DNA from: Stegostoma tigrinum
Lineage: Eukaryota
Reading direction: 5' to 3'
Assembly: GCF_030684315.1 (NCBI RefSeq)
Contig: NC_081396.1
Location: 1,984,001-2,048,000, forward strand
Length of the DNA stretch: 64,000 nucleotides
Shown here: one piece after another, positions 1 to 64,000 of the stretch
Layout of the letters: the number at the start of each line of letters is the position of its first letter
How positions within the stretch are numbered: the stretch's first letter is position 1
Translations under genes and position numbers: made by a program
Notes under the pieces: model-generated
The model's input: the letters and a program-made list of their open reading frames with translations, nothing else
Databases searched by the model: none
Told to the model about the DNA's origin: nothing

Positions 1-470
1 GTGGGAAGACAACACCAGAGGTATATTCTACTCCCCTCTTTTGCCTGCTTTTTGCAAAGCGGTTCTCTCGGGTACACCATGGTCCACTTCTCTTTCACTC
101 CCATTGCTCACCATAGTACCACTGCACAGTCCCATGCAACTCCAAAGTGAGTAACACCTGCCCGTTTGCCAATTTGTTTCTGAAAATTCAAGTGCATGAA
201 CAGAATTTCCTGGTGAGGCAGCACTCTACCTGTATTTCACCCAAAATAGTATACTGCAATCGTTTTCCAGCACATTGCAGAGATGGAGAGACTGTTTTAC
301 AGCATACCGACGTTCTGCCCGCAAAGAAGACGCCGAACTGGCTGGCGTCTGCCACTTCAACACACCACCTTGATCACCAGCCAAATCCTCTCTCTCAGAG
401 AATAGCCCCTCATTGTCTATTTTTGAATGCTACTAACTATTGGACTCAATATCTGCTCAAACAATTTTTG
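1..470 (+). mobile_element. Decayed Penelope-like element fragment (linker/GIY-YIG region)
   Basis: Degenerate similarity to the young Penelope-like copy at 25662-26960 (PLSAFRRD/FPCN/CYTCP-like segments). Boundaries approximate. Confidence 0.55.
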
Positions 471-3038
471 GGCTCCCAAATCTTGCCATCTTACAATCAA
501 TAAAAGATTCATGCAGCACGAAAACAAAACGTTACCTCTAACCAATCCATGCCGAACATTATCCCAATCTAAATTAGTTCCATATGCCTGCTCCAGGCCC
601 ATATCCATGGCCCTTGTCCATTTATTGATCTAAATACCTTCAAAACGTTGTAATTATGCTCATATCTACCACTTTTACTGCCAAGTCCTAACAGTTCCCC
701 TTAATAGCTATTTGTTCTCAAAGGCTGAGAGGTTTCCACTCATTTTGTCCCCCAAATGTGTTTGTCTCTCTTTCGGTTCCATTTAAACCTTGAGGTGATT
801 GCTATCTTCGGCTTAAAGCTAACTGTTTTGTTGCTGCTATCACTGCTGAGAAAGGGTCATCGAAGCCAAAATGTTAAATCTGATTTTTCTTCTCAAATGC
901 TGTGGGATTTTTTTTCTTTTTTTTTTTCTTTTTTGTTTGTTTTTGTTGCCGAGGAATATTCAGTTTGGCCCCATTCCGATGTTACACTTTTGTTTCTCAT
1001 TTAAAACCATCAGCAATTCCGAAACAGCGGTACCATTTTTGATGTTTTCGCTGTTAGGATTTTGCAGTCATTTTAAAGGTACATATAAGCACAACAAATC
1101 GACCTTACGTGTCGGTAAAAAAAGTTAGCCAGTTGTGTTGAAAATCGCGATTCTAAACCAGTAGAACCCCAGGGAAGGTATATGCCAGACTTATATCCTT
1201 CCATAATGACACCTATTTAACCTCTTTAACTCAAATTCCTTTCATTGGTGATATGTTTCTTCTCTAGATTGACCCAGTCGTCATGTTTTTTTTTTACAAC
1301 ACGACAAGATCCTTTTGCCCAACTTATATGTGTCAATTTTCAGCATACACCTATTCTAATTTCAGTTAGCATCATTTAGCCCATAGTGTTGAATATTCTG
1401 AAGTATAAATTTCTCATCTGAATAGTTCTTCCATTTTTTGAGGTTTACAGTGGAAGGCAACAATGATCCTTCAAACAATGTTAAGAACTGTAGCTGCTCA
1501 ATAGAGCATAAAATCCGCACTTTCCCCATTGAAGACAGTTCAACAAGCCCAAAGACTTTGAGTTGTTTCTTACTTCCCCTAGTATGTAGTTTAGTGCCTA
1601 CCTTCCAGAATTTCCGTGAGAAGCGCTTTGGACGTTTCATTTTAAATTCTGCCATTTACAGAAATGTCAATGTCTTGGCAGAAGAGAAATAGAAAGAAAC
1701 AAAATAGAAGAGAGTAGACTATATTGTTCCATGCACTTGAATAAGCACAGTGAAAATCTTGTAATGTCACTGCTGTGGTGCCATCTCAGGTAGAGGATAT
1801 CTCAGCACAGAAATGTAGATGTCTGTTTTAGAATTGAACATGTAAATAAAAGTCTTGCATAAGAATACGAAGTTTTACAAGGTACCCAAATTACACAAAG
1901 TCCAGAAAAAAGACCAAAAGCATTTTAAAACTTACTCAAATTATGGTCCTTTAGTTTGAGTCTGTGCCAGGCAAGCTTCAGAAATCGAGGCCTTGCAGCC
2001 TCATTGCGCTGGCCTCCATTTAAAGACCCACTACCAAAACTCATCTCCTCAGGCTGGACTGGATTAGGCTCCCGCCCGTGCCATGCCCCCGCCCACGATT
2101 TTGCAACCAGACTCGCCTCTTTGATTTGTCTTCAAAACCACAGCAGACTCAGACTACCTCCCATGTTGGGCTCAAGCACTCAACTCGCCACCAGGACAAT
2201 CTGTCAGTCTCTCTGGCCCTGGATTGACTCCTGTCCCAGGCTCCGGCGCAAGACTCACCTCCGGGATTCTTCTCCCACACTCTCGCTGTCTCTGACTGGC
2301 CTCCCGCACTGCCCTGGAGTCAGAGTCACTTGCTCCTCTCTCCTTTCGCTGTGGTTGCATTTTAAGGAATTAAAAGTTGATTGTGGAGAGGGGATAAATT
2401 AAAAACTACAGCAAAGAGTGTAAAAATAAATGAAAAAGGAAAAGGAACTGTCAAGGCAGATGAGCTCTGTCTGGAGTGCTCTATCCTGCAGTGAAGTCGC
2501 TTGTAACAATACTGTTTCCTCCTTGTTTTTGAAGATGCTTCACTGCACTCTAAACTTTGCCTCTGATTTCCTTCCACACGTGCGGCCAGACTTGCAGTAT
2601 TGTTTCAGACTTACAGTATGTGCAGTTCTTTGTTTGAATTCAACCTGATGTGATGTTACTTATCAAAAGTGAGAAACACGTCTTTTTGTTGTTTTGTTTT
2701 CTATGTTTCGTTGTTTTTTATCCCAGAACTCACACCATCACAAAAAATAAAATTGAAAGAGATGGCAAGGAGAGGTACAGGCAGTGAAAGACACCACGGC
2801 TTGATTAAAGGAACTGAATGCCCTACAAGCTCAGTGAGAAAGAGAAAGAATGGGACAAAGTAGTTTTATGCAACTGTCATTCATTGCAGCATAACTGTCT
2901 ATGGTTCTGACACAACAGCAACTTTTGTTCCTGAAAAACTCAAGTCAATTTCTGAATAGGCAATGTCTGACCATAAGGTGGGTTAAAATATAGAAATCAT
3001 CCTGGCTTATTTTTCTATTAAACTCTCATCCTAACATC

Positions 3039-3493
3039 ATGGGGTCCCCTATGTTCACTCTTATTAACGATCGTTCTGTCTGCTGAGTCACAGGTAAAAT
3101 GCTTAATATATCTTCCTTATTTTTTGACCATTCAGAATTTGTGTTACAGGACTGGTTGAGCAGGATTTGGGGCCTTGGGAACCATCTGAATTCACGATAC
3201 GGGATGCTTCGAGCATGATCATCGAGTGCCATGAAAAAGGACTCTTCATCCTGTGGTTCTGTTCTGGTACACAAACTATCCAGGAAATACTCCAAGATAC
3301 TTCTCACAGATGTTTGGCACGGGGTTGAAGAAAAAAATTCAGGTGTAGAAAACAGATTCTCTGCTGAGTTAAACAAACAAAAAAGATAAACGGTTCCTGT
3401 TGGATCTTCAGAATCATTACGTTTGACAGTGTGTTGTATTTTTGTGACATGAAGCACATGTTGATGCAGAACTATGTTAATCATTTTCAAACG
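3039..3493 (+). pseudogene. TCR alpha/delta-type V pseudogene (leader + V exon + degenerate RSS)
   Basis: Leader-like exon 3039-3093 with GT donor; acceptor TTACAG ending 3149. Frameshifted pieces MIIEC, VLFWYTNYPGNTPRYF, ENRFSAELNKQ and DSVLYFCDMK, followed by CACATGT at 3455. Confidence 0.75.
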
Positions 3494-3609
3494 CGTCCCC
3501 CTCCCTACCATGAGAGTTCCAGGAGTGGCCAGCAGAGGGTACACTCGCACTAATATTCAGAAACGATAACATCACCCCCACAGAGAGCTTCTGCCCAAAA
3601 AGCATATAA

Positions 3610-3920
3610 TCCCTATAGCATGGATGCAGGGCATTCTGTCCATCAAGTCCTCACAAACCCGCTAAAGAGTATCCTAATAAAACGCACCGTTTCCCCGTGT
3701 TTTCCAGGCAAATCCAGATAGCTTGTACATCCTTGGTCACTGTGGAGAATGTAAAACGACCAGCCACCTCACCTGCACACCTTTGAAGTCTGGGGAAAAA
3801 AAACAGGAACACCCATAGGGAACCGTGGGAAGAGCCAACATCACGCAGACAACCAATCCAGGCTGGAATCGTACCCGGACTTCCAAAATCGTGAGGCGTC
3901 ACTGAGTTACCATACCACTC
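3610..3920 (-). mobile_element. tRNA-derived SINE (HE1/V-SINE-like), decayed
   Basis: Minus strand shows an A/B-box-like head and a central core resembling the copy at 58345-58665. Confidence 0.6.
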
Positions 3921-4639
3921 AAAGAGCGTAACAAATCATAACATCTGACAAGTATCGTTTTTAATGGCTGATGGACTAATATTATTTTGTTCCAACTTGT
4001 ATGTTCACTGAACCCATCATTTGTAAATGTATACAAGCAAAAATGTCACAGATTGGCTGCAGTGTTTAATAAGGCCATTCAGCCTATCACAGATACACCA
4101 CCTCTCCAAAGAGTATACCACCAAGAGATACCTCCATCCTTGTCACCTTGAATTTTCCAATGTCTCATCCACCAAGCCTCCACAACCTGGGACATCATGG
4201 GCCAAGTTAGCATGACCAATCAACCGAACCTGTACATCTTTGGGCTGTTGGAGGAAACTTGTACACCTGCGTGAAATGCACACAGACAAGGGATGAATAT
4301 CTAAACTCCACACATATTGGATCATTTTTTCTTTTTTGTCATTGGATAAGTTTCTCTACATGTGTATTATACTGCTCAATCTTTTCACATCTTCGCTGTG
4401 AGGTTCCTGGAATGTTGCACTATGGACTGTTTATCATGTTTATTTGAAGGGAGAGTATTGCTATTTCATTCACAGTGAATGCATAATGAGCATAATTCTC
4501 ACAGGATTGCCTCTAATATTTTAAACGAGCCGTAAAAGTAGGACACCCAAGCGTGAATTGCACTCCAGGATGCTCTTTACGCGTCCATGTGTTCCGTTCA
4601 TAGGAAGAATCCAGGACAAGCAACTTCAAAAATACTCTC

Positions 4640-4759
4640 AGAGATAATGGGAACTGCAGATGCTGCAGAATTCCAAGATAATAAAATGTGAGGCTGGATG
4701 AACACAGCAGGCCAAGCAGCATCTCAGGAGCACAAAAGCTGACGTTTCGGGCCTAGACC
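4640..4759 (-). mobile_element. 5'-truncated 3' tail of the young Penelope-like family
   Basis: Near-identical to 24145-24229 and the reverse complement of about 26845-26962. Flanked by direct repeat AATACTCT (4631-4638, 4760-4767). Confidence 0.85.
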
Positions 4760-6100
4760 AATACTCTGTTACATTTCAAGTGGACAATCTCAACTGGCTA
4801 TGGTTTCTTTAGTATGTCGACTCCATCTTGGGCTTCTGCTCCGCAAATGCCATCTATTCCAGAGCCGGGTGTCTCTGCAGAAAGTGACAAAAATCACTTT
4901 GCGTGTCTCTGGTGGGAAGACAATCAAAGCCAATTCCATCAATAAATTCGGTATGATTAGTCACTTTGAAGAATTTAACTGAGCACATTTATTGCTGTTG
5001 TATCTTTACTTTGAGTTACATAATTCATATTTATTGGCCACACTGTCAGAATTATTCAATATCAGGCTGTCTATATTTGTCCTTTATTTATCTGATGCCT
5101 CGGATGTGAGTTTAATGTCAATAACATTGACTTTTGAAGCGAAAGTGACACTCAGTCAACGGTAATCAATGTCAGTCGGCACTGACTGTGAAGGAACTGA
5201 CATCAGGCATCTGCCAGCCAATGATCTCAGGGTTTATTCTCTTTCTTAGTTGAGATATTCTAGATTTCCAGATCTATGAGACAGAAAACATTCCCAGGAA
5301 TCAGAGCAGCATCAATGCATATCTCCATTTTCATGCTGATCTCGGTCAAATTCATTGTCGGTAAGAAGTTTTACACGGAATGAAAGGGTTCCATTTTTCT
5401 ATGACTTAGCGAGACTGAAACAAGTATTCTTTTCAATACGTATTAGACCTTGGTTGCATTCAGCTTGAGCTACTGTGAACCGATTAGTTCTACATCAAGC
5501 AAGAAGAGGAAAGGGACACAAAACGTAGAAAGACAATTAGAGTGATGATCCTGATCGTAAGATATATTCGCTTTTGAAATGTACAATCCATCCTGTGAAG
5601 CTGCATACGAGTCAGAATAATCATCTGAAAGAAAACTTAAGGGAATCCTGTTTTTGCTTTTGAATAATGCACTAATTGGCTTAGGGAATGTTTGAATCAG
5701 GCCAAATAGTCATGAAGGATACATCGGATAAAGAGATGATGAAGAGATGGAAAGATGGACGTGCAGCTAAAACGAAAACACTGGGTAACGTGGATTCTAG
5801 TGTGGATTGCTAACATGGATATTGGACAGTGTTTCTGAATTGTTTTATGTTCAAAAGGAAAATAATGCTGGGAAAACTTCACACGTCTGGTTGCATCATG
5901 AACAGACATAAAATTAAAACTTTCTTGCGTCGTATATGGCATATTTAGAACTCATTTCACCGACAACGGGAGCATTTTTTTTTTGAAATTTGGGTTCAGA
6001 TTCATGCTGCAGTGAACATGCGCTTTTATTTAACTGTCATTTCGACCTTTCAGCTCAACATGTTATCAATTATTCCTGCTTTCTCTAACCTTAGCTGCAG

Positions 6101-6845
6101 ATTGGAGCGATAGAGTTTCTATTATTCAGCAGGAGCCCTCATTAAAGCAAACAGAGGGAGAAGATGTCTATTGAACCTGTACGTACACCGGTCACAAAGC
6201 CAGGAGGACCAAGTGACCGTTGGTACCACATGGTTTATGACCAGCATTCACATCCCAAAAGGGAACACATGGATTAGTGCTGAAACGTGTGCTAGGTGAG
6301 CAGTCACTTTGGTTTCCAGCTCGTACTAATTCACTGGCCAGGATTCCTCTGCAGTGCAAAGATGAACTCCCAGATAGAAGAGCTGAGCAGTACTTCACCT
6401 GAAGCAACCGCAGCTCTTCCGGCTGGGGGGCCCATCTGCCACAGACTGACCAGAAGTCCTGAACAATTGTTTCAGTTGCTGAGACATCACAGATTAGAAC
6501 TCTGGCATTCGTGTATTCTCCGCAGACCAGCTGGATCTGCCAACCTGAGGAGCACGTTGTTGGCGTATGCCAAAAGAACCACTTCCAGCCCCAGCCCATG
6601 CAGGGCTAAACCCAAAAGCTGTTTATTCAAGAGGTGTAGGAATGGCTCCACGCAGAGAGTGTAAAGCTGGCCAGGCAGGGGGTTAGCCCTGATACACACT
6701 TCTCCCAAAGCATAGGGGTATCACCAGCAACCCATTAACCTTTATTAGGCACTCCACTGCAATGCACAGAAGTTGGATTGAGGTTGATTACTTGTTCTGG
6801 TACTACCAGTACCATGACAGAAAGCCAGAGCTCGCAGTCAGAAAC
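6101..6845 (+). pseudogene. TCR-type V pseudogene split by a retrotransposon fragment
   Basis: After the acceptor CTGCAG: WSDRVSIIQQEPSLKQTEGEDVY*TCTYTG (6101-6192). It resumes at about 6777 with IEVDYLFWYYQYHDRKPELAV. The 3' end is unclear. Confidence 0.75.
6193..6776 (-). mobile_element. Tx1/L1-clade reverse transcriptase fragment
   Basis: ORF 6487-6708 reads PLPGQLYTLCVEPFLHLLNKQL...VVLLAYANNV, a decayed PLSG.LY / AYADD RT motif pair. Confidence 0.7.
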
Positions 6846-7334
6846 TGACACTTCTGTACATCCCTGCCCCAGAAACCTTCGAGCATAATCCACACAAACA
6901 TAATTTAAAATCGTTCACATCAACTGATGATTCTGGCGTTAATACTGATACTGTAAAGTCGCTAATGAATGCTGCTTAGTGAGGGACAACTGCAAATTCA
7001 CAACTGCTGTGCACAAGACAAGTGCTTTGGATGGCAAGTCATACATTCTCAGCAGCAATTTCTAAAATACTCCTCTGCAAACGAAAAAGTAGCTTTTAGT
7101 TCAAGTAACAGTTTACAGTAGACGCTGAAATCTTCGCAACGAACGTTCTAATAATTGTAATATACTGATTACAGGTCTCTCCTTTGGTGATTTGTCGCTG
7201 TTGTTTTGTGCAACCACTTTACTGGGTGGAACACAATGTCAGAAATTTTAGATTCGACAGTATTTGGATTGCAATGATTTTAATTTAGATGTTATAAATT
7301 CTCTAATCACATATTTGCATTGTTCTCATGATGT

Positions 7335-10300
7335 ATTCAACCTAAGTGAGGATCGGAAACCATAGCCAGTGCTGCATCTGTGACTCCAGCCGTGGTAAAT
7401 ACATTGCTTTATTTGAAATCAGCACATGCTGGCATATTTTGGAACACTCCAGGAAGTGCCTTTTCCAAGCCTTTACATCGCTCGTCGATGTTTGTGTACT
7501 CTCTAGCATCACTACACACCAAGGACCAGGTGGTACTGGTGTTATATGAGGCTGGTTGTTATCGTCATTATCAGCGGGGCCCTACTGATGTTATTGGCTT
7601 TGTAAGGATTATGTGGACCTGCTTCTGTATCGGTGGAGGATCTTACTTCACCATTAGCAGTTTTTGCTCACTTGTCACTGAAGAGTTGTAAGAGTTCGAG
7701 TGTCAGTGACAGAGTGAGTCTTGATGTCTTTTGGGCGAACGTATCGTATCTCAATGCCGAGGAATTTCATGATGCGGTTATTCATATCCAGCCACTTGCC
7801 TCATGCGCCCATCACGAAGCTAAAGTATCTGGGCACCACGCCTCCCATCAATTCCGTGACCTCGGCATTCAGGTGTTTATACTTTTCTTGTTTCTCTCGC
7901 CATGCTGTTTCCAGTGCTTTACTGTCATTCTCGTACCGCACTGTGACATCTACAACCGTGATCTTCTGGTCTTTTCTAAATATGAGATCGGGTTTCCATA
8001 GGGAGCCGTTTTTGTCAAACAGTTTGGGCTCCATGTACGATGTCCAGCCGTACTTACTGAAATGTTTCTGCAACTGGTCAGCGATCTTGTTATGGCGTTT
8101 TGTCCAAGCAATTTTTTTTTACGAATGGGCAGCATCCTGAGATGTGTGATATGGTTTCATTTGCCATCTCACACCTTCGGCATAATTTGTTTCGGTTTGG
8201 CCTACCTCTAGATAATGTAGTTCTTGTCGGGTATAGATTACACTGCAAGAGCACGCTGTTAATAAATCTAGAGGATTTTTGCTGTACTCCGGCCTTTGCC
8301 CAAGAATTAGATATCTTGTCGTCTCTAAAGTACTGGATGCCTGCCCCTTGACATTCCAGCTTTTGCCGTTTTTCGAATTCCCACTCTCTCCAGCCTGCAT
8401 ACCTATTGGGTGGTTTTGGTCATCCCGTGTTTGCCTTCTGGAGTGCCGGCATCATGTCTTGGATGGTGGTCATCAGGTCGAGTTTCCCCTCGCCACTGCT
8501 GCGGCTACAGGGTTGGAAATTTTCAATTTCCTTGAGGACCTTGAGCTTGCGCAGTCCCGCAACGGTCTCTGTGTTGCTCTCTCCTTTATATTGAAAGGAG
8601 GCCCGAATGACCACATCACTGGGCATGTCTAGTGCCTCGCGTTTGCGAACAATCACGGATGGGATTTGCACTTTTAGTTTTGGGATGCCTAGACCGTCTT
8701 TCTTATTGCTAGCGTGTAGAATTCCGTCTGCGGTATGAGCTGGTAGGTGTAGGAATTCTTTGGTGGCGTTGCGGATTATTTGGTCCAGCTTTATGAGAGT
8801 AGCCTGTGATGCTTCTGTGAGGATCAGATGGAAGTACAATCGGGGGATGACATGTACTTGTAGGATCTCCAGCCGTTGTTCTGGTCAGAGAGATGCTGCC
8901 TGTATTCCCTTAACCCAGGACTTAATCTTCTCCTCCCACTCCCCTTCTGACACACCAACCCATGGATCGATGCGGGCACACAGGTATTTCTCTGTGTCGC
9001 CTGGGGGTATGTAGGCTATGGATTCGTCCCTCAGCTTTCAGTTTGCGAAGTGATTGTACAAGAACGTTTTCCTTTTAAAAGTGAAGTGGAATCCCTTCGT
9101 CTTCGCTGTGTTAATACTGAGGCCTGAATGGTCACAGTCTGCCTGGAGTAGCTTCAGGTTCCTAGCCATACCAGTGTGTGAGTTGCTTAGAAGGGTGATG
9201 TCATCCGCGAAGGCCAAAGTCGAGCAGTTGACTCTTCTGCCGCCAAGGGGCATGGAAACCCCTGAGTTGGCCCTCTCCAGAGAGTACACCAACGGATCCA
9301 AAGCAATGTTAAATAGTATTGGTGAGATTGGGTCGGCCAGCTTTGCGTCCCTCTCAATGGTTATTCTGGTGGTTATGTTCTGGTTCCCTTCCACCACTGG
9401 CTGTTGCCACTGTATAGGTCTTCAATGAGACTTCCAAATGCTTTGGGTAGTTTCATCCTTTGCAGAGATTTGATCAATAGTTTGTGCCCAACCGAGTCGA
9501 ACGCTTTCAGTAGATCGGCAAAGACAACTGCGAGGTCCTTACGATTGTATTTTGCACCCTTGATGATATTTTCGAGGACAACAATGTTTTCATTGCACCC
9601 CAGTGTGGCTGCTAGAAACTTCTTTTGCCTGGGGTTTATTTCGACTGTTTCACTCAGGCGTTTTGCCATTATATTCGTGAATAGCCGGAGCAGCATTGGG
9701 CCGATGGCTATTGGTCGCCAGTTATCAATGCTTTTCAAGCGTTCCTTATCCTTGCACTTAGGAAACAGGACCGTTCGACTCTTTTTTAGTGAATCAGGGA
9801 TCGTGCTTGACTTTAGCCATAAGGAGAAGAGGCGGGGTAGACGAGTTTCCTCCTGCTCATGGAGTGTTCTTATGTCCTGCAGTTTCAGGCTGTCTGGTCC
9901 AGTGGCACTGTTCTCATCTATCCCCTTGATGGCCGCTTCAATCTCCTCTACCTTTATGGGTTTCATCAAGGACCCGTCATCGACGTTGCCAGTGTATGGG
10001 GCATACTTATTTATGTTCGATTTCTTGTTTGGTGCTGACAGTTTCTCACGGAAACATGTCTCCAATTCCTCTTTTGGGAGAGGACAAGCGGACGAGGTCG
10101 GTGCCCCCATGATCTCGTGAGCTAGTTGACGCCGGTTGGATTTGTAGCGCCGCTGTGTTGCTCTAAACAGCCCTTTACGTGCTGCCCACCGTTTTTTGGC
10201 TCCGGTATTGCTACTGGGCCTTTTGTCTTTCTTGGCCCGATATTTTTGAGGCCTCTTGTGTTTGTCCTGTCTTTTCCTACTATTCATTAGTAGGTCGGTA

Positions 10301-11665
10301 ATACTTTCCACTAGTCAGATTCCGAGGGCAAGCGTGTCCGGGTCCTTCCTTGTGCTCAAGAGCTCCTCAGCTGGTCATCTCTGTCCCGATGTTTCGGGAT
10401 CGAAGCTGGTGTTTTTCGGCTGGCTCTTTGGCGTTGGGCTTGATCATCAGAATTCTCCTGGACATTCTCTGCCTCAGAATCGTGCGACTCTATCGTTGGC
10501 TCGCTGATGGTCTTGACCTCCGTCGGGGTGTTTGCCAGGAGCCTGCACTTGTCTGAGATTTGCTTTGGTGTTTTGGTTTTCAGGATGCTTGCGATGGATT
10601 TATTTATAAATTTGCATCCTGCAAATCTCACCTCCAATTCCCTCAGGAGTGCCACCTCCTCCTGTGGCCATACGCGATCGCTTCTCCCAGGTTTGCCCTT
10701 AACTTTGCGTGCTGGTTTGAGGCGTTTCTCGTTCCATAGAACCGGGTGCCTGTGCCTCTCGTGTTGACCAAGGCCTGATTGTATTGAAAACTGTTGATCA
10801 CACACGCTGCATGCAAAGTCCCCAGTTGGGGATTGTTTCGTTCCTTTGCATTTGGGATAATGGCAGGCTATTGAATGGTATTCTCCTGCCTTATCGCAGC
10901 GTGAACATTTTGTTCGGATGTTCTTTATTCCGTGCACTTTAGTCATATGGATCTTAAACAGGCTCACCGTGGGGAAGAGGGTGTCAGAGTCCTTGCAGAA
11001 CAGCCCATCGACGGGATAGTGGATGATTACCTCCGAGACGGACGTTCTGTCGCATACTGGCTCGATAACAACTCTTTCCATGAAGGCAGTTACATCAGCT
11101 GTTTCATCACCTGTCTCATTTATCGTTTTTTCGTCTGGGCCCTGCTTTATGTCTCGATAACTTTTGTTGTAGAAGGGTTGGGTGGTTATTCTTGTCTCAA
11201 CCGTATGGTGGGCTGCCCTTACGGTGCCTTCTACAACGTTATCTATGTCATCCATGACAGGGTGAGCCGGCCCACTGGGAGGGGTGACCGGTCTCAGCTC
11301 CATGTAAGGTAGGAGGTAATGTCTCAAGGTCGCTGTCTCGGTCTGGAAAGAGATGGACCTTCTTACGGGTTTTAAACATGTACAACCTAATGACTTATCA
11401 CAGCTCACGGTTGTGACGAGGCTGCGGGGGAGTTGTTTATCCGGGACACTCCCCAGCCGGACTGCTCAAGTGAAACTGGAAGAATCATGCTGGTTTTTTT
11501 GAGGGGTGATCTGTATAGACCACGGCCGTCTCGTACATTTTCTGGTCGTTTGGTCACCCAGCAGCCAGGACTGCTGGGCTTACCGGTAGGGCCAACAGGG
11601 AGGCACGACACACATTATGCCCCATAAAAAGTCAAAACGTCATAGCGGGCAACTATGCGATCTCA
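7335..11665 (-). mobile_element. R2-type (clade A architecture) non-LTR retrotransposon, near full length, frameshifted
   Basis: Three N-terminal zinc fingers plus a Myb domain (VWPQEEVALL...KTPKQISDK) in ORF 10356-11408. RT motifs (NWRPI, DLLKAFDSV, LAFADD) in 9038-10311. CCHC knuckle CRRC...SHISGCC near 8130-8185. RLE nuclease KPDLIF...VVDVTV...KQEKY in 7801-8073. The 3' end is approximate. Confidence 0.9.
11545..11609 (-). ncRNA. HDV-like self-cleaving ribozyme core in the R2 5' UTR (probably decayed)
   Basis: Minus strand: GTCGT (P2), GCC (P3), TCCCTGTT (L3), GGC (P3'), CCTACC (P1'), GG (P1.1), CCCAGCAG/CTGCTGGG hairpin (P4), GACCAA (J4/2), ACGAC (P2'). Confidence 0.7.
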
Positions 11666-11673
11666 TTAAGAGA

Positions 11674-12417
11674 TTTCCATTCTCTTTGTAAACATGTCAG
11701 CTCCTACACTCTGCTCATTGTTATCAGTTGCATTTCTCTTAACTGGTAAGTTTCTGAGTCGCAAATGTTCTTTTGTATGCATATATGGGTGGAGCAATTT
11801 TCCTTTCGGCTGTGTTGCCCTGCACTAAAATAACCCGACTCTACCAGGGACAATGTTTTTGTATGGTCTGCTTTCTGGCTCCAGTTACTCTATATCTCAG
11901 ACCGCAGTAATACATTGTACTGTCAGACAACTCCAGTATATCGATGGTGAAATTCCCTTCAGCTTTTGAAGCTTCCAGAGATGCAGAGAATCAAACTCCA
12001 ATGCTAATTTCTCTGTTGACCTTTCCGTCTTTTAGGATGTCGATTACGATTGTCAGAGATTTATCTGGGTCCTGACGATACAGTTGCAAGGAAATGAATC
12101 AGCTCTAGCGGAAATGAATGGTCACTGAGTTTCCTTCATTCTGTATTACTGTTACCGGTTGTTGTGAGATTGAATCTGACAACCAACGTCTGCAGAAAAT
12201 TCGAAGACAATGAAATTGAAAGTATAAATATCCTCAATGCCAACATATTAAGTGTATATATTTTAGTGCAGGGCAACACAGCCGAAAGGAAATTTGCTGT
12301 ACCCATATATGCATACAAAAGAACATTTGCGACTCAGAAACTTTCCCGTTATGAGAAATGCAACTGTTAACAATGAGCAGAGTGTAAGAGCTGACATGTT
12401 TACAAAGAGAATGGAAA
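11674..12417. repeat. 159-bp inverted repeat containing a V leader exon (arms 11674-11832 and 12259-12417)
   Basis: The arms align without gaps with 8 mismatches. The + arm has leader MSAPTLCSLLSVAFLLT (11694-11745) with an intact GTAAG donor; the - arm donor is mutated to GAAAG. Confidence 0.9.
11854..12397 (-). pseudogene. TCR alpha/delta-type V pseudogene
   Basis: Leader ATG at 12397. Exon reads SDSISQQPVTVIQNEGNSVTIHFR*...LYRQDPDKSL...FSASLEASKAEGNFTIDILELSDSTMYYCGLR. RSS: TAGAGTA + 23 nt + ACAAAAACA (11854-11892). Confidence 0.88.
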
Positions 12418-13114
12418 GTTTAAAAGCAGGTGGCTAAAGCTGAATAGTTTCAGCAGAGAGATAACGGTGCCTTGAAAGTAAACTGTTTCAGCTCAGTTTT
12501 TGGAAGATGCTGAGTCATATCTGGAATCATTGCTGTTTATTTCCTTTCTGACAGGGACACCAAATAACACCCAATCAGCTTACAATGCCTCTTGTTCTGA
12601 AATCAATCGCGTTAGTGAGTTAGTTGCCAAAACACGCAGTGGGAGGTTCTGAAAGTCATTTAGCCCTTTAAACCTGCTCTGACGTTAAATGGAACACTTC
12701 TTGATTTCTGATGCATCCACCCTCCTGCATAATCTCTGAACCCTTTCCCATTAAGTTCACAACTCTGTCGACTTTGTCTGAAATATATTGAAAATAACTG
12801 CTTCATATGATATAGCAGGAAAAAAGGGCATTAACGCCAATGCACATTCATTAAATTGTCAATCCATTTGTCTGGCCTGTGATAAATATTAGTGAACGTT
12901 GTTGTGGTTTGGATAGCAGAGTCTGCCTGAAAAGAATTCTATCATAAACATTCGACACAACCATGATACAGAAGAATTTTGTATAGAATGCAACACAGAA
13001 AAAAACAAGATTTATGGAAAAGCTGACCGTTCTAATTTTTGACAATATTAACAATTCACAAGAATCAGAGATTGTATCTCCAAACCAGTGAGGGATGTGT
13101 TAAGATTCCCTTGT

Positions 13115-13570
13115 AATATTGCTCGGTGACTGACTGTGCTTCTGTTATAGTGTGGACATCAGTGTGCAGTAATATATGGTAGAGTCAAAGACAAATGCGC
13201 CAATGGTATTTAATGGAGCTGTTGACTTGGCTTAGTCCAAATTAACAGAAAACCAGCCACAAAAACCCTATAAACATACTTCTATTTCCCTTTCCGAAAC
13301 TCTTTACTAAATATCTCAGCGTTACCTCAGGATGTAGGATTTCCCAGCGAATCCATTGTCGGGGACGGTCCATCATGAACATTCAGTTGAAGGGAATCTT
13401 GGGAAATTGAGCCATGGCCACACATTCCTGCAACAAAAATTACAAGGTATATAGAAATGATATGTGTGTGCAATAACAAAAGCAAGGAAACATATAATGG
13501 TAGTTCCATCTCACACTCACTGGGCAATGTGACCATGGTTATCAGGAAAGCACACGGTGAATGTGCAGAT
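13115..13570 (-). pseudogene. TCR-type V pseudogene
   Basis: Hydrophobic leader ...AFLITMVTLP with GTGAGT donor (13520); acceptor TTGCAG at 13428. GMCGHGSISQDSLQLNVHDG...FSVNLD...FDSTIYYCTLM, then heptamer remnant CACACTA (13148-13154). Confidence 0.78.
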
Positions 13571-16500
13571 CGACAGTAAACAACGCATGGTTTAAAATGT
13601 TGATTCTTAAAGTCTTATACCAGTGAATGAGCTCAGATTGGGCCAGGCCTTACTTAATGAGAAACTCAGCGGCATTTTCCCCGTTCGCAATTGGCTGGTT
13701 TCTCCTTTCTGACGTTAACCGAGGGCCAATCACCGTTAGGTAACTACTCAATTTAGTTGGATCTCTGCAATGTATTTCCTTTTCATTTATTAGTCTTCCT
13801 CACCATCTTGCTCTCCCTCATATATTCAGATGTTCAATCTCTTTCTCCCTTCAACTAGTATTCATAAATAGGAAGAATATGCCTTCTAGAAGAGATAACC
13901 CAAATAAGGATAATACTGAAAGAAAATAAGTTCCTCCATAAATGCCTATTGAACGAGACTCGCTCATAATAATACCTTAGCCCGTTCGAGATTCCATAAC
14001 AAGGATAGTTGCCTGCTCATTTTCTGTCTTCTCAATCCGTCTCAGAATCTTATATGCTGACAGTCTGGTGCCAGGTTTTGGTACATCTTCTGAGGGAGAA
14101 GAACTTAAATTGGGATCGAGAACATCCAGAAGGAGAGGATCCCATCTTTGTGGACACAAATATATGAACAGTGCAGGTGATAAAAGAAAGAGATTTTGCA
14201 CTATATACCAGAGTTTCCTGGCAGAAAATTATGAAGCAGAATGTCAATGGTCATATCGAACGTTTGGTTTATTCCTGAACTGAATGCAATGGACAAAAAA
14301 ATCATCAGGTAGAAGTGATGTGTGCTTTGCTGAACGATTGACGTGGGAGAAGGGAAGCACCAGCACTGGCACTTGGTAATGTTGGATTTTCAGCGATGAG
14401 ACAACGTTAATCTAAATGGTGCAAGAATCTTCGCAAAGGCGAAGGACATGAATAGGAATGTAGAGAAGATTTGTAATTAAATGATCTGCAACAATTAGTG
14501 AAGGCTTAGAAAATGTGGTAAGCCAAAAAATATAGGAAAGTACGTTTTAAAATGACAAAATGGCATGTAGGTGAGGACAAGTCGAAGAAAAAGAAAGGCA
14601 AGCAATAAGACAAGAGGATAAACACAAATTATCAAGAGTTCAGCGCCCCTGGATCTGAATGCCCATTGTATTCACAATGGAACAGGAAAACTAAACGCAC
14701 AAATAAAAATGATTCAGTACAATCTCACTGCTGTTATACAAATATAGTGGGTAAAAAAGAAGTGGAATGATACCCATATATGGAATATTACAGCAGATTT
14801 CAAACGGACAGGTGCATAAGAAATAATGGATGGTAACTATGTCAGTTAAATGCCACAAACACAATGGGAGGAATGATCTAATTAAATGAAACTAGGATAT
14901 GGAACACGTTTGTGTAGAGATATTCAATTATAATGGAAAGAATTGCGGTTGCTGTGTAGCACCCGTCCCCTATCTCTCCACAGGAACTGGGTGCAACATA
15001 AAGTAAGAAATGCTGCTCATGTTTCAGAAATTCGAGATATTCACAAAATACTTTAATCCACGGTTATATTGTGCCAGATAGCCAAAGAACATCTAGATAA
15101 GGAGGTCATAGTTTTTTTTCAGGATGATTTATTCGAAAAGCTTTTTGTGGAATAGACCAAACAGACGCTTCAGCAGGCATAGCAATGTGCAGCACTATCG
15201 AACTAAATAATGACCTCATAACGAAGATACCCATGGGAGCCAGTGACCATATAATGTTGAACATTATATTCAATTTGAGGGAGACCTCCATTTTCCTTAA
15301 ACCGTGGAATTTCTGCCATTTCACCTGGTTTACTGCAAAATTGCCCTCCCTAAGATGCAATACATGGATATCTTATGGTGAATTTTTGCTCGCGATGTTT
15401 GGACATTTGGTGCTTCTCATGATATCAGTGTCAGTGTCTAGAGTAGCCCCTATTGTTAATTAGATGACTTTTTGCAGTGGTATTAAACATAGAGGGAAAA
15501 CCATTTCACAGTTCCAAAATTCCTGATCTCTAGTCTCTCCAAAGTTCCAAACTGCATCGATGTGAACTATCTCAGGATGAATGTGATAATTGTATTCAAG
15601 GTTTATTTCATTGTATTATCAATGACCTCTTTAACTGCCATATCAACAGTTGGACTTAACACTACTCATTATAGATCTACTAACGAAAACGAACTTCGTT
15701 AACCCTATCGCAGCAACAATCAGGAATAGCATAATTTAGAGCAATAAAATTACTTTACCATTCTTACAGAATTTATATCATGCATTGGTTGTATTAAGTT
15801 TTACAACGAAGAACTGCCCAATGGGTCGTGAGTTAATGGTTATGAGCAGTTAAGAGATCATTCCGTTTTTTACTTCTTAATCTTTAGGGCTGGAAAAATT
15901 CAGTTGAATCAAAATTACAGATCCCTGTTTCATTTTGTTATTGATCTAAACAACGGCACGAATTGCTGAGCAGCAGCAATCTCTGTATTGAACCATTTGG
16001 AGCAGGTTTCACACAACAAAGAAGAACAGTGGACAGGCCAACTGTAGTGTCAGAAGAGAGAAGGTGTCTGGCTGTGATGTGTAAATCTCGAGAAGCCTGT
16101 CTACAATTTGCACTTGTGCAATGTTACCTGCTGAAGACCAACTGATGTAGGAGTATGGATGAAGGAGATGCGGAAAGTGACTCGACTACTACAGTATCAG
16201 CGAGCACAGTAATAATTTAAATTATAATGCCACACCTATTTGAAAGGTCTATCCATATCGTTCTTCACACTTGTATGCTCAGTAGCCCATTCACTATTCA
16301 ACTGATGACAGTTTCCTTTCACTATTTCATGGAATCTGGTTTTGTTTCAATCTCTTATAATAGGCACTTTATTTCAGGTAGTTTGAAGCATATATTGTCA
16401 TAAATAAAATTTATTTTTCACTGCAATGACAGTTGTCTCAAATCTCGTTGATTTTGTTGAACTTCATCAGGTGCAATCAGCCAATCAACAATGTATGGCT

Positions 16501-16834
16501 TTGTACATACAAAATCATAGACAGACTTTTTTTTTTAAAATGAGGATAACCTCATTTCTTTTCCGAGCTACATTAAAGTTGTTCACTTCAAGTTCAAAGC
16601 CGGTCGACATCTTTTCTAAACAAACTAAACCGATACTGTATTAAACATCTTTCCAAAATGTGAGATTTCCTGGCTTACAGGCTCACACACGACCAACTCA
16701 CTGCTATAGCTGTGATCATTATTCTCTAAACATCACTCCTAGAGTTATTAATCTCACGCGAGCTTGAATCCAGACCTTCTGTCCGACTTGTGCTTTCCCC
16801 AATCACCGAAAATGAATTGACCTTTTTTTAAAAA

Positions 16835-17130
16835 TTTCTATATTCTTGGGATGTGGACATCGATAGCAGCACCTGTATGCATTGGCCGTCTCTAATTGCC
16901 CAGAGGGTCGTCGAAAGTCAACCATATTGCTGTGGGTCTGGAGTCATATGTACACAAGACCAGATAAGAACAGCAGTTTCCTTCCCTTAATGTCATGAAT
17001 GAACCAAGTGGAATATTTCTGACAATTGACGGTGAATTAATGGTAATTATTGGACTACTAATACAAGATTTTTTTTTGCGATTCAAATTGTGAGATTCAA
17101 ATCCGTAACCTAGGTCTCTGGATAAAGAGA
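16835..17130. mobile_element. SINE remnant of a common shark family (tentative)
   Basis: Motifs such as CCATATTGCTGTGGGTCTGGAGTCA...CAGTTTCCTTCCCT resemble a shark SINE I recall; family not verified. Confidence 0.45.
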
Positions 17131-17898
17131 TTTAAGCCAATATTACAGTGGTCCTGTCGTTGTTCCCAGTGCTACCAGCTCTTTCTCAGTTCCTGGCATG
17201 CCAGGGCAGATATTTTTTGCAAGTGATACTAATTGTGCCACTGTTAGTGTCATATTTTTTAAGCTGAATATGATTGTTACTTCACCTGACGATAAATCTA
17301 CTTGTATTACATTAAACCATTTGCTAGCCTTCCCTGCAGTTGTGGATGATCTCGAAAATAAAAGCCTACTATTGTTTTAGCATGGCAGAGAAACGTGGAT
17401 GGCCACAACCTCAATGCCAGTATTAGATAACAGTAATTCCACATCAATCAGCAATAAACTTCTTGAAAAGTTTAATTAATTCTGAAGGAAATAACATCAT
17501 CATTTTTACAAATAACACAAATACTTGAACTAATCTGTCACTTGAAAAAAAATCAAATAATTGAAGAGGTAATTTAGACGATTTTAGAGATAAGAACATC
17601 AACCATCAGCAGCTCCATTGACAGAAACAGAAAGCAAGGTTTGAGAAGAGGAAGGAAGCTCACAATCCATGAACAGCAAGTGTCACATACTTATACAGTA
17701 ATAATATTTTACCAAAGGTACTAGCTAAAGGCATGTAATTGAAAGTCGATCTGTTTGTTCACTGAACTATAATTATTGTGCATGCTGTCACTTAATTGCC
17801 CCTCCAGACACTCTGACTCGGAATAAAAGAGGAACAATCTCACGTTTCGTGCAGCTAAAATCTGCAGTTTCACTCATTTCTCCTATTTTTGAAGGAAG

Positions 17899-20800
17899 AT
17901 GCATGAACCTGCTATTGGTCCGATATTTGCGATTTGCTACCCCATTCTCGCTGTTGTTGGTACCCCTGGTGAGTCATAAATCCTAAAGATGTTTCTGTTT
18001 TTGTAGATCAAAAGAGCAATTCTCTTTTCCTTTTCAGTCAGTAATATCCCTGCAGTTACAGGCTAGTCTCAGCAGTAAAGGCTTTGAAAATATCATCGTT
18101 TACGATAAAACCACGCATGGTTCTCTTTTGATCTTTCGGGAAGGCGATTATGCTATCCTTCCCTGGTCTTGACTCATTTAGACTCCAGACCCACTGCAAT
18201 GTGACATATTTTGGCTTCCCTGTGAAACGTCAGAGAATGTTTTACATTTCAAAGGAATTGAGAGAAGAACAAGAAATGCTGATCTTTGCTGCGGTGATCA
18301 ATTTTTTTGAAGTTTTTTTTGTTATTTCTGTTTTCTGGTGGAAGATGGTGCATTACATGATCTTGAATAATGAAGCATTCGACGATATTACTTGAATTTT
18401 AGGTGTGTAAATTAATAGAAATATGATCAAATAGATTGATGGACGATGAATAATAATGTATAATATCGCACAAACAATTTGTATTAATTCCATAATGCAA
18501 ATATATGTCACTCAGTCTCTCCCTCTTATCTGATGTGGAAAAGTTAATGTGCCAGCTACCATTTACAATTTCCTCTGTTTTTCATGATGTAAGATTGTTT
18601 AAAACAGAAATTTAATAACACTGTGTGTTTTGTTTTCATTAATTTCAAATACTTTTCAATCAGCACTTATTCAAATCATATTAATATATTTTCAAAAAGT
18701 CACTAATGTAAGCCTTTTTGGATTCTTTATGTTGGTTGTTAGGTGCGAAGCAGCGATTTTGGATTCTCTCGAGGGCACAGTGATCCTGTTTTAAAATAGT
18801 TTCTGCCGTTCTTGTTACATTATTTGTTTTTTGGTACTGTTACAACGTTGTCTAGTTCACTCTTTTCTGTTGTTTTACAGATCAAAGAAACCTTCTTGTG
18901 AGGGTATTTGTCAAAACTAATCTCTGAGTGCAAAGTTAAACGTACATGAATATCTAATGAAATTCCCCAGTATCTAATCAATTTAAACATCTAATTTTGT
19001 TCGAATATATGTCTACATTAATATGCAAACATAATTATTTAAAAACCTTCAACTCAGGTGGATCAAGCTTCTTGTTTCTACTTCATTCGAAATTGGAAGT
19101 TTTAAATTTAGTTTATATCTAAATCATCCTATCAGAGTCTTAGTCTCTGTATTATTTTCCCATTTTACTAAAAGGCCACGAATTGGTCGATATTAAATTC
19201 TCTATCAGATGAAATATCCTTGTACTTTTTTGTGCCAGATTTTAAAAATAAATATTAAGAGTGTATTGTAGATATTCACCGGGAGACGTGGAGAGTTCTT
19301 CAAGACATTGATTATTTATTTTCAAATAAAAACCGTGACAACCAGAAAACGAATTCTTGATTGCCCCCAAATCCCAGGGTCTGTTATTTTTTATACCTTT
19401 TAGTTATCATACCTTCTTCAAAAATATCAGCATGCCCAATGGTGTCATAGGGGTTATCTTTCTACTCTTAGGAGTAAGTCAATGCTGTTAGTTAATGTTA
19501 TTTTTCTGTTTCTGCCACTATGTTTTTTTTTCTACTTCAAACTAAGATAATGATTATTTATTGCTACATCTGCCACATTGGTCCTTCGCCTCGGGTTGAC
19601 CCCATTACATCATGCCAGTCCTTGCCTCGAGCTGATCCCATTATGTCATGCTAATCCTTACTTCTATGTTACATGCTTTAATTAACCTAATTGAGCTACC
19701 GTTAATAGCTAGTCTAGTTATACTACCATTGTTCTACACTTCTTTGACATATGTTCAAGCACCTCATTCTATTAAAGTACAGCATTCCATTGATTATTGT
19801 AACATTCCATAATTCAGTACATCATCCTACTGATCACTGTAAAATTTAACCCTTTGATCGCCCCCATATTTTTTATTTCCCATCAAGAGCTGAGGCTGTG
19901 CAGCAGTCCAGGAGGAATGGCTGATAGCTCATAGAGTCTATGTTTCACTGATCAGCATTTTCAATGATATTTATTTTGTGAAATGTTCAAATCAACATTG
20001 GATGTGGATAAATAATCATTAAGCTTGGAGTTACCAAATAGACGCATTGGGATAACTTTAGTAATAGATTAGATCAGGCATTAGTCAGTGGCTTCAGACT
20101 GCTTTGTAAAATGTCTCTCTGTTTTGATCTTGCACAGCTAACTTGGTGGCGATCATAATCCTATGCCGAGGACAGTGTGGACTTTCATTGTGTATCACCT
20201 ACTACCTAGTGGCGATAGCAGTGTCAGATTTCCTTGTCATCATTTTTGCCGTCATCCTAAACAGGATCACTCGCCTTTATTTTAGGTACAGTCTGCTTTC
20301 TACCACACCCGGGTGCAGACTCAGCACTGTACTAGTTTATGTCACCCAGGATTGTTCAGTTTGGCTGACAGTGGCCTTCACCATTGACCGCTTTGTGGCC
20401 ATTTGCTGTCAAAGTCTCAAGGTCAGATATTGCACTGAGAAAACTGCATTGATGGCCATAGCAATAGTCTGTGCTTTAGGTTGCATTAAGAACATCCCTT
20501 TCTATTTCATCTATCAGCCACTGTACGTGTTGGATGGTGTACCACGGTTCTGTGACATTAAATCGACTTTTTATGCCTTACCTATCTGGCAAGTCTACGA
20601 CTGGTTGGACCACGTCTTAACCCCCTTTCTACCATTTGTCCTCATTTTGCTGCTTAATGCCATGACCGTAAGGCACATTCTAATGGCTAGCCGAGCCCGT
20701 AAGAGACTTCGAGGCATTGAGAATGGCAGAGATACAGAGATGGCCAACCGTAGGAAGTCTATTGTTCTCCTCTTCACAATCTCTCTCAGCTTCCTCTGTT

Positions 20801-21039
20801 TGTGGGCCACGCATGTTGGACGTTTCCTCTATGTCCAGGTTACGGGTAAGGGTTACTTCATCGGCCTGGATGTCAAGGACTTGCAGTATATCTTTCAAGA
20901 GATGACGAACATGCTCCAGTTACTCAGTTCTTGCAATAACGTCTTCATATATGCAGTATCTCAGACGAAGTTCAGAAAGGAGCTGCAGAAAATAATGATG
21001 TTTCCTTTCACTGGGATCATTTCTTGCATTAATCAGTGA
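17899..21039 (+). CDS. GPR139/GPR142-like orphan class A GPCR, two exons (17899-17968, 20138-21039), 323 aa, intact
   Basis: Exon 1 MHEPAIGPIFAICYPILAVVGTP|GTGAG; acceptor GCACAG. Seven hydrophobic segments with SVWLTVAFTIDRFVAIC, PFVLILLLN and SSCNNVFIY. Phase-1 intron inside TM1, as I recall for GPR139. Confidence 0.9.
19262..19885 (-). mobile_element. Solo LTR (ERV-like) in the GPCR intron
   Basis: TG...CA ends and 4-bp direct repeat AGAG (19258-19261, 19886-19889). Both ends are homologous to 28632-29320. Orientation inferred. Confidence 0.7.
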
Positions 21040-23604
21040 CAGAAGATAATCGCATGTATTAGTTGGACTCAATGATCGGCACTGTCTTCCTCATTCTCTC
21101 TGGAATTAGTCGCCATTTTCCCACCAAGCCAGACTTGAGACGTTTTAGGCCGATATCCCAGCTTCAACTCTTCCCTGTTGGGAATGCTGAAGGAATGCTA
21201 AGCTATCCGCCTTGCTGGGTGAGATGCTAATCCATTGGGTGTGTCTACTCTCTCAGGTGGAGTGTATAATATTTCACTGTTGGAATGCCAAATAGGACCA
21301 GAAATTTATTCTCTGCCGTATTTGACCAACATTTTGTCACCATATTTTTGCTCTGAAACCAGTTTTCTGCTTGGGTCTGTCGATTTTCACTGTGGAATCT
21401 TGCTTTGTTCATCTTTGAGATTGCATTCCCAACACTACAAATGAAGCATTATTCAATTGTGAAGAATATAGTTTGCAATATGCTGAAGTTGTGAAAGATA
21501 TTGCAACAATCATTTTTCTACCTTTCTTGTTTATATATGAAGTTAATATTTATTTCCCCATGTGAGTGACGTAATAGAAATAAGACGAAATGGAGCCTAG
21601 TGAGAATGCCCAGAGCACATGAAAAAGAGAATGCTGATGTTGAAAAATGGGAAAAAAGAGATGCAAATTATATTTTAATGATTGTTATAAAATGGGCCAT
21701 ATCTCTCAGCTCTTCTGAGCAAACGCACAATGACATAAAACATTAAAGACATTTCTTTAAGAATTGAAGACAACCCTTTCAGAATCATTTTAAAAAGTGA
21801 ATGCTGGAGAAACACAGCAAGGCAGGTAACATATAGGGAGAGAGAAATATATTTAATGTTTTGCATCTGTAATGATTCTTCTTCAGAATGACATCCTCAC
21901 TGTTCTGATTCTATTTCCAGACACATGAAAGATCTGGTTGGTTAGGGTTTCTAGGTTCTCATCAAATTGAAGAACAGAGGTCATGCTGTGAAGTCATTGA
22001 ACACAATGTTTACACTTGGTTGTAAAGTGCAGCAAGTGCAGCCAACCCAATTTCCGCCAACACACAAAAGTAATCACTTTTCAGTTCCCTTCCATTCTCA
22101 AGAAGAGCCAAAATGGATATTGCAACGTTAGATCTATTTTTGTCTCTGTAGATGATGCGAAATCCAAGAGATTTGCCAACATTCTCATTTTATTTCCATA
22201 TGCATCGAAATTGAATGTTCCTACTTGACATCAAAAACTGCAAACACTATGTGCCCCAACAAAATTTCACCACTGACACTGAAGACCTCTGCTCCAGATT
22301 CAGAAGTCGCATGACACAAGGTTTTAATCTAATGTGTTTATTTGAAATCACATGCTTTGGGAGCACTGCTACATCGTCAGGTGAAAGCTTACGATTTCAA
22401 ATAAACCTACTGCATTATAATCTGGAATCTTGTGACTTCTGAATTCGTACATCCCAGTTTAACACAGGTACCTCCAAATCTGCTTCAGAAATTGTGCTTG
22501 CAGCAATCAATGTTAGCCCAACTGTGAAAATGTCAATGGCACAGCAATGTGCCAAAATGCACAGATCAGTCTGTATACAACATTCAGGGCACTTCAACCT
22601 CATGGTTACTGTCCCATCCACTTACTCTTGATTATTCACACCTGATAGAAGAGTTTGCTGACATGGCAATCAGCATCACTTCCTCAGCATTAACTTGATT
22701 AAGGATCCTCATTATACGTTCCTTCCACTGGGGCCACTCAATAATGCCACCAACACTGACTCCCCACTATCAATACCGTAGGGACTTTCTTTGGCTAGAA
22801 GTGGAATTCGCCGGATAAATACAGGGGTTAAAAGAGCAGGCCAGAGGCTAGGAATCCCGCAGCAAGTAGCTCCCTTCCATAGTCCGCAATTATAATCATG
22901 ATATCTTAAGAACTGTTTCCACAGCCATGCTCAAACTCATCTTAGTCTGTTGCACCTCACATCTGCTAGCCAATTTTCCAGGTCAAGATTGAATTCACGA
23001 TCTGCCAGTGTTTGTCCCAAGTAGCTCATTGGAACTGGGAACTGAATGGTCAGAGGCAGCTGGAGGCAAGGCAAAGGAGAAGCAGTCACATTCTTCTTCT
23101 AGTCTTCTGCACAATGTTAATCCTTGAAATGTTCATCTTGTCGTCGTTGGTTTCAATATGAAGAAAAAAATGGAACTGTGATAATCTGATTGTTTTTAAC
23201 CAAAGTACTGCAGGTAAGTAAGCAACAGGCTAATGGTTACAGGAACCTGCTTTGAGGTGCTCAGCTGCATTGAAGGAACGGCAACAATTATCGTGCCATT
23301 CAATTCCTCTGATTCTAGACTTAGGCAAGAAATGGTCAATAGCTTCAGGCAGAATTTGTTCATAGTCTTGAATCGAAATGACCATGATTGGAAGCGTGTG
23401 AATACATTTCACTGGCGTCAGTTGTAAAATAGCAGACTGAATGTAACTAAAATGATGGGAAGGTCTTGCAAAAATGAAGAGATATTGATGTCAGTACTTG
23501 AAGGAAAATGTGTTTCCTTTTTATAGGAACCTTTGTTCCTTCAATTTTTTTTTCAAACTGAGGACAAGTGAAGTGAGGCAGTGATGGTTTGTACAAAAAA
23601 AAAC

Positions 23605-23825
23605 GTTGTTAGGAAATCTCCGAAGGTCTGGCAGCATCTGTGAATTACAACACAAAGTTAACGTTTCGGATCTGGAGACAGTTCCTCACAACTGAAGACG
23701 AGCCTCTGGAACCAAAACGTTAAATCTGATTCTTTTCTTCACAGATGCTTTCAGACCTGCTGACATTTTCTAACAACTTCTGTTTTTGTTCCTGATTTAC
23801 AACATTCACAGTTCTTTCGTTTTCA
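23605..23825. repeat. Palindromic, decayed Penelope-tail-like repeat
   Basis: GGTCTGGCAGCATCTGTG...GTTAACGTTTCGG is mirrored by CCAAAACGTTAA...CACAGATGCTTTCAGACC. Related half copies lie at about 845-905 and 60500-60620. Confidence 0.6.
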
Positions 23826-24144
23826 TTTCGTGATGGTGTTTATTTTTGGCTGCTCTTCTTGTGAATATTGCCATTCTCAGTCATATATCTTTTATCACAA
23901 TTCTCCGCGACCTGAGGTAAATGCCATCAACAAGATACGTGGTGCAATGGCTAATGGGTCTGATGACAAGCCCCACGAAAGTGGGTTTGATTTCAATCTC
24001 GATGAGATGCATTTTGCCAATGTTGATTTGTCTCTTCACAAACTGACTGAAGCACAGCTGGTTATACAATCAGAGAAGTCCAGATTGAAAAAGCCTTTCA
24101 GCCCGTTGGGACACTTTGGTCAAAAGCATCCACCTGATTATTCT

Positions 24145-25661
24145 AAGATAATAAAATGTGAGGCTGGATGAACACAGCAGGCCAAGCAGCATCTCAGGAG
24201 CACAAAAGCTGACGTTTCGGGCCTAGACCCTTCATCAGAGAGGGGGATGGGGGGAGGGAACTGGAATAAATAGGGAGAGAGGGGGAGGCGGACCGAAGAT
24301 GGAGAGTAAAGAAGATAGGTGGAGAGGGTGTAGGTGGGGAGGTAGGGAGGGGATAGGTCAGTCCAGGGAAGACGGACAGGTCAAGGAGGTGGGATGAGGT
24401 TAGTAGGTAGCTGGGGGTGCGGCTTGGGGTGGGAGGAAGGGATGGGTGAGAGGAAGAACCGGTTAGGGAGGCAGAGACAGGTTGGACTGGTTTTGGGATG
24501 CAGTGGGTGGGGGGGAATAGCTGGGCTGGTTGTGTGGTGCAGTGGGGGGAGGGGATGAACTGGGCTGGTTTAGGGATGCAGTGGGGGAAGGGGAGATTTT
24601 GAAACTGGTGAAGTCCACATTGATACCATATGGCTGCAGGGTTCCCAGGCGGAATATGAGTTGCTGTTCCTGCAACCTTCGGGTGGCATCATTGTGGCAG
24701 TGCAGGAGGCCCATGATGGACATGTCATCAAGAGAATGGGAGGGGGAGTGGAAATGGTTTGCGACTGGGAGGCGCAGTTGTTTGTTGCGAACTGAGCGGA
24801 GGTGTTCTGCAAAGCGGTCCCCAAGCCTCCGCTTGGTTTCCCCAATGTAGAGGTAGCCGCACCGGGTACAGTGGATGCAGTATACCACATTGGCAGATGT
24901 GCAGGTGAACCTCTGCTTAATGTGGAATGTCATCTTGGGGCCTGGGATGGGGGTGAGGGAGGAGGTGTGGGGACAAGTGTAGCATTTCCTGCGGTTGCAG
25001 GGGAAGGTGCCGGGTGTGGTGGGGTTGGAGGGCAGTGTGGAGCGAACAAGGGAGTCACGGAGAGAGTGGTCTCTCCGGAAAGCAGACAGGGGAGGGGATG
25101 GAAAAATGTCTTGGGTGGTGGGGTCGGATTGTAAATGGCGGAAGTGTCGGAGGATAATGTGTTGTATCCGGAGGTTGGTAGGGTGGTGTGTGAGAACGAG
25201 GGGGATCCTCTTGGGGCGGTTGTGGCGGGGGCGGGGTGTGAGGGATGTGTCGCGGGAGATGCGGGAGACGCGATCATGGGCGTTCTCAATCACCGTGGGG
25301 GGAAAGTTGCGGTCCTTAAAGAACTTGGACATCTGGGATGTGCGGGAGTGGAATGTCTTATCGTGGGAGCAGATGCGGCGGAGGCGGAGGAATTGGGAAT
25401 AGGGGATGGAATTTTTGCAGGAGGGTGGGTGGGAGGAGGTGTATTCTAGGTAGCTGTGGGAGTCGGTGGGCTTGAAATGGACATCAGTTACAAGCTGGTT
25501 GCCTTCAGATGGAGACTGAGAGGTCCAGGAAGGTGAGGGATATGCTGGAGATGGCCCAGGTGAACTGAAGGTTGGGGTGGAAGGTGTTGGTGAAGTGGAT
25601 GAACTGTTCGAGCTCCTCTGGGGAGCAAGAGGCGGCGCCGATACAGTCATCAATGTACCGG
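24145..25661 (-). mobile_element. Penelope-like retroelement, 5'-truncated (RT C-terminus + GIY-YIG endonuclease + tail)
   Basis: RYIDD...TFLDL RT motifs; KPTDSHSYL; SIPYSQFLRLRRIC; VVYCIHC...LYIGETKRRLGDRFAEH (GIY-YIG). One frameshift near 25505. Confidence 0.92.
24209..24240 (-). ncRNA. Minimal hammerhead ribozyme motif in the Penelope tail
   Basis: Reverse complement is CT-CTGATGA-A-GGG TCTAGG CCC-GAAA-CG-TC-AG. Confidence 0.75.
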
Positions 25662-26966
25662 ATTCCATCCCCTATTCCCAATTCCTCCGCCTCCGCCGCA
25701 TCTGCTCCCACGATAAGACATTCCACTCCCGCACATCCCAGATGTCCAAGTTCTTTAAGGACCGCAACTTTCCCCCGACGGTGATTGAGAACGCCCTTGA
25801 CCGCGTCTCCCGCATCTCCCGCGACACATCCCTCACACCCCGCCCCCACCACAACCGCCCCAAGAGGATCCCCCTCGTTCTCACACACCACCCTACCAAC
25901 CTCCGGATACAACGCATTATCCTCCGACACTTCCGCCATTTACAATCCGACCCCACCACCCAAGACATTTTTCCATCCCCTCCCCTGTCTGCTTTCCGGC
26001 GAGACCACTCTCTCCGTGACTCCCTTGTTCGCTCCACACTGCCCTCCAACCCCACCACACCCGGCACCTTCCCCTGCAACCGCAGGAAATGCTACACTTG
26101 TCCCCACACCTCCTCCCTCACCCCCATCCCAGGCCACAAGATGACATTCCACATTAAGCAGAGGTTCACCTGCACATCTGCCAATGTGGTATACTGCATC
26201 CACTGTACCCGGTGCGGCTACCTCTACATTGGGGAAACCAAGCGGAGGCTTGGGGACCGCTTTGCAGAACACCTCCGCTCAGTTCGCAACAAACAACTGC
26301 ACCTCCCAGTCGCAAACCATTTCCACTCCCCCTCCCATTCTCTTGATGACATGTCCATCATGGGCCTCCTGCACTGCCACAATGATGCCACCCGAAGGTT
26401 GCAGGAACAGCAACTCATATTCCGCCTGGGAACCCTGCAGCCATATGGTATCAATGTGGACTTCACCAGTTTCAAAATCTCCCCTTCCCCCACTGCATCC
26501 CTAAACCAGCCCAGTTCATCCCCTCCCCCCACTGCACCACACAACCAGCCCAGCTCTTCCCCCCCACCCACTGCATCCCAAAACCAGTCCAACCTGTCTC
26601 TGCCTCCCTAACCGGTTCTTCCTCTCACCCATCCCTTCCTCCCACCCCAAGCCGCACCCCCAGCTACCTACTAACCTCATCCCACCTCCTTGACCTGTCC
26701 GTCTTCCCTGGACTGACCTATCCCCTCCCTACCTCCCCACCTACACCCTCTCCACCTATCTTCTTTCCTCTCCATCTTCGGTCCGCCTCCCCCTCTCTCC
26801 CTATTTATTCCAGTTCCCTCCCCCCATCCCCCTCTCTGATGAAGGGTCTAGGCCCGAAACGTCAGCTTTTGTGCTCCTGAGATGCTGCTTGGCCTGCTGT
26901 GTTCATCCAGCCTCACATTTTATTATCTTGGAATCTCCAGCATCTGCAGTTCCCATTATCTCTTAT
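25662..26966 (+). mobile_element. Penelope-like retroelement, second copy, inverted relative to the first
   Basis: ORF 25577-26611 carries the same GIY-YIG domain with only a handful of substitutions versus the left copy. The composite is flanked by ACCTGATTATTCTAA (24132-24146, 26967-26981). Confidence 0.92.
26834..26865 (+). ncRNA. Minimal hammerhead ribozyme motif in the Penelope tail
   Basis: CT-CTGATGA-A-GGG TCTAGG CCC-GAAA-CG-TC-AG: conserved CUGANGA/GAAA/UH core with a very short palindromic stem III. Confidence 0.75.
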
Positions 26967-28631
26967 ACCTGATTATTCTAATTCCATTTTCCTGTACTTA
27001 GCGCGTAGCTTTGCATGCCCTTGCCGTGTAAATGCATTTCTAAGCAATGAAATATTTTGAAGACTACAGCTTCTGCAACACTTACAGACAGTGTTTTGCA
27101 GATTCTCAACAACATGTCTGTGACATATTGTCCCGCAGATTTCGTCTAAACTCTTAGCATTACCTGAACAATGGTTAATGGTTCCTGTCTATCAATATTC
27201 AAACCTCAGCTTGAGTCATAATTAACCTTGAACCCGATTAGATAAACTCAAATTTCCGTTCCTGGAAGGGGAAAAACATAGCTTTTAATTTCATAAACTC
27301 AACAGATTAGTTATACATCTTCAAATTAAGAGCATAAGCATTGCAGCAGAAGCAGGAGATTCATTCCACCGAGCCTCTCCTGCCATTGAACGAGATCATG
27401 GTTTATCCATTGTTCCTCACCTCCACTTTTCTGAGATTTCCGCATAATTCCAGGTTCCCACATTGATTAAAACTCTGTTTATTTTGCCCTTAAACAGTAT
27501 AAACGATGCAGCCTCGCCAAAAGCCTGTGGTTAAAAAAAATCCATAGGTGTACTAATCCCCAAGAGAAGAAATTCCTCATCTCTGTCCTACATGTGCCAG
27601 CCTTTGCTCTGATATCATGTCCTATCGTTCTGGACTCCCTATACTCTTGGGTACAATTTGTCTTCATTAAATGTTTGTCACTTTTTTTGAATTCAAACGT
27701 TTCTCATGTTCATTCTTCTAGCTGCTTTTTTGCTGTCCTCTTCTTCGCTCTATCTTCCTTTTTTTGGGGTTGCTGATTTGACTTCCGATTGCTGTGCCTG
27801 TTTTGAATTCATTCTATTTCATGCCAATTGCAAATCATTGTTTTCTCTCTGTGGTGATTCTTTTTTTCTCATTGTCTCTATGCAGCAGTTATCGTAACCG
27901 GACCACTTTCACTTCTGTGTGAAATTTTACAGGGAGAGATTTGACCAATTGTGGCTCTAAAGAAATATTTGACAATTTCTGAGAAGTCTGTCATAGGTCA
28001 ATATTGGCAACCTTCCCAGTGGAGGAATGTAAATAGACACGGATATCACTAAGGACCTCTCAATTACAATTGCATAATGGACAATAAAGCAGTGCTACAA
28101 ATTTTAAGTTAACGGTTATAGCACCCAAATAACTTGTTTGATTTTTTAAAAGTTCCTCAACTATTGAATTCAAAAGTGAACATTGCACTGGCCTAAGTGA
28201 ACAGAGAAAATACCACCCTACTGCCATCAGTTGTCAAGCAATTTGAGAACAAAAAAAAACACTATTTTCTGCACTTTACAGCTTTGCTGTAATTCAGCAC
28301 TTCGAACATATTCACCTCAAAGCATATTATTTCCTTAATTCAATTTTGTGCTGTAACATTTGCAACATCTCTGTAACATTTGCAACTCATTTTACAACCA
28401 TGCTGCTATTCTTTATTTGCTTTGCCAACTTAGATTTTTTTTCTTTCACTTTCAATCATTCGTTCTGGTTTGCTACGATATCAACAATCCATTATTGTTG
28501 TGGAATAAAATTCCAGGACATGATTCTGATGAGCATGGAGCCATGTTCAGATGATTTATCATCAATAATGTTTAAAAGGAAACCAGAATGTAAATAAATT
28601 TTGTTCTGGTGTGCGAACTTGGATTTAATGC

Positions 28632-29320
28632 TGTAGTGGAGAAACTACTAGGAGACGCGGAGAACTCTTCAGGAAGTTAAACTTTTATTTGCAAACAAAA
28701 GCTGTGACAATCAGAAAATGGTTTCCCAATCGCCCCCAATCCTCAGGGCTTGCTTTTTTTAAATACTTTTTTGCTAACCTACTTAGTTCAAAATTATCAG
28801 CATCCCCAATGTTATTAACTGGTAACCAACTCATGTCACTACACTTAGATCATTTTTATCTGACGACAGAGAGGCATTGCACCTGCACTTGAAGGCCAGT
28901 CAGAGTGGTTCGTGCTTCCCTACCTTATCAGTTTACTTCTGTATTTTGAAAAGTGCATTGTCTGTTATCTTTCTTTGCAGAGGCCTGAGGGTTAGTGTAT
29001 TATGTAGCTTTAGCAGAATTAGTAAACAGTTTGCAGCTTAGAAGACATTTTGTTGCTAACTTGCATCGAGAAGCCATCTTATGCCTGGATCCAATTTTCT
29101 TATTTATTATTACCTCGGCCACAAGCAATTAATCTGCCATTAATAGCCAACCTAGGTGCACTACCATTCTTCTACACTTCCTTGACCTATGCTCACGCAC
29201 TTCATTCTATTAAGGTACAACATTCTATTCATTATTGTAACACTCCATGAATCAGTACATCATCCTGCTGATCATTGTGAATTTAAAACTTAGTCTGCCC
29301 CTATAATTTTAATTTCCATT
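28632..29320 (-). mobile_element. Solo LTR related to 19262-19885
   Basis: Shared end blocks GGAGACG.GGAGA.TCTTCA...ATCGCCCCCAA and CTACCATT.TTCTACACTT...CAGTACATCATCCT.CTGATCA. Confidence 0.65.
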
Positions 29321-29699
29321 AATACTTATGATAAAATTATTGTTCATAATGAAAGAGGTGTCATTTTGAAACGATCCTGGTTAATGTGGTTACGTCAATG
29401 AGGCCTGAAATGAAATTATGGACATCTCGAGGCAAATTGTGAATGAGCTTTTTTTTATTGCTTTTGTGCAAAAAGGCAGGAAATGCTCTTTTGGATTCTT
29501 ATTTCCATTGCACTGGTCTCCCAAACAAATAATAGCTGTGGAAACACCCGAGGGAAGTAACAAACGAAAGCTACAGTTGGGAATACTGCAGACACAAAGG
29601 TCAATGCATTATGTGCCAACTGTCAGTTGCGATTGCAGCAAAAGGAGCAGAAAGAGCAGGATTGAATCTTGAGGTCTTTGATGCCACGCCTCTGCTCAC

Positions 29700-30030
29700 T
29701 AGTCAAGTGACTTGGGAAAGTCGGAATGGAACAGATTTGAACGGTTTGTGTTCAAGGTGAGAGGGAAAACCGTTAAAAGAGGACTGAAGGGCAGCTTTTT
29801 TTTTCATGCACATCGAGCTACACCTTTGGAAACAGCTGCCAAAGGAAATGGTGAAAGTGGACACAGTTACAAAATTAAAAGGCATGTGGATTGATACATG
29901 AGTAGTTTCAGAAGGATATTGTTCAAATGCTGGCAAACCACACTAGATCATTTTAAGATATCTGGTTGGTATAGACGAACTGGCCTGAAGAGCCTGTTTC
30001 TGTGCTGGACAACTCTATGAATCTATGAGT
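29700..30030 (+). mobile_element. CR1 LINE 3' fragment, decayed
   Basis: FKVRG...FFHAHRA...KIKRHVD matches the C-terminus of the CR1 at 34665-38590, followed by a tail. Confidence 0.65.
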
Positions 30031-30301
30031 AGGTCATCAAATCTTCTACTTGGAGGACCGTTAATCTTTTCCACCTACACAGTCTTGAAAGAGCTTTTCA
30101 ATTCTTCTTTCACAACCTGCAAACTCAAAGCAGGCCATTCGATATCAGGAATTCTCTCGGACATGTTTCTGATATTACTGTTTGGTGTATTGGAGAACAT
30201 GCATAAGACTGAGTTCATTTATATGTAATTTATTTTATAACAATACAGTCTAGGCAGGTGATGCAATGTTGCCACTGGAATCTGGTGGCGGTCCCGATCA
30301 G

Positions 30302-30983
30302 ATGTGCATACACTACGTGGAGTTTTATGATTGGCTTTTTTACATACAAGTATACAATTAGACACATAGTTAGATAATGTCCATTTAACCATTCATTCTT
30401 TAATTCCTCAGCTATTAGAGGTGGGCTATGCACGGAGAGTGGAACTGAGTTTCCAGTGATAACAACAGTCAGAAGAGGGGTTGGTGATCTTCATTGTGAA
30501 AATACTGTTCTGCATGTTGGCATCAAGCAATAGGACCAAAGGAAAACCGATTGGCCTCCAAGCTGGATCATTACCTAGGTAGAACTGGAAAAATCCCAAA
30601 TCACAGGACGCTATTGTCTTCTACAGTCACATCTAGAAAGTTTGGTTATTGTAATGTAAGAAGCCAGAACTGCAGAGAGGGACAATCTATTCAGAGTAGT
30701 GAATACTGTCGTCGGTTTATAGACAATCAGTGCAGGAGTAGGCCATTCTGCCCTTCGAGCTAGCACCACCATTCATTATGATCATGGCTGATTAATCACA
30801 ATCAGTATCCTGTTTCTGCCTTATCCCCATAACCCTTGGTTCCACAATCTGTAAGAGCTCTATCCAACTCTTTCTTGAAAGTATCTAGAGACTTGGCCTC
30901 CACTGCCTTCTGGGGCTGCGCATTCCATATATCCACCACTCTCTGGGTGAAAAAGTTTGCAGTCAAGACCCAATACAAAAACC
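30302..30983 (+). pseudogene. Heavily decayed V pseudogene with RSS split by a CR1 fragment (tentative)
   Basis: Leader-like stretch with GT; acceptor CCTCAG; DLHC and CWHQ remnants. Perfect nonamer ACAAAAACC at 30975-30983 lies beyond the CR1 piece. Confidence 0.4.
30718..30958 (-). mobile_element. CR1 LINE 3' fragment
   Basis: ORF 30802-30990 contains NFFTQRVVDIWNAQPQKAVEAKSLDTFKKELD. Confidence 0.85.
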
Positions 30984-31374
30984 TCCACAAATATTTGCAT
31001 CTGTCTAAATTCGTGTTTTAATCAGCATGATTGGGATCATCTCAGCTGAGTGCAGAATGAAGTTGGACAGAATGATTTTTCCTTACCGGTTGTCACAACA
31101 CAGCACCATTCCTCGACAGAAATTGGTGACATTTCTTTCACTCAAGCCTAAGTAATTTCTGGAGTGCTGCTCTTTCCTTCTAAATTACCTGATCTAATCC
31201 TGATGGCTGGTAACATTATTTCAGTGACATTCAGTTACTCAGTACGTGGTACCTCTCATTGCAGGATTTTTCCTTCTCCTGGCACAGATCAATGGTGCCT
31301 CTTCTATCTCTGTAGCAAGTTTACATTCCAAAGATTTTGATACTTGCTCACAGTCACTTGCACTTTAAAAGCCT

Positions 31375-31950
31375 GTAGATATGCAAGAAGGAAAATTAAA
31401 AGAGCAGAATGAGAATCTGAAACTTGGATACAGGCACAAGATGGCTTCTCGGTGCAAGTTTGCGCAACAAAATGACTGCTAGCTTGGGAACTGTAAATTC
31501 TGCTAAAGCTGCATAAACAATGCAGTAATGACAAGATAATGCAGTACGAACCGTTCTAACTGACCTTCAATTGCAAATGTCGTGATGCCGTACGGCGAGA
31601 TAAACATTTACTTAGGTGTTGTGGCGTAAGTTGTTTACCAGTTAATGTTATTGGATTAAGTAACTGTCAATGAACCAATATCATGTATTGATTGGTAATT
31701 GTTTGAATACACTCTGTGATCACGCCAAGTACTCTGATTTAAGAAAATTATAAAAGTGCCTTTGCATTAACCTGTAGGTGCGGGTTCTCCATGGAATACC
31801 GAAGTGCTCAACTTCTGTGTTTTCTGGATGATCTGTACCTGGCTGTATGAAGAAGTAGAAGTTTAGTCTTAAACAGCCAGACCGACTGCAAGTGTTTATT
31901 GACTGATCGCAGAATCGAGACACCCCACCGGGGGTCGAGATTTTCAATAA
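31375..31950 (+). mobile_element. Solo LTR-like element related to 28632-29320, opposite orientation
   Basis: About 31425-31520 is reverse-complement similar to about 29000-29100. Boundaries approximate. Confidence 0.5.
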
Positions 31951-32575
31951 TATTCAACGGTAAAGTATGATTAAAGGTATTAAACAGAACACAAAATGTA
32001 ATGTATAATACATAATATACAATATCTATTATAACACATGACATACATTTATGTATATTTAAATTCCTGTCTAAAATAGTAACGAAACTCACATAGGGGG
32101 AAGAGGAAAAAAATTGAGGGAAAAATTACTGAAGCGATTGCAGATTTTTATGAGATACAATCGTTTTCTCTGAAGTAACTGCCAGGAAATTCAAGCCACC
32201 GAAACCCCTGGAAAAGGACTTTTCTTTTTTTGCATGTCTACCTCAGCCATGCATCAGGTACAATAAAGCCATCAGGCCAATAACTAAGGGGTTTGTGAAC
32301 GAAGAGATCCCAATAATTCATATGACTGCGGAAAGTTCATCAAACTACCGGCTGCACGGTAATGCACAATGAATTATTGTGTGAAATAATCTTATTGTAA
32401 TTTAAAAGGAAGTAAAGTAAATCCCAGATTATCCTCAGTTCTTCTTGTTGAATTTGGTGCATTATTTTGATATTTTACTGGAAACACTATGATCTGCATC
32501 TGTTGTCTGAATTTATGTGTCTGTTTGTTGACGTGATGTCGCTTTCTGGTAGATCCTACTTCGAATTCTCAGGAT

Positions 32576-33040
32576 GGACTTTGCACAGGCTTCCCTGTTT
32601 CTCTGCAACAATGGGTACTCCATAGCAGAGAAGTTTGCAGCATTGTAGGGGAGAATAGATCACATATTTTCTTTCAAATGTACTAATTTGTTTCCTCTGC
32701 TCAAAACAGCAGAAAATCTGTCTGTGAAGTTTTCAGTCACTACAGTCGTGATGTACATCTTGAATTCATATCTCAGATATTTCACAGGAAAAAGGACATA
32801 CAGGATTTGAGTTTGCCAACTAGCTGCTGAGTAACTCCAGTATTGAATTGAAGTCTGTCCTTCAGAACCACTAATTCTGAACGATCCTGGAACACCTCAC
32901 CTTTGCCATTAACCCTGCAACAAATGCAGAATTGATCGAATAATTTCCAGAGCATAATTCACAACGACAATACTGGTAATTAAAGCATTTACTTATCAAG
33001 CAGTATTTCCGATATTATTAGTGAAAAAACATTGAAACAT
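32576..33040 (-). pseudogene. TCR-type V pseudogene
   Basis: Leader ATG at 33040 with mutated donor (ATAAGT); acceptor TTGCAG at 32915. GEVFQDRSELVV/SEGQTSIQYWSYS...ENFTDRFSAVLSRGNKLVHLK...NFSAME. RSS remnant CCCATTG + 24 nt + GCAAAGTCC. Confidence 0.72.
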
Positions 33041-34664
33041 GGAGCCTGTTTTACACCTTCAGAGAAACAACAGAATTGATTCAATGTGATGATACTTCCA
33101 AATTGATGAAAAAGACCAAACGCAGATCAGCAACTAGCATCACTTAACGGAAATATGAGGGGCACTCCCCAAGATGGAGAATTCGTTACTGCCTCGAAAC
33201 TGACAAAGATGAGGCATCAAAATTATCTGACATTCCACTTCAGCTGTCTGTTTTTTTTTTTCTGTCTCTTCTTGGCAGTCTTTCTCTGTGTCTCACCTTT
33301 TCTCTTAATCTCCAACTTAATCTGGTGCTAGGTTCTTAGGGATGTCTGAATCTAAACTGCACATCCACCCTTCCCCAACGGCAACATCTTAGAATTTCTC
33401 TCTTTCAAAAATATCCAAGAAAATACTTCTGTAAAGATGGCAAATTACCCCAGTTTTGCATTTGTCCAGTTTCCCAAATGTAATGATACGTGAATGGAAA
33501 TGTTATGGCAGAGAAAAAAAATATATAAGTTAATAGCAATAACACCCTGTTTATTTTACAAAAAAAGCATTGTAAGAGTTTTGCTTAGATAACAATAAAC
33601 TTCTAACAAAACTGTTTTATTAATCAAAGTGAGCTAATTAGCACCAGCGAATCAGCTGAACCTGTAGTGTATTAGACACTAAGATTATCAAGAAGTAACT
33701 GTAGAATAAGACCATTTCACCTGTCGAATCTGCTTCACCATTAAGTGAGATTATGGCTGATCTGAAAATCTTCAATTTCACTGTCTCTCCACCAACATTT
33801 CCCCATGAATCCACATTCCTTTAACAATGCAAACTTTGTCTATATTTTCCTCATTCCTTTAAGCGCTGTAAAATGTCAGGTGATTTTTGTTTTAATGCAG
33901 CAGCAGACCAGTCACATTTACTTATCACCCATATCAACAACATGGATGAGGAAATCCCCTGTAATATTTCCAAGTCTGCCTTCTCTGCAAGACGAAAGGG
34001 TGAAATCACTGAAGCTGGCTTGGGCATTGACAAGACCACGCCTGGAGTGCAATTTATCAACGCATTACTGAAGGAAACATATACATTTCGTAGAGAGAGT
34101 GCTGCAAAGAATCAACAGATTGATTCCTGACATGGCAGTTTTCTGAATGGGACAATGGTAATAAAGAGATGTTTCCACTGACGAGCACTTCTACATTAAG
34201 TGGTCATAGTCCAGTCTAAGCAGTAGGCCATTTCAGACTGAGATGAGGAGAATAGTGTGTGCTAAGAGAGTGCTGAAGCTGGGGAATTCTCTGTTAAAGA
34301 CGTCTGTAGGCGCAACTTTACTGAATAGGTATTTTATTTTAAGGGCACAACGTTCATTGATTCTGACAGAATCGCTCTGTCTTTGCTGATTGCAATATCA
34401 GAATTTCACTGACACATGAAGAGGTTGTACATTAACAATAAGCCAGGAGTCGAAGCCAGGACATGACAGTCAAAGTGTTGACTCCTCGCCATTGTCACAC
34501 CAGGGCAAATAAGACAGACGTGTGCATATTTTAGTAACGATACTGTTTTTTGACTGCATTTAATTCACGCTCACCAACCATGAGTTTCTCCAATAAAATG
34601 GTGGAGTTATCGAATATCTGTTATTAATTTGTTATTGTTACTTGACGTAAGCTTTCTACTTTAG

Positions 34665-37600
34665 TACTGAGTGGGTGTTCAGATAAGTGGGGTATGGATG
34701 CTAGGGCAGTTGTTTGCTCCTCCTGCAGAATGTGGCAGTTGGGAGACGTGGCACACGTCTCCGCAGGCTACATCTGCGGGAAGTGCACCCAACTACAGCT
34801 CCTTGAAAACCGTGTTAGGGAAATGGAGCTGGAGCTGGATGAACTACGGATCAATCGGGAGGCAGAGGGGGTAATTGAGAGGAGTTACCGGGAGTTGGTC
34901 ACTCCTAAGGCTCAGGACAAGGATAGATGGGTTACAGTTAGGGGGAGGAAAGGGGACAGACAGACAGTGCAGAGATCCCCTGTGGGCATTCCCCTCAGCA
35001 ATAAGTATACCGTTTTGGATACGGCTGGGGGGGATGACCTACCAGAGGAAAGCCATAGTAGTCAGTGCTCTGGCACTGAGCCTGACACTGTGGCAAAGAA
35101 GGGAAGGGAGCAAAATAGAAAAGTACTTGTGGTACGGGACTCGATAGTTATGGGAATTGACAGGAGATTTTGTGGTCAGGATCGGGATTCCCGGAAGGTA
35201 TGTTGCCTCCCTGGTGCCAGGGTCTGGGACGTCTCCGATCGGGTGTATAAGGTTCTAAAAGGGGAGGGTGAACAGCCAGAAATCGTGTTACATATTGGCA
35301 CAAATTATATAGCCAGAAATAGGATTGAGGATATAAAAAGTGATTTCAGGGAGTTAGGATGGAACCTGCAGAGCAGGACGAACAGAGTAGTGTTCTCTGG
35401 TTTACTACCAGTGCCACGAGATAGTGAGGCGAGGAAGAGGGAGCGGGCGCAGCTGAACACGTGGCTACTCAGTTGGTGTAGGAGGGAGGGCTTCAGATAT
35501 GTAGATAATTGGGATGCCTTCTGGGGAAGGTGGGACCTGTACAAGAAGGACGAGTTGCATCTGAACTGGAAAGGGACCAATGTCCTGGGTGGAAGGTTTG
35601 CTCGAGTAGTTCGAGAGGGTTTAAATTAGTATGGCAGGGGAGTGGGAACCTGAGCTGTATACCGGAGGTGAGAGCTGATGCAGGTGAGGCAGTAGCAAGT
35701 GGTAGACCAGCTAGTGGGAAGGAACCAAGGGATCGGTTAAAGTGTGTTTGCTTTAATGCAAGGAGTATCAGGAATAAAAGTGATGAACTTAGAGCATGGA
35801 TCAGTACCTGGTGCTATGATGTTGTGGCCATAACAAAGACATGGGTTTCTCATGGGCAGGAATGGTTGCTGGATGTTCCAGGGTTTAGAACATTTTAAAA
35901 GAATAGAGAGGGGGGAAAAAGAGGAGGGGGTATAGCACTACTAATCAGAGAGGGTATCACAGCTACAGAAGCTTCCATTGCCGGGAAGATCTGCCTACTG
36001 AGTCAGTATGGGTGGAAATTAGGAACAGCAAGGGAGTAGTCACCTCGTTAGTGGTTTACTACGGGCCCCCCAATAGCAGCAGGGAGATTGAAGAAAGCAT
36101 AGGTCGACAGATTTTGGAAAAGTGTGGACGCAGTAGGGTTGTTGTAATGGGTGACTTTAACTTTCCTAATATTGATTGGAACCTCCTTCGAGCAGAAGAT
36201 TTGAATGGAGCTGTTTTTGTAAGGTGTGTTCAGGAGGGTTTCCTAACGCAGTACGTTGACAGGCCGACGAGGGGAGAGGCCATTCTAGACTTGGTGCTCG
36301 GAAACGAGCCAGGGCAGGTATCAGATCTTGTGGTGGGAGAGCATTTTGGTGATAGTGACCATAACTGCCTCACATTCTACATAGCTATGGGTAAGGAGAG
36401 GATTAGGCAAAATGGGAGGATATTTAATTGGGGAAGAGGAAACTATGACGCGATTAGACATGAGTTAGGAAGCATGGACTGGGAGCAATTGTTCCATGGT
36501 AAGGGAACTATAGACATGTGGACACTGTTTAAGGAACTGTTGTTGCGAGTGATGAGTAAATATGTCCCTCTGAGACAGGCAAGAAGGGGTAAGATACAGG
36601 AACCTTGGATGACGAGAGCGATGGAGCTTCTTGTGAAAAGGAAGAAGGTAGCTTTCATAAGGTGGAGGAAGCTAGAGTCAAGTTCAGCTAGAGGGGATTA
36701 CACGCGGGCAAGGAAGGAGCTCAAAAATGGTCTGAGGACAGCCAGGAGGGGGCATGAGAAAGGCTTGGCAGAAGGAATCAGGGAAAACACAAAGGCATTT
36801 TACACTTACGTGAGGAATAAGAGAATGGTCAAAGAAAGAGTAGGGCCGATCAGGGACAGCATAGGGAACTTGTGTGTGGAGGCTGAGGAGGTAGGGGAAG
36901 CCCTAAATGAGTTTTTTGCTTCTGTCTTTAGGAAAGAAACGAACTTTGTCGTGAATGAAACCTTTGAAGAGCAGGTGTGCATGCTGGAATGGATAGAGAT
37001 AGAGGAAGCTGATGTGCTGAAAATTTTGTCAAGCATTAAGATTGACAAGTCGCCAGGCCCGGACCAGATTTGTCCTCGGCTGCTTTGGGAAGCGAGAAAT
37101 GCAATTGCTTCGCCACTTGCGAAGATCTTTGCATCCTCGCTCTCCACTGGAATCGTACCTGAGGACTGGAGAGAGGCAAATGTCATTCCTCTCTTCAAGA
37201 AAGGAAATAGGGAAATCCATGGCAATTACAGACCAGTAAGTCTCACGTCTGTCGTCTGCAAGGTGTTAGGAAGGATTCTGAGGGATAGGATTTATGACCA
37301 TCTGGAAGAGCATGGCTTGATCAAATACAGCCAACACGGCTTTGTGAGGGGTAGGTCATGCCTTACAAACCTTATCGAGTTTTTTGAGGATGCGACTAGA
37401 AAAGTTGATGAGGGTCGAGCTGTGGATGTGGTGTATATGGACTTCAGTAAGGCATTTGATAAGGTTCCCCATGGTAGGCTCATTCAGAAGGTCAGGAGGA
37501 ATGGGATACAGGGGAACTTCGCTGCTTGGATACAGAATCGGCTGGCCAACAGAAGACAGTGAGTGGTAGTAGAAGGAAAATACTCTGCCTGGAAGTCAGT

Positions 37601-38590
37601 GGTGAGTGGGGTTTCACAGGGCTCTGTCCTTGGGCCTCTACTGTTTGTAATTTTTATTAATGACTTGGATGAGGGGATTGAAGGATGGGTCAGCAAGTTT
37701 GCAGAGGACACAAAGGTTGGAGGTGTCGTTGACAGTATAGAGGGCTGTTGTAGGCTGCAGCGGGACATTGACAGGATGCGGAGATGGGCTGAGAGGTGGC
37801 AGATGGAGTTCAACCTGGATAAATGCGAGGTGATACATTTTGGAAGGTCGAATTTGAAAGCTGAGTACAGGATTAAGGATAGGATTCTTGGCAGTGTGGA
37901 GGAACAGAGGGATCTTGGTGTGCAGATACATAGATCCCTTAAAATGGCCACCCAAGTGGACGGGGTTGTTAAGAAAGCATATGGTGTTTTGGCTTTCATT
38001 AACAGGGGGATTGAGTTTAAGAGCCGTGAGATTTTGTTGCAGCTCTATAAAACTTTGGTTAGACCGCACTTGGAATACTGCGTCCAGTTCTGGTCGCCCT
38101 ATTATAGGAAAGATGTGGATGCTTTGGAGAGGGTTCAGAGGAGGTTTACCAGGATGTTGCCTGGACTGGAGGGCTTACCTTATGAAGAGAGGTTGACTGA
38201 ACTCGGTCTCTTTTCATTGGAGAAAAGGAGGAGGAGAGGGGACCTAATTGAGTTATACAAGATAATGAGAGGCATAGATAGAGTTGATAGCCAGAGACTA
38301 TTTCCCAGGGCAGAAATGGCTAGCACGAGGGGTCATAGTTTTAAGCTGGTTGGTGGAAAGTATAGAGGGGATGTCAGAGGCGGATTCTTTACACAGAGAG
38401 TTGTGACAGCATGGAATGCGTTGCCAGCAGCAGTTGTGGAAGCAAGGTCATTGGGGTCATTTAAGAGACTGCTGGACATGCATATGGTCACAGAAATTTG
38501 AGGATGCGTACATGAGGATCAATGGTCGGCACAACATTGTGGGATGAAGGGCCTGTTCTGTGTTGTACTGTTCTATGTTCTATGTTCTAT
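34665..38590 (+). mobile_element. CR1-clade LINE, near full length, ORF2 disrupted
   Basis: ORF1 34694-35629 has CxxC zinc/coiled-coil and SGNH esterase motifs (RDSIV, LHIGTN, LHLN). ORF2 has APE (FNARS, MGDFN, DSDH) and RT (DFSKAFD, QGSVLGP, KFAED) with stops near 35898 and 37560 and a frameshift near 35990. Tail (GTTCTAT)n. Confidence 0.95.
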
Positions 38591-40006
38591 CTACTGCGCA
38601 ACTCTTCTGAACAACTCCTACAAATGAATAAATAATAATAAGAAATATCTATTGGCGATATCCTCATCTCCAACAGCGTCATGTATCTCAGTTCCACGCA
38701 AATCACGCTGAAGCATTGATATAGTGAATCTCATACAAAACTCTGTCCTGATATTTCAACTCAGTGCTCACCAAAGGACACTATCACATCAATCAGCTGA
38801 ATTTAGTCCCGACTGTGAGAGAATCACAAATTCATTTGAAAGATCACAGAATGCACAACATTGAACAGGAATTGATGAGATTCTCTTTATTGTTAGCTTA
38901 TCTTTACAAATTGTATTCATACTACCACTTACCTTTGTGAATTATTCTGCGATAAATGTCGGCTTTTAACTCCTATCACTATTTGAACATTTTGAAAACC
39001 CAACTTCACTCTATACCTGTACGTGTAACTATTTCCTTCGCACAGATTTAAGATCATTTCAGTTTCAACTTTCATCAAACAAAGACAAAACTTATCAAGC
39101 AGAAAAATGATACTGACAGAATCGACCTTTATACTTTCTGTAAATCCTATCATACGCTGACAGAATCAATGCAGGAACGACAGGAAATAAACCTCTCTTC
39201 ATAATCATAGTTCCCCAAAGGACTGTATAAATTGATTAAAGACAGAACACACCTCCCCTTGTAATTGTGCAGATAATATAAAGCAGGAAACCGTTACCTG
39301 ATTAATTTTGTTCCACAATCAGCGCTAAAGACTTCCAGACAAATACAGCTCTGGTCAATATTGAGAGAAACTGGTTTTAGTTAAGGCTGACTATGTGTGG
39401 ATTTCAGACTAAAGTAACTTGTGGTTATATCATAGAGCCAGAGAGCCATACAGCTTGGAAACACGCCCTTTAACCCAATTCGTCCAAGCCAACTGATTTT
39501 CCTATACCACAGTTAGCTCATATGCCTGTGTTTTGCCCATATCCTTCTAAATCTTTCCTGCTCCTGTACCTGCCTAAATATCACTTTTGAGTGATAAGTA
39601 TAAACTTTTTTTTTTCCTGTATCACTGTCTTCTATTGTCCACTATCTTTTTGCCTCCTCAATCGCCATGGAGAGTGAAGCTTTGCTCAGTTTCATCCTCA
39701 ATATTGCAACGTGTCTCACTGCACTCTTATTGACAGTAACACCTCACAGCTGAATGTTATATACTTCAACAACTCTTTCATCTCTGAATATGGAGATGAC
39801 TCATTCGAGAATGCAATAGCAGCAGAATACAAAGTCATTAAGGGCCGCAGTAGCATTGTCTTGCAGGAAAAATAATTTGTCGAGCAGTTCTATGATAAAC
39901 GGATATTGAAAAATGTCTCAGGTTGAGACGAAGTAACAGAAAAGCACAATCAAATCTGAACAGATGCAACTTACAAGAAAAATAATAAATAAAATGCATC
40001 AGGACA

Positions 40007-40274
40007 NNNNNNNNNNNNNNNNNNNNNNNNNNNNNNNNNNNNNNNNNNNNNNNNNNNNNNNNNNNNNNNNNNNNNNNNNNNNNNNNNNNNNNNNNNNNNN
40101 NNNNNNNNNNNNNNNNNNNNNNNNNNNNNNNNNNNNNNNNNNNNNNNNNNNNNNNNNNNNNNNNNNNNNNNNNNNNNNNNNNNNNNNNNNNNNNNNNNNN
40201 NNNNNNNNNNNNNNNNNNNNNNNNNNNNNNNNNNNNNNNNNNNNNNNNNNNNNNNNNNNNNNNNNNNNNNNNNN
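40007..40274. other. Assembly gap
   Basis: Run of N. Confidence 1.
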
Positions 40275-40512
40275 TGTCCATCCATAAACAGATGTCGCTG
40301 TTTTTTTTCTGTCCATCGTTTACTTCTAATATTGCAAGCACAGGAAGCCTAATTTAACGTGATTCTCTATAATTTATCATGGTTGTGAGATTTTATAATT
40401 TTACCCAAACCAAAGATCGCGCATTGAAAAGTAATGTTTCTGAAGTTACTGGTATCTGTAAAATTCTTGTTTTGGCGACAGTTTACAGGAAGTGAAGATG
40501 CAAGACAATGCA

Positions 40513-40829
40513 AGACATTGTATGGCCTGGTCTCCTATTTGTCTCACTGTACCTGGGCTGCACATTAATACCGGTTTCCTCGGCCACAGTGTGATATATA
40601 GTAATGGATTTTGCCTTCTTTGCTCACTCACATGAAAGTGTGTTGCATCCAACTATCACATTTCTCTGGTGTATGTAGCCGACAAATGTCGGAGGCCCTG
40701 CCACCGATTGCCTACTAATGGAAACATTATCACCAGAACCAATGGAGTGCCGAAAGTCAGGTTCACCTGGTTTCCCTTCCAGAGACAGCACCTGGTTAGC
40801 CTGTGAGCTCTCGTCCTCGCACAGAACGA
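40513..40829 (-). pseudogene. TCR-type V pseudogene with 23-RSS remnant
   Basis: Acceptor TTACAG; VLCEDESSQANQVLSLEG/NQVNLT...RQSVAGPPTFVGYI...SITIYHTVAEETG/Y*CAAQ. RSS: TACAGTG + 23 nt + ACAATGTCT. Confidence 0.75.
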
Positions 40830-41043
40830 CTGTAACTAAAGAATCAAGACACAAACACAACGAGGTATGGGGATAACAAGCTGCCTAAATGCAAGTGTAA
40901 ACTACACAAAACGAATAACATCAGAGCTCCAACTTGAAACAGGTCATTGCAGGTCTTTCTGATCATAATGATGAAAACTGGGAGGAAGCAGACCAAAGAG
41001 CCATAACTGTCGAGATAAAGGCTGTCAATGATGGTGATGGGGG

Positions 41044-41257
41044 NNNNNNNNNNNNNNNNNNNNNNNNNNNNNNNNNNNNNNNNNNNNNNNNNNNNNNNNN
41101 NNNNNNNNNNNNNNNNNNNNNNNNNNNNNNNNNNNNNNNNNNNNNNNNNNNNNNNNNNNNNNNNNNNNNNNNNNNNNNNNNNNNNNNNNNNNNNNNNNNN
41201 NNNNNNNNNNNNNNNNNNNNNNNNNNNNNNNNNNNNNNNNNNNNNNNNNNNNNNNNN
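41044..41257. other. Assembly gap
   Basis: Run of N. Confidence 1.
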
Positions 41258-41436
41258 TTGGCGGCATTTTCAACAAACAAGTTATTTTAGGATGTTGACG
41301 CTCGAGCTCATGCAAGTCATATTAAGAGCGTACTTGTCTCCAACCACAGACTTGTTGAAAACACAACGGACAGGGATCACCCTTTCTCTCACAATTTCAG
41401 TCATTCCTGATCGCTCTCAGTCACTCAGTCACTGTC

Positions 41437-41720
41437 TCCATCTCGTGGTCTCTCTATCTTTGTCTGTCTCTTTATCTCCATCCCTCTATGCCTGTCTCCC
41501 TTTCTTCTCTCTTCCTTTATTTGTCCCTCTCTCTCTCTCAAAGTATAGCAAATGATAGAGTGCTTGCTCAATTATAAATTCGGTCCATCTCGCTGTCTCT
41601 CTATCTTTGCCTGCCTCTCTATCTCTGTCCTCTATGCCACTCTCCCTTTCTTCTCTCTCCCTTTCTCTATCCCTCTCTCTCAAAGTACAGCGAATGATTG
41701 AGAGCTTGCAAAATTAGGAC
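41437..41720 (+). repeat. Two-copy tandem duplication (about 147 bp) of a CT-rich unit
   Basis: TCCATCTCG..GTCTCTCTATCTTTG...CTCTCTCAAAGTA.AGC.AATGAT.GAG.GCTTGC occurs twice. Confidence 0.75.
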
Positions 41721-42461
41721 TTCGATCATAATTTCAATTGCAATACTATTTGTCGTTTTAGATTCATTCAATATGACTCATAATGTCATTAAATGTAGAT
41801 AAGCATAAACGACATTTATCGTTTCATTTTCAGAAGTGAAAATCCCACAATTGCATTCAAGCCACATGCTGGCCATTTTGGGTTTGTAATTGCATTTATC
41901 AACCCGATAAACTATACTTTCATTCTCAAAATTACGTTTTATTCATTGAAAGGACGTGAACGTCAAAGTGTATCCAACATTTCTCGTCCATTCCCGAAGA
42001 AAATCCAATCAGTTGAGAAGCAATTATATTGCCGTGGGTAGTGGACACGTGTTGTCCAGAACAGATGAAGTGTGTAATTTCCCTCCAAAAGAACAGCAGA
42101 TTATTGCAATATTTACGAGTTATCCATTGCTATGCAATTTACAGCAGAGAGCATGTCTATGTCAATTAGTACGGTCTAATGAGAGAGAGGTAGAGATCAT
42201 TGCAGAAAGACATAGGCAAAATCAGACCAAAAAGTGAAAGAAGAAATACAAATGTTCAGAGGATATTAATGTCTCTAGATCTCACATCTTGATGTGCAAC
42301 TGTCACCTGCTCTAACACAGCATTCAGTCCTGTATTTTGAAAACGCACTTAAAGCCTCCCAGAAAATGAAGCTTGATCCATTTTATACTCACATATCAAA
42401 CGAGGTGGGTCAAAACTGTTGCAAAATGTTCATATATTCTTTCAAAATATAAACGGAAACC

Positions 42462-42900
42462 ATGTGCTTTGCATGTTCCTGACCAACAATAATGATATGT
42501 CTGACTGGTGAGTTTTAATTGTTAATTACCAGTGTGTTTTAAAAGGGGTGTTTTTATTCCCTCAACAATGAAACATTTTGTGTTTCTGACACATGCACCA
42601 GTAGCAATACTTCCATATCAAAAAGTCCATCTGAATTAAAGTCCGGAAGGGAGAGCATATGAAACATGACTACTGTCAGCTGACAACATATGCAGGTGGA
42701 ACCCTAATCAGGTATGTCGAGGATCACCGGGAAACCGTTAAGACATTTACTGAAGGTATATGAGGCGTGTTTAAAAATCTCTAGAGATACAAGCAAGTTT
42801 CTCTGTTAACTTGTACGAAGGAAATAAACCTAAAGAGCCACGTCGTACGATCCCTGAAGCCCCCACACTAATGCAGAGATAGACCAGACCTACAAAAACA
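42462..42900 (+). pseudogene. TCR-type V pseudogene, internally deleted
   Basis: 46-nt leader MCFACS*PTIMICLT|GTGAGT (42462-42507). SISKSPSEL, SPGKPLRHLLKVY and FSVNLYEG remnants. CACACTA + 21 nt + ACAAAAACA (42864-42900). Confidence 0.72.
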
Positions 42901-43979
42901 TTTCGCTTGTGAATTTCAGGAGTGTCCAATAGATGGGGGCCTCGGAATGGTGAACTGAAGCACCAACTCCACATTCACGGTGCTAGTCAGTTACGTTAAT
43001 TGTGCAAATAATGGAATGAATGATCGCCTAGTTTGGTCTCTTGGGCATAATCATGCAGAGATAAATCCTTAAGAATGAAGCTATTTTATTAAGCAGAAGA
43101 AAACAGATTGGAGACGCGATGAGACAAGTTGAATTTTTATCGAAAATTCTGTATTTTTTTAAAATAAAATGATTTGTATCACACTTTTACAAACGTCATG
43201 AATGAATTATATTTTAAGGGGAAGTCATCATTGGGCAACGACATACACATATTAAAGGATTGCCCTCTGACAGTAGAATTTGTCCAGTAAAAGCCAACAA
43301 AAGATATGGAAGATGGAATAGGAATGTCACCATGAAAATATGAAACACAGCCTGGGATGTTATTTCTGAAGGCACTTGCCATACTAACCATGGTGGTCAA
43401 AGAAAGTGGGAGGTAAAGGAGGACCAAACCATTTCGATTTTTCCTGCCCATATCATTTTGTAATCCGTCTGACAGTTAAAAGGCTCTTAATACTCAGTTG
43501 ATGTGGCAACACTAGTCCTAAATTGTAGGGAGTCCAGTCAAGTGGTTGAAGCGCGAGTTGGCGAGAATTTTTGGGATTAGTGCCCACGATTCTGCAAATT
43601 CTTAAGTCATTATGGAAATGGACAAGAAAAGTGCAGAAGTTATCCATCTAATTTGGGGGAAAGTCAAGTCCAATATAGTTGGACACTTTCTGGCAATCAT
43701 CTGGTAGTAGTGACTTGTAGGTAAGTCTACATTTGGAAAAACGGAATCCCGTTATAAGTAGTTTAATGAGAATGAGAATCCGGGCCAGTGTGATCCTCTA
43801 AGAGTAAAGGGTACGTGGCAAAAGTTTAGTGAATTCTAGGTGCCAAGGGATGAATTTGTCTGGCAAAGAAAAGGAAGGAAGCACAGAGTAATTTACTTGC
43901 CAAAAATATTTTAAAAAGCAGGAACGTCCTTCTGAAGTATAGAGTGTGATGGGCAGCTTTAAAAAAGAAGTTTGGAGGG

Positions 43980-45420
43980 CAAATCGTGTCCATGAAACAT
44001 CTTTGGCAGATAGGATCAATATATCCCAAGTCATTTTACAATTATATTGAGAGTAAAAGGAATTCTTGGGAATGCGTAGCGCCTATTAGATTTCAATGCG
44101 GAAACCTGTGCATGAAGCCATTGAACTTTGCTGAGCCACAAAAGAACGAAGAAAATTATAGCGCTGGAAGAAGACTTTGGCCCTCCATGCCTGCACTGAC
44201 ATGCTACCCATCACTAAAACCCCCTACCCTTCCTGGGAACGTATTTGTCTATTCCCATTTTATGCATGTATTTGTCAAGATATCTGCTTCAAGGACTTCC
44301 CCCAAACAGAATGTTACAGGACCCAAAACACTTAGTGTAAAAAAAGACTTGTCTCGTACATCGAAATTAAACATTGTCCCTTGCACCATAAACCTACTGT
44401 CCCGAGTTGCTGATTCTTCCATCCTGTGAAAACGTTTCTGATTGTCTGCATTGTCCATGCCCTTCATAATCCTGTAGACCTCTATCAGGTCTCCCTCAAC
44501 CTCTGTCGTTCCAGTGTGAACAACGAAAGTTTTGTCAATCTCTCCACATGTCTAATGCCCTCCATAACAGATCACATCCTGGTAAATCTTTTCTGAACCC
44601 TTTCCAAAGCCATCACTAACTTCTGGCCATGTGCCACTGTGGAGGAACACATTATTGCTGGCGATTTGATTTAGGATGATGAGGTTCTAGAACATTCTGG
44701 GACTTATATGGAAGATGAATGAGATTTGTTTTGACGTTAGTAAGAATACATAGATTCCCAAGCTCCGATGAAATGCACCCAGGTTGCCATGGAAGCCAAG
44801 GGAAGATATTGTTGAGAGCCTGGCAGATGTCCTCAGTGGTTCACTCCCCACAGGAGAAGTGTTGGATAACTGATCGTGAGCTAATATAGTTCCTTTGTTC
44901 AAGAAGGGAAGCAGGGATACATAAATTATTACAGGACAGTTCGACCGACATCAGATGTGAGAAAAGTATTGGAGAAAATACTCTGAGTGAAAGGATTTAA
45001 CCTCATTTGAAGAGGCAAAGTTTAACTGGGATAGGCAGCCTGGATTTGTTAGCAGTGGTTCATGTCTGATTAGGTTAATTGAGTTTTGTTTTGCAAAGTG
45101 GGATAAATATAATGGTGGAGGTCTTGCAGCCTTTGAGGCTCATATAGACTTCAGTAATGCCTTTGGCGACATTGCTGCATGGAATGCTGATCCACAAGGC
45201 AAGACCTCGTGTGATCCAAAGTAAATCTAAAATTATCCTGGAAATAGGAGGCAGAGGGCGATTGTGAAACATTGTTTTGTGATTGGAAGTCTCTGACCAT
45301 GGACATTCCGCAATGTTCAGTGCAGGTACCCCTGCTGTTTGTTATGCATACTAACAACGCGTGTGTTAATGCAGAAGGAAGATTGCAAATCGCCACGAAA
45401 CACTTTGGGAAATTAGTGAT
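43980..45420 (+). mobile_element. Old CR1 ORF2 remnant with a nested opposite-strand CR1 3' fragment (about 44140-44630)
   Basis: PKSFYNYIESKR...GNLC and PLFKKG/DFSNAF-like remnants; minus-strand RFHRMEESATR...SFFT. Confidence 0.7.
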
Positions 45421-45884
45421 AAGAAACAAATAGTGATCAAGCCAACGGCATGAGTGTCCTATAAGATAATAGTGGACATGTGTTTCAACCCAGCTCCATG
45501 TCTGTAAAGTGGAAAGTTCTCTCCGTTGTGAACGCTGGTGCTAACACACTTCGACATGCTTCCATTCAATCAGAGCTAACATACTCCCTATTCGTCTCAT
45601 TGTATTCTGAGCGCATAAAGAGTGAAATGAGACCTAACAGAAGACTGTTGATGACAGCGATTAGAACCAATATTTTCAAATATCCAGCTCTGTTGGCGTA
45701 GTCTGGGCAAATCAGCACAGCTGCTGGGTCTGGGTTGGGTGAGGGGCATTTGTGACATTCTCATATTCTGAATTCTGACTAAACACATTCTATCTCTTCT
45801 CTCATTTGGAGAACAAAGTTTGAATCTGGATTTTTTTAATATCCACCCCTCGATTATTTCCTCACTGAGCATTTTTAATGGATT

Positions 45885-46213
45885 ATAGAGATTCTATCAC
45901 TCAGCCTTTGCCCTCATATGTTTAGACAGAAGGATAAGAGCAGATTTTAATCTTTTCCTATCACCTGGCCTGGGGTTACTCTTATTTATTCTGGTACTGA
46001 CAACATCAATACTGACAGCCTGAGTTTATTCCATAAAGGCATTCAAGTGGTTCAGAATATGAAGCAGACTTTGTCGAAAAGTGCTTCAACCTCCAGATAC
46101 TGAATGAATTAGCCAGTTTAACTATCTCGTGTCTGAAGCTGACTGACTGTCTGGTGAGTTACTGAGCTCTCAGGCTCAGTGTTGGAAAACTTCTAGTACG
46201 AACTACAAAAAAA
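45885..46213 (+). pseudogene. TCR alpha/delta-type V pseudogene with 23-RSS
   Basis: One frame with stops: DSITQPLPSYV*TEG*...YSYLFWY*QHQY*QPEFI...ADFVEKCF...ASLTISCLKLTDCLVSY*ALR. RSS: CTCAGTG + 23 nt + ACAAAAAAA (46175-46213). Confidence 0.85.
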
Positions 46214-46717
46214 GCCTCAAATTCTAGTGTGCTGCTTCTTTTTCTTTTGAATGTGCAATCACAATTGACCATTCCTCTTTGTCTGACACTGGAAATTGTC
46301 TGATTTGTCACTACAATGCCTCATTTATTTTCTTCACAAAATGTTAGTCTTTGTCTCGATTTATGTCACTCTGGCCAATAACTCAGTTAGTTGGATGGTA
46401 GAACATTAAACATAGTTGAATAACGAATCATTTCTTCAATCAATTTTACAGGAGTCTGTGTTTCTATTTATTTCGTACCAGCCACGGTCTCAGCATACAA
46501 TATGTCCGCAATAATGGGGAACAACAAATGGTGTTTTATTTTCAGTTGACATTAAGGATCATGAGTGTTCAGAATGTATGGATGTCCTGATATTGGTGAT
46601 TTTCACTGCTATTTTTGCCTGTTTAAATTGCATGTTTCCATCTGAGAGTTGTAACATGGCACTTTTGGAAAATTGCACTCTGTTGACTTTGAATACACCC
46701 ATTGTGTAAACTTCGAA

Positions 46718-49076
46718 TCATTTAAGAAATTGCAGCAATGGATATTTCAGCCAATTCTGTAGCTCGACTCTAAATTTATTCAGTGTTCCAGCATAAATGA
46801 ATGGGTTAATGCAGGAACACAAAAATAACAGCATGAATCCATTCTCTTCAAGGATAAATGTCGATTTACTGAAACCAGAACCGGAGAAATAGGTAACTTT
46901 AGCAAATCGGACATACAGGATCGTTATAAAAGATAACAGATACAACAATAGGAAACTGCCTGAAATTGCAAAGAGTAAAACAATGGACCTTCTCCGCTTC
47001 TCCATCTCTGGATCACTCTGATGCTGTCCGTGACTCTGGCCCCGAAGTCTCCTGCGGGATCTCATGGCCACTAGAATGCATCGAACAGTCAGAGCATTGA
47101 GTAGTAAAATCAGAATGAATGGTAGAAGAGGATTGAAAATGCTACGAATTAAATCATATGCTGCCCATGCAGGTGAACTATAAAATATTAGCTTTGGATT
47201 GCAGAACCAAGATACATTTTTAAACGTGTACAGAGGTTCATATATAAAATATAGAAATGCACTTTTAATGCAACACAATACAGACACAACTCCTATGGCC
47301 CTCGCTGCTGTCTGTTTGGTGCAATATTTAGTTTTCAGCTCCTGACAAGAAATCATCACAAATCTATCAAAGGTGAAAGAGACAGTTAACCAGGTTGAAC
47401 TATCTACAGCAGTGGAGGTTAAGACAGTGCGGAGACTGCAAACTGGAGTGATGGAAAGGAAACTGTATGGAAAGTAAATCCCAGCAATCCGGTTTAGTAC
47501 TACAGAGGTAACCAGCACCAGGAGATCTGACACCGCAATGGACAGCAGGTAAAGAATCACACAGGCAGACAGACCACATCTTCTCTGAGACAGAATCGCA
47601 ATCACAGTCAAATTAGCTGTAAAAGACATTGAGAAAGAAGAAGGGTGGGAGATATGGGGTGGCGGAGAGACAGAGGGAGAGAATTTGTGTTTCATAATGT
47701 GGAAGAACAGTCAAACTACTTCTTCAATTTATGGTAAAATTATCTATTTCACTGGATAAACTGTGAAGCATATAACTATGATCATTATACCTTGCACCAG
47801 GTGCCATCGTTATTGCATTCAAAATAAACGTACAGCTTAAAAATATGCTTGGATTTTAGCAGACATCTGCAACAAGAGTAAGTCATATCTAGAAAACAGT
47901 GTTCCATTAAATGACCCAGATGAATAATAACAGCAAAATACTTCAGAAAAATGTTGCAGTGGGCAAATAGTAAAGTGACAATCAACTTTGTGGAAAGTGG
48001 TTGGAACACGGGTTACACTTCATTCAGGGTCAAATACAATTTGTTTTTAGGGAATGAGTTGAAACTATTCACAGAAACTATATGCTGAGATAAATATGGA
48101 AACAAAACAAAGCGTGGGCTAATTTCACTTTTCCACGTTTCGAAAGAAATGTGGACAGCACTGAATTTTAATATTGACTTCTTCAGCTGATAATTGCATG
48201 GACCTTTGGTGTGCAGTTCTGCAATGCTTGGAATCTTACCTTCTCCGAATTACTTACAAATCAATAATAGAAATGCTTCAAAAAGGAAACCAGTGCTATT
48301 CGTAGTAGTTTGCATGTGATCTCATTATGCCAACAAAAGTAAACCAGAGTTGCCCTAGATCTAAATTCGACGTCTCTCATAATAAACTGCTATTTCTATC
48401 ATTTTAAAGTAGCAATGACAAAATGAAAAGCATTGCACTGCAGTAATTTTGTGATATTTGGTCCTTGAAAGCACTACTAATAATACAGAATAATTGCACT
48501 AACCTAGATAACAATATCGTAAGTCTTCCACAGTGATCGGGAGCAAAGCAATATATCTATGTTTATATCTTGAGATGATAATGATAAAGGGGGGTCGGGG
48601 CTAGTATTACAACGTTAACATGACACACGTCACTCACAGGCACATAAGCATGAAAGGGGTAAATTAGGCAGTTCATGAGAAAAAAAAACGACACGGGAAA
48701 GCTGGTGAAACAACATGTCAAATAAGACAAATGAAAATATACACATGGAGAGAAATTATCTCAGTCAATATCATAACTTATTAAATTATTTGGCGAGGCA
48801 AGACATTTAAAGTAAAATAATGATGGTGTAATTAAAAAGCAGAAATAATATCACATCAAGCGAAAATTTTGTACCGTTGAAGTGATACTAGTATCTAGTT
48901 AAGAGCAGAAAGAATATATATCATGGAGATGAGCTCGTGGCAAAGTGACGAATTGATGCAGTTGACCAACGATCCACGCAGCTACGACTGAAGTTCTATA
49001 CCTCACCTGGCACTCCGATTACTGCAAGGATGGGATAGTAAATGGAAAATACCAGACCTTTCGGTATTCCATGCAT
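46718..49076 (-). CDS. GPR139/GPR142-like orphan class A GPCR, two exons (49076-49007, 47616-46718), 322 aa, intact
   Basis: Exon 1 MHGIPKGLVFSIYYPILAVIGVP|GTGAG; acceptor TTACAG. STWLTVSFTFDRFVMI, PFILILLLN and SCINPFIY. Same 70-nt first coding exon and intron phase as the paralog at 17899. Confidence 0.9.
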
Positions 49077-51627
49077 TTCTAACTTGAACTCCGGCTAATT
49101 ATGCACTTCCTCACTAAAGGATTACGTTTATAGCTGGTGGCAAGTCTGCAGGGAGACAATTAGATTTCTGATATTTTACGTCGATTACATTTCTTGAAAC
49201 AAAACAGATCAGTGCAGCTGTTGTTCGACTGACGTTTCTGATGAGATGGAACGAATTGTTTAACGTGGGCTAAGACTCTGCTCCAATATGAAGTGGCCAG
49301 GTGTAGAAGTTTCCCTTGTTGAATTCCCTCGTATAAAAGAAATATAGTTAACTGCTTTTTGGCCAGTCTGAGCAGTATAAACTTTCTTTGAAGACATAAC
49401 TATCTTCTAATTCCAGACAATTATTATGTCTGTTTGATCAGTTGCGAAGTGTGGTGTGCTATTGAAAACCTGCAAAGCAATTATTGAATCAAATCCGGGA
49501 TTGGGGTCTCGAAGTATTACACTTAGGTTGTATGAGCCCACTCTTCAATGATTAAAAAGAAAATTGCCAGGTGTGAGCCAAAACATCCAACGTGACAGTT
49601 CGGTGCTGTTAGATTCAGAATAAGCATGTCTTATTCCACACAATTACATCTGTCAATATATGTTAGAATAAAAACTGGTACAATGCACATGTACAAATTC
49701 ATATCAGCACGGTTTTGTCCACCATGAAGCATATCAACTCCTACATGTTCACATGCACTCTGCAGCAAGTTGCCTCTAGCTTGGCATAAAGTTGATGTGC
49801 TCAAATCCAAACCAGCATTTTCTTTAAAGGAGGGACCTCAATATGGATAACAACTGAACCCTGGGAGGGAATTGCACTGCAGTCTAATGCTTTACTGGAA
49901 TTGATTTGAAACCAAAACACTATGTAAGATCTTATATTGGTAACCCTGATTGTAAGGTTTGTTGAAGCTGCCGTGAAGTTGATTAGTCTGTTGTGTGCTG
50001 TTTTGGTTTGAAACATTTGGATGGAAACGAAGGCAGTTGCCAAGAGGTTTAATCTTGATGTGAAGGCTGATCAATGGTGTCCACGAAAGTCCGCAGTGGC
50101 AGTATCTTGGAACACACTGATCAGGATCCTTAACAATGACTTTAAAGCGTTGTGTGACATGATGTTACATAATTGGCCTCCTTTGAAACCACGTGTATTG
50201 TTTTCTGCCTGTGAAATTCCTGTGCTATAAAGGTATTGTGTATCTACATCGACTGTCAAGGACTAAATCATGATCCCAGCCATAGATATTTGGGAGTAAT
50301 TCTGAATAGGATCTTGTCTTTCCTGGAATATCTGAAAAAAAAGTTATAGAAGATTAAACCCAGGTGGGAAAAAAAAACTATTGAATATACTTACTGAATC
50401 AAAGTAGTACGCTGTTTCCTTAAAGGTCTGGAAATCAGAACTCAGCATATCATACTCAACAGCAGAATGCAGCACTTTTTTTTTCAATCGTGGAAAACGA
50501 CAAAGACATTGTGTTGACGTACAATTGACTGCTGAAGGACTTGGGATAATGTTGCAGGAAAGGCAACGTGGTTGCAACAACAGCAGCTTTGATTCTCCAG
50601 GCCATGACTGAGACAGAGGATGTGGCATTCTGGCCTCAGCGATGTGCAGACACCTGAGCACTCACAACCTGAGGGAAGGATTTTGAGGCTTTGTCATTCT
50701 AGCTGCAAGATCTCATGGCGGAGGGGTGGGGGCAGTAATCTGGGCGTTTCATTTTCTTTTGATTATTTCTTTTATTTCTGTTTCTGTTTATCATCTTTCA
50801 TTTGCGTTATGATGGCGCATGAAAATGGCCTTTTTTTACAATTCTCACTGTACTCCTGTAATTCCTGTACTCAAATACAAGAGACAATAAAATCTAACTC
50901 TAACATTTCGATCTAAACGATAATGAGAAGCGTCGATTTCACATTCTCTTATGATTTCTTTTCGTTGGAAACAGCACTTTACCACACAATTGCGCAAGGA
51001 TGAGAGCTCAAAAGCATTTTGAAACTATTTGTGATGCACGCTGCTTTCTTCCGCACAATGTTATTCCCAATGCGCCCACTGCTTGCCGCTCATCTTGGCG
51101 CCCTGTATGTAACAAGCTTCCTGAGAATGCCACCAATGACACCGCCAATGCTACACATTACTGATGAATGTACCGTCTACAGATTGAGTGGTAGAATATA
51201 CACTTTAAACATAAAGATGTGGTTCATCACTGATCTCCAGTACCGTTGGATTGTAAAATGAACAATCATACATCACTGTTCGTTCATTAGAAACTCCTGA
51301 GTTTGTTCTCGAGCATTTCAGCAGAATGTCTACGAATGTGATTTGGCATAAAGAACGAAGTGCGATGGCATTCCCAATGGAGTGAGATCAGGCATGATCA
51401 TATTGAATGGCAGAACGGACCTATCGGTAATCCCCACAACTAGACACCATAATAGAAACTAATACTGGCCTCTGTAGAATGTGCACTGTTACTCTCCCTC
51501 ATAATAGCTGCAGGTACAGAACAGCTGATGAGTGCTCTTTACTGGAGCTGTGCTGATATCACAAATACTAGACTTCAGCCAATTCAATTTACTCCATATC
51601 GCATCAATGGACGAAGGCACTGGGTGT

Positions 51628-51655
51628 CACAGAGTTTTGGGTCCCGACAAAAATG
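51628..51655 (+). other. Orphan 12-RSS, possibly from a relic D segment
   Basis: CACAGAG + 12 nt + ACAAAAATG, preceded by D-like GGCACTGGGTGT. Confidence 0.45.
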
Positions 51656-52671
51656 CAGAAATAGAGTTAAGGAATTGTGCTTTTGAATTAGTTGCTCCCG
51701 TCAACCAGGTTTTCAGTTCATTCATAACATTAAATTTGTCTGTCAACTGTACTACGCTCATGGGATAAATGAACAAAAATTCTGTAATTTACTGGGTATT
51801 TGAAACAAAAATAAACATGTAAGCTAACGAATTATGGGCAGGAATAGGCCTTCAGACCTTGACCCTCTTCCACATTTTCAGATATTATGCTAAAATGTTT
51901 CAGAATAAACACGACGTTTCTCGCAAAGGAACAGATTATGCACGCACTCGTGTCTGAAACAAGGATGGGGGCATGGGGACAAATTACTAAAACATGGTTT
52001 AGAAATCATAGCACCAATTGCAGAGAGACAAAGTCATGTTCTAGTGTGGTAATAACTGGGACAGAGCCCATTGTAATCAGAACAACCACAGTGGTTGAAT
52101 AATACGAAAAGAGACACAGTTTGTGCTGTAATAGCTATTAAGACCCGACCTAGGATGAAATTAGCTGAGATATAGTCGTGTGCAAAATATGATAACCAGT
52201 GTAATGAAAACAAACATATGGTTTAATGCACTGTCACTTTGAGGCCAATACAATGCAAAGAATCATATGTGCAATGGTGACGAATCAGCTTTGGTCAAGA
52301 AATCAATGTGGTAGCATCAGTCCCAGTGCCACAATAACTGAGGCAAAGCTTAGTCCAACACTAAGAATAGACATCGTTTTACAAAAAAAAGTTACCTAAA
52401 TATCCATTGTATTTTCAGTTGCCATCTTATTCTCTGTCGCTGTAACTTTGAGTTGTGGATGACGGGGAGGCAGATCATGTATTACTTGTGTTGGAGCTAC
52501 GTGTTATTTGCAGTCTGCCTTTGCGAAGAATGCAAGACACAATCGCTAAACCGAGAAAGAGATAGTTTATGCTTAATATATTTTGTTTCCTTTTGCCTGT
52601 GGATTGAAGAAACACTGGGCTGAGGTGCCGTCCTTCAGATTAGGCCACTCCCAATAAAGGGGTAAGGAGTG

Positions 52672-52694
52672 ACTTCCTGACTCATTACTGTGGT
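52672..52694. promoter_or_regulatory. Candidate ETS/AP-1/RUNX composite element upstream of NAR-TCR V
   Basis: ACTTCCTG overlaps TGACTCA, followed by TGTGGT, about 320 bp upstream of the leader ATG. Confidence 0.4.
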
Positions 52695-53005
52695 ACGCGA
52701 CTTCACAGATTCAACAAACCCCTCCCCAATATCAAGGATAACAGAGTGGAGTGAAGATAAAATTCACACTAGTTTCACAGAACGCTGCGTGATTCCTCTT
52801 TAAAACTTACAGTATTCGCATGACACGGATCTGAAATCCATCCACAAAGCTGCCCATCAATATTCTCACAGAAGCTTCAACGTCAAGGTCTGTTCGATCC
52901 TTTCAATTATTTCAGTCCAACTCGGAAGTCCGTTTTCCTGTAGAGTTCTTGACTGCAGCAACCACCTGCCCGACATACAGGCCGTTAGTTCCAAGCAGCA
53001 GAAGC

Positions 53006-53474
53006 ATGAAAATCGTTGTTATTTTTATTCTGTATAGCTGGCTACCTCGTGAGTATTGATGAAACAAGCACACGTTGTTTTGATTCAATGTAAAGAATCC
53101 CATGAACATAGCCGCTGAGTTCACATTCTTTGTAGTTTTACTCTGCTTTGATTATCCATTTAATTCTCTCTTCTTAATTCCCAGGTTATTTCAGTCAGTC
53201 AGTGACACAAGCCCCAACAGCTGTGACCAAGAAGGAGTGTCAGTCTTTCATAATTACCTGTGTTTACTATGGTCACAACTGGGGTTATTATTTCGAAGAC
53301 GGATATTTCCTCAGGCAAACCCAGACCAGCACAGACCGGGAGCGGATATCCAGTGGAGGGAGATTTGTTGTACGCATGAACAAGGAAGAAAAAACTTTTT
53401 CACTGGAGATTCGGGATGTAAGAGTTGAAGATACCGCCACCTATTACTGTGAAGTACGTTACTACAATGATAGA
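53006..53474 (+). CDS. NARTCR: NAR-TCR variable gene segment (IgNAR-like V): leader 53006-53048 + V exon 53185-53474, intact
   Basis: Leader MKIVVIFILYSWLP|GTGAGT. V reads SQSVTQAPTAVTKKECQSFIITCVYY...LRQTQTSTDRERISSGGRFVVRMNKEEKTFSLEIRDVRVEDTATYYCEVR. The short FR2-CDR2 region (ISSGGRF) is typical of NAR V domains. Confidence 0.92.
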
Positions 53475-53512
53475 CACAGTGATGACCGAATATATCACGT
53501 AGTACAAAAACA
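53475..53512 (+). other. RSS of NAR-TCR V (23-class, 22-nt spacer)
   Basis: CACAGTG + 22 nt + ACAAAAACA. Confidence 0.93.
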
Positions 53513-53826
53513 CATTTTCCAGATTTTCACTCAGAAATACATGAAAGTATAACACCATTCTAGTATAAACAAAATAGATCTTGTAACATCTACGCCACAG
53601 TCTAATTTCCAATGTTACTTTTTTTTTAATTAGCGTTATCATCTGCAATTTTGAACACAACAAACTTCCGCAGAAGATGCTTGTTTTTCTTGTAATTGGA
53701 CTCTGTGTGTAAAAGTTGGGAATGAAGAAAACAGTTAAGAGTCCACAAACCAGGATCTGATTCTAAGAACTGGAACCTGGAGACACTGCTACTTAGTTAT
53801 TGTCTGCACATCTCACCAATACCTGG

Positions 53827-53897
53827 GGTTTGAATGTTGCTATGAAATACTGTGTCCTATTTGGGCTATCACAGTGGATGAGACCTGAACAAATATT
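53827..53897 (+). other. NAR-TCR D segment (coding 53855-53869) with 12-RSS on both sides
   Basis: GGTTTGAAT-12-TACTGTG [TCCTATTTGGGCTAT] CACAGTG-12-ACAAATATT. All three frames are open (SYLGY/PIWA/LFGL). Confidence 0.88.
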
Positions 53898-54203
53898 GCT
53901 GTGTAATTGAAATATATCGTTTGCTTTCCATGATTGTGAAATACATTCATTACTTTTGCTTTCCATGGTGTTAATTCCTTTTATTTTTTTTTCTGACCTC
54001 TCTCTATAGTTTTCTCCATTTCCCTGAAACTCTCTCCTCCACATTGCTGGGTCATCTTGCTAAGATTCAAAGTCTCACAAGTAACATTTTGAAACAATAC
54101 GGTCAGGAAAATATGGAACAATGTTCATTGATCTAAAGGCACTGAAAAATGAGAAACAGAATCAAGTGCCCTTAAGATGAGGCTGACAGCTTATACCAAT
54201 AAT

Positions 54204-54295
54204 GGTTCTTGCTCTGGTATGACTGACAACAGTGCCACTGTGTAGGGAATATAATACTGTAATTGGATCTGGGACAGCGGTGACGATCACAGCAG
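54204..54295 (+). other. NAR-TCR J segment (coding 54243-54295) with 23-RSS
   Basis: GGTTCTTGC-23-CACTGTG, then REYNTVIGSGTAVTITA and a phase-1 GTAAG donor at 54296. Confidence 0.92.
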
Positions 54296-54399
54296 GTAAG
54301 TGACTCCAAATGCATGTGTTACAAACTGTCTCAATTAATGTCCGTTGCCAGTTAATTTTTGAGACCCGTGTCACTTCAATCTTACAGTAGGAAGTCAGG

Positions 54400-55400
54400 G
54401 AATAATTACAGTTGGAAGTCAGGGAAGAAATCCAAGGTCCATATGATTTTTGGCCCAGCCTACGCTGAGAAATGATGAAGATAATCAAACCAGCGTTGAC
54501 CCAAACTTTTCCTTTCATCCTGGCCATAGAAATGGTTCCATATGACTGGAAAGCATTGAATACGTTTCCAAGTTTGAAGAAGGTTGGTAGTGATAAACCA
54601 GGAAGTTGCATACCAGTGAGTTTTACTTCAGCGACAAGGAAACGAATGGCAAGGCTCTCATTTTTAATAAGCAAGGTTTGAACACTGATAGTCAGATTTT
54701 GTCTCAGTGGGTTGTATCAACAGATTGAATTATTTTTAAAGATGATCAATTGAGTAAATGTGGATAGTGAAGCTTATGTAATTTATATAGATTTCAGCAA
54801 AGCCTTTGATAAGGCCTCACACTGGAGTCTGTGAAAGAACCTGGAAACACATCACATACAGGATAACTTGGCAAGTTGGATCCAGGCTGGCTTACTGGTA
54901 GGAGAATGGTAATGGAAAGCTATTTGTGTGTGTGGAAGACAGTATCCAATGGCTTACCACAGGAATCAGATCTGGGTCGCCATCAGACAGAATATCTTTA
55001 GTTATAGAAACATAGTTGATCAGATCGGCAGTTCGGAGGCAGATAGAATTTGAATTGGATAGCGTACTTTAGGGAAGTGAACCTGTAGTCCGTACTTGGT
55101 CTTGACCTATATTTGACTCCAGACGCACAGCAACGTGGTGGACACTTTACAGCCCTTTGGGCAATAAGGAATGGGCAAAAAATATTGGTCTAATCAGCAA
55201 CGCCCGCATCCTGTGAAGCTTTTTTTGTGCAATGTTTGGGAGATGTAATGAGACAATGGAATCTTCTTGGATGGCAGGATGCTGGGAAGCTGAGAAGAGC
55301 AGAGGGATCTTGGGATGCTTGCAAGCAGATCACTGAAGACAGCAGGACTTAATATGGTGATTAAGAAAGCATATAGGATACTTGCTATTATCAATCATGA
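54400..55400 (+). mobile_element. Old CR1 RT remnant within the J-to-supporting-V intron
   Basis: VPYDWK...KPGSCIPVSFTS and IYIDFSKAFDK remnants. Confidence 0.7.
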
Positions 55401-56347
55401 CAGTGTTTGGAAAAGTAGAGTGCAGCTGCGCAAGACTTCTGTTAGTCGAGAAGTGTGAGTTTCTCCTTTCAATAGACAGCATATATATATCGTTGAAAGG
55501 CTTTCTTTTGTCCAACGATCGTTCTATAATTCCATTCTACGATTATTTGACCACTGTCAGCTTGAATCCAATGGAGAACCATGAACTGCAATTTCCTCTC
55601 CAAGCTAATGTCCATGCTGACTTGGTGAATATGTCTTTATCGCTGAGTCTAATTCCAAAAATCACTCCTAACGGCATTTTGGCTGTACTTAGCACCCAAT
55701 GGTTTGCACTTGTGCATAAAGGCGGCTAACAACCTCCTACTAATGAGCAACTAGGTGTGAGAAACGAGCTCTCACTCCGACAGCTACATTCTGATCTCAA
55801 AAATGAATAAAAAAGTAGACACATAAAACTGGTGCACTCTCCAACTCCAAAAGTTTGAGTTTCTGAGAAAAGGAGAATTAAGTGTGGGAATACATCCACC
55901 GTTTGTGATTTTTGAAAAAATTATGTGCAGATTTTAGTAGAAATCAGAGAATTAAACAGAGCAAAATCTTATCATAACCTCCACAACGTCCCGGTGGATT
56001 CTTCCAAATTATTTTAAAACTGTGATCATCACCCTTACGTTTTCCAGTGCTCTGATAATTATTAAACGTGTTAGATTTTTTTTTCAAAATTCCCGTTTGA
56101 GAGTTACTTTGACTAATTCCCATTCGTCGTATATTCTGTCATATGACCCTGATCACAACAACTTGCATTCTGTTTTCCAAAAAAAATCTCCACATCTCGC
56201 TGCTTTTTTTGTGTGTTAATTCTTGTGAAGACATACCAAAACTACACCAAATGAAGAATAAGTCCTTATTAATAGAGCTGTACAGAACATTAACATGTTT
56301 TACAGAAACAAAGGACACACAATAAACTTTTTTTTAAAATCTGACAG

Positions 56348-56657
56348 ATTCCACTTCGCTGGTTTCCCAGAGTCCACTTTTACAGGCCTCCGCTGTTGAT
56401 GACACTGTTGCTTTAAGCTGTGAATATTCAGGCTTCTGTCAGTATGTAGTTTACTGGTACAGCCAGTCCCCAAGACAGGCGATGAAATATCTGCTTCAGG
56501 GACATACTTCAGGAGAAGAGAAGAAGCTAAATGCGGCCACGGAACGTCTTTCTACCACAAACGACCCTGCAGCGAAAATCACCCACTTAAAGATCTCTGC
56601 AATACAACTGAATGATTCTGCTGTGTATTACTGTGCACTCAGTAAGCGCTCAAGAAA
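56348..56657 (+). CDS. TRDV: Leaderless supporting TCR delta V segment of NAR-TCR, intact
   Basis: Acceptor CTGACAG is in phase with the J donor. Reads DSTSLVSQSPLLQASAVDDTVALSCEYSGFCQYVVYWYSQSPRQAMKYLL...KISAIQLNDSAVYYCALSK, with an extra Cys in CDR1. No convincing leader exon upstream. Confidence 0.92.
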
Positions 56658-56879
56658 CACAGCGATATAAAGACTGGGAGAGCTGTACAAAAACCTGAAC
56701 ATTATGGTATTGCAGACACAAGGGTCCAGAGCGAGCGTGGAGAGCGCTGTGCAGAGCATGCACACGTTGAGGATTACATTCACAGTGTTATAGAGACTGG
56801 AGTGGCTTTTACAAAAACATGAGAGTGGTAGGCTTACAGACGTAGTGATTTAGACCAAGGAGAGAGCTGTACAAAAACT
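56658..56879 (+). repeat. Tandem array of four RSS-like units (about 60-bp period); unit 1 is the supporting V RSS
   Basis: U1 CACAGCG-22-ACAAAAACC (56658); U2 CACAAGG-27-GCAGAGCAT (56717); U3 CACAGTG-23-ACAAAAACA (56781); U4 CGTAGTG-23-ACAAAAACT (56841). All three linkers are 21 nt. Confidence 0.85.
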
Positions 56880-58344
56880 TGACTACAAAGCCGTGTACAG
56901 GTAGAGTTTGGTGGAGCAGTGACCTGAATCTACAGGGCATTTTTCTTCTGAATTTGCCTGTTCACAAAATATAGCGGAAACACATCAATTTCAGGGTTAA
57001 TTCTGTTTCAGTGATACTTATTATAACTTCCAACGTTCCAGATGATTATTGTACCAACATTCATTGTGGAAGATATAACATTCAACTTTTAACTTGGCAA
57101 ATTATGGAGCAAGTTAAGTACATAAACTTATGGGGAAACAGCAACGATTCTAAAACTAATTGCATTACGCCTTCCCATAGTGGGAACGATTACGAATAAA
57201 ATTCCTCCATGTTGCCTGTTTATATGGTTAGAAATTTCTCTTTCTGTAGTTTTCTTTTCTTCTTGTTGAAAGATATCCCGAAAGAGGCATTCAAACGACA
57301 ATAGGAAAATCACTTTCCAAACTATTAATATGAGAGTGACCTTGTTTTGTTCCATCACTGCCAATAGGAAAATCCAATAGAATGCTCAGGTTCAGTGACA
57401 ATGAGAATCTATCGTGAAACATCCAGATTCTCTGTCTGTTTAACACATCTCAAGAGCTTCTGTATGTCTTTCATTCTATTCAACTCTTTCTGTCCAGCAA
57501 CGATTTTACATGAATTTTAGTCTTCATGTGAAGTTTAGTTTTATTTCCGCACTTACTTTGCCAAGCTGTGATGAGACTATCGTGAGAACATTTCTTAAAT
57601 GCTCTTAGTTGTTGCTTGTTTTCCGTTTTTACTGGTTATGCTGTGGTTTTACTGTTTCTCATTGAGAACTTCCTCTTTCGCATTTCTGACAATTTCAATT
57701 CCCTCAACCCATCCAACGATTCATTCGCGTGTACACTGAGGGTATCTTTGCGTAAGCTTTGCATTAAAATCAATCTTCAGGTTCAAGACAGATTCTTTGA
57801 CCCATACATGTTTTTTTTTGAAGCTAGACCTACACTCCCAATCTACCAATAGTGAACTTTTGCCTTTATGGCCCTTTATCTCCCGACTATTTTCTTCCTC
57901 CAACATTTTTTCTTGTCAACTCGCTCTGCATCTCAATGAGCATTTTTTTGTGCAGAAACATACTTCCCCATATATTCTGTTCTGTGAGTGCCTGCTCCTT
58001 GTTCTAGATTCACCTCAAAAGACAGTGGTTCCACATCCACCTCATTCGAATTGTTCATGATTTTATACTTTTCCATTTTCTGGTTCCATATTTCCATCAG
58101 AAAATGGGGGCAGCTGTCTCATATATTTCAGAGCAGTGTAATTGTCAGTTCACCTCCATTATTTTAGGTGGTTAAGAAGTCACAGTAAAACTTATGTTAA
58201 TATAAGAACTATGAATATGGGAGGCCAGTCGACGTTTCGAGCTTTTTCCACCATTCAGTATGATCATGGATGGTTATCTCCTTTCAAATAACTGTCCCGA
58301 TATATTCCAAACAAAGAGAAATCTCGATGATTCAATGATTACTC

Positions 58345-58665
58345 AATAACGGCGGCTCAATGATTAGCATGAAGCCTAACAACACCAGGGAACAGGGTTC
58401 AATCCTACTCTCAGGTAACTATGCGTATAGAGTTTGCACATTCTCCTCTTGTCTGCATGAGTTTCCTTTGGGTGCTCCAATATTGGCCCACAGCTCAAAC
58501 GTGTGCAGGGTAGGTAGATTGACCATGCTATATTTCCTATAGTGTTCAGAGATGTGTAAATTAGATGCATCATTGGGAGATGTGTCTGGGTGGGATACTC
58601 CGAAGCTCGGCCTGGACTTATTGGGCAGAATTGCCTGTTTCCACACTGTAGGGATTCTATCAGAT
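58345..58665 (+). mobile_element. tRNA-derived SINE (HE1/V-SINE-like)
   Basis: A box GGCTCAATGATTAGC, B box GGTTCAATCC, core GAGTTTGCACATTCTCC...GTCTGCATGAGTTTCC, and a CR1-like tail GCCTGTTTCCACACTGTAGGGATTCTAT. Confidence 0.75.
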
Positions 58666-59819
58666 TTTATGAAGCTATGAAAACAAAAAATAGACTTCTG
58701 ATCTTCCACAGACTCTACCCTGCAAGACCAATTGACAACTAAATATGCTTCAAATGCATCATGTCTCAAGCATTCACTCTCATCTTTGACGAGAAACTCC
58801 CATAAATTTCTGAAAGCCTTTCCTACAAACATTAACATTCTATACATTGCTTGCAGATAGAAGTTTTCATATTTCGATCTGAGGGTGGAAAGATCGAAAA
58901 ATATTTGGTTATGCAATGGTCATTGGAATTTATGTCAGGAAGAAAAATGCCCGCAGCAACATGTTTTCTCATTGAATTGTATTGTATGATATCCCATTTT
59001 CCCCAAACTACTGTTGTTTTGAATTCATACATTTTATAATCTATCTGTTCAAAGATGCTATTACATGCCCGTGAAACAGGGGTGCCTTGATACCAAGCTT
59101 CCCGCCACAGAGATAGGGACACCACTGCTGTGCATGAGAAGTTAATTTATGGTTCATTCTGTCCATCACAAATTCACATCACCAGTTTCAGTTGGGATCT
59201 ACTTTGCAGCAAAGTGCGATATCGAGACAGATCACGCTAGAGTGATAGATGGAAAGGAAGAAAGAATGATTCTATGAAATAAGAGGGATTATATTATTTC
59301 TTCATGAAAGCAACGATGCCTTCAATGAAGCAAAGAAAATAAACACATCCACTTCCTTATAGATTGCCTGCTTGTCTGTTCACAAACCCAGGGCTGTTCA
59401 GCACTGTCCAAAACAAAAATAAAACTGTAATCCAATATCTTAATTAGTGATGCTATTCTACTCTCTGTTGATCGGGGTTGAGTTGATGCTGAAGATAATA
59501 GAAACTGATAATGAACGTGCACTGGCATTTTTGCAATGTATCGAGAATTTGTGGCTCTTGCTACCTGTGACAGTCACAGTAGCCCAGAATCCACGTTAAA
59601 AAAAAAGATATTTCATTAAGAATACTGTGGTTCAAAACAGTAACAAATTGCTTCGTGTATGTGTGTTGGAAACAATGCTTCTGATAATGCTACCCATCCT
59701 ACGAGATACTCTGTGCTAGCTGATGTCGAACTTCTTGAGTTTTATTCGACCTGCACTTATCCAGGCAGGTTGGAAATGTTACATCACAGTGTTAAATTGT
59801 ATATTGCCATGATAGACTG

Positions 59820-60085
59820 ACTTTAGAGGATGGGAAATATGTGTGGCAAGTACTTTATACAGAGGGTGGTGGGTGCCTGGAACGCGTTGCCAGTGGAGGT
59901 GGTAGATGCAGACACGTTAGTGCCTTTTATGATGTATCTGGACAGTTGCATGGATGGGCAGGGAGCAAAGGGATATAGGCCCTTAGAAAATAGATGGGAG
60001 GCTTAGAAAGAGGCTCTCAATCAGCACAGGTTTGGAGGGCCGAAGAGCCTGTTTCTGAACTGTAATTTTCTTTGTTCTTTGTTTT
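59820..60085 (+). mobile_element. CR1 LINE 3' fragment
   Basis: YFIQRVVGAWNALPVEVVDA, followed by a CR1-type tail. Confidence 0.8.
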
Positions 60086-60629
60086 TTGCTCAGCGAGTGA
60101 GTTATTCGTTGACAAGTTCTGGCCTCGTTTGTAGATTAACAATCACTCCTCATTAACGTTATCTTGTCACCGAAGTATTAATATTGCTAGTTGATTTCAG
60201 ATTAGGACAATAGTTACCATCAGAACTTTGATAGAGGGGGAATTAAATAATGAAAATGGTGATGAACTGTGAAGGATGGTAATTCGATTATCTCTTGACA
60301 CAGATTTACACTGATTTACCCTTGTGTGGAACGAATGCTACTTGCCATCTAATAGAGCTAAATAACAAGCAGTAATATGCAAAATTTATCAGCATTATTC
60401 TGTACATAAAAGGCAGGGCAAAGCCAGTCTAATCAACTCTCCCTTTCAGTGATGGAAGTGTATCGTCAATAGTGCTATCAAATAGCACATGGAAAAGAAT
60501 AACCGGACCCGAAATGTTAACTCTGCTTTCTCCTTTACAGATGCTGCCAGTCCTGCCAAGCTTTTCCAGCAACTTTGTTTTTGTTCTTGGTTTTCAGCAT
60601 CCACAGTTCTTTTGATTTTTCCTTAGCTT

Positions 60630-63130
60630 TGCACTTGGACTTCTCCTCCTACTTCAATCTGTGGTTTTGTGACCCCATTAACACACACAGGAACCATCCC
60701 CATATATGCTTCTTCTAGGACCTCAGTACCCTTATTTCCTATTGGTTTTTCAACCACAGCAAGCATCACTCGCACCTGTGATACATTTATATCATTACCA
60801 AGAATAAATTGCTTTGCTGGAACTGAGAGGTTCTACCACCACCACTTCACAGATTTTCACGGGGATCTCCAACCTCACTGTAAATAAAAGGTCATTGCTC
60901 TTCTCACAATGAATTCCACATATTCTCTTTTTTTTCTGTCAACAATTCTTCTGAATGGCATATCTTCTATTCTGTCAACATGGAACATTGACATGCTGCC
61001 ACATCTCTTAAAACTTTAATTTCTTTATCTGGCCTTCCTGGAATAAATGAGTGAACCTTACCCTCACAGGTATTTTTTTTTAGATGACCTCTGGCATTTT
61101 CATCTCAACTGACACTTCAACAGGTTATAGATTATTTTTTCCAGTTTTTAAACTTCTGCTTTGCTTACCTTTTCTACGTCAAAAAAAACTCACTGGGTTA
61201 TCCTGTTTTCCCGGTCTGACTACTACATCACAGCTTTTCACTGGATTCTCCAACCACTCCCTAAAATGTGGAACATTGCTCTTCTGACGACGAATTCCAA
61301 ATATTATTACTGTTTTTCTGTCAATGTTCCGAAATTGCAAACCACCTCTTCCCTCACCATGAAAGATTGACTTGTTGCCTTACCTCTTAAAACTTTAAAT
61401 TCTCTACATGTTCCTCTTAGCATATATGAGAAAGCCTTACCCTTACAGGTATATTCTTCAAAGAGATCTGGCATTTTCTTTTCAATTAACTCCTAACCAA
61501 TCTGTAGATACACTTGCAGCTCATTTACTTCAGCTGTTCTTATCAGTAACACTTCAAAAACAAAAAAAAAAGTTATCCCTTACTCCCTGATCCATCTTCC
61601 CAACACTTTTTTCTAAACTAACAATACTTCAATTTCATGTGCTGCACTTATTGCAGTGAAAATATGTGAGCTATTTTTAATTCCACTTTTGCCCCTTTTT
61701 TTAAAGCTGTGGTTAACTATCTTTACTATCATCAAAGACATCCCCTTTTCCCTTACCACCTGACAATTTCACTTTTCCCACTTTCTATCCCTCACTGACT
61801 GACTTGAGTATTGGAGGCCAAACTTTGATTAATGAACCAACTGATGATCATATGCTGTATATCGTACAGCCTTAACTGTCTGTACTTCCACATGAGTTCT
61901 CATTATTTAAGGAACTATTTTTTTGAAGTCCTTCAAGATAACGGTCCCTCTAAGAACATCATATGTTTGATTTATTTTCAATGCCCTTATCCACCGAGCA
62001 AAGTTCCCTTCAACCTTATTTGAGCAAGGTACTTCCTTAGATTGCTCAAACGTTATCTTAGGCTTCTGGCACCAGCTCAGATGCACATCAGATAGCATTT
62101 TCCACCACATAATACACCCCAGATACCTCTCTGATAGCGATGAAAAGAACTCATCAGCTCTATGACCAACTTTCTTTGGATTAACAATGGTCACAGACCA
62201 CTTCATTTGTTTAGCCGCTTTGTCAAATGAAATGTAAAAAAAACTTTACAGTCCTTGATTTAGGACTTGTGCAATGATTTCTCATATTTAAACAGATCAG
62301 TTATGGGCATTTGGCCATGAAAGCGCTGCTCTCCATCACTGTCCTTATCTCTACTTCATTTTTTCATCTCTGCCTTCTCCACTTTAACTCGACTTTGCAT
62401 TCAGCATTCCAGCCTCTGAAGTTCAAAATCTCTCTCTTTCTGATTTTCCTTCGTTTTAAATTGTAATTCAAACTGTTTAATTTCCTTTACTCTTTCTTCT
62501 TTATTTGCTAATGCTATTCCCTCCTTTATTTTGTTCAACTGGGTCTATTGTCTCGTTTTCTGTCATTTTTTTCAGCCAGAGCTACACTTTCCCTTGCTAT
62601 TGCCGCTATTTTATGCTGTTTCGTTTTAAATTGAATTTCAGCCATTTCTGAAAATTCTACTGATCTTACTGCCACTTGTAATTGTCGATGATTCTTCAAT
62701 TACCTCCAATTTTCTCATGAACAAAGGCAAAGCCAACTCCATTTTGTCTGCCAACTCAAAAAGCTTTGCCTTTCTCACTTTCTGTGAAACTGTAGAATTG
62801 ACTTCTTTCACCACCAATAAAGTCTCAGAGATGGAAAGAGTCATTACGACAGAAAGCACATCCTGCTTATATCAACCAAATTTGCATCCTGAAACAAGAG
62901 GCACGAACACATACCAATAGCTGCCTTTGAGTCCAGTGCTGCTAAACCCAACATGGAATTAAAGATTTTGATCCGGGCAAGAGCCCCCAGTTTGGAAAGT
63001 ACCAGACCAAAAACCCTCAAAATTTATTAAGACCACAACCTAGGGCCGAACATGTTCCTATTTTAGTGTTATATATCAGACGCTGTGTTCAAAATGCAAA
63101 TCCTGTGGTCAAAATACTGGACGTGAAGGG
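60630..63130 (-). mobile_element. Decayed Gypsy (Gmr1-like) LTR retrotransposon 5' part: LTR remnant, tRNA-Pro PBS, gag
   Basis: PBS TGGGGGCTCTTGCCCGGAT (62971-62989, minus strand). Gag remnants KAKLFELADKMEL and ISFDKAAKQMKW, plus a zinc-knuckle remnant FHCNK near 61650. Boundaries approximate. Confidence 0.7.
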
Positions 63131-64000
63131 AAACATAATTCATTCAAACACTATTGTTCAAAAAACAACAAAAGAAAGAAGCTTTATGAGGATGTAACCG
63201 CCATAATAGTTCATGGGAAACCAGAGCATACAGTGTTAGCAGATTTTCAGAGTGCTTATGAAAGATTTCACTCAGTGCATTAATAAACAAAATCAGAAAC
63301 TGAGGGAAATACATAGATACTGGAATGTTTTCAAAGTTGGCTGGCTGACTGCAAATAGAAACAATGGAAATAAACGGGTTTTCTTCAGGCTGCCGGTACG
63401 ACGAGAGTGTATCTTGACCCCAGCTGGTCGAAACGTAGCTGAGGTATTTGGTAGTGGATTCCAAAATGATTATTTGCGAGTTTATTGATGGCACAAATTT
63501 GATGGAAATGTGGTTTGCTATTTGGATTCAGAGATATTTAACAAGGATTTAAATGGCCTGTGTGAGTAGGCAACAACAATTCGATCGAATATGATAGTTA
63601 CCAATTCGTAGTAAAAAGGAAATGCTAAGTATTTCTAAAATGTGTGCGATCAGGAAACGTTTCCATGTAACGATGCCCAAATGTCCTTCACGAGACAAGA
63701 GACATGCAGAGGCAACAATAAGTTTCCAAAAAAGGGCATGTTACCATATATTGTGAAGGGACTCACGAGCAGTATTGCTCCCATGCTACATGCTACTCTA
63801 TTGCCATGTTGAAACCATACATGGGATATTCTGTACAGCTCCAATACGTTTATCTAGGAAATAAGAAGGTGTAGTGAAGATTGCCAGAACGATTTCTCAC
63901 ATGGCATTGCTGTCAGATCAAAATCGTTTTATGAGACAAGGCCAGCATTGTCGAGAATACAGACGATTATGAAGCTGCCTTGTTGAGACATCATACAGAG

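What the first reader, a model, noticed from the sequence alone, without database searches (positions are those of the whole stretch)
17899..49076. Two intact GPR139-like orphan GPCR genes embedded among dead TCR V segments
Seen: two divergent paralogs (roughly half identical by eye) in opposite orientation, with identical exon architecture and very short N-termini. Both are fully open while the neighbouring V segments carry multiple lesions. One ends about 500 bp from a V pseudogene RSS and starts about 4 kb from the NAR-TCR leader. Established, from memory: this family is greatly expanded in cartilaginous fishes, and mammalian GPR139/142 respond to aromatic amino acids. Inference: the GPCRs co-duplicate with V cassettes. 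If they lie inside a rearranging locus, V(D)J recombination would delete or invert them clonally or bring them under TCR enhancers, giving T cells clone-specific GPCR complements. This is a candidate undescribed system.
Basis: partly seen in the sequence, partly recalled or inferred. Interest (0 to 1): 0.72.

Follow-up and report, generated by a model that had tools for sequence, protein, structure and literature searches.

The report
Shark orphan receptors inside TCR locus
Two intact cell-surface receptor genes from a very large, little-studied shark gene family sit among the T-cell-receptor segments and were copied along with them, but they are likely passengers that T-cell rearrangement would mostly flip rather than delete, and nothing yet shows that T cells make them.

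Summary
Both genes are real, intact, two-exon class A GPCRs, 50% identical and under purifying selection. They lie in the V array of the one TCRα/δ locus found, about 1.05–1.09 Mb from Cδ. Gene B is head-to-head, 3.9 kb from an intact NAR-TCR cassette. Co-duplication with V cassettes is shown by collinear flanks, but survival is uncoupled: of 8 B-plus-NAR cassettes only this one keeps both parts, and a 39-kb V+GPCR unit repeated five times keeps 5 V but 2 GPCRs. Most intact V segments face away from D-J-C (38 of 47), so joins would mainly invert the genes, not delete them. A 29-nt family signature occurs 1,532 times in the genome, 30 of them in the V-array DNA read. The genes have their own conserved promoter and are not GPR139 orthologues (about 25% identity). 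Best reading: residents of the locus, like olfactory receptors in mammalian TRA/TRD. Clone-specific expression is geometrically possible but untested; no RNA run was listed. The scan noted this interleaving before, in this genome and others. The family's size is the more notable result.

The parts
17899..17968 (+). GPCR A exon 1 (short N-terminus and first half of TM1)
   Evidence: ATG, 70 nt, GT donor
20138..21039 (+). GPCR A exon 2 (rest of the 7TM, stop included); member of a subfamily resident in the V arrays
   Evidence: open frame, 7tm_1 E 8.7e-22; omega 0.14-0.19 against its 8 nearest paralogues; whale shark sister P0019, 91% identical
17790..17830 (+). GPCR A proximal promoter motifs (TAATTG plus CCCTCCAGA, AATAAA at -77)
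   Evidence: aligned and positionally conserved among paralogue promoters; function inferred
49007..49076 (-). GPCR B exon 1
   Evidence: ATG, 70 nt, GT donor
46718..47616 (-). GPCR B exon 2
   Evidence: open frame, 7tm_1 E 6.7e-19; omega 0.17 and 0.20 against its two nearest paralogues
49125..49165 (-). GPCR B proximal promoter motifs (TAATTG plus CTCCCTGCAGA, TATAAA at -56)
   Evidence: function inferred
11895..12176 (-). V pseudogene, TCR alpha/delta type
   Evidence: in-frame stops, no RSS found
32666..32875 (-). V relic
   Evidence: stops and frameshifts
40567..40815 (-). V pseudogene
   Evidence: frameshifts and a stop
45890..46213 (+). V pseudogene with a broken 23-RSS (heptamer CTCAGTG)
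53006..53512 (+). NAR-TCR leader (53,006-53,048), NAR V (53,185-53,474) and RSS, intact
   Evidence: gene model P0001 matches
53848..54295 (+). NAR-TCR D (53,855-53,869) and J (54,243-54,295) with RSSs
56348..56695 (+). supporting Vdelta (no leader exon of its own in gene model P0001) with RSS, intact
   Evidence: V-set E 5.5e-13

Best explanation
The two genes are intact members of a very large shark class A GPCR family that sit in the TCR alpha/delta V array and were duplicated together with V cassettes, and they are likely passengers expressed from their own promoters rather than parts of a T-cell diversification system. Shown: 10-60 kb segmental duplications copied V segments and GPCRs as units; afterwards each part survived or died on its own; the surviving GPCRs are under purifying selection. 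Inferred: that selection acts on a receptor function unrelated to the neighbouring V, most likely sensing small molecules or peptides, as one of many birth-and-death paralogues. A keeps 3 of the 4 residues that human GPR139 needs for Trp/Phe activation and a conservative change at the fourth; B keeps none. Inferred from geometry: in a T cell, V-(D)-J joining would usually leave the genes untouched (proximal V) or invert them, and rarely delete them on one allele. An inversion by the window's own NAR-TCR cassette would put B's start 7.6 kb from the joint, so bystander transcription in those cells is plausible but probably incidental.
For: Co-duplication: non-coding DNA of the window is collinear at 63-73% identity with C55 2.25-2.30, 5.15-5.21, 5.25-5.30 and 5.32-5.33 Mb, across both GPCR and V positions; younger copies run at 70-90% across GPCR and V positions together. 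Uncoupled survival: of 8 cassettes with a B-type gene beside a NAR-TCR position, 1 has both intact, 2 have B intact with the NAR part dead, 3 have B dead with the NAR part intact, 2 have both dead (Fisher p = 1, small n). A 39-kb unit repeated five times keeps 5 of 5 main V but 2 of 5 GPCRs, and the three dead copies share one stop. Of the 4 A-type copies only the window's is intact. Family mostly elsewhere: 1,532 signature matches (control 0), 30 in the V-array DNA read; 50 in 5.6 Mb of C10 and 37 in 4 Mb of C9. Selection: omega 0.14-0.20. Own promoter motifs shared across paralogues. Orientation: 38 of 47 intact non-NAR V are inversional; 14 of the 19 distal to B. Precedent: olfactory receptors among TRAV genes (PMC4574546) and trypsinogens in TRB (PMC2685407).
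Against: The association is old and local: 24 of the 27 best genome matches to A lie in the two V arrays. Whale shark, Heterodontus and Hemiscyllium proteins of this family share contig lengths with their NAR-TCR V models (contig level only). Signature density in the V-array DNA read is far above the genome mean of 0.48 per Mb. B sits head-to-head with an intact NAR-TCR promoter, a layout that favours co-activation. The tissue of expression and the ligand are untested, so the sensory role is a guess. No segment of exon 2 showed pN/pS above 0.5 in 7 recent paralogue pairs, so I found no sign of diversifying selection on a ligand pocket. The GPCR-versus-Vdelta distance test was inconclusive (Spearman 0.48, p = 0.078, 6 cassettes).
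Confidence: 0.7

Rival explanations
1. Rearrangement-coupled receptor choice: inversion brings the GPCR just upstream of the used V under the TCR enhancers, so each T-cell clone expresses a V-linked GPCR, and selection maintains this.
For: The genes lie inside the recombining interval. After inversion by the window's Vdelta, B's ATG would be 7.6 kb from the joint and about 21 kb from Cdelta, against 1.09 Mb in the germline. B has a conserved place upstream of NAR cassettes. In mouse the Tcra enhancer can selectively activate a non-TCR gene (10.64898/2026.04.27.721065, passages).
Against: At least 3 intact NAR cassettes carry a dead B, and 2 intact B copies sit by dead cassettes. The tandem unit lost GPCRs but kept V. 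13 of the 47 intact V lie in a GPCR-free zone. GPCRs are not closer to V than random positions.
Confidence: 0.07
2. The family is a set of leukocyte receptors (comparable in role to FPR or MRGPR families) that clusters with immune genes and is expressed by cell type, not by clone.
For: Large clusters lie on the Ig/TCR contig C55 and next to C1-set/V clusters on C10 and C54. An EBF-like promoter element, named from memory, would also fit B cells.
Against: Searches of the 4 held supplement files of a cartilaginous-fish lymphocyte single-cell paper gave 0 hits for the GPR139/GPR142 names (gene ids may hide them). No signature match is listed on C5, which holds another V array with a single C exon. 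Clusters on C9, C11, C14, C58 and C61 were not shown to be immune regions.
Confidence: 0.18
3. The open frames are recently inactivated or neutral copies, or the layout is an assembly artefact.
For: 27 of 57 family loci in the DNA read are broken. C55 1.20-1.58 Mb was only partly read and 2.51-5.15 Mb not read.
Against: omega 0.14-0.20; a 91% identical whale shark sister for A; independent contigs tile B to Vdelta without a coding break; no N in 0.83-1.20 Mb, where D-J-C and V face apart.
Confidence: 0.05

Closest known systems
Olfactory receptor genes among mammalian TRAV genes (human OR10G2, OR4E2; mouse Olfr1507-1509; PMC4574546, passages)
   Same: Intact class A GPCR genes of a large multigene family interspersed among V segments of the TCR alpha/delta locus.
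   Different: Different family, two exons; 55 loci read in the V arrays rather than 2-3; copied within V cassettes; mostly inversional geometry.
Trypsinogen genes in the TRB locus (PMC2685407, passages)
   Same: Non-receptor-segment genes that expanded by duplication inside a TCR locus and kept synteny across species.
   Different: Secreted proteases in blocks near the ends of the V array (5-20 copies), not alternating with V segments.
Human GPR139 / GPR142 (PDB 7VUG; PMC5430874, abstract)
   Same: Best solved-structure sequence match for A (E 3.2e-12); databases label the family 'probable GPR139'; A keeps H187, W241, N271 and has Tyr at F109.
   Different: About 25% identity (71 of 281 residues, counted by eye); B keeps none of the four residues and gives no GPR139 match at 1e-5; the shark family has an invariant C3.25 where GPR139 has none; the fold search ranks 7VUG 16th among peptide receptors.
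Short-N-terminus 'probable GPR139' proteins of salamanders, coelacanth and teleosts (P0346, P0357, P0368); possibly the GPR210A/B groups of PMC6504862
   Same: Nearest named non-chondrichthyan relatives among the 10 of 150 profile hits looked up; 29-35% identical to A.
   Different: Small clusters (1-5 members); identity with GPR210 was not tested.
Teleost TRA/TRD loci with V in opposite orientation (PMC8559430, passages); elasmobranch AgR complex and NARTCR (PMC12227049, abstract, passages, section 6)
   Same: Inversional rearrangement keeps the intervening DNA; TCR alpha/delta, NARTCR and IgH clusters are linked on one chromosome.
   Different: The main text of PMC12227049 has 0 occurrences of GPCR, GPR or protein-coupled.

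Membership tests
Class A (rhodopsin-like) GPCR | 7TM fold and Pfam 7tm_1 | tested here: met
   (model of whale shark orthologue P0019, pLDDT 85, seven TM helices)
Class A (rhodopsin-like) GPCR | D3.49-R3.50, P5.50, C3.25, N7.49..Y7.53 | tested here: met
   D, R, P, C and N in 30 of 30 intact copies, Y7.53 in 29 of 30; P6.50 is absent from A and B, P7.50 absent from A
GPR139/GPR142 orthologues | Nearer to GPR139 than to other lineages, with high identity | tested here: not met
   About 25% to human GPR139 against 33-35% to salamander and coelacanth orphans; no GPR139 row was in my trees, so this rests on identity
GPR139/GPR142 orthologues | Trp/Phe site F109, H187, W241, N271 (PMC5430874) | tested here: inconclusive
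   A has Y, H, W, N; B has S, S, Y, F
GPR139/GPR142 orthologues | Activation by L-Trp or L-Phe | not testable with these tools
   needs a cell assay
Passenger genes in a TCR locus (OR-in-TRA, trypsinogen-in-TRB type) | Located between usable V segments and D/J | tested here: met
   19 intact non-NAR V lie distal to B; D-J-C at 0.84-0.96 Mb
Passenger genes in a TCR locus (OR-in-TRA, trypsinogen-in-TRB type) | Survival independent of neighbouring V | tested here: met
   small numbers
Passenger genes in a TCR locus (OR-in-TRA, trypsinogen-in-TRB type) | Main expression outside T cells | not testable with these tools
   no RNA run was available to lay (see Tried and rejected)
   1 of 8 B-NAR cassettes keeps both; tandem unit 5 V against 2 GPCR
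   needs paired single-cell TCR and RNA data
NARTCR cassette | Leader-NAR V-D-J followed by a supporting Vdelta with its own RSS | tested here: met
   detailed layout recalled, general description in PMC12227049

The most novel reading that the evidence does not exclude
Sharks carry a receptor repertoire of olfactory-receptor scale (1,532 signature copies in this assembly) that my literature searches did not find described. Because the TCR alpha/delta locus rearranges mostly by inversion, each join would park a different resident GPCR beside the active TCR promoter and enhancers, so that, for example, NAR-TCR cells using this cassette switch on gene B: antigen-receptor choice would set a second, chemosensory receptor.
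Probability: 0.07. Interest if true: 0.9.

Novelty: new variant of a known kind. Interest (0 to 1): 0.48.

Why it matters
If the passenger reading holds, it extends a mammalian oddity (chemoreceptor-type genes inside the TCR alpha/delta locus) to sharks with an unrelated family. It also points to a very large GPCR family that databases label as GPR139 although the genes are not its orthologues. Sharks are recalled to have few olfactory receptors, so finding where this family is expressed bears on how they sense chemicals. The window offers a clean test of enhancer capture: one intact GPCR 3.9 kb from one intact NAR-TCR cassette.

Tried and rejected
Expression: no RNA holder listed for window 17,800-21,100; the four listed runs gave contigs only and were used for polymorphism. 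D-J-C was first sought at C55 5.8-6.0 and 2.3-2.5 Mb and not found; an exact RSS pattern did not find it either. The fold search did not single out GPR139. Mantel-type GPCR versus Vdelta test inconclusive. No pN/pS above 0.5 in any exon-2 segment; exon-1 counts were too few to judge. My first two intact/broken rules miscalled some genes; one search is the corrected count, and the omega values use its 27 called copies. The subfamily-A pattern (28 of 49 matches in or beside the V arrays) was designed on V-array copies, so it is circular and not used as support. The 120-row tree is a quick search on rows chosen by likeness to A. The promoter list counted one promoter twice (28 distinct). Sequences of family members outside C55 0.83-6.0 Mb were not obtained, so they are absent from trees and omega. 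Literature: searches found no paper describing the family or its place in the locus; Ott 2021 was not held; the catshark supplement could not be read; 12 of 24 whale shark supplement files were searched, 0 hits; bioRxiv supplements are closed, and the tandem-cluster figure and table of 10.1101/2025.06.08.657570 may list this family.
Full report
Observation. Both genes are as described. A (+) has a 70-nt first exon at 17,899 and a second exon at 20,138-21,039, giving 323 aa; B (-) has a 70-nt first exon at 49,076 and a second exon at 47,616-46,718, giving 322 aa; 163 of 326 positions are identical. Both match 7tm_1. Contigs from at most two other samples show no coding stop or frameshift. The window holds four broken V segments and one intact NAR-TCR cassette: leader, V, D, J and supporting Vdelta. 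B ends 505 bp from a broken RSS and starts 3,930 bp from the NAR leader, head to head.

Where the window lies. It is G000:C55:1,984,001-2,048,000 on a 16.4-Mb contig; the database record that matches the cassette exactly is labelled Stegostoma tigrinum. A TCR constant-region query gave one Cdelta-type exon at 947 kb and membrane exons at 944.6 and 843.5 kb, all on the minus strand. Between them lie a long run of J segments at 850-916 kb, a short run at 950-961 kb and a D at 961 kb, all minus; naming them Jalpha, Jdelta and Ddelta is inferred from this order. V segments start at 971 kb. In 2.05 Mb read (window included; 1.20-1.58 and 5.35-5.70 Mb only in part; 2.51-5.15 Mb, which holds many C1-set exons, not read) I found 149 V segments, 54 with an open frame and RSS. 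Leaving out 7 NAR V, 38 of 47 are on the plus strand and would join by inversion, and 9 by deletion. Teleost loci are described as inversional too (PMC8559430, passages). Nineteen of these V lie beyond gene B: 14 inverting, 5 deleting, the latter all more than 3 Mb away. So the genes are inside the recombining interval but would seldom be lost.

The family. Three protein searches gave 219 distinct loci, 32 of them in the two V arrays; these searches score only the best candidates. A 29-nt TM3 signature that catches 27 of 30 intact copies matched 1,532 places genome-wide, with 0 for the reversed control. That number includes pseudogenes and probably haplotig duplicates, and only the first 100 places were listed. 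Thirty-two matches fall in the DNA I read, 30 of them in V arrays. Clusters elsewhere are of comparable density: 50 in 5.6 Mb of C10, 37 in 4 Mb of C9. None is listed on C5, where 10 V-set hits and one C exon suggest another TCR locus (identity not tested). In the DNA read there are 57 loci, 30 with an intact exon 2, none in the D-J-C region or in the first 235 kb of the V array, which has 37 V. Within fully read arrays the median distance to a V is 6.0 kb for intact and 6.2 kb for broken GPCRs, against 3.7 kb for random points, which may overlap a V.

A local subfamily. Gene A belongs to a well-supported clade with members in several galeomorph sharks and a whale shark sister at 91%. Twenty-four of A's 27 best genome matches lie in the V arrays. 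B belongs to another clade; its nearest paralogues (83%) lie at 5.19 and 5.26 Mb. In whale shark, Heterodontus and Hemiscyllium, family members and NAR-TCR V models are recorded on contigs of the same length. Residence in the locus is therefore old, which tells somewhat against pure accident, though tandem duplication alone produces local clades.

Co-duplication. Non-coding DNA of the window aligns collinearly at 63-73% with four other regions, spanning GPCR and V positions. Younger copies align at 70-90% across GPCR and V positions together. A 39-kb unit of one GPCR, one intact V and V relics is repeated five times at 2.07-2.24 Mb, up to 98.9% identical. This disagrees with an earlier scan note on the 5.2-Mb region that called them neighbours rather than a jointly copied unit.

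Uncoupled survival. In the tandem unit all five main V are intact, while three GPCR copies share one stop at codon 160, so a dead gene was copied along. Of eight B-type genes at the same place beside a NAR-TCR position, one has both parts intact (the window), two are intact beside dead cassettes (5.19, 5.26 Mb), three are dead beside intact cassettes (5.53, 5.60, 5.67 Mb), and two are dead beside dead ones (2.27, 5.33 Mb). Three further cassettes (5.39, 5.74, 5.78 Mb) showed no B-type gene in the flank read, and one at 5.64 Mb was not read. A functional pairing of V and GPCR predicts the opposite pattern.

The receptors. omega is 0.14-0.19 for A against its eight nearest paralogues and 0.17-0.20 for B against its two nearest. 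Among 30 intact copies mean identity is lowest in outer TM3 (0.48), TM6-ECL3 (0.49) and ICL3 (0.50) and highest in inner TM6 (0.81), but no segment exceeds pN/pS 0.5 in seven recent pairs. Paralogues share promoter motifs at fixed spacing: a TATA-like AATAAA near -78 in 16 of 28, and a CCTCTGGAGA-like element often preceded by TAATTG. The likeness to homeodomain plus O/E sites of olfactory promoters is recalled and was suggested by an earlier scan note. A is about 25% identical to human GPR139 and keeps H187, W241 and N271 with Tyr at F109 (residues from the abstract of PMC5430874); B keeps none. A model of the whale shark orthologue is a standard 7TM bundle that matches many peptide receptors equally. 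A profile search and look-up of 10 of 150 hits found nearer relatives in salamanders, coelacanth and teleosts at 29-35%, perhaps the GPR210 groups of PMC6504862 (passages; not tested). The Atlas lists shark-type 'probable GPR139' clusters first, then invertebrate FMRFamide-receptor-like clusters.

How it most likely works. Shown: intact, selected receptors, copied with V cassettes, surviving independently, inside a mostly inverting locus. Inferred: they are residents driven by their own promoters, probably sensing small molecules or peptides in non-T cells, and rearrangement moves them as a side effect. The closest known case is olfactory receptors among mammalian TRAV genes (PMC4574546, passages), then trypsinogens in TRB (PMC2685407, passages). 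No expression data could be tested.

Novelty. Searches found no description of the family or of its place in this locus. PMC12227049 (abstract, passages, section 6) maps the region without mentioning GPCRs; 10.1101/2025.06.08.657570 (passages) names only GPR91 in its main text, and its supplements were not seen. PMC11372145 was seen as a listing and a supplement search, PMC8455134 as a listing and a partial supplement search, PMC11979771 as a listing only. Subscription papers, including Ott 2021, were not seen. The scan itself noted the interleaving before, in this genome and in other sharks and skates. Verdict: a new variant of a known kind, interest 0.48, most of it owed to the size of the family and to the clean test the window offers.

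Noticed in passing
window 56,658-56,870: The supporting Vdelta is followed by a short run of RSS-like units about 61 bp apart, with a second near-perfect 23-RSS at 56,781; extra RSSs also follow supporting Vdelta at C55 5.397, 5.539, 5.702 and 5.784 Mb (5 of 11 examined). An in-frame stop follows the first heptamer, so use of the second looks non-productive.
   Followed up: partly
G000:C55:5.39-5.78 Mb: Five NAR-TCR cassettes with both V intact in the DNA read (5.39, 5.53, 5.60, 5.67, 5.74 Mb) lie 4.4-4.8 Mb from the only Cdelta found, across a region rich in C1-set exons (probably IgH clusters); they would need multi-megabase inversions.
   Followed up: partly
whole genome G000: 1,532 matches to the family signature, with dense arrays at the starts of C9 and C10; the C10 array ends about 50 kb before C1-set/V clusters.
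   Followed up: partly
G000:C55:9.0-9.2 Mb: A third small group of minus-strand V segments interleaved with family members, far from D-J-C.
   Followed up: no
window 24,140-26,934: Inverted pair (1,273 bp, 99.1%) of an element with a weak GIY-YIG match, probably Penelope-like.
   Followed up: partly
window 34,646-38,498 (+) and 7,300-11,500 (-): A LINE-like element with endonuclease and reverse transcriptase broken by a stop, and a second broken non-LTR reverse transcriptase element.
   Followed up: no
window 53,506: One-base deletion inside the NAR V RSS nonamer in contigs of 2 of 4 runs, probably an allele.
   Followed up: no
G000:C55:0.97-5.81 Mb: Minus-strand (deletional) V are more often broken than plus-strand V: 9 of 51 intact against 45 of 98 (Fisher p = 0.0006; duplicated copies are not independent).
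   Followed up: partly

What the first reader, a model, noticed from the sequence alone, without database searches (positions are those of the whole stretch)
53006..56695. Complete germline NAR-TCR cassette (L-V-D-J + leaderless Vdelta), invisible as a unit in the ORF track
Seen: all parts are in order on one strand within 3.7 kb, with open frames, compatible phase-1 splice sites and RSS obeying the 12/23 rule. Established: sharks make a doubly rearranging TCR delta chain with an IgNAR-like V domain on top of a supporting Vdelta. The system is known, but this is the only intact antigen-receptor unit in 64 kb, and automated annotation would probably miss the D and J.
Basis: partly seen in the sequence, partly recalled or inferred. 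Interest (0 to 1): 0.7.

Follow-up and report, generated by a model that had tools for sequence, protein, structure and literature searches.

The report
Intact shark double-rearranging T-cell receptor cassette
This is an intact germline copy of a known shark T-cell receptor gene unit (NAR-TCR) that likely stacks an antibody-like binding domain on a normal receptor domain by two DNA rearrangements; its second segment is followed by a stacked row of DNA-cutting signals whose role is untested.

Summary
Confirmed. Leader, IgNAR-like V, 12/12 D, J and a leaderless V-delta lie in order at 53006-56695, with open frames, phase-1 splice sites and compatible signals. All four published NAR-TCR sequence marks are met. 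It is no orphon: D-delta, 11 J-delta and C-delta lie 1.08 Mb away on the same contig, opposite strand, so the second join would be an inversion. Seven paralogous cassettes lie 3.3-3.7 Mb further on; a whale shark record is the probable orthologue (89% and 85%). A public model already joins L-V-J-V-delta and misses only D. No RNA could be tested.

The extra units show no selection on heptamer or nonamer, and a stop precedes them here, so a relic is favoured. The scan has noted this row before in other shark genomes. Verdict: new member of a known kind.

The parts
53006..53048 (+). Leader exon, 14 codons plus 1 nt, hydrophobic, phase-1 donor
53185..53474 (+). NAR-TCR V exon (IgNAR-like V; a-b loop Cys present, Trp of WYRK absent)
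53475..53512 (+). V recombination signal, 22-nt spacer (22 also in 6 of 7 paralogues)
53827..53854 (-). 5' signal of D, 12-nt spacer, weak nonamer (3 mismatches)
53855..53869 (+). D segment, 15 nt, open in three forward frames
53870..53897 (+). 3' signal of D, 12-nt spacer
54204..54242 (-). J signal, 23-nt spacer
54243..54295 (+). NAR-TCR J segment, phase-1 donor at 54296
54296..56347 (+). Intron from J to supporting V (2,052 nt); holds decayed repeat pieces near 54711-55445; no leader exon at the usual distance
56348..56657 (+). Leaderless supporting V-delta exon (CDR1 Cys present)
56658..56695 (+). First signal of the supporting V (CACAGCG, 22-nt spacer; the paralogues have 23)
56719..56780 (+). 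Second, worn unit of the tandem row (below the scoring threshold; placed by period)
56781..56819 (+). Third unit: near-consensus 23-spacer signal (CACAGTG ... ACAAAAACA), behind an in-frame stop
56841..56879 (+). Fourth unit: heptamer broken (no CAC), nonamer kept

Best explanation
This is an intact germline NAR-TCR cassette of a shark TCR alpha/delta locus, and it likely works by two independent RAG rearrangements. Shown: all segments, frames, splice phases and signals, and a D-delta (12/23), 11 J-delta and C-delta 1.08 Mb away on the opposite strand. Inferred step 1: local deletional V-D-J joining (22/12, 12/23) makes the IgNAR-like V exon. Inferred step 2: the supporting V joins D-delta or a J-delta by a 1.08-Mb inversion. 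Inferred step 3: splicing leader - VDJ - supporting VDJ - C-delta gives a three-domain delta chain, in which the unpaired NAR V binds antigen and the two extra cysteines would link the two V domains. The tandem signal row behind the supporting V is most likely an old duplication that was copied along with the cassette and is decaying (about 60%). Only the first unit can give a productive join here.
For: Anatomy. The top 10 solved-structure matches include 9 shark VNARs (best E 2e-15, colinear, no CDR2 insert). Marks from PMC1845163: leader, a-b loop Cys and no Trp in WYRK in V1; no leader and a CDR1 Cys in V2. All are met. The a-b Cys is in 12 of 12 and the CDR1 Cys in 11 of 12 aligned models. 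Leader test within 700 nt: 8 of 8 NAR Vs, 20 of 28 ordinary Vs, 1 of 8 supporting Vs and not this one. Linked D-J-C-delta, J-alpha run and second C. Seven paralogous cassettes at C55 5.39-5.79 Mb with the same order. Whale shark record P0003 is nearest in both trees (89% and 85%; 100/99 support for the supporting V), with both frames open. Public DNA contigs list no change in either V exon. Row: unit 1 keeps heptamer plus nonamer better than spacer (0.91 vs 0.75, n=12), the later units do not (0.755 vs 0.806, n=39); strong later signals 6 of 28 against 9.5 expected from even decay.
Against: No transcript or rearranged read was seen, so function rests on intactness and conservation. The supporting V's first signal is slightly off consensus (CACAGCG, 22 spacer where the 11 other supporting Vs have 23). 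Both D nonamers have 3 mismatches. One contig shows a 1-nt loss in the V nonamer run (53506). The cassette stands alone among broken V pieces, and its nearest own-genome relative (L008) is a pseudogene. C-delta is identified by position and a 44% match to a shark model, with only a weak match to a solved TCR delta (E 4e-4). Against a pure relic: the row is in 12 of 12 supporting Vs, 5 of 8 open-frame ones keep a strong later signal, and it is somewhat more alike between lineages (0.60-0.61) than other non-coding parts (0.51-0.58; shuffled 0.48-0.52).
Confidence: 0.88

Rival explanations
1. The cassette is intact in sequence but silent or rarely used, a young pseudogene stranded among broken V segments.
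For: No RNA evidence could be had. Off-consensus signals. Neighbours in the window are broken Vs. The sister NAR V at C55 2.25 Mb is broken.
Against: Every frame, splice site and signal is intact, and the probable whale shark orthologue is intact too. It is the closest complete cassette to D-delta (1.08 Mb against 4.4-4.8 Mb). Linked C-delta is present.
Confidence: 0.09
2. The cassette is as described, and the stacked signals are functional: extra 23-signals raise RAG capture of a promoter-less V far from D-delta. A first, non-productive inversion at a later signal would tow the whole cassette next to D-J-C and leave the first signal free to join a remaining J-delta (12 spacer).
For: The row is specific to supporting Vs (12 of 12 against 0 of 46). 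A second unit shows in read-through tails of whale shark and sawshark records (p=0.002 each). The third unit here is nearer consensus than the first. The geometry allows it: 11 J-delta, 9 with a 12-spacer signal found.
Against: Later units keep heptamer and nonamer no better than spacer. Strong later signals are no more frequent than even decay predicts (6 of 28 vs 9.5). 3 of 8 open-frame supporting Vs have none. The units are not independent of each other, which weakens these tests in both directions.
Confidence: 0.2
3. The first half is a piece of an IgNAR antibody cluster that only happens to lie before an unrelated TCR V.
For: The V is VNAR-like and the D has antibody-type 12/12 signals (type recalled).
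Against: One D only, and no constant exon in the window or in 30 kb of flank by a TCR C query; no C1-set match is listed between 0.95 and 2.79 Mb (150 of 318 candidates scored). The V groups with NAR-TCR Vs, apart from the two IgNAR-type Vs L010 and L011. The same V-D-J-V order recurs in 7 paralogues and in other sharks' models.
Confidence: 0.02

Closest known systems
NAR-TCR of cartilaginous fish (Criscitiello et al. 2006; paper not held, known here through passages of PMC1845163, PMC6795676, PMC5931798, PMC12227049)
   Same: Leader plus IgNAR-like V with a-b loop Cys and no Trp in WYRK; own D and J; leaderless supporting V-delta with CDR1 Cys; in the TCR alpha/delta locus among IgH clusters. 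Table S1 of PMC12227049 lists NARTCR models in both orientations among IgM clusters in great white shark.
   Different: A divergent lone copy (59-63% to the own paralogues). Its J has IGSG where most have DGSG, and the supporting V's first signal has a 22 spacer. The tandem signal row is not mentioned in any passage I could read.
IgNAR V region cluster
   Same: V sequence (best E 2e-15), short CDR2 region, 22-spacer V signal.
   Different: One D here, where the IgNAR-type locus L011 shows several 12-spacer signals. No constant exons follow; the J splices to a V-delta.
TCR-mu of marsupials and monotremes (PMC3457774 passages)
   Same: Three-domain chain with an unpaired N-terminal V on a supporting V.
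   Different: TCR-mu uses VH-like Vs and its own clusters with a C. The paper calls the likeness convergent.

Membership tests
NAR-TCR | N-terminal V related to IgNAR V | tested here: met
   (9 of the top 10 matches are VNARs)
NAR-TCR | NAR V has a typical split leader | tested here: met
   feature
NAR-TCR | Cys in the a-b loop of the NAR V | tested here: met
   KECQS motif
NAR-TCR | No canonical Trp in the WYRK motif | tested here: met
   YFLRQ aligned to YWYRK
NAR-TCR | Own D and J with 12/23-compatible signals | tested here: met
NAR-TCR | Supporting V-delta lacks a leader | tested here: met
   none within 700 nt; two marginal chance-level candidates about 900 nt upstream
NAR-TCR | Supporting V-delta has a CDR1 Cys | tested here: met
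   SGFCQY motif
NAR-TCR | Linked D-delta, J-delta, C-delta | tested here: met
   C55 944-961 kb, minus strand; C-delta named by position and a 44% match
NAR-TCR | Doubly rearranged, spliced transcript | not testable with these tools
   no RNA holder listed
NAR-TCR | Disulfide between the two V domains | not tested
   both Cys present; no structure model made
IgNAR cluster | Several D segments and constant exons directly downstream | tested here: not met
   one D; no C1 exon listed near; feature recalled

The most novel reading that the evidence does not exclude
Stacked 23-spacer signals behind every NAR-TCR supporting V are a dedicated recombination device. They raise capture of a promoter-less, megabase-distant V, or allow a two-step join in which an inversion at a later signal tows the cassette beside D-J-C-delta and the first signal then makes the productive join. 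This would offset the low odds of two in-frame rearrangements.
Probability: 0.18. Interest if true: 0.7.

Novelty: new member of a known kind. Interest (0 to 1): 0.3.

Why it matters
The cassette itself adds a precise germline annotation (D, signals, partner D-J-C, inversion geometry) for a known receptor that public annotation calls 'uncharacterized'. It gives primers and joint coordinates for repertoire work. The wider value is the signal row: if the extra signals are used, they would be a way of tuning V(D)J recombination that I found in none of my searches, and it can be tested directly in thymus DNA. My sequence tests lean towards a relic.

Tried and rejected
RNA: no RNA holder listed, which is no evidence either way. 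The four runs were laid as contigs; the joints listed there have short sides and 'between: not known', and I treat them as other repeat copies or paralogues, including 56701>56852.

Orphon: rejected by the linked D-J-C-delta. IgNAR cluster: rejected (see rivals). Second D at the weak 12-signal 53682-53709: no partner signal found, rejected. Later signals as a CDR3-length switch: rejected for this gene, since a stop falls 11 codons after the YYC motif, before any later unit; it stays formally open for L007, whose second unit is perfect and precedes the stop. E-box or RUNX sites in the row: not consistent (CAGCTG in 3 of 8, none here). Row in elephant shark: not seen in a read-through tail (p=0.22), but the model is spliced, so inconclusive. 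Epaulette shark tail: positive (16.5 against a 95th percentile of 4.3), not (p=0.28). The 'near' protein search gave 1 protein. A genome-wide DNA search with one row found 5 places, all behind supporting Vs, but missed several known rows, so it is insensitive. The earlier-findings look-up by place gave nothing. Papers not held: the 2006, 2010, 2019 and 2021 shark TCR papers. The supplement search of PMC3964593 gave no hit. No structure or complex was predicted.

Full report
1. Observation. The leader exon 53006-53048 ends in phase 1 and splices over 136 nt into an open V exon, 53185-53474, followed by a 22-spacer signal. A 15-nt D (53855-53869) sits between two 12-spacer signals. A J (54243-54295) has a 23-spacer signal before it and a phase-1 donor behind it. 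After a 2,052-nt intron an open V exon (56348-56657) begins at a phase-1 acceptor and ends in a signal at 56658-56695. Five strict signals fall in 3,895 bases against one in the other 60,105. Contigs of four public runs cover the stretch and list no change in either V exon; one shows a 1-nt loss in the V nonamer run and one a change at the third base of J. These runs count as at most one sample and may be the assembly's source.

2. What it is. Both Vs are Pfam V-set. The first V matches shark VNARs best: 9 of the top 10 solved-structure sequences, best E 2e-15, colinear over the short CDR2 region. PMC1845163 (passages) gives the marks of NAR-TCR: leader, a-b loop Cys and no Trp in WYRK for the first V; no leader and a CDR1 Cys for the supporting V. 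All are met. A simple leader finder fired within 700 nt for 8 of 8 NAR Vs, 20 of 28 ordinary Vs and 1 of 8 supporting Vs, not for this one. A protein record 100% identical over the supporting V, on a contig of the same length as C55, is labelled Stegostoma tigrinum, 'uncharacterized'. It joins leader, V, J and V-delta and omits D, so annotation sees the unit but does not name it.

3. Surroundings. The window is G000:C55:1,984,001-2,048,000. The NAR V has 17 matches and the supporting V 110, of which the closest are seven pairs at 5.39-5.79 Mb with the same order of V, D, J and supporting V. One of the seven has a stop in the NAR V, and two have lost a Cys in the supporting V. A shark TCR constant query found two constant regions on the minus strand, at 944-947 kb and 843-844 kb. 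Before the first lie one D (12/23 signals, 961,056-961,073) and 11 Js, 9 of them with a 12-spacer signal found. Between the two constant regions I counted 26 J motifs in the roughly 65 kb sampled out of about 100 kb. This is the D-J-C-delta, J-alpha, C-alpha order (order recalled; PMC3457774 passages give the 12/23 D). The supporting V's signal and the D-delta 12-signal point the same way 1,079,584 bases apart, so their join would be an inversion. Table S1 of PMC12227049 (both parts read) lists NARTCR models in both orientations among IgM clusters in great white shark, and TCR-alpha opposite to many Vs in epaulette shark, so this layout is ordinary. In trees of 25 and 30 rows the nearest row to both Vs is whale shark record P0003 (89% and 85%); the own paralogues are 59-63% and 55-66% identical. 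Rows left out: records whose V my patterns did not pick up, zebra shark duplicates, and the most broken own copies.

4. Behind the supporting V lie further signal units: a worn one, a near-consensus 23-signal at 56781-56819 and one with a broken heptamer at 56841-56879. The first 60 bases from the first heptamer recur downstream with z above 4 in 8 of 8 open-frame and 4 of 4 broken supporting Vs, in 0 of 10 NAR-type Vs and in 0 of 36 other Vs. The 36 were chosen from the hits and the stretches fetched, not at random; two loci gave no usable V, and three further broken supporting Vs were not tested. Tandem Repeats Finder gives a 60-61 base period (or its double) in 9 of the 12, not for this copy. 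Read-through tails of gene models show a second unit in whale shark and sawshark records (p=0.002 each), mixed results for epaulette shark and none for elephant shark.

5. Is the row functional? Unit 1 keeps heptamer plus nonamer better than spacer (0.91 vs 0.75, n=12); later units do not (0.755 vs 0.806, n=39). Strong later signals number 6 of 28, against 9.5 expected from even decay (P=0.11). Here a stop falls 11 codons after the YYC motif, so a join at a later signal cannot be productive. On the other side, 5 of 8 open-frame supporting Vs keep a strong later signal, and the row is a little more alike between lineages than other non-coding parts (0.60-0.61 vs 0.51-0.58, shuffled 0.48-0.52). 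The units share ancestry, so none of these p-values is exact. I put a decaying relic at about 60%, use as extra RAG signals at about 20%, and another role at about 20%.

6. Mechanism. Shown: the parts, frames, phases, signals and partner segments. Inferred from the known system (passages of PMC1845163, PMC6795676, PMC5931798): local deletional V-D-J joining; a second, inversional join of the supporting V to D-delta and J-delta; splicing to a three-domain delta chain that pairs with a gamma chain, with the NAR V unpaired. Untested: expression (no RNA holder listed) and the link between the two extra cysteines.

7. Novelty. The receptor is known since 2006, and this is one of eight cassettes in this genome: a new member of a known kind. 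I found no mention of the signal row in searches (listings only) or in the passages read. The primary NAR-TCR papers and their supplements were not held and may describe it. The scan has four earlier, unchecked notes on the same row in other shark genomes. I had found and measured it before that look-up, and I do not count them as support.

8. Verdict. Observation confirmed, reading supported, orphon excluded at DNA level. Interest 0.3: low for the cassette, raised by the specific and testable signal row.

Noticed in passing
window 11890-12190, minus strand: TCR V pseudogene with stops, first Cys lost and a worn signal.
   Followed up: partly
window 45887-46174, plus strand: TCR alpha/delta V pseudogene with many stops.
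   Followed up: no
window 3259-3318, 6115-6195, 6783-6842 (plus); 13160-13264 (minus): Short V remnants; the pieces at 6115 and 6783 look like one V split by an insertion.
   Followed up: no
window 54711-55445: High-copy repeat pieces in the intron (depth peaks), with a DFSKAFD motif near 54790; the label CR1-type LINE is recalled.
   Followed up: partly
window 24173-26901: Sequences recur in inverted order (24173/26901, 24696/26378, 25039/26035) with a GC-skew flip: a large inverted repeat of about 2.7 kb.
   Followed up: no
L006, L007, L004 (G000:C55 5.64-5.79 Mb): L006 supporting V lacks the CDR1 Cys; L007 supporting V lacks the first canonical Cys and 7 residues, yet has the best-kept signal row; L004 NAR V has a stop.
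   Followed up: partly
L015-L018 (G000:C55 5.27-5.70 Mb): Broken supporting Vs with signal rows and no NAR V found in the 8-9 kb upstream that was fetched.
   Followed up: partly
G000:C55 0.97-1.12 Mb against 0.84-0.96 Mb: Most proximal TCR Vs lie opposite to D-J-C, so inversion would be the usual join here; the epaulette shark table shows the same polarity.
   Followed up: partly
L021, G000:C55:961056-961073: Only one D-delta candidate in 950-980 kb, against 11 J-delta.
   Followed up: partly
L010, L011 (G000:C55 2.93 and 8.05 Mb): IgNAR-type Vs followed by several C1 exons, likely IgNAR clusters in the same contig.
   Followed up: partly
P0001: The public model bridges V to J with residues that the V, D and J segments do not encode, apparently by splicing through the signal heptamers.
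   Followed up: partly

Follow-up and report, generated by a model that had tools for sequence, protein, structure and literature searches.

As a general rule there is one recombination signal sequence (RSS) at the end of each V segment, made of a heptamer, a spacer and a nonamer. Why should a V segment of the shark Stegostoma tigrinum be followed by four such units in a row, and do the spare ones serve any purpose? This is the question raised by the locus which we describe here. The window, that is the whole stretch of 64,000 nucleotides which was analysed (positions 1,984,001 to 2,048,000 of NC_081396.1), carries one complete NAR-TCR cassette: leader, NAR V, D, J and a leaderless supporting V. 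Such cassettes of cartilaginous fishes were reportedly described by Criscitiello et al. in 2006. The features found in the window (Table 1) fit the NAR-TCR description in the available excerpts of PMC1845163, including the CDR1 cysteine. The last V belongs to the supporting Vdelta class: it has leader, NAR V, D and J in front, lacks its own leader, has an extra cysteine in CDR1 and is linked to the delta locus. Part of P0001, a protein of S. tigrinum, is identical to it. Elsewhere in the window there are two long open frames which resemble seven-transmembrane receptors, in positions 20128-21036 (+) and 46721-47710 (-), and an inverted pair of near-identical retroelement-like open frames in 24197-26877, with 39-bp tandem repeats at both ends. 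A lone weak 12-RSS-like site is found in 51628-51655, upstream of the leader, with no recognised gene segment.

Table 1. Features of the NAR-TCR cassette and of the RSS array in the window. Scores were obtained with the home-made matrix described in the text
Feature	Positions	Strand	Evidence and remarks
Leader exon of the NAR-TCR cassette	53006..53048	+	Sequence; match to the P0001 N-terminus
NAR V exon, IgNAR-like N-terminal V	53185..53474	+	Open frame, P0001, paralogues
NAR V RSS, single, 22-nt spacer, without array	53475..53512	+	Scan, reading
NAR D, flanked on both sides by a 12-spacer RSS with an imperfect nonamer	53855..53869	+	By eye, unscored
NAR J; 23-RSS in front on the - strand (heptamer 54236-54242)	54243..54295	+	Scan, reading, P0001
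Supporting Vdelta exon without leader; open frame, additional cysteine in CDR1	56348..56657	+	Identical to a part of P0001
Unit 1, the V's own RSS	56658..56695	+	CACAGCG, 22 nt, ACAAAAACC; score 24.3 (controls 16.1-28.7)
Linker 1, 21 nt, probable decayed duplicate of the final ~22 coding bases of the V	56696..56716	+	Family linker compared with V end, p 0.01-0.02
Unit 2 (dead copy of the RSS) and linker 2	56717..56780	+	CACAAGG, degenerate nonamer; score -20
Unit 3, spare 23-RSS of control quality	56781..56819	+	CACAGTG, 23 nt, ACAAAAACA; score 26.1
Linker 3, 21 nt	56820..56840	+	Direct reading, scan
Unit 4, heptamer lost, nonamer kept	56841..56879	+	CGTAGTG, 23 nt, ACAAAAACT; array stops just past unit 4

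The partners of this cassette lie on the - strand of the same contig, at 947-961 kb: Cdelta, nine Jdelta which carry 12-RSSs and one Ddelta (5' 12-RSS, 3' 23-RSS), with Jalpha beyond. Upstream of Cdelta we found only this one Ddelta against the nine Jdelta (L039-L041, G000:C55:947000-970000). The cassette is read from the + strand and is separated from Ddelta-Jdelta-Cdelta by about 1.08 Mb; given this opposite orientation it would be joined to Ddelta by inversion. The main NAR-TCR cluster (5.2-5.8 Mb of the contig) is about 3.2 Mb away from the cassette (53006-56879). All the open-frame NAR cassettes found are on the + strand; three NAR cassettes or NAR V on the - strand (L016, L018 and L019, at about 2.25, 1.36 and 1.71 Mb of G000:C55), deletional with respect to Ddelta, are all broken.

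Behind the supporting Vdelta, direct reading and a scan give four units of about 61 bp in 56658-56879, as the preliminary description had proposed, and an independent short-read contig of run X1 has them too. The details also hold: unit 3 has the heptamer CACAGTG and a 23-nt spacer as against CACAGCG and 22 nt in unit 1, and a TAA in the frame of the V is found inside unit 1 (56668-56670). A 22-nt spacer is not unusual here, since the NAR V RSS at 53475 has the same length. Unit 2 has a spacer of 27 nt, which includes a 4-nt insertion. Only units 1 and 3 have together a CAC and a good nonamer. Scoring of the units, as had been proposed, placed both within the range of working V segments, with a matrix of our own, distinct from the RIC model, for which the 23-RSSs of 37 ordinary V segments were used (25 of this locus and 12 of unrelated loci). 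No site of control quality appeared in 100 kb of background (both strands of window positions 1-50000). Unit 3 thus combines a CAC heptamer, a spacer of 22-24 nt, an A-rich nonamer and a matrix score typical of a working V. The spare units are not D segments, as the array has no 5' 12-RSS.

A profile built from unit 1 recovers units 2-4 with E values of 0.23, 0.014 and 2e-7. Tandem Repeats Finder missed the window array and a lag-identity measure did not separate it from the controls (0.40 against values up to 0.45), so that it is the profile which carries the case for the window. The X1 contig, which may come from the source sample, covers 52900-57300 without a break and differs by one letter within the array; as it spans the whole cassette, the array is not an assembly artefact. 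No contig of runs X8-X10 matched the cassette, which carries no weight either way. The same contig lacks one letter of the NAR V nonamer (53506), possibly an allele or an error in either sequence. X1 contigs are of the germline type. In one of them there is a joint 56701-56852 with a side of 23 letters and no heptamer at that place, which we take as a paralogue or repeat.

The array is found behind all the supporting V which we could locate. Eleven paralogues came from a DNA search and three more from protein searches; L013 was left out as it is the same locus as L009. In total 15 of 15 loci have an array, with 2-8 units of about 61 bp each and 73 units altogether. Absence from paralogous and orthologous cassettes, which the preliminary description had considered as the mark of a neutral slippage, is not what we see: every paralogue found has the array. 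In these counts L011 is classed as broken despite having no stop, as its conserved Trp motif is lost; L015, in which the first canonical Cys is missing, is placed among the open-frame loci. None of 41 other V segments examined in the locus has an array (34 ordinary and 7 NAR-type, out of roughly 110 V matches; one control V, cut at the locus end, was left out). When the genome was searched with the array itself, the five matches, a lower bound, were all at supporting V loci; this search gave no copies away from V genes, as would be expected of a dispersed satellite or a transposon remnant. A metagenome scan gave unrelated V genes only, none with an array. A search of representative proteins gave no further supporting V with read-through, and a protein search restricted to 'near' length gave no matches.

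In other elasmobranchs the evidence comes from gene-model proteins which read through the RSS, and is thus at the protein and not at the DNA level. When the tail after the first nonamer was compared with a model of the unit, the fit was above all 60 shuffles in two proteins of Rhincodon (whale shark), five of Hemiscyllium (epaulette shark), one of Pristiophorus (sawshark, a tail of 13 residues), one of Pristis (sawfish) and in P0073. Two other short tails (P0062 and P0023) and five spliced controls failed to fit. A total of 33 of 72 elasmobranch proteins end at the first heptamer by a frame stop and are uninformative for the array. The Rhincodon protein P0002 is a likely orthologue of the window cassette and has the same stop in unit 1. 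The presence of the array in sharks and one ray suggests, at the protein level, that it predates the shark-ray split, and its presence in all paralogues and in other elasmobranchs indicates that it is not a local slip. Together with the X1 contig, these observations rule out local slippage or an assembly artefact. As judged from sequence comparison, the array is real, old and family-specific.

Are the spare units maintained as signals? In the preliminary description the signals of the spares were expected to outlast the spacers, and in the S. tigrinum genome they do not; we found better kept heptamers and nonamers only in P0073, which is discussed below. In independent pairs of positional orthologues, spare units have 31 changes in 203 signal positions and 85 in 548 other positions (p 1.0), a rate ratio of 0.98 (95% interval 0.67-1.44), or 0.87 (0.51-1.5) when only open-frame cassettes are taken; these are averaged tests, which leave room for selection on one spare per array. 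The ratio for unit 1 is 0.21, and in pairs of open-frame paralogues its signals have 3 changes in 56 positions against 43 in 165 for the rest (p 0.0005). By its pattern of substitutions, unit 1 is behaving as a working RSS with protected signals. The comparison with the family consensus is given by four values, for heptamer, spacer, nonamer and linker: they are 0.72, 0.79, 0.79 and 0.75 in the spares, and 0.95, 0.77, 0.97 and 0.76 in unit 1 of open-frame V.

None of the 15 arrays, tested one by one, has protected spare signals. An apparent protection of unit 3 in the window (1/16 against 14/42, p 0.03) was one of 45 tests and depends on the placement of gaps; it was set aside. Of the 58 spare units, 13 are too incomplete and were left out of the tests of per-unit protection, of excess of near-perfect signals and of base composition. 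By their score 9 of the 58 are usable, in 8 of the 15 loci and including unit 3 of the window; L002, L003 and L005, three of the eight open-frame cassettes, have none. In young paralogues the usable spare occupies different positions. Four orectolobiform read-through proteins have 7 of 21 signal codons changed, and 18 of 50 of the others. Between close paralogues the spare array is conserved (0.84-0.88) like the intron (0.86-0.89) and the 3' flank (0.83-0.87). The flanks of distant cassettes still align at about 63-78%, in pieces, so that a long survival of the array needs no selection.

We find it fairly probable that the array is an ancient duplication of the V tail with its RSS, and that in the S. 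tigrinum genome the spares are a decaying relic. The last ~22 bases of a V and its RSS would have been duplicated, likely once, in the ancestor of the family before sharks and rays separated. The consensus of the linkers resembles the 3' end of the V (p 0.01 against shuffles and 0.02 against control windows) and most arrays terminate at a nonamer or just after it, moderate evidence which fits such a duplication. Slippage of pairs of units would then have given arrays of 2-8 units with an A-B-A-B pattern: units 2 and 4 of L004 are 90% alike, and the A-B pattern is apparent in L003, L005, L006 and L008. A single origin in the family ancestor would explain that only the supporting V class has the array. 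At present the spares of S. tigrinum would decay at the rate of flanking DNA, with probably unit 1 alone under selection. Their long survival may be due to the slow change of non-coding DNA in sharks; according to the available part of PMC10587355 the mutation rate of sharks is very low, with 7e-10 per base per generation. A few intact spares, such as unit 3 of the window, may be cut now and then and joined by inversion to the single Ddelta, with germline DNA kept in the joint. Because of the TAA in unit 1, such a join at unit 3 is non-productive in the window, and it would be a tolerated leak rather than a device.

Some results do not favour a relic. P0073 has five units which are read through, and in its units 2-5 none of 18 signal codons differs from the consensus, as compared with 20 of 57 other codons (p 0.0015). 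The value becomes p 0.014 once six changes shared between its units are removed by eye, and a direct comparison of unit 2 with unit 5 gives 0/5 against 8/15 (p 0.051). P0073 is a single array, studied at the protein level and selected by its open frame, and the same codon test gives 0.47 against 0.45 in the S. tigrinum genome. With these qualifications, P0073 keeps the functional reading alive for other lineages. Near-perfect spares are also somewhat more frequent than expected: open-frame cassettes have 7 among their 33 units, where 3.2 would be expected (p 0.03, or p 0.10 when counted by locus; p 0.07 for overdispersion). Later copies made from unit 1 would give the same excess. Three signals of L015 are near-perfect, and their spacers differ by about 25%; the supporting V of this locus (L015:4426-5020) has the best-kept array and a frame open to unit 2, and lacks the first canonical Cys and seven residues. 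None of the 15 loci has been reduced to one unit.

A function for these sequences can be tentatively proposed. The supporting V has no promoter and is reached by inversion over megabases (1.1-4.8 Mb from Ddelta); a row of additional 23-RSSs might for this reason raise the chance that RAG captures it. After inversional joining at a spare, unit 1 would be in deletional orientation to the 12-RSSs of Jdelta, and a second join at short range would complete the gene. The array would then be an ancient landing pad with several RSSs, part of a two-step mode of V(D)J joining by capture and retry; that some lineages (P0073) have retained such a mode, and that it is relaxed in S. tigrinum, is a possibility to which we give limited weight, and the function may be ancestral. 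The geometry allows it, with one Ddelta (12/23) and nine Jdelta with 12-RSSs, all on the opposite strand. The array is confined to a single leaderless V class and has persisted both in sharks and in a ray, 8/15 loci have one or more usable spares, and the spare signals of P0073 are kept. In addition, alternative RSSs beside the gene's own one are used in mouse TRBJ, at less than 0.1% for TRBJ1-2, according to the accessible sections of PMC6857471. However, the spare signals of S. tigrinum are unprotected, 3/8 open-frame cassettes lack a usable spare, and family-specificity follows as well from a single origin without function. The serial rearrangement device advanced in the preliminary description is thus partly supported, by a geometry which allows it and by the signals of P0073, and not by any protection of the spares in S. 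tigrinum.

A decoy or a loading platform, also advanced there, appears unlikely. Either the nonamers of the spares would bind RAG1 and no cut would follow, or the spares would limit the output of NAR-TCR by wasting rearrangements. The three nonamers said to be preserved are indeed present in the window, and spare heptamers are slightly worse than the rest (0.72 against 0.78, p 0.085), mostly in one clade. But over the family the spare nonamers are no better conserved than the spacers (0.79 in both, p 0.94); what makes them look better preserved is that A positions are less variable throughout the unit (0.17, against 0.25-0.29 for C and G).

It is quite improbable that the array extends CDR3, a join at unit 2 adding about 20 germline residues to that of the supporting V. 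Of 13 loci tested, 10 have a V frame which stays open as far as unit 2, and in L015, L007, L011 and L012 this unit qualifies as a usable RSS; all these four have a damaged or atypical V, however, the frame is closed in the window, and the 33/72 elasmobranch proteins mentioned above stop at the unit-1 heptamer. No such junction was found among 205 V ends scored, mostly gene models and thus a weak test.

Finally, a purine-skewed AID target similar to a switch region, suggested by AGCT motifs (9.2 per kb against 2.9 in the flanks), GC skew 0.17, AT skew 0.39 and the action of AID on shark TCR genes (PMC6795676, as far as its available text goes), is very improbable: the motifs belong to the RSS spacer and are no better kept (0.79-0.82 against 0.78), the arrays are short (about 110-450 bp) and are not long conserved-motif repeats, and a join at unit 1 takes the array out of the gene.

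Whichever reading holds, the array is an exception to the rule of one RSS, family-wide and common to sharks and a ray. It can serve as a marker for the annotation of supporting Vdelta genes, it cautions against annotating the spares as D segments, and it offers a natural set of adjacent RSSs in competition. If capture and retry takes place, it would be a new way to raise the use of a promoterless V, and would bear on the coordination of two rearrangements in one chain. As a relic, the array would show for how long shark genomes tolerate a neutral repeat that contains targets of RAG.

The available portions of the published descriptions of NAR-TCR in cartilaginous fishes (PMC1845163, PMC3457774, PMC6795676 and PMC12227049) likewise place within the TCR alpha/delta locus a leader, NAR V, D and J and, behind them, a TCRdelta V which lacks a leader and has a cysteine in CDR1, as found here; those portions do not mention a repeated RSS behind the supporting V. 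In our literature search we did not find tandem RSSs in this position, which Criscitiello 2006, Deiss 2019 and Ott 2021 may mention. The supplement of PMC3964593, which may bear on novelty, gave no match for the array, and its text may not be searchable. The array is apparently undescribed.

DeltaRec and the kappa-deleting element are stand-alone RSSs without coding function, which delete a locus; the spares of the shark differ from them by being tied to a V and by being unprotected in the S. tigrinum genome. In VH replacement the signal, a conserved heptamer, lies within the coding V, and this V is replaced. The shark spares are instead full copies of the RSS outside the V, which would be kept. 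A second signal at the end of the V, the 3' cryptic RSS of VH replacement, also allows further rearrangement. The TRBJ1-7 and TRBJ1-2 genes of the mouse, as presented in the accessible sections of PMC6857471, have a second RSS 31-40 bp past the gene's own one, and when this second RSS is used the coding joint retains germline DNA with the first RSS in it, as would be the case after a join at a spare. The mouse sites are single cryptic RSSs which arose by chance at a J, whereas the shark array is formed by head-to-tail duplicates present across species in a V family.
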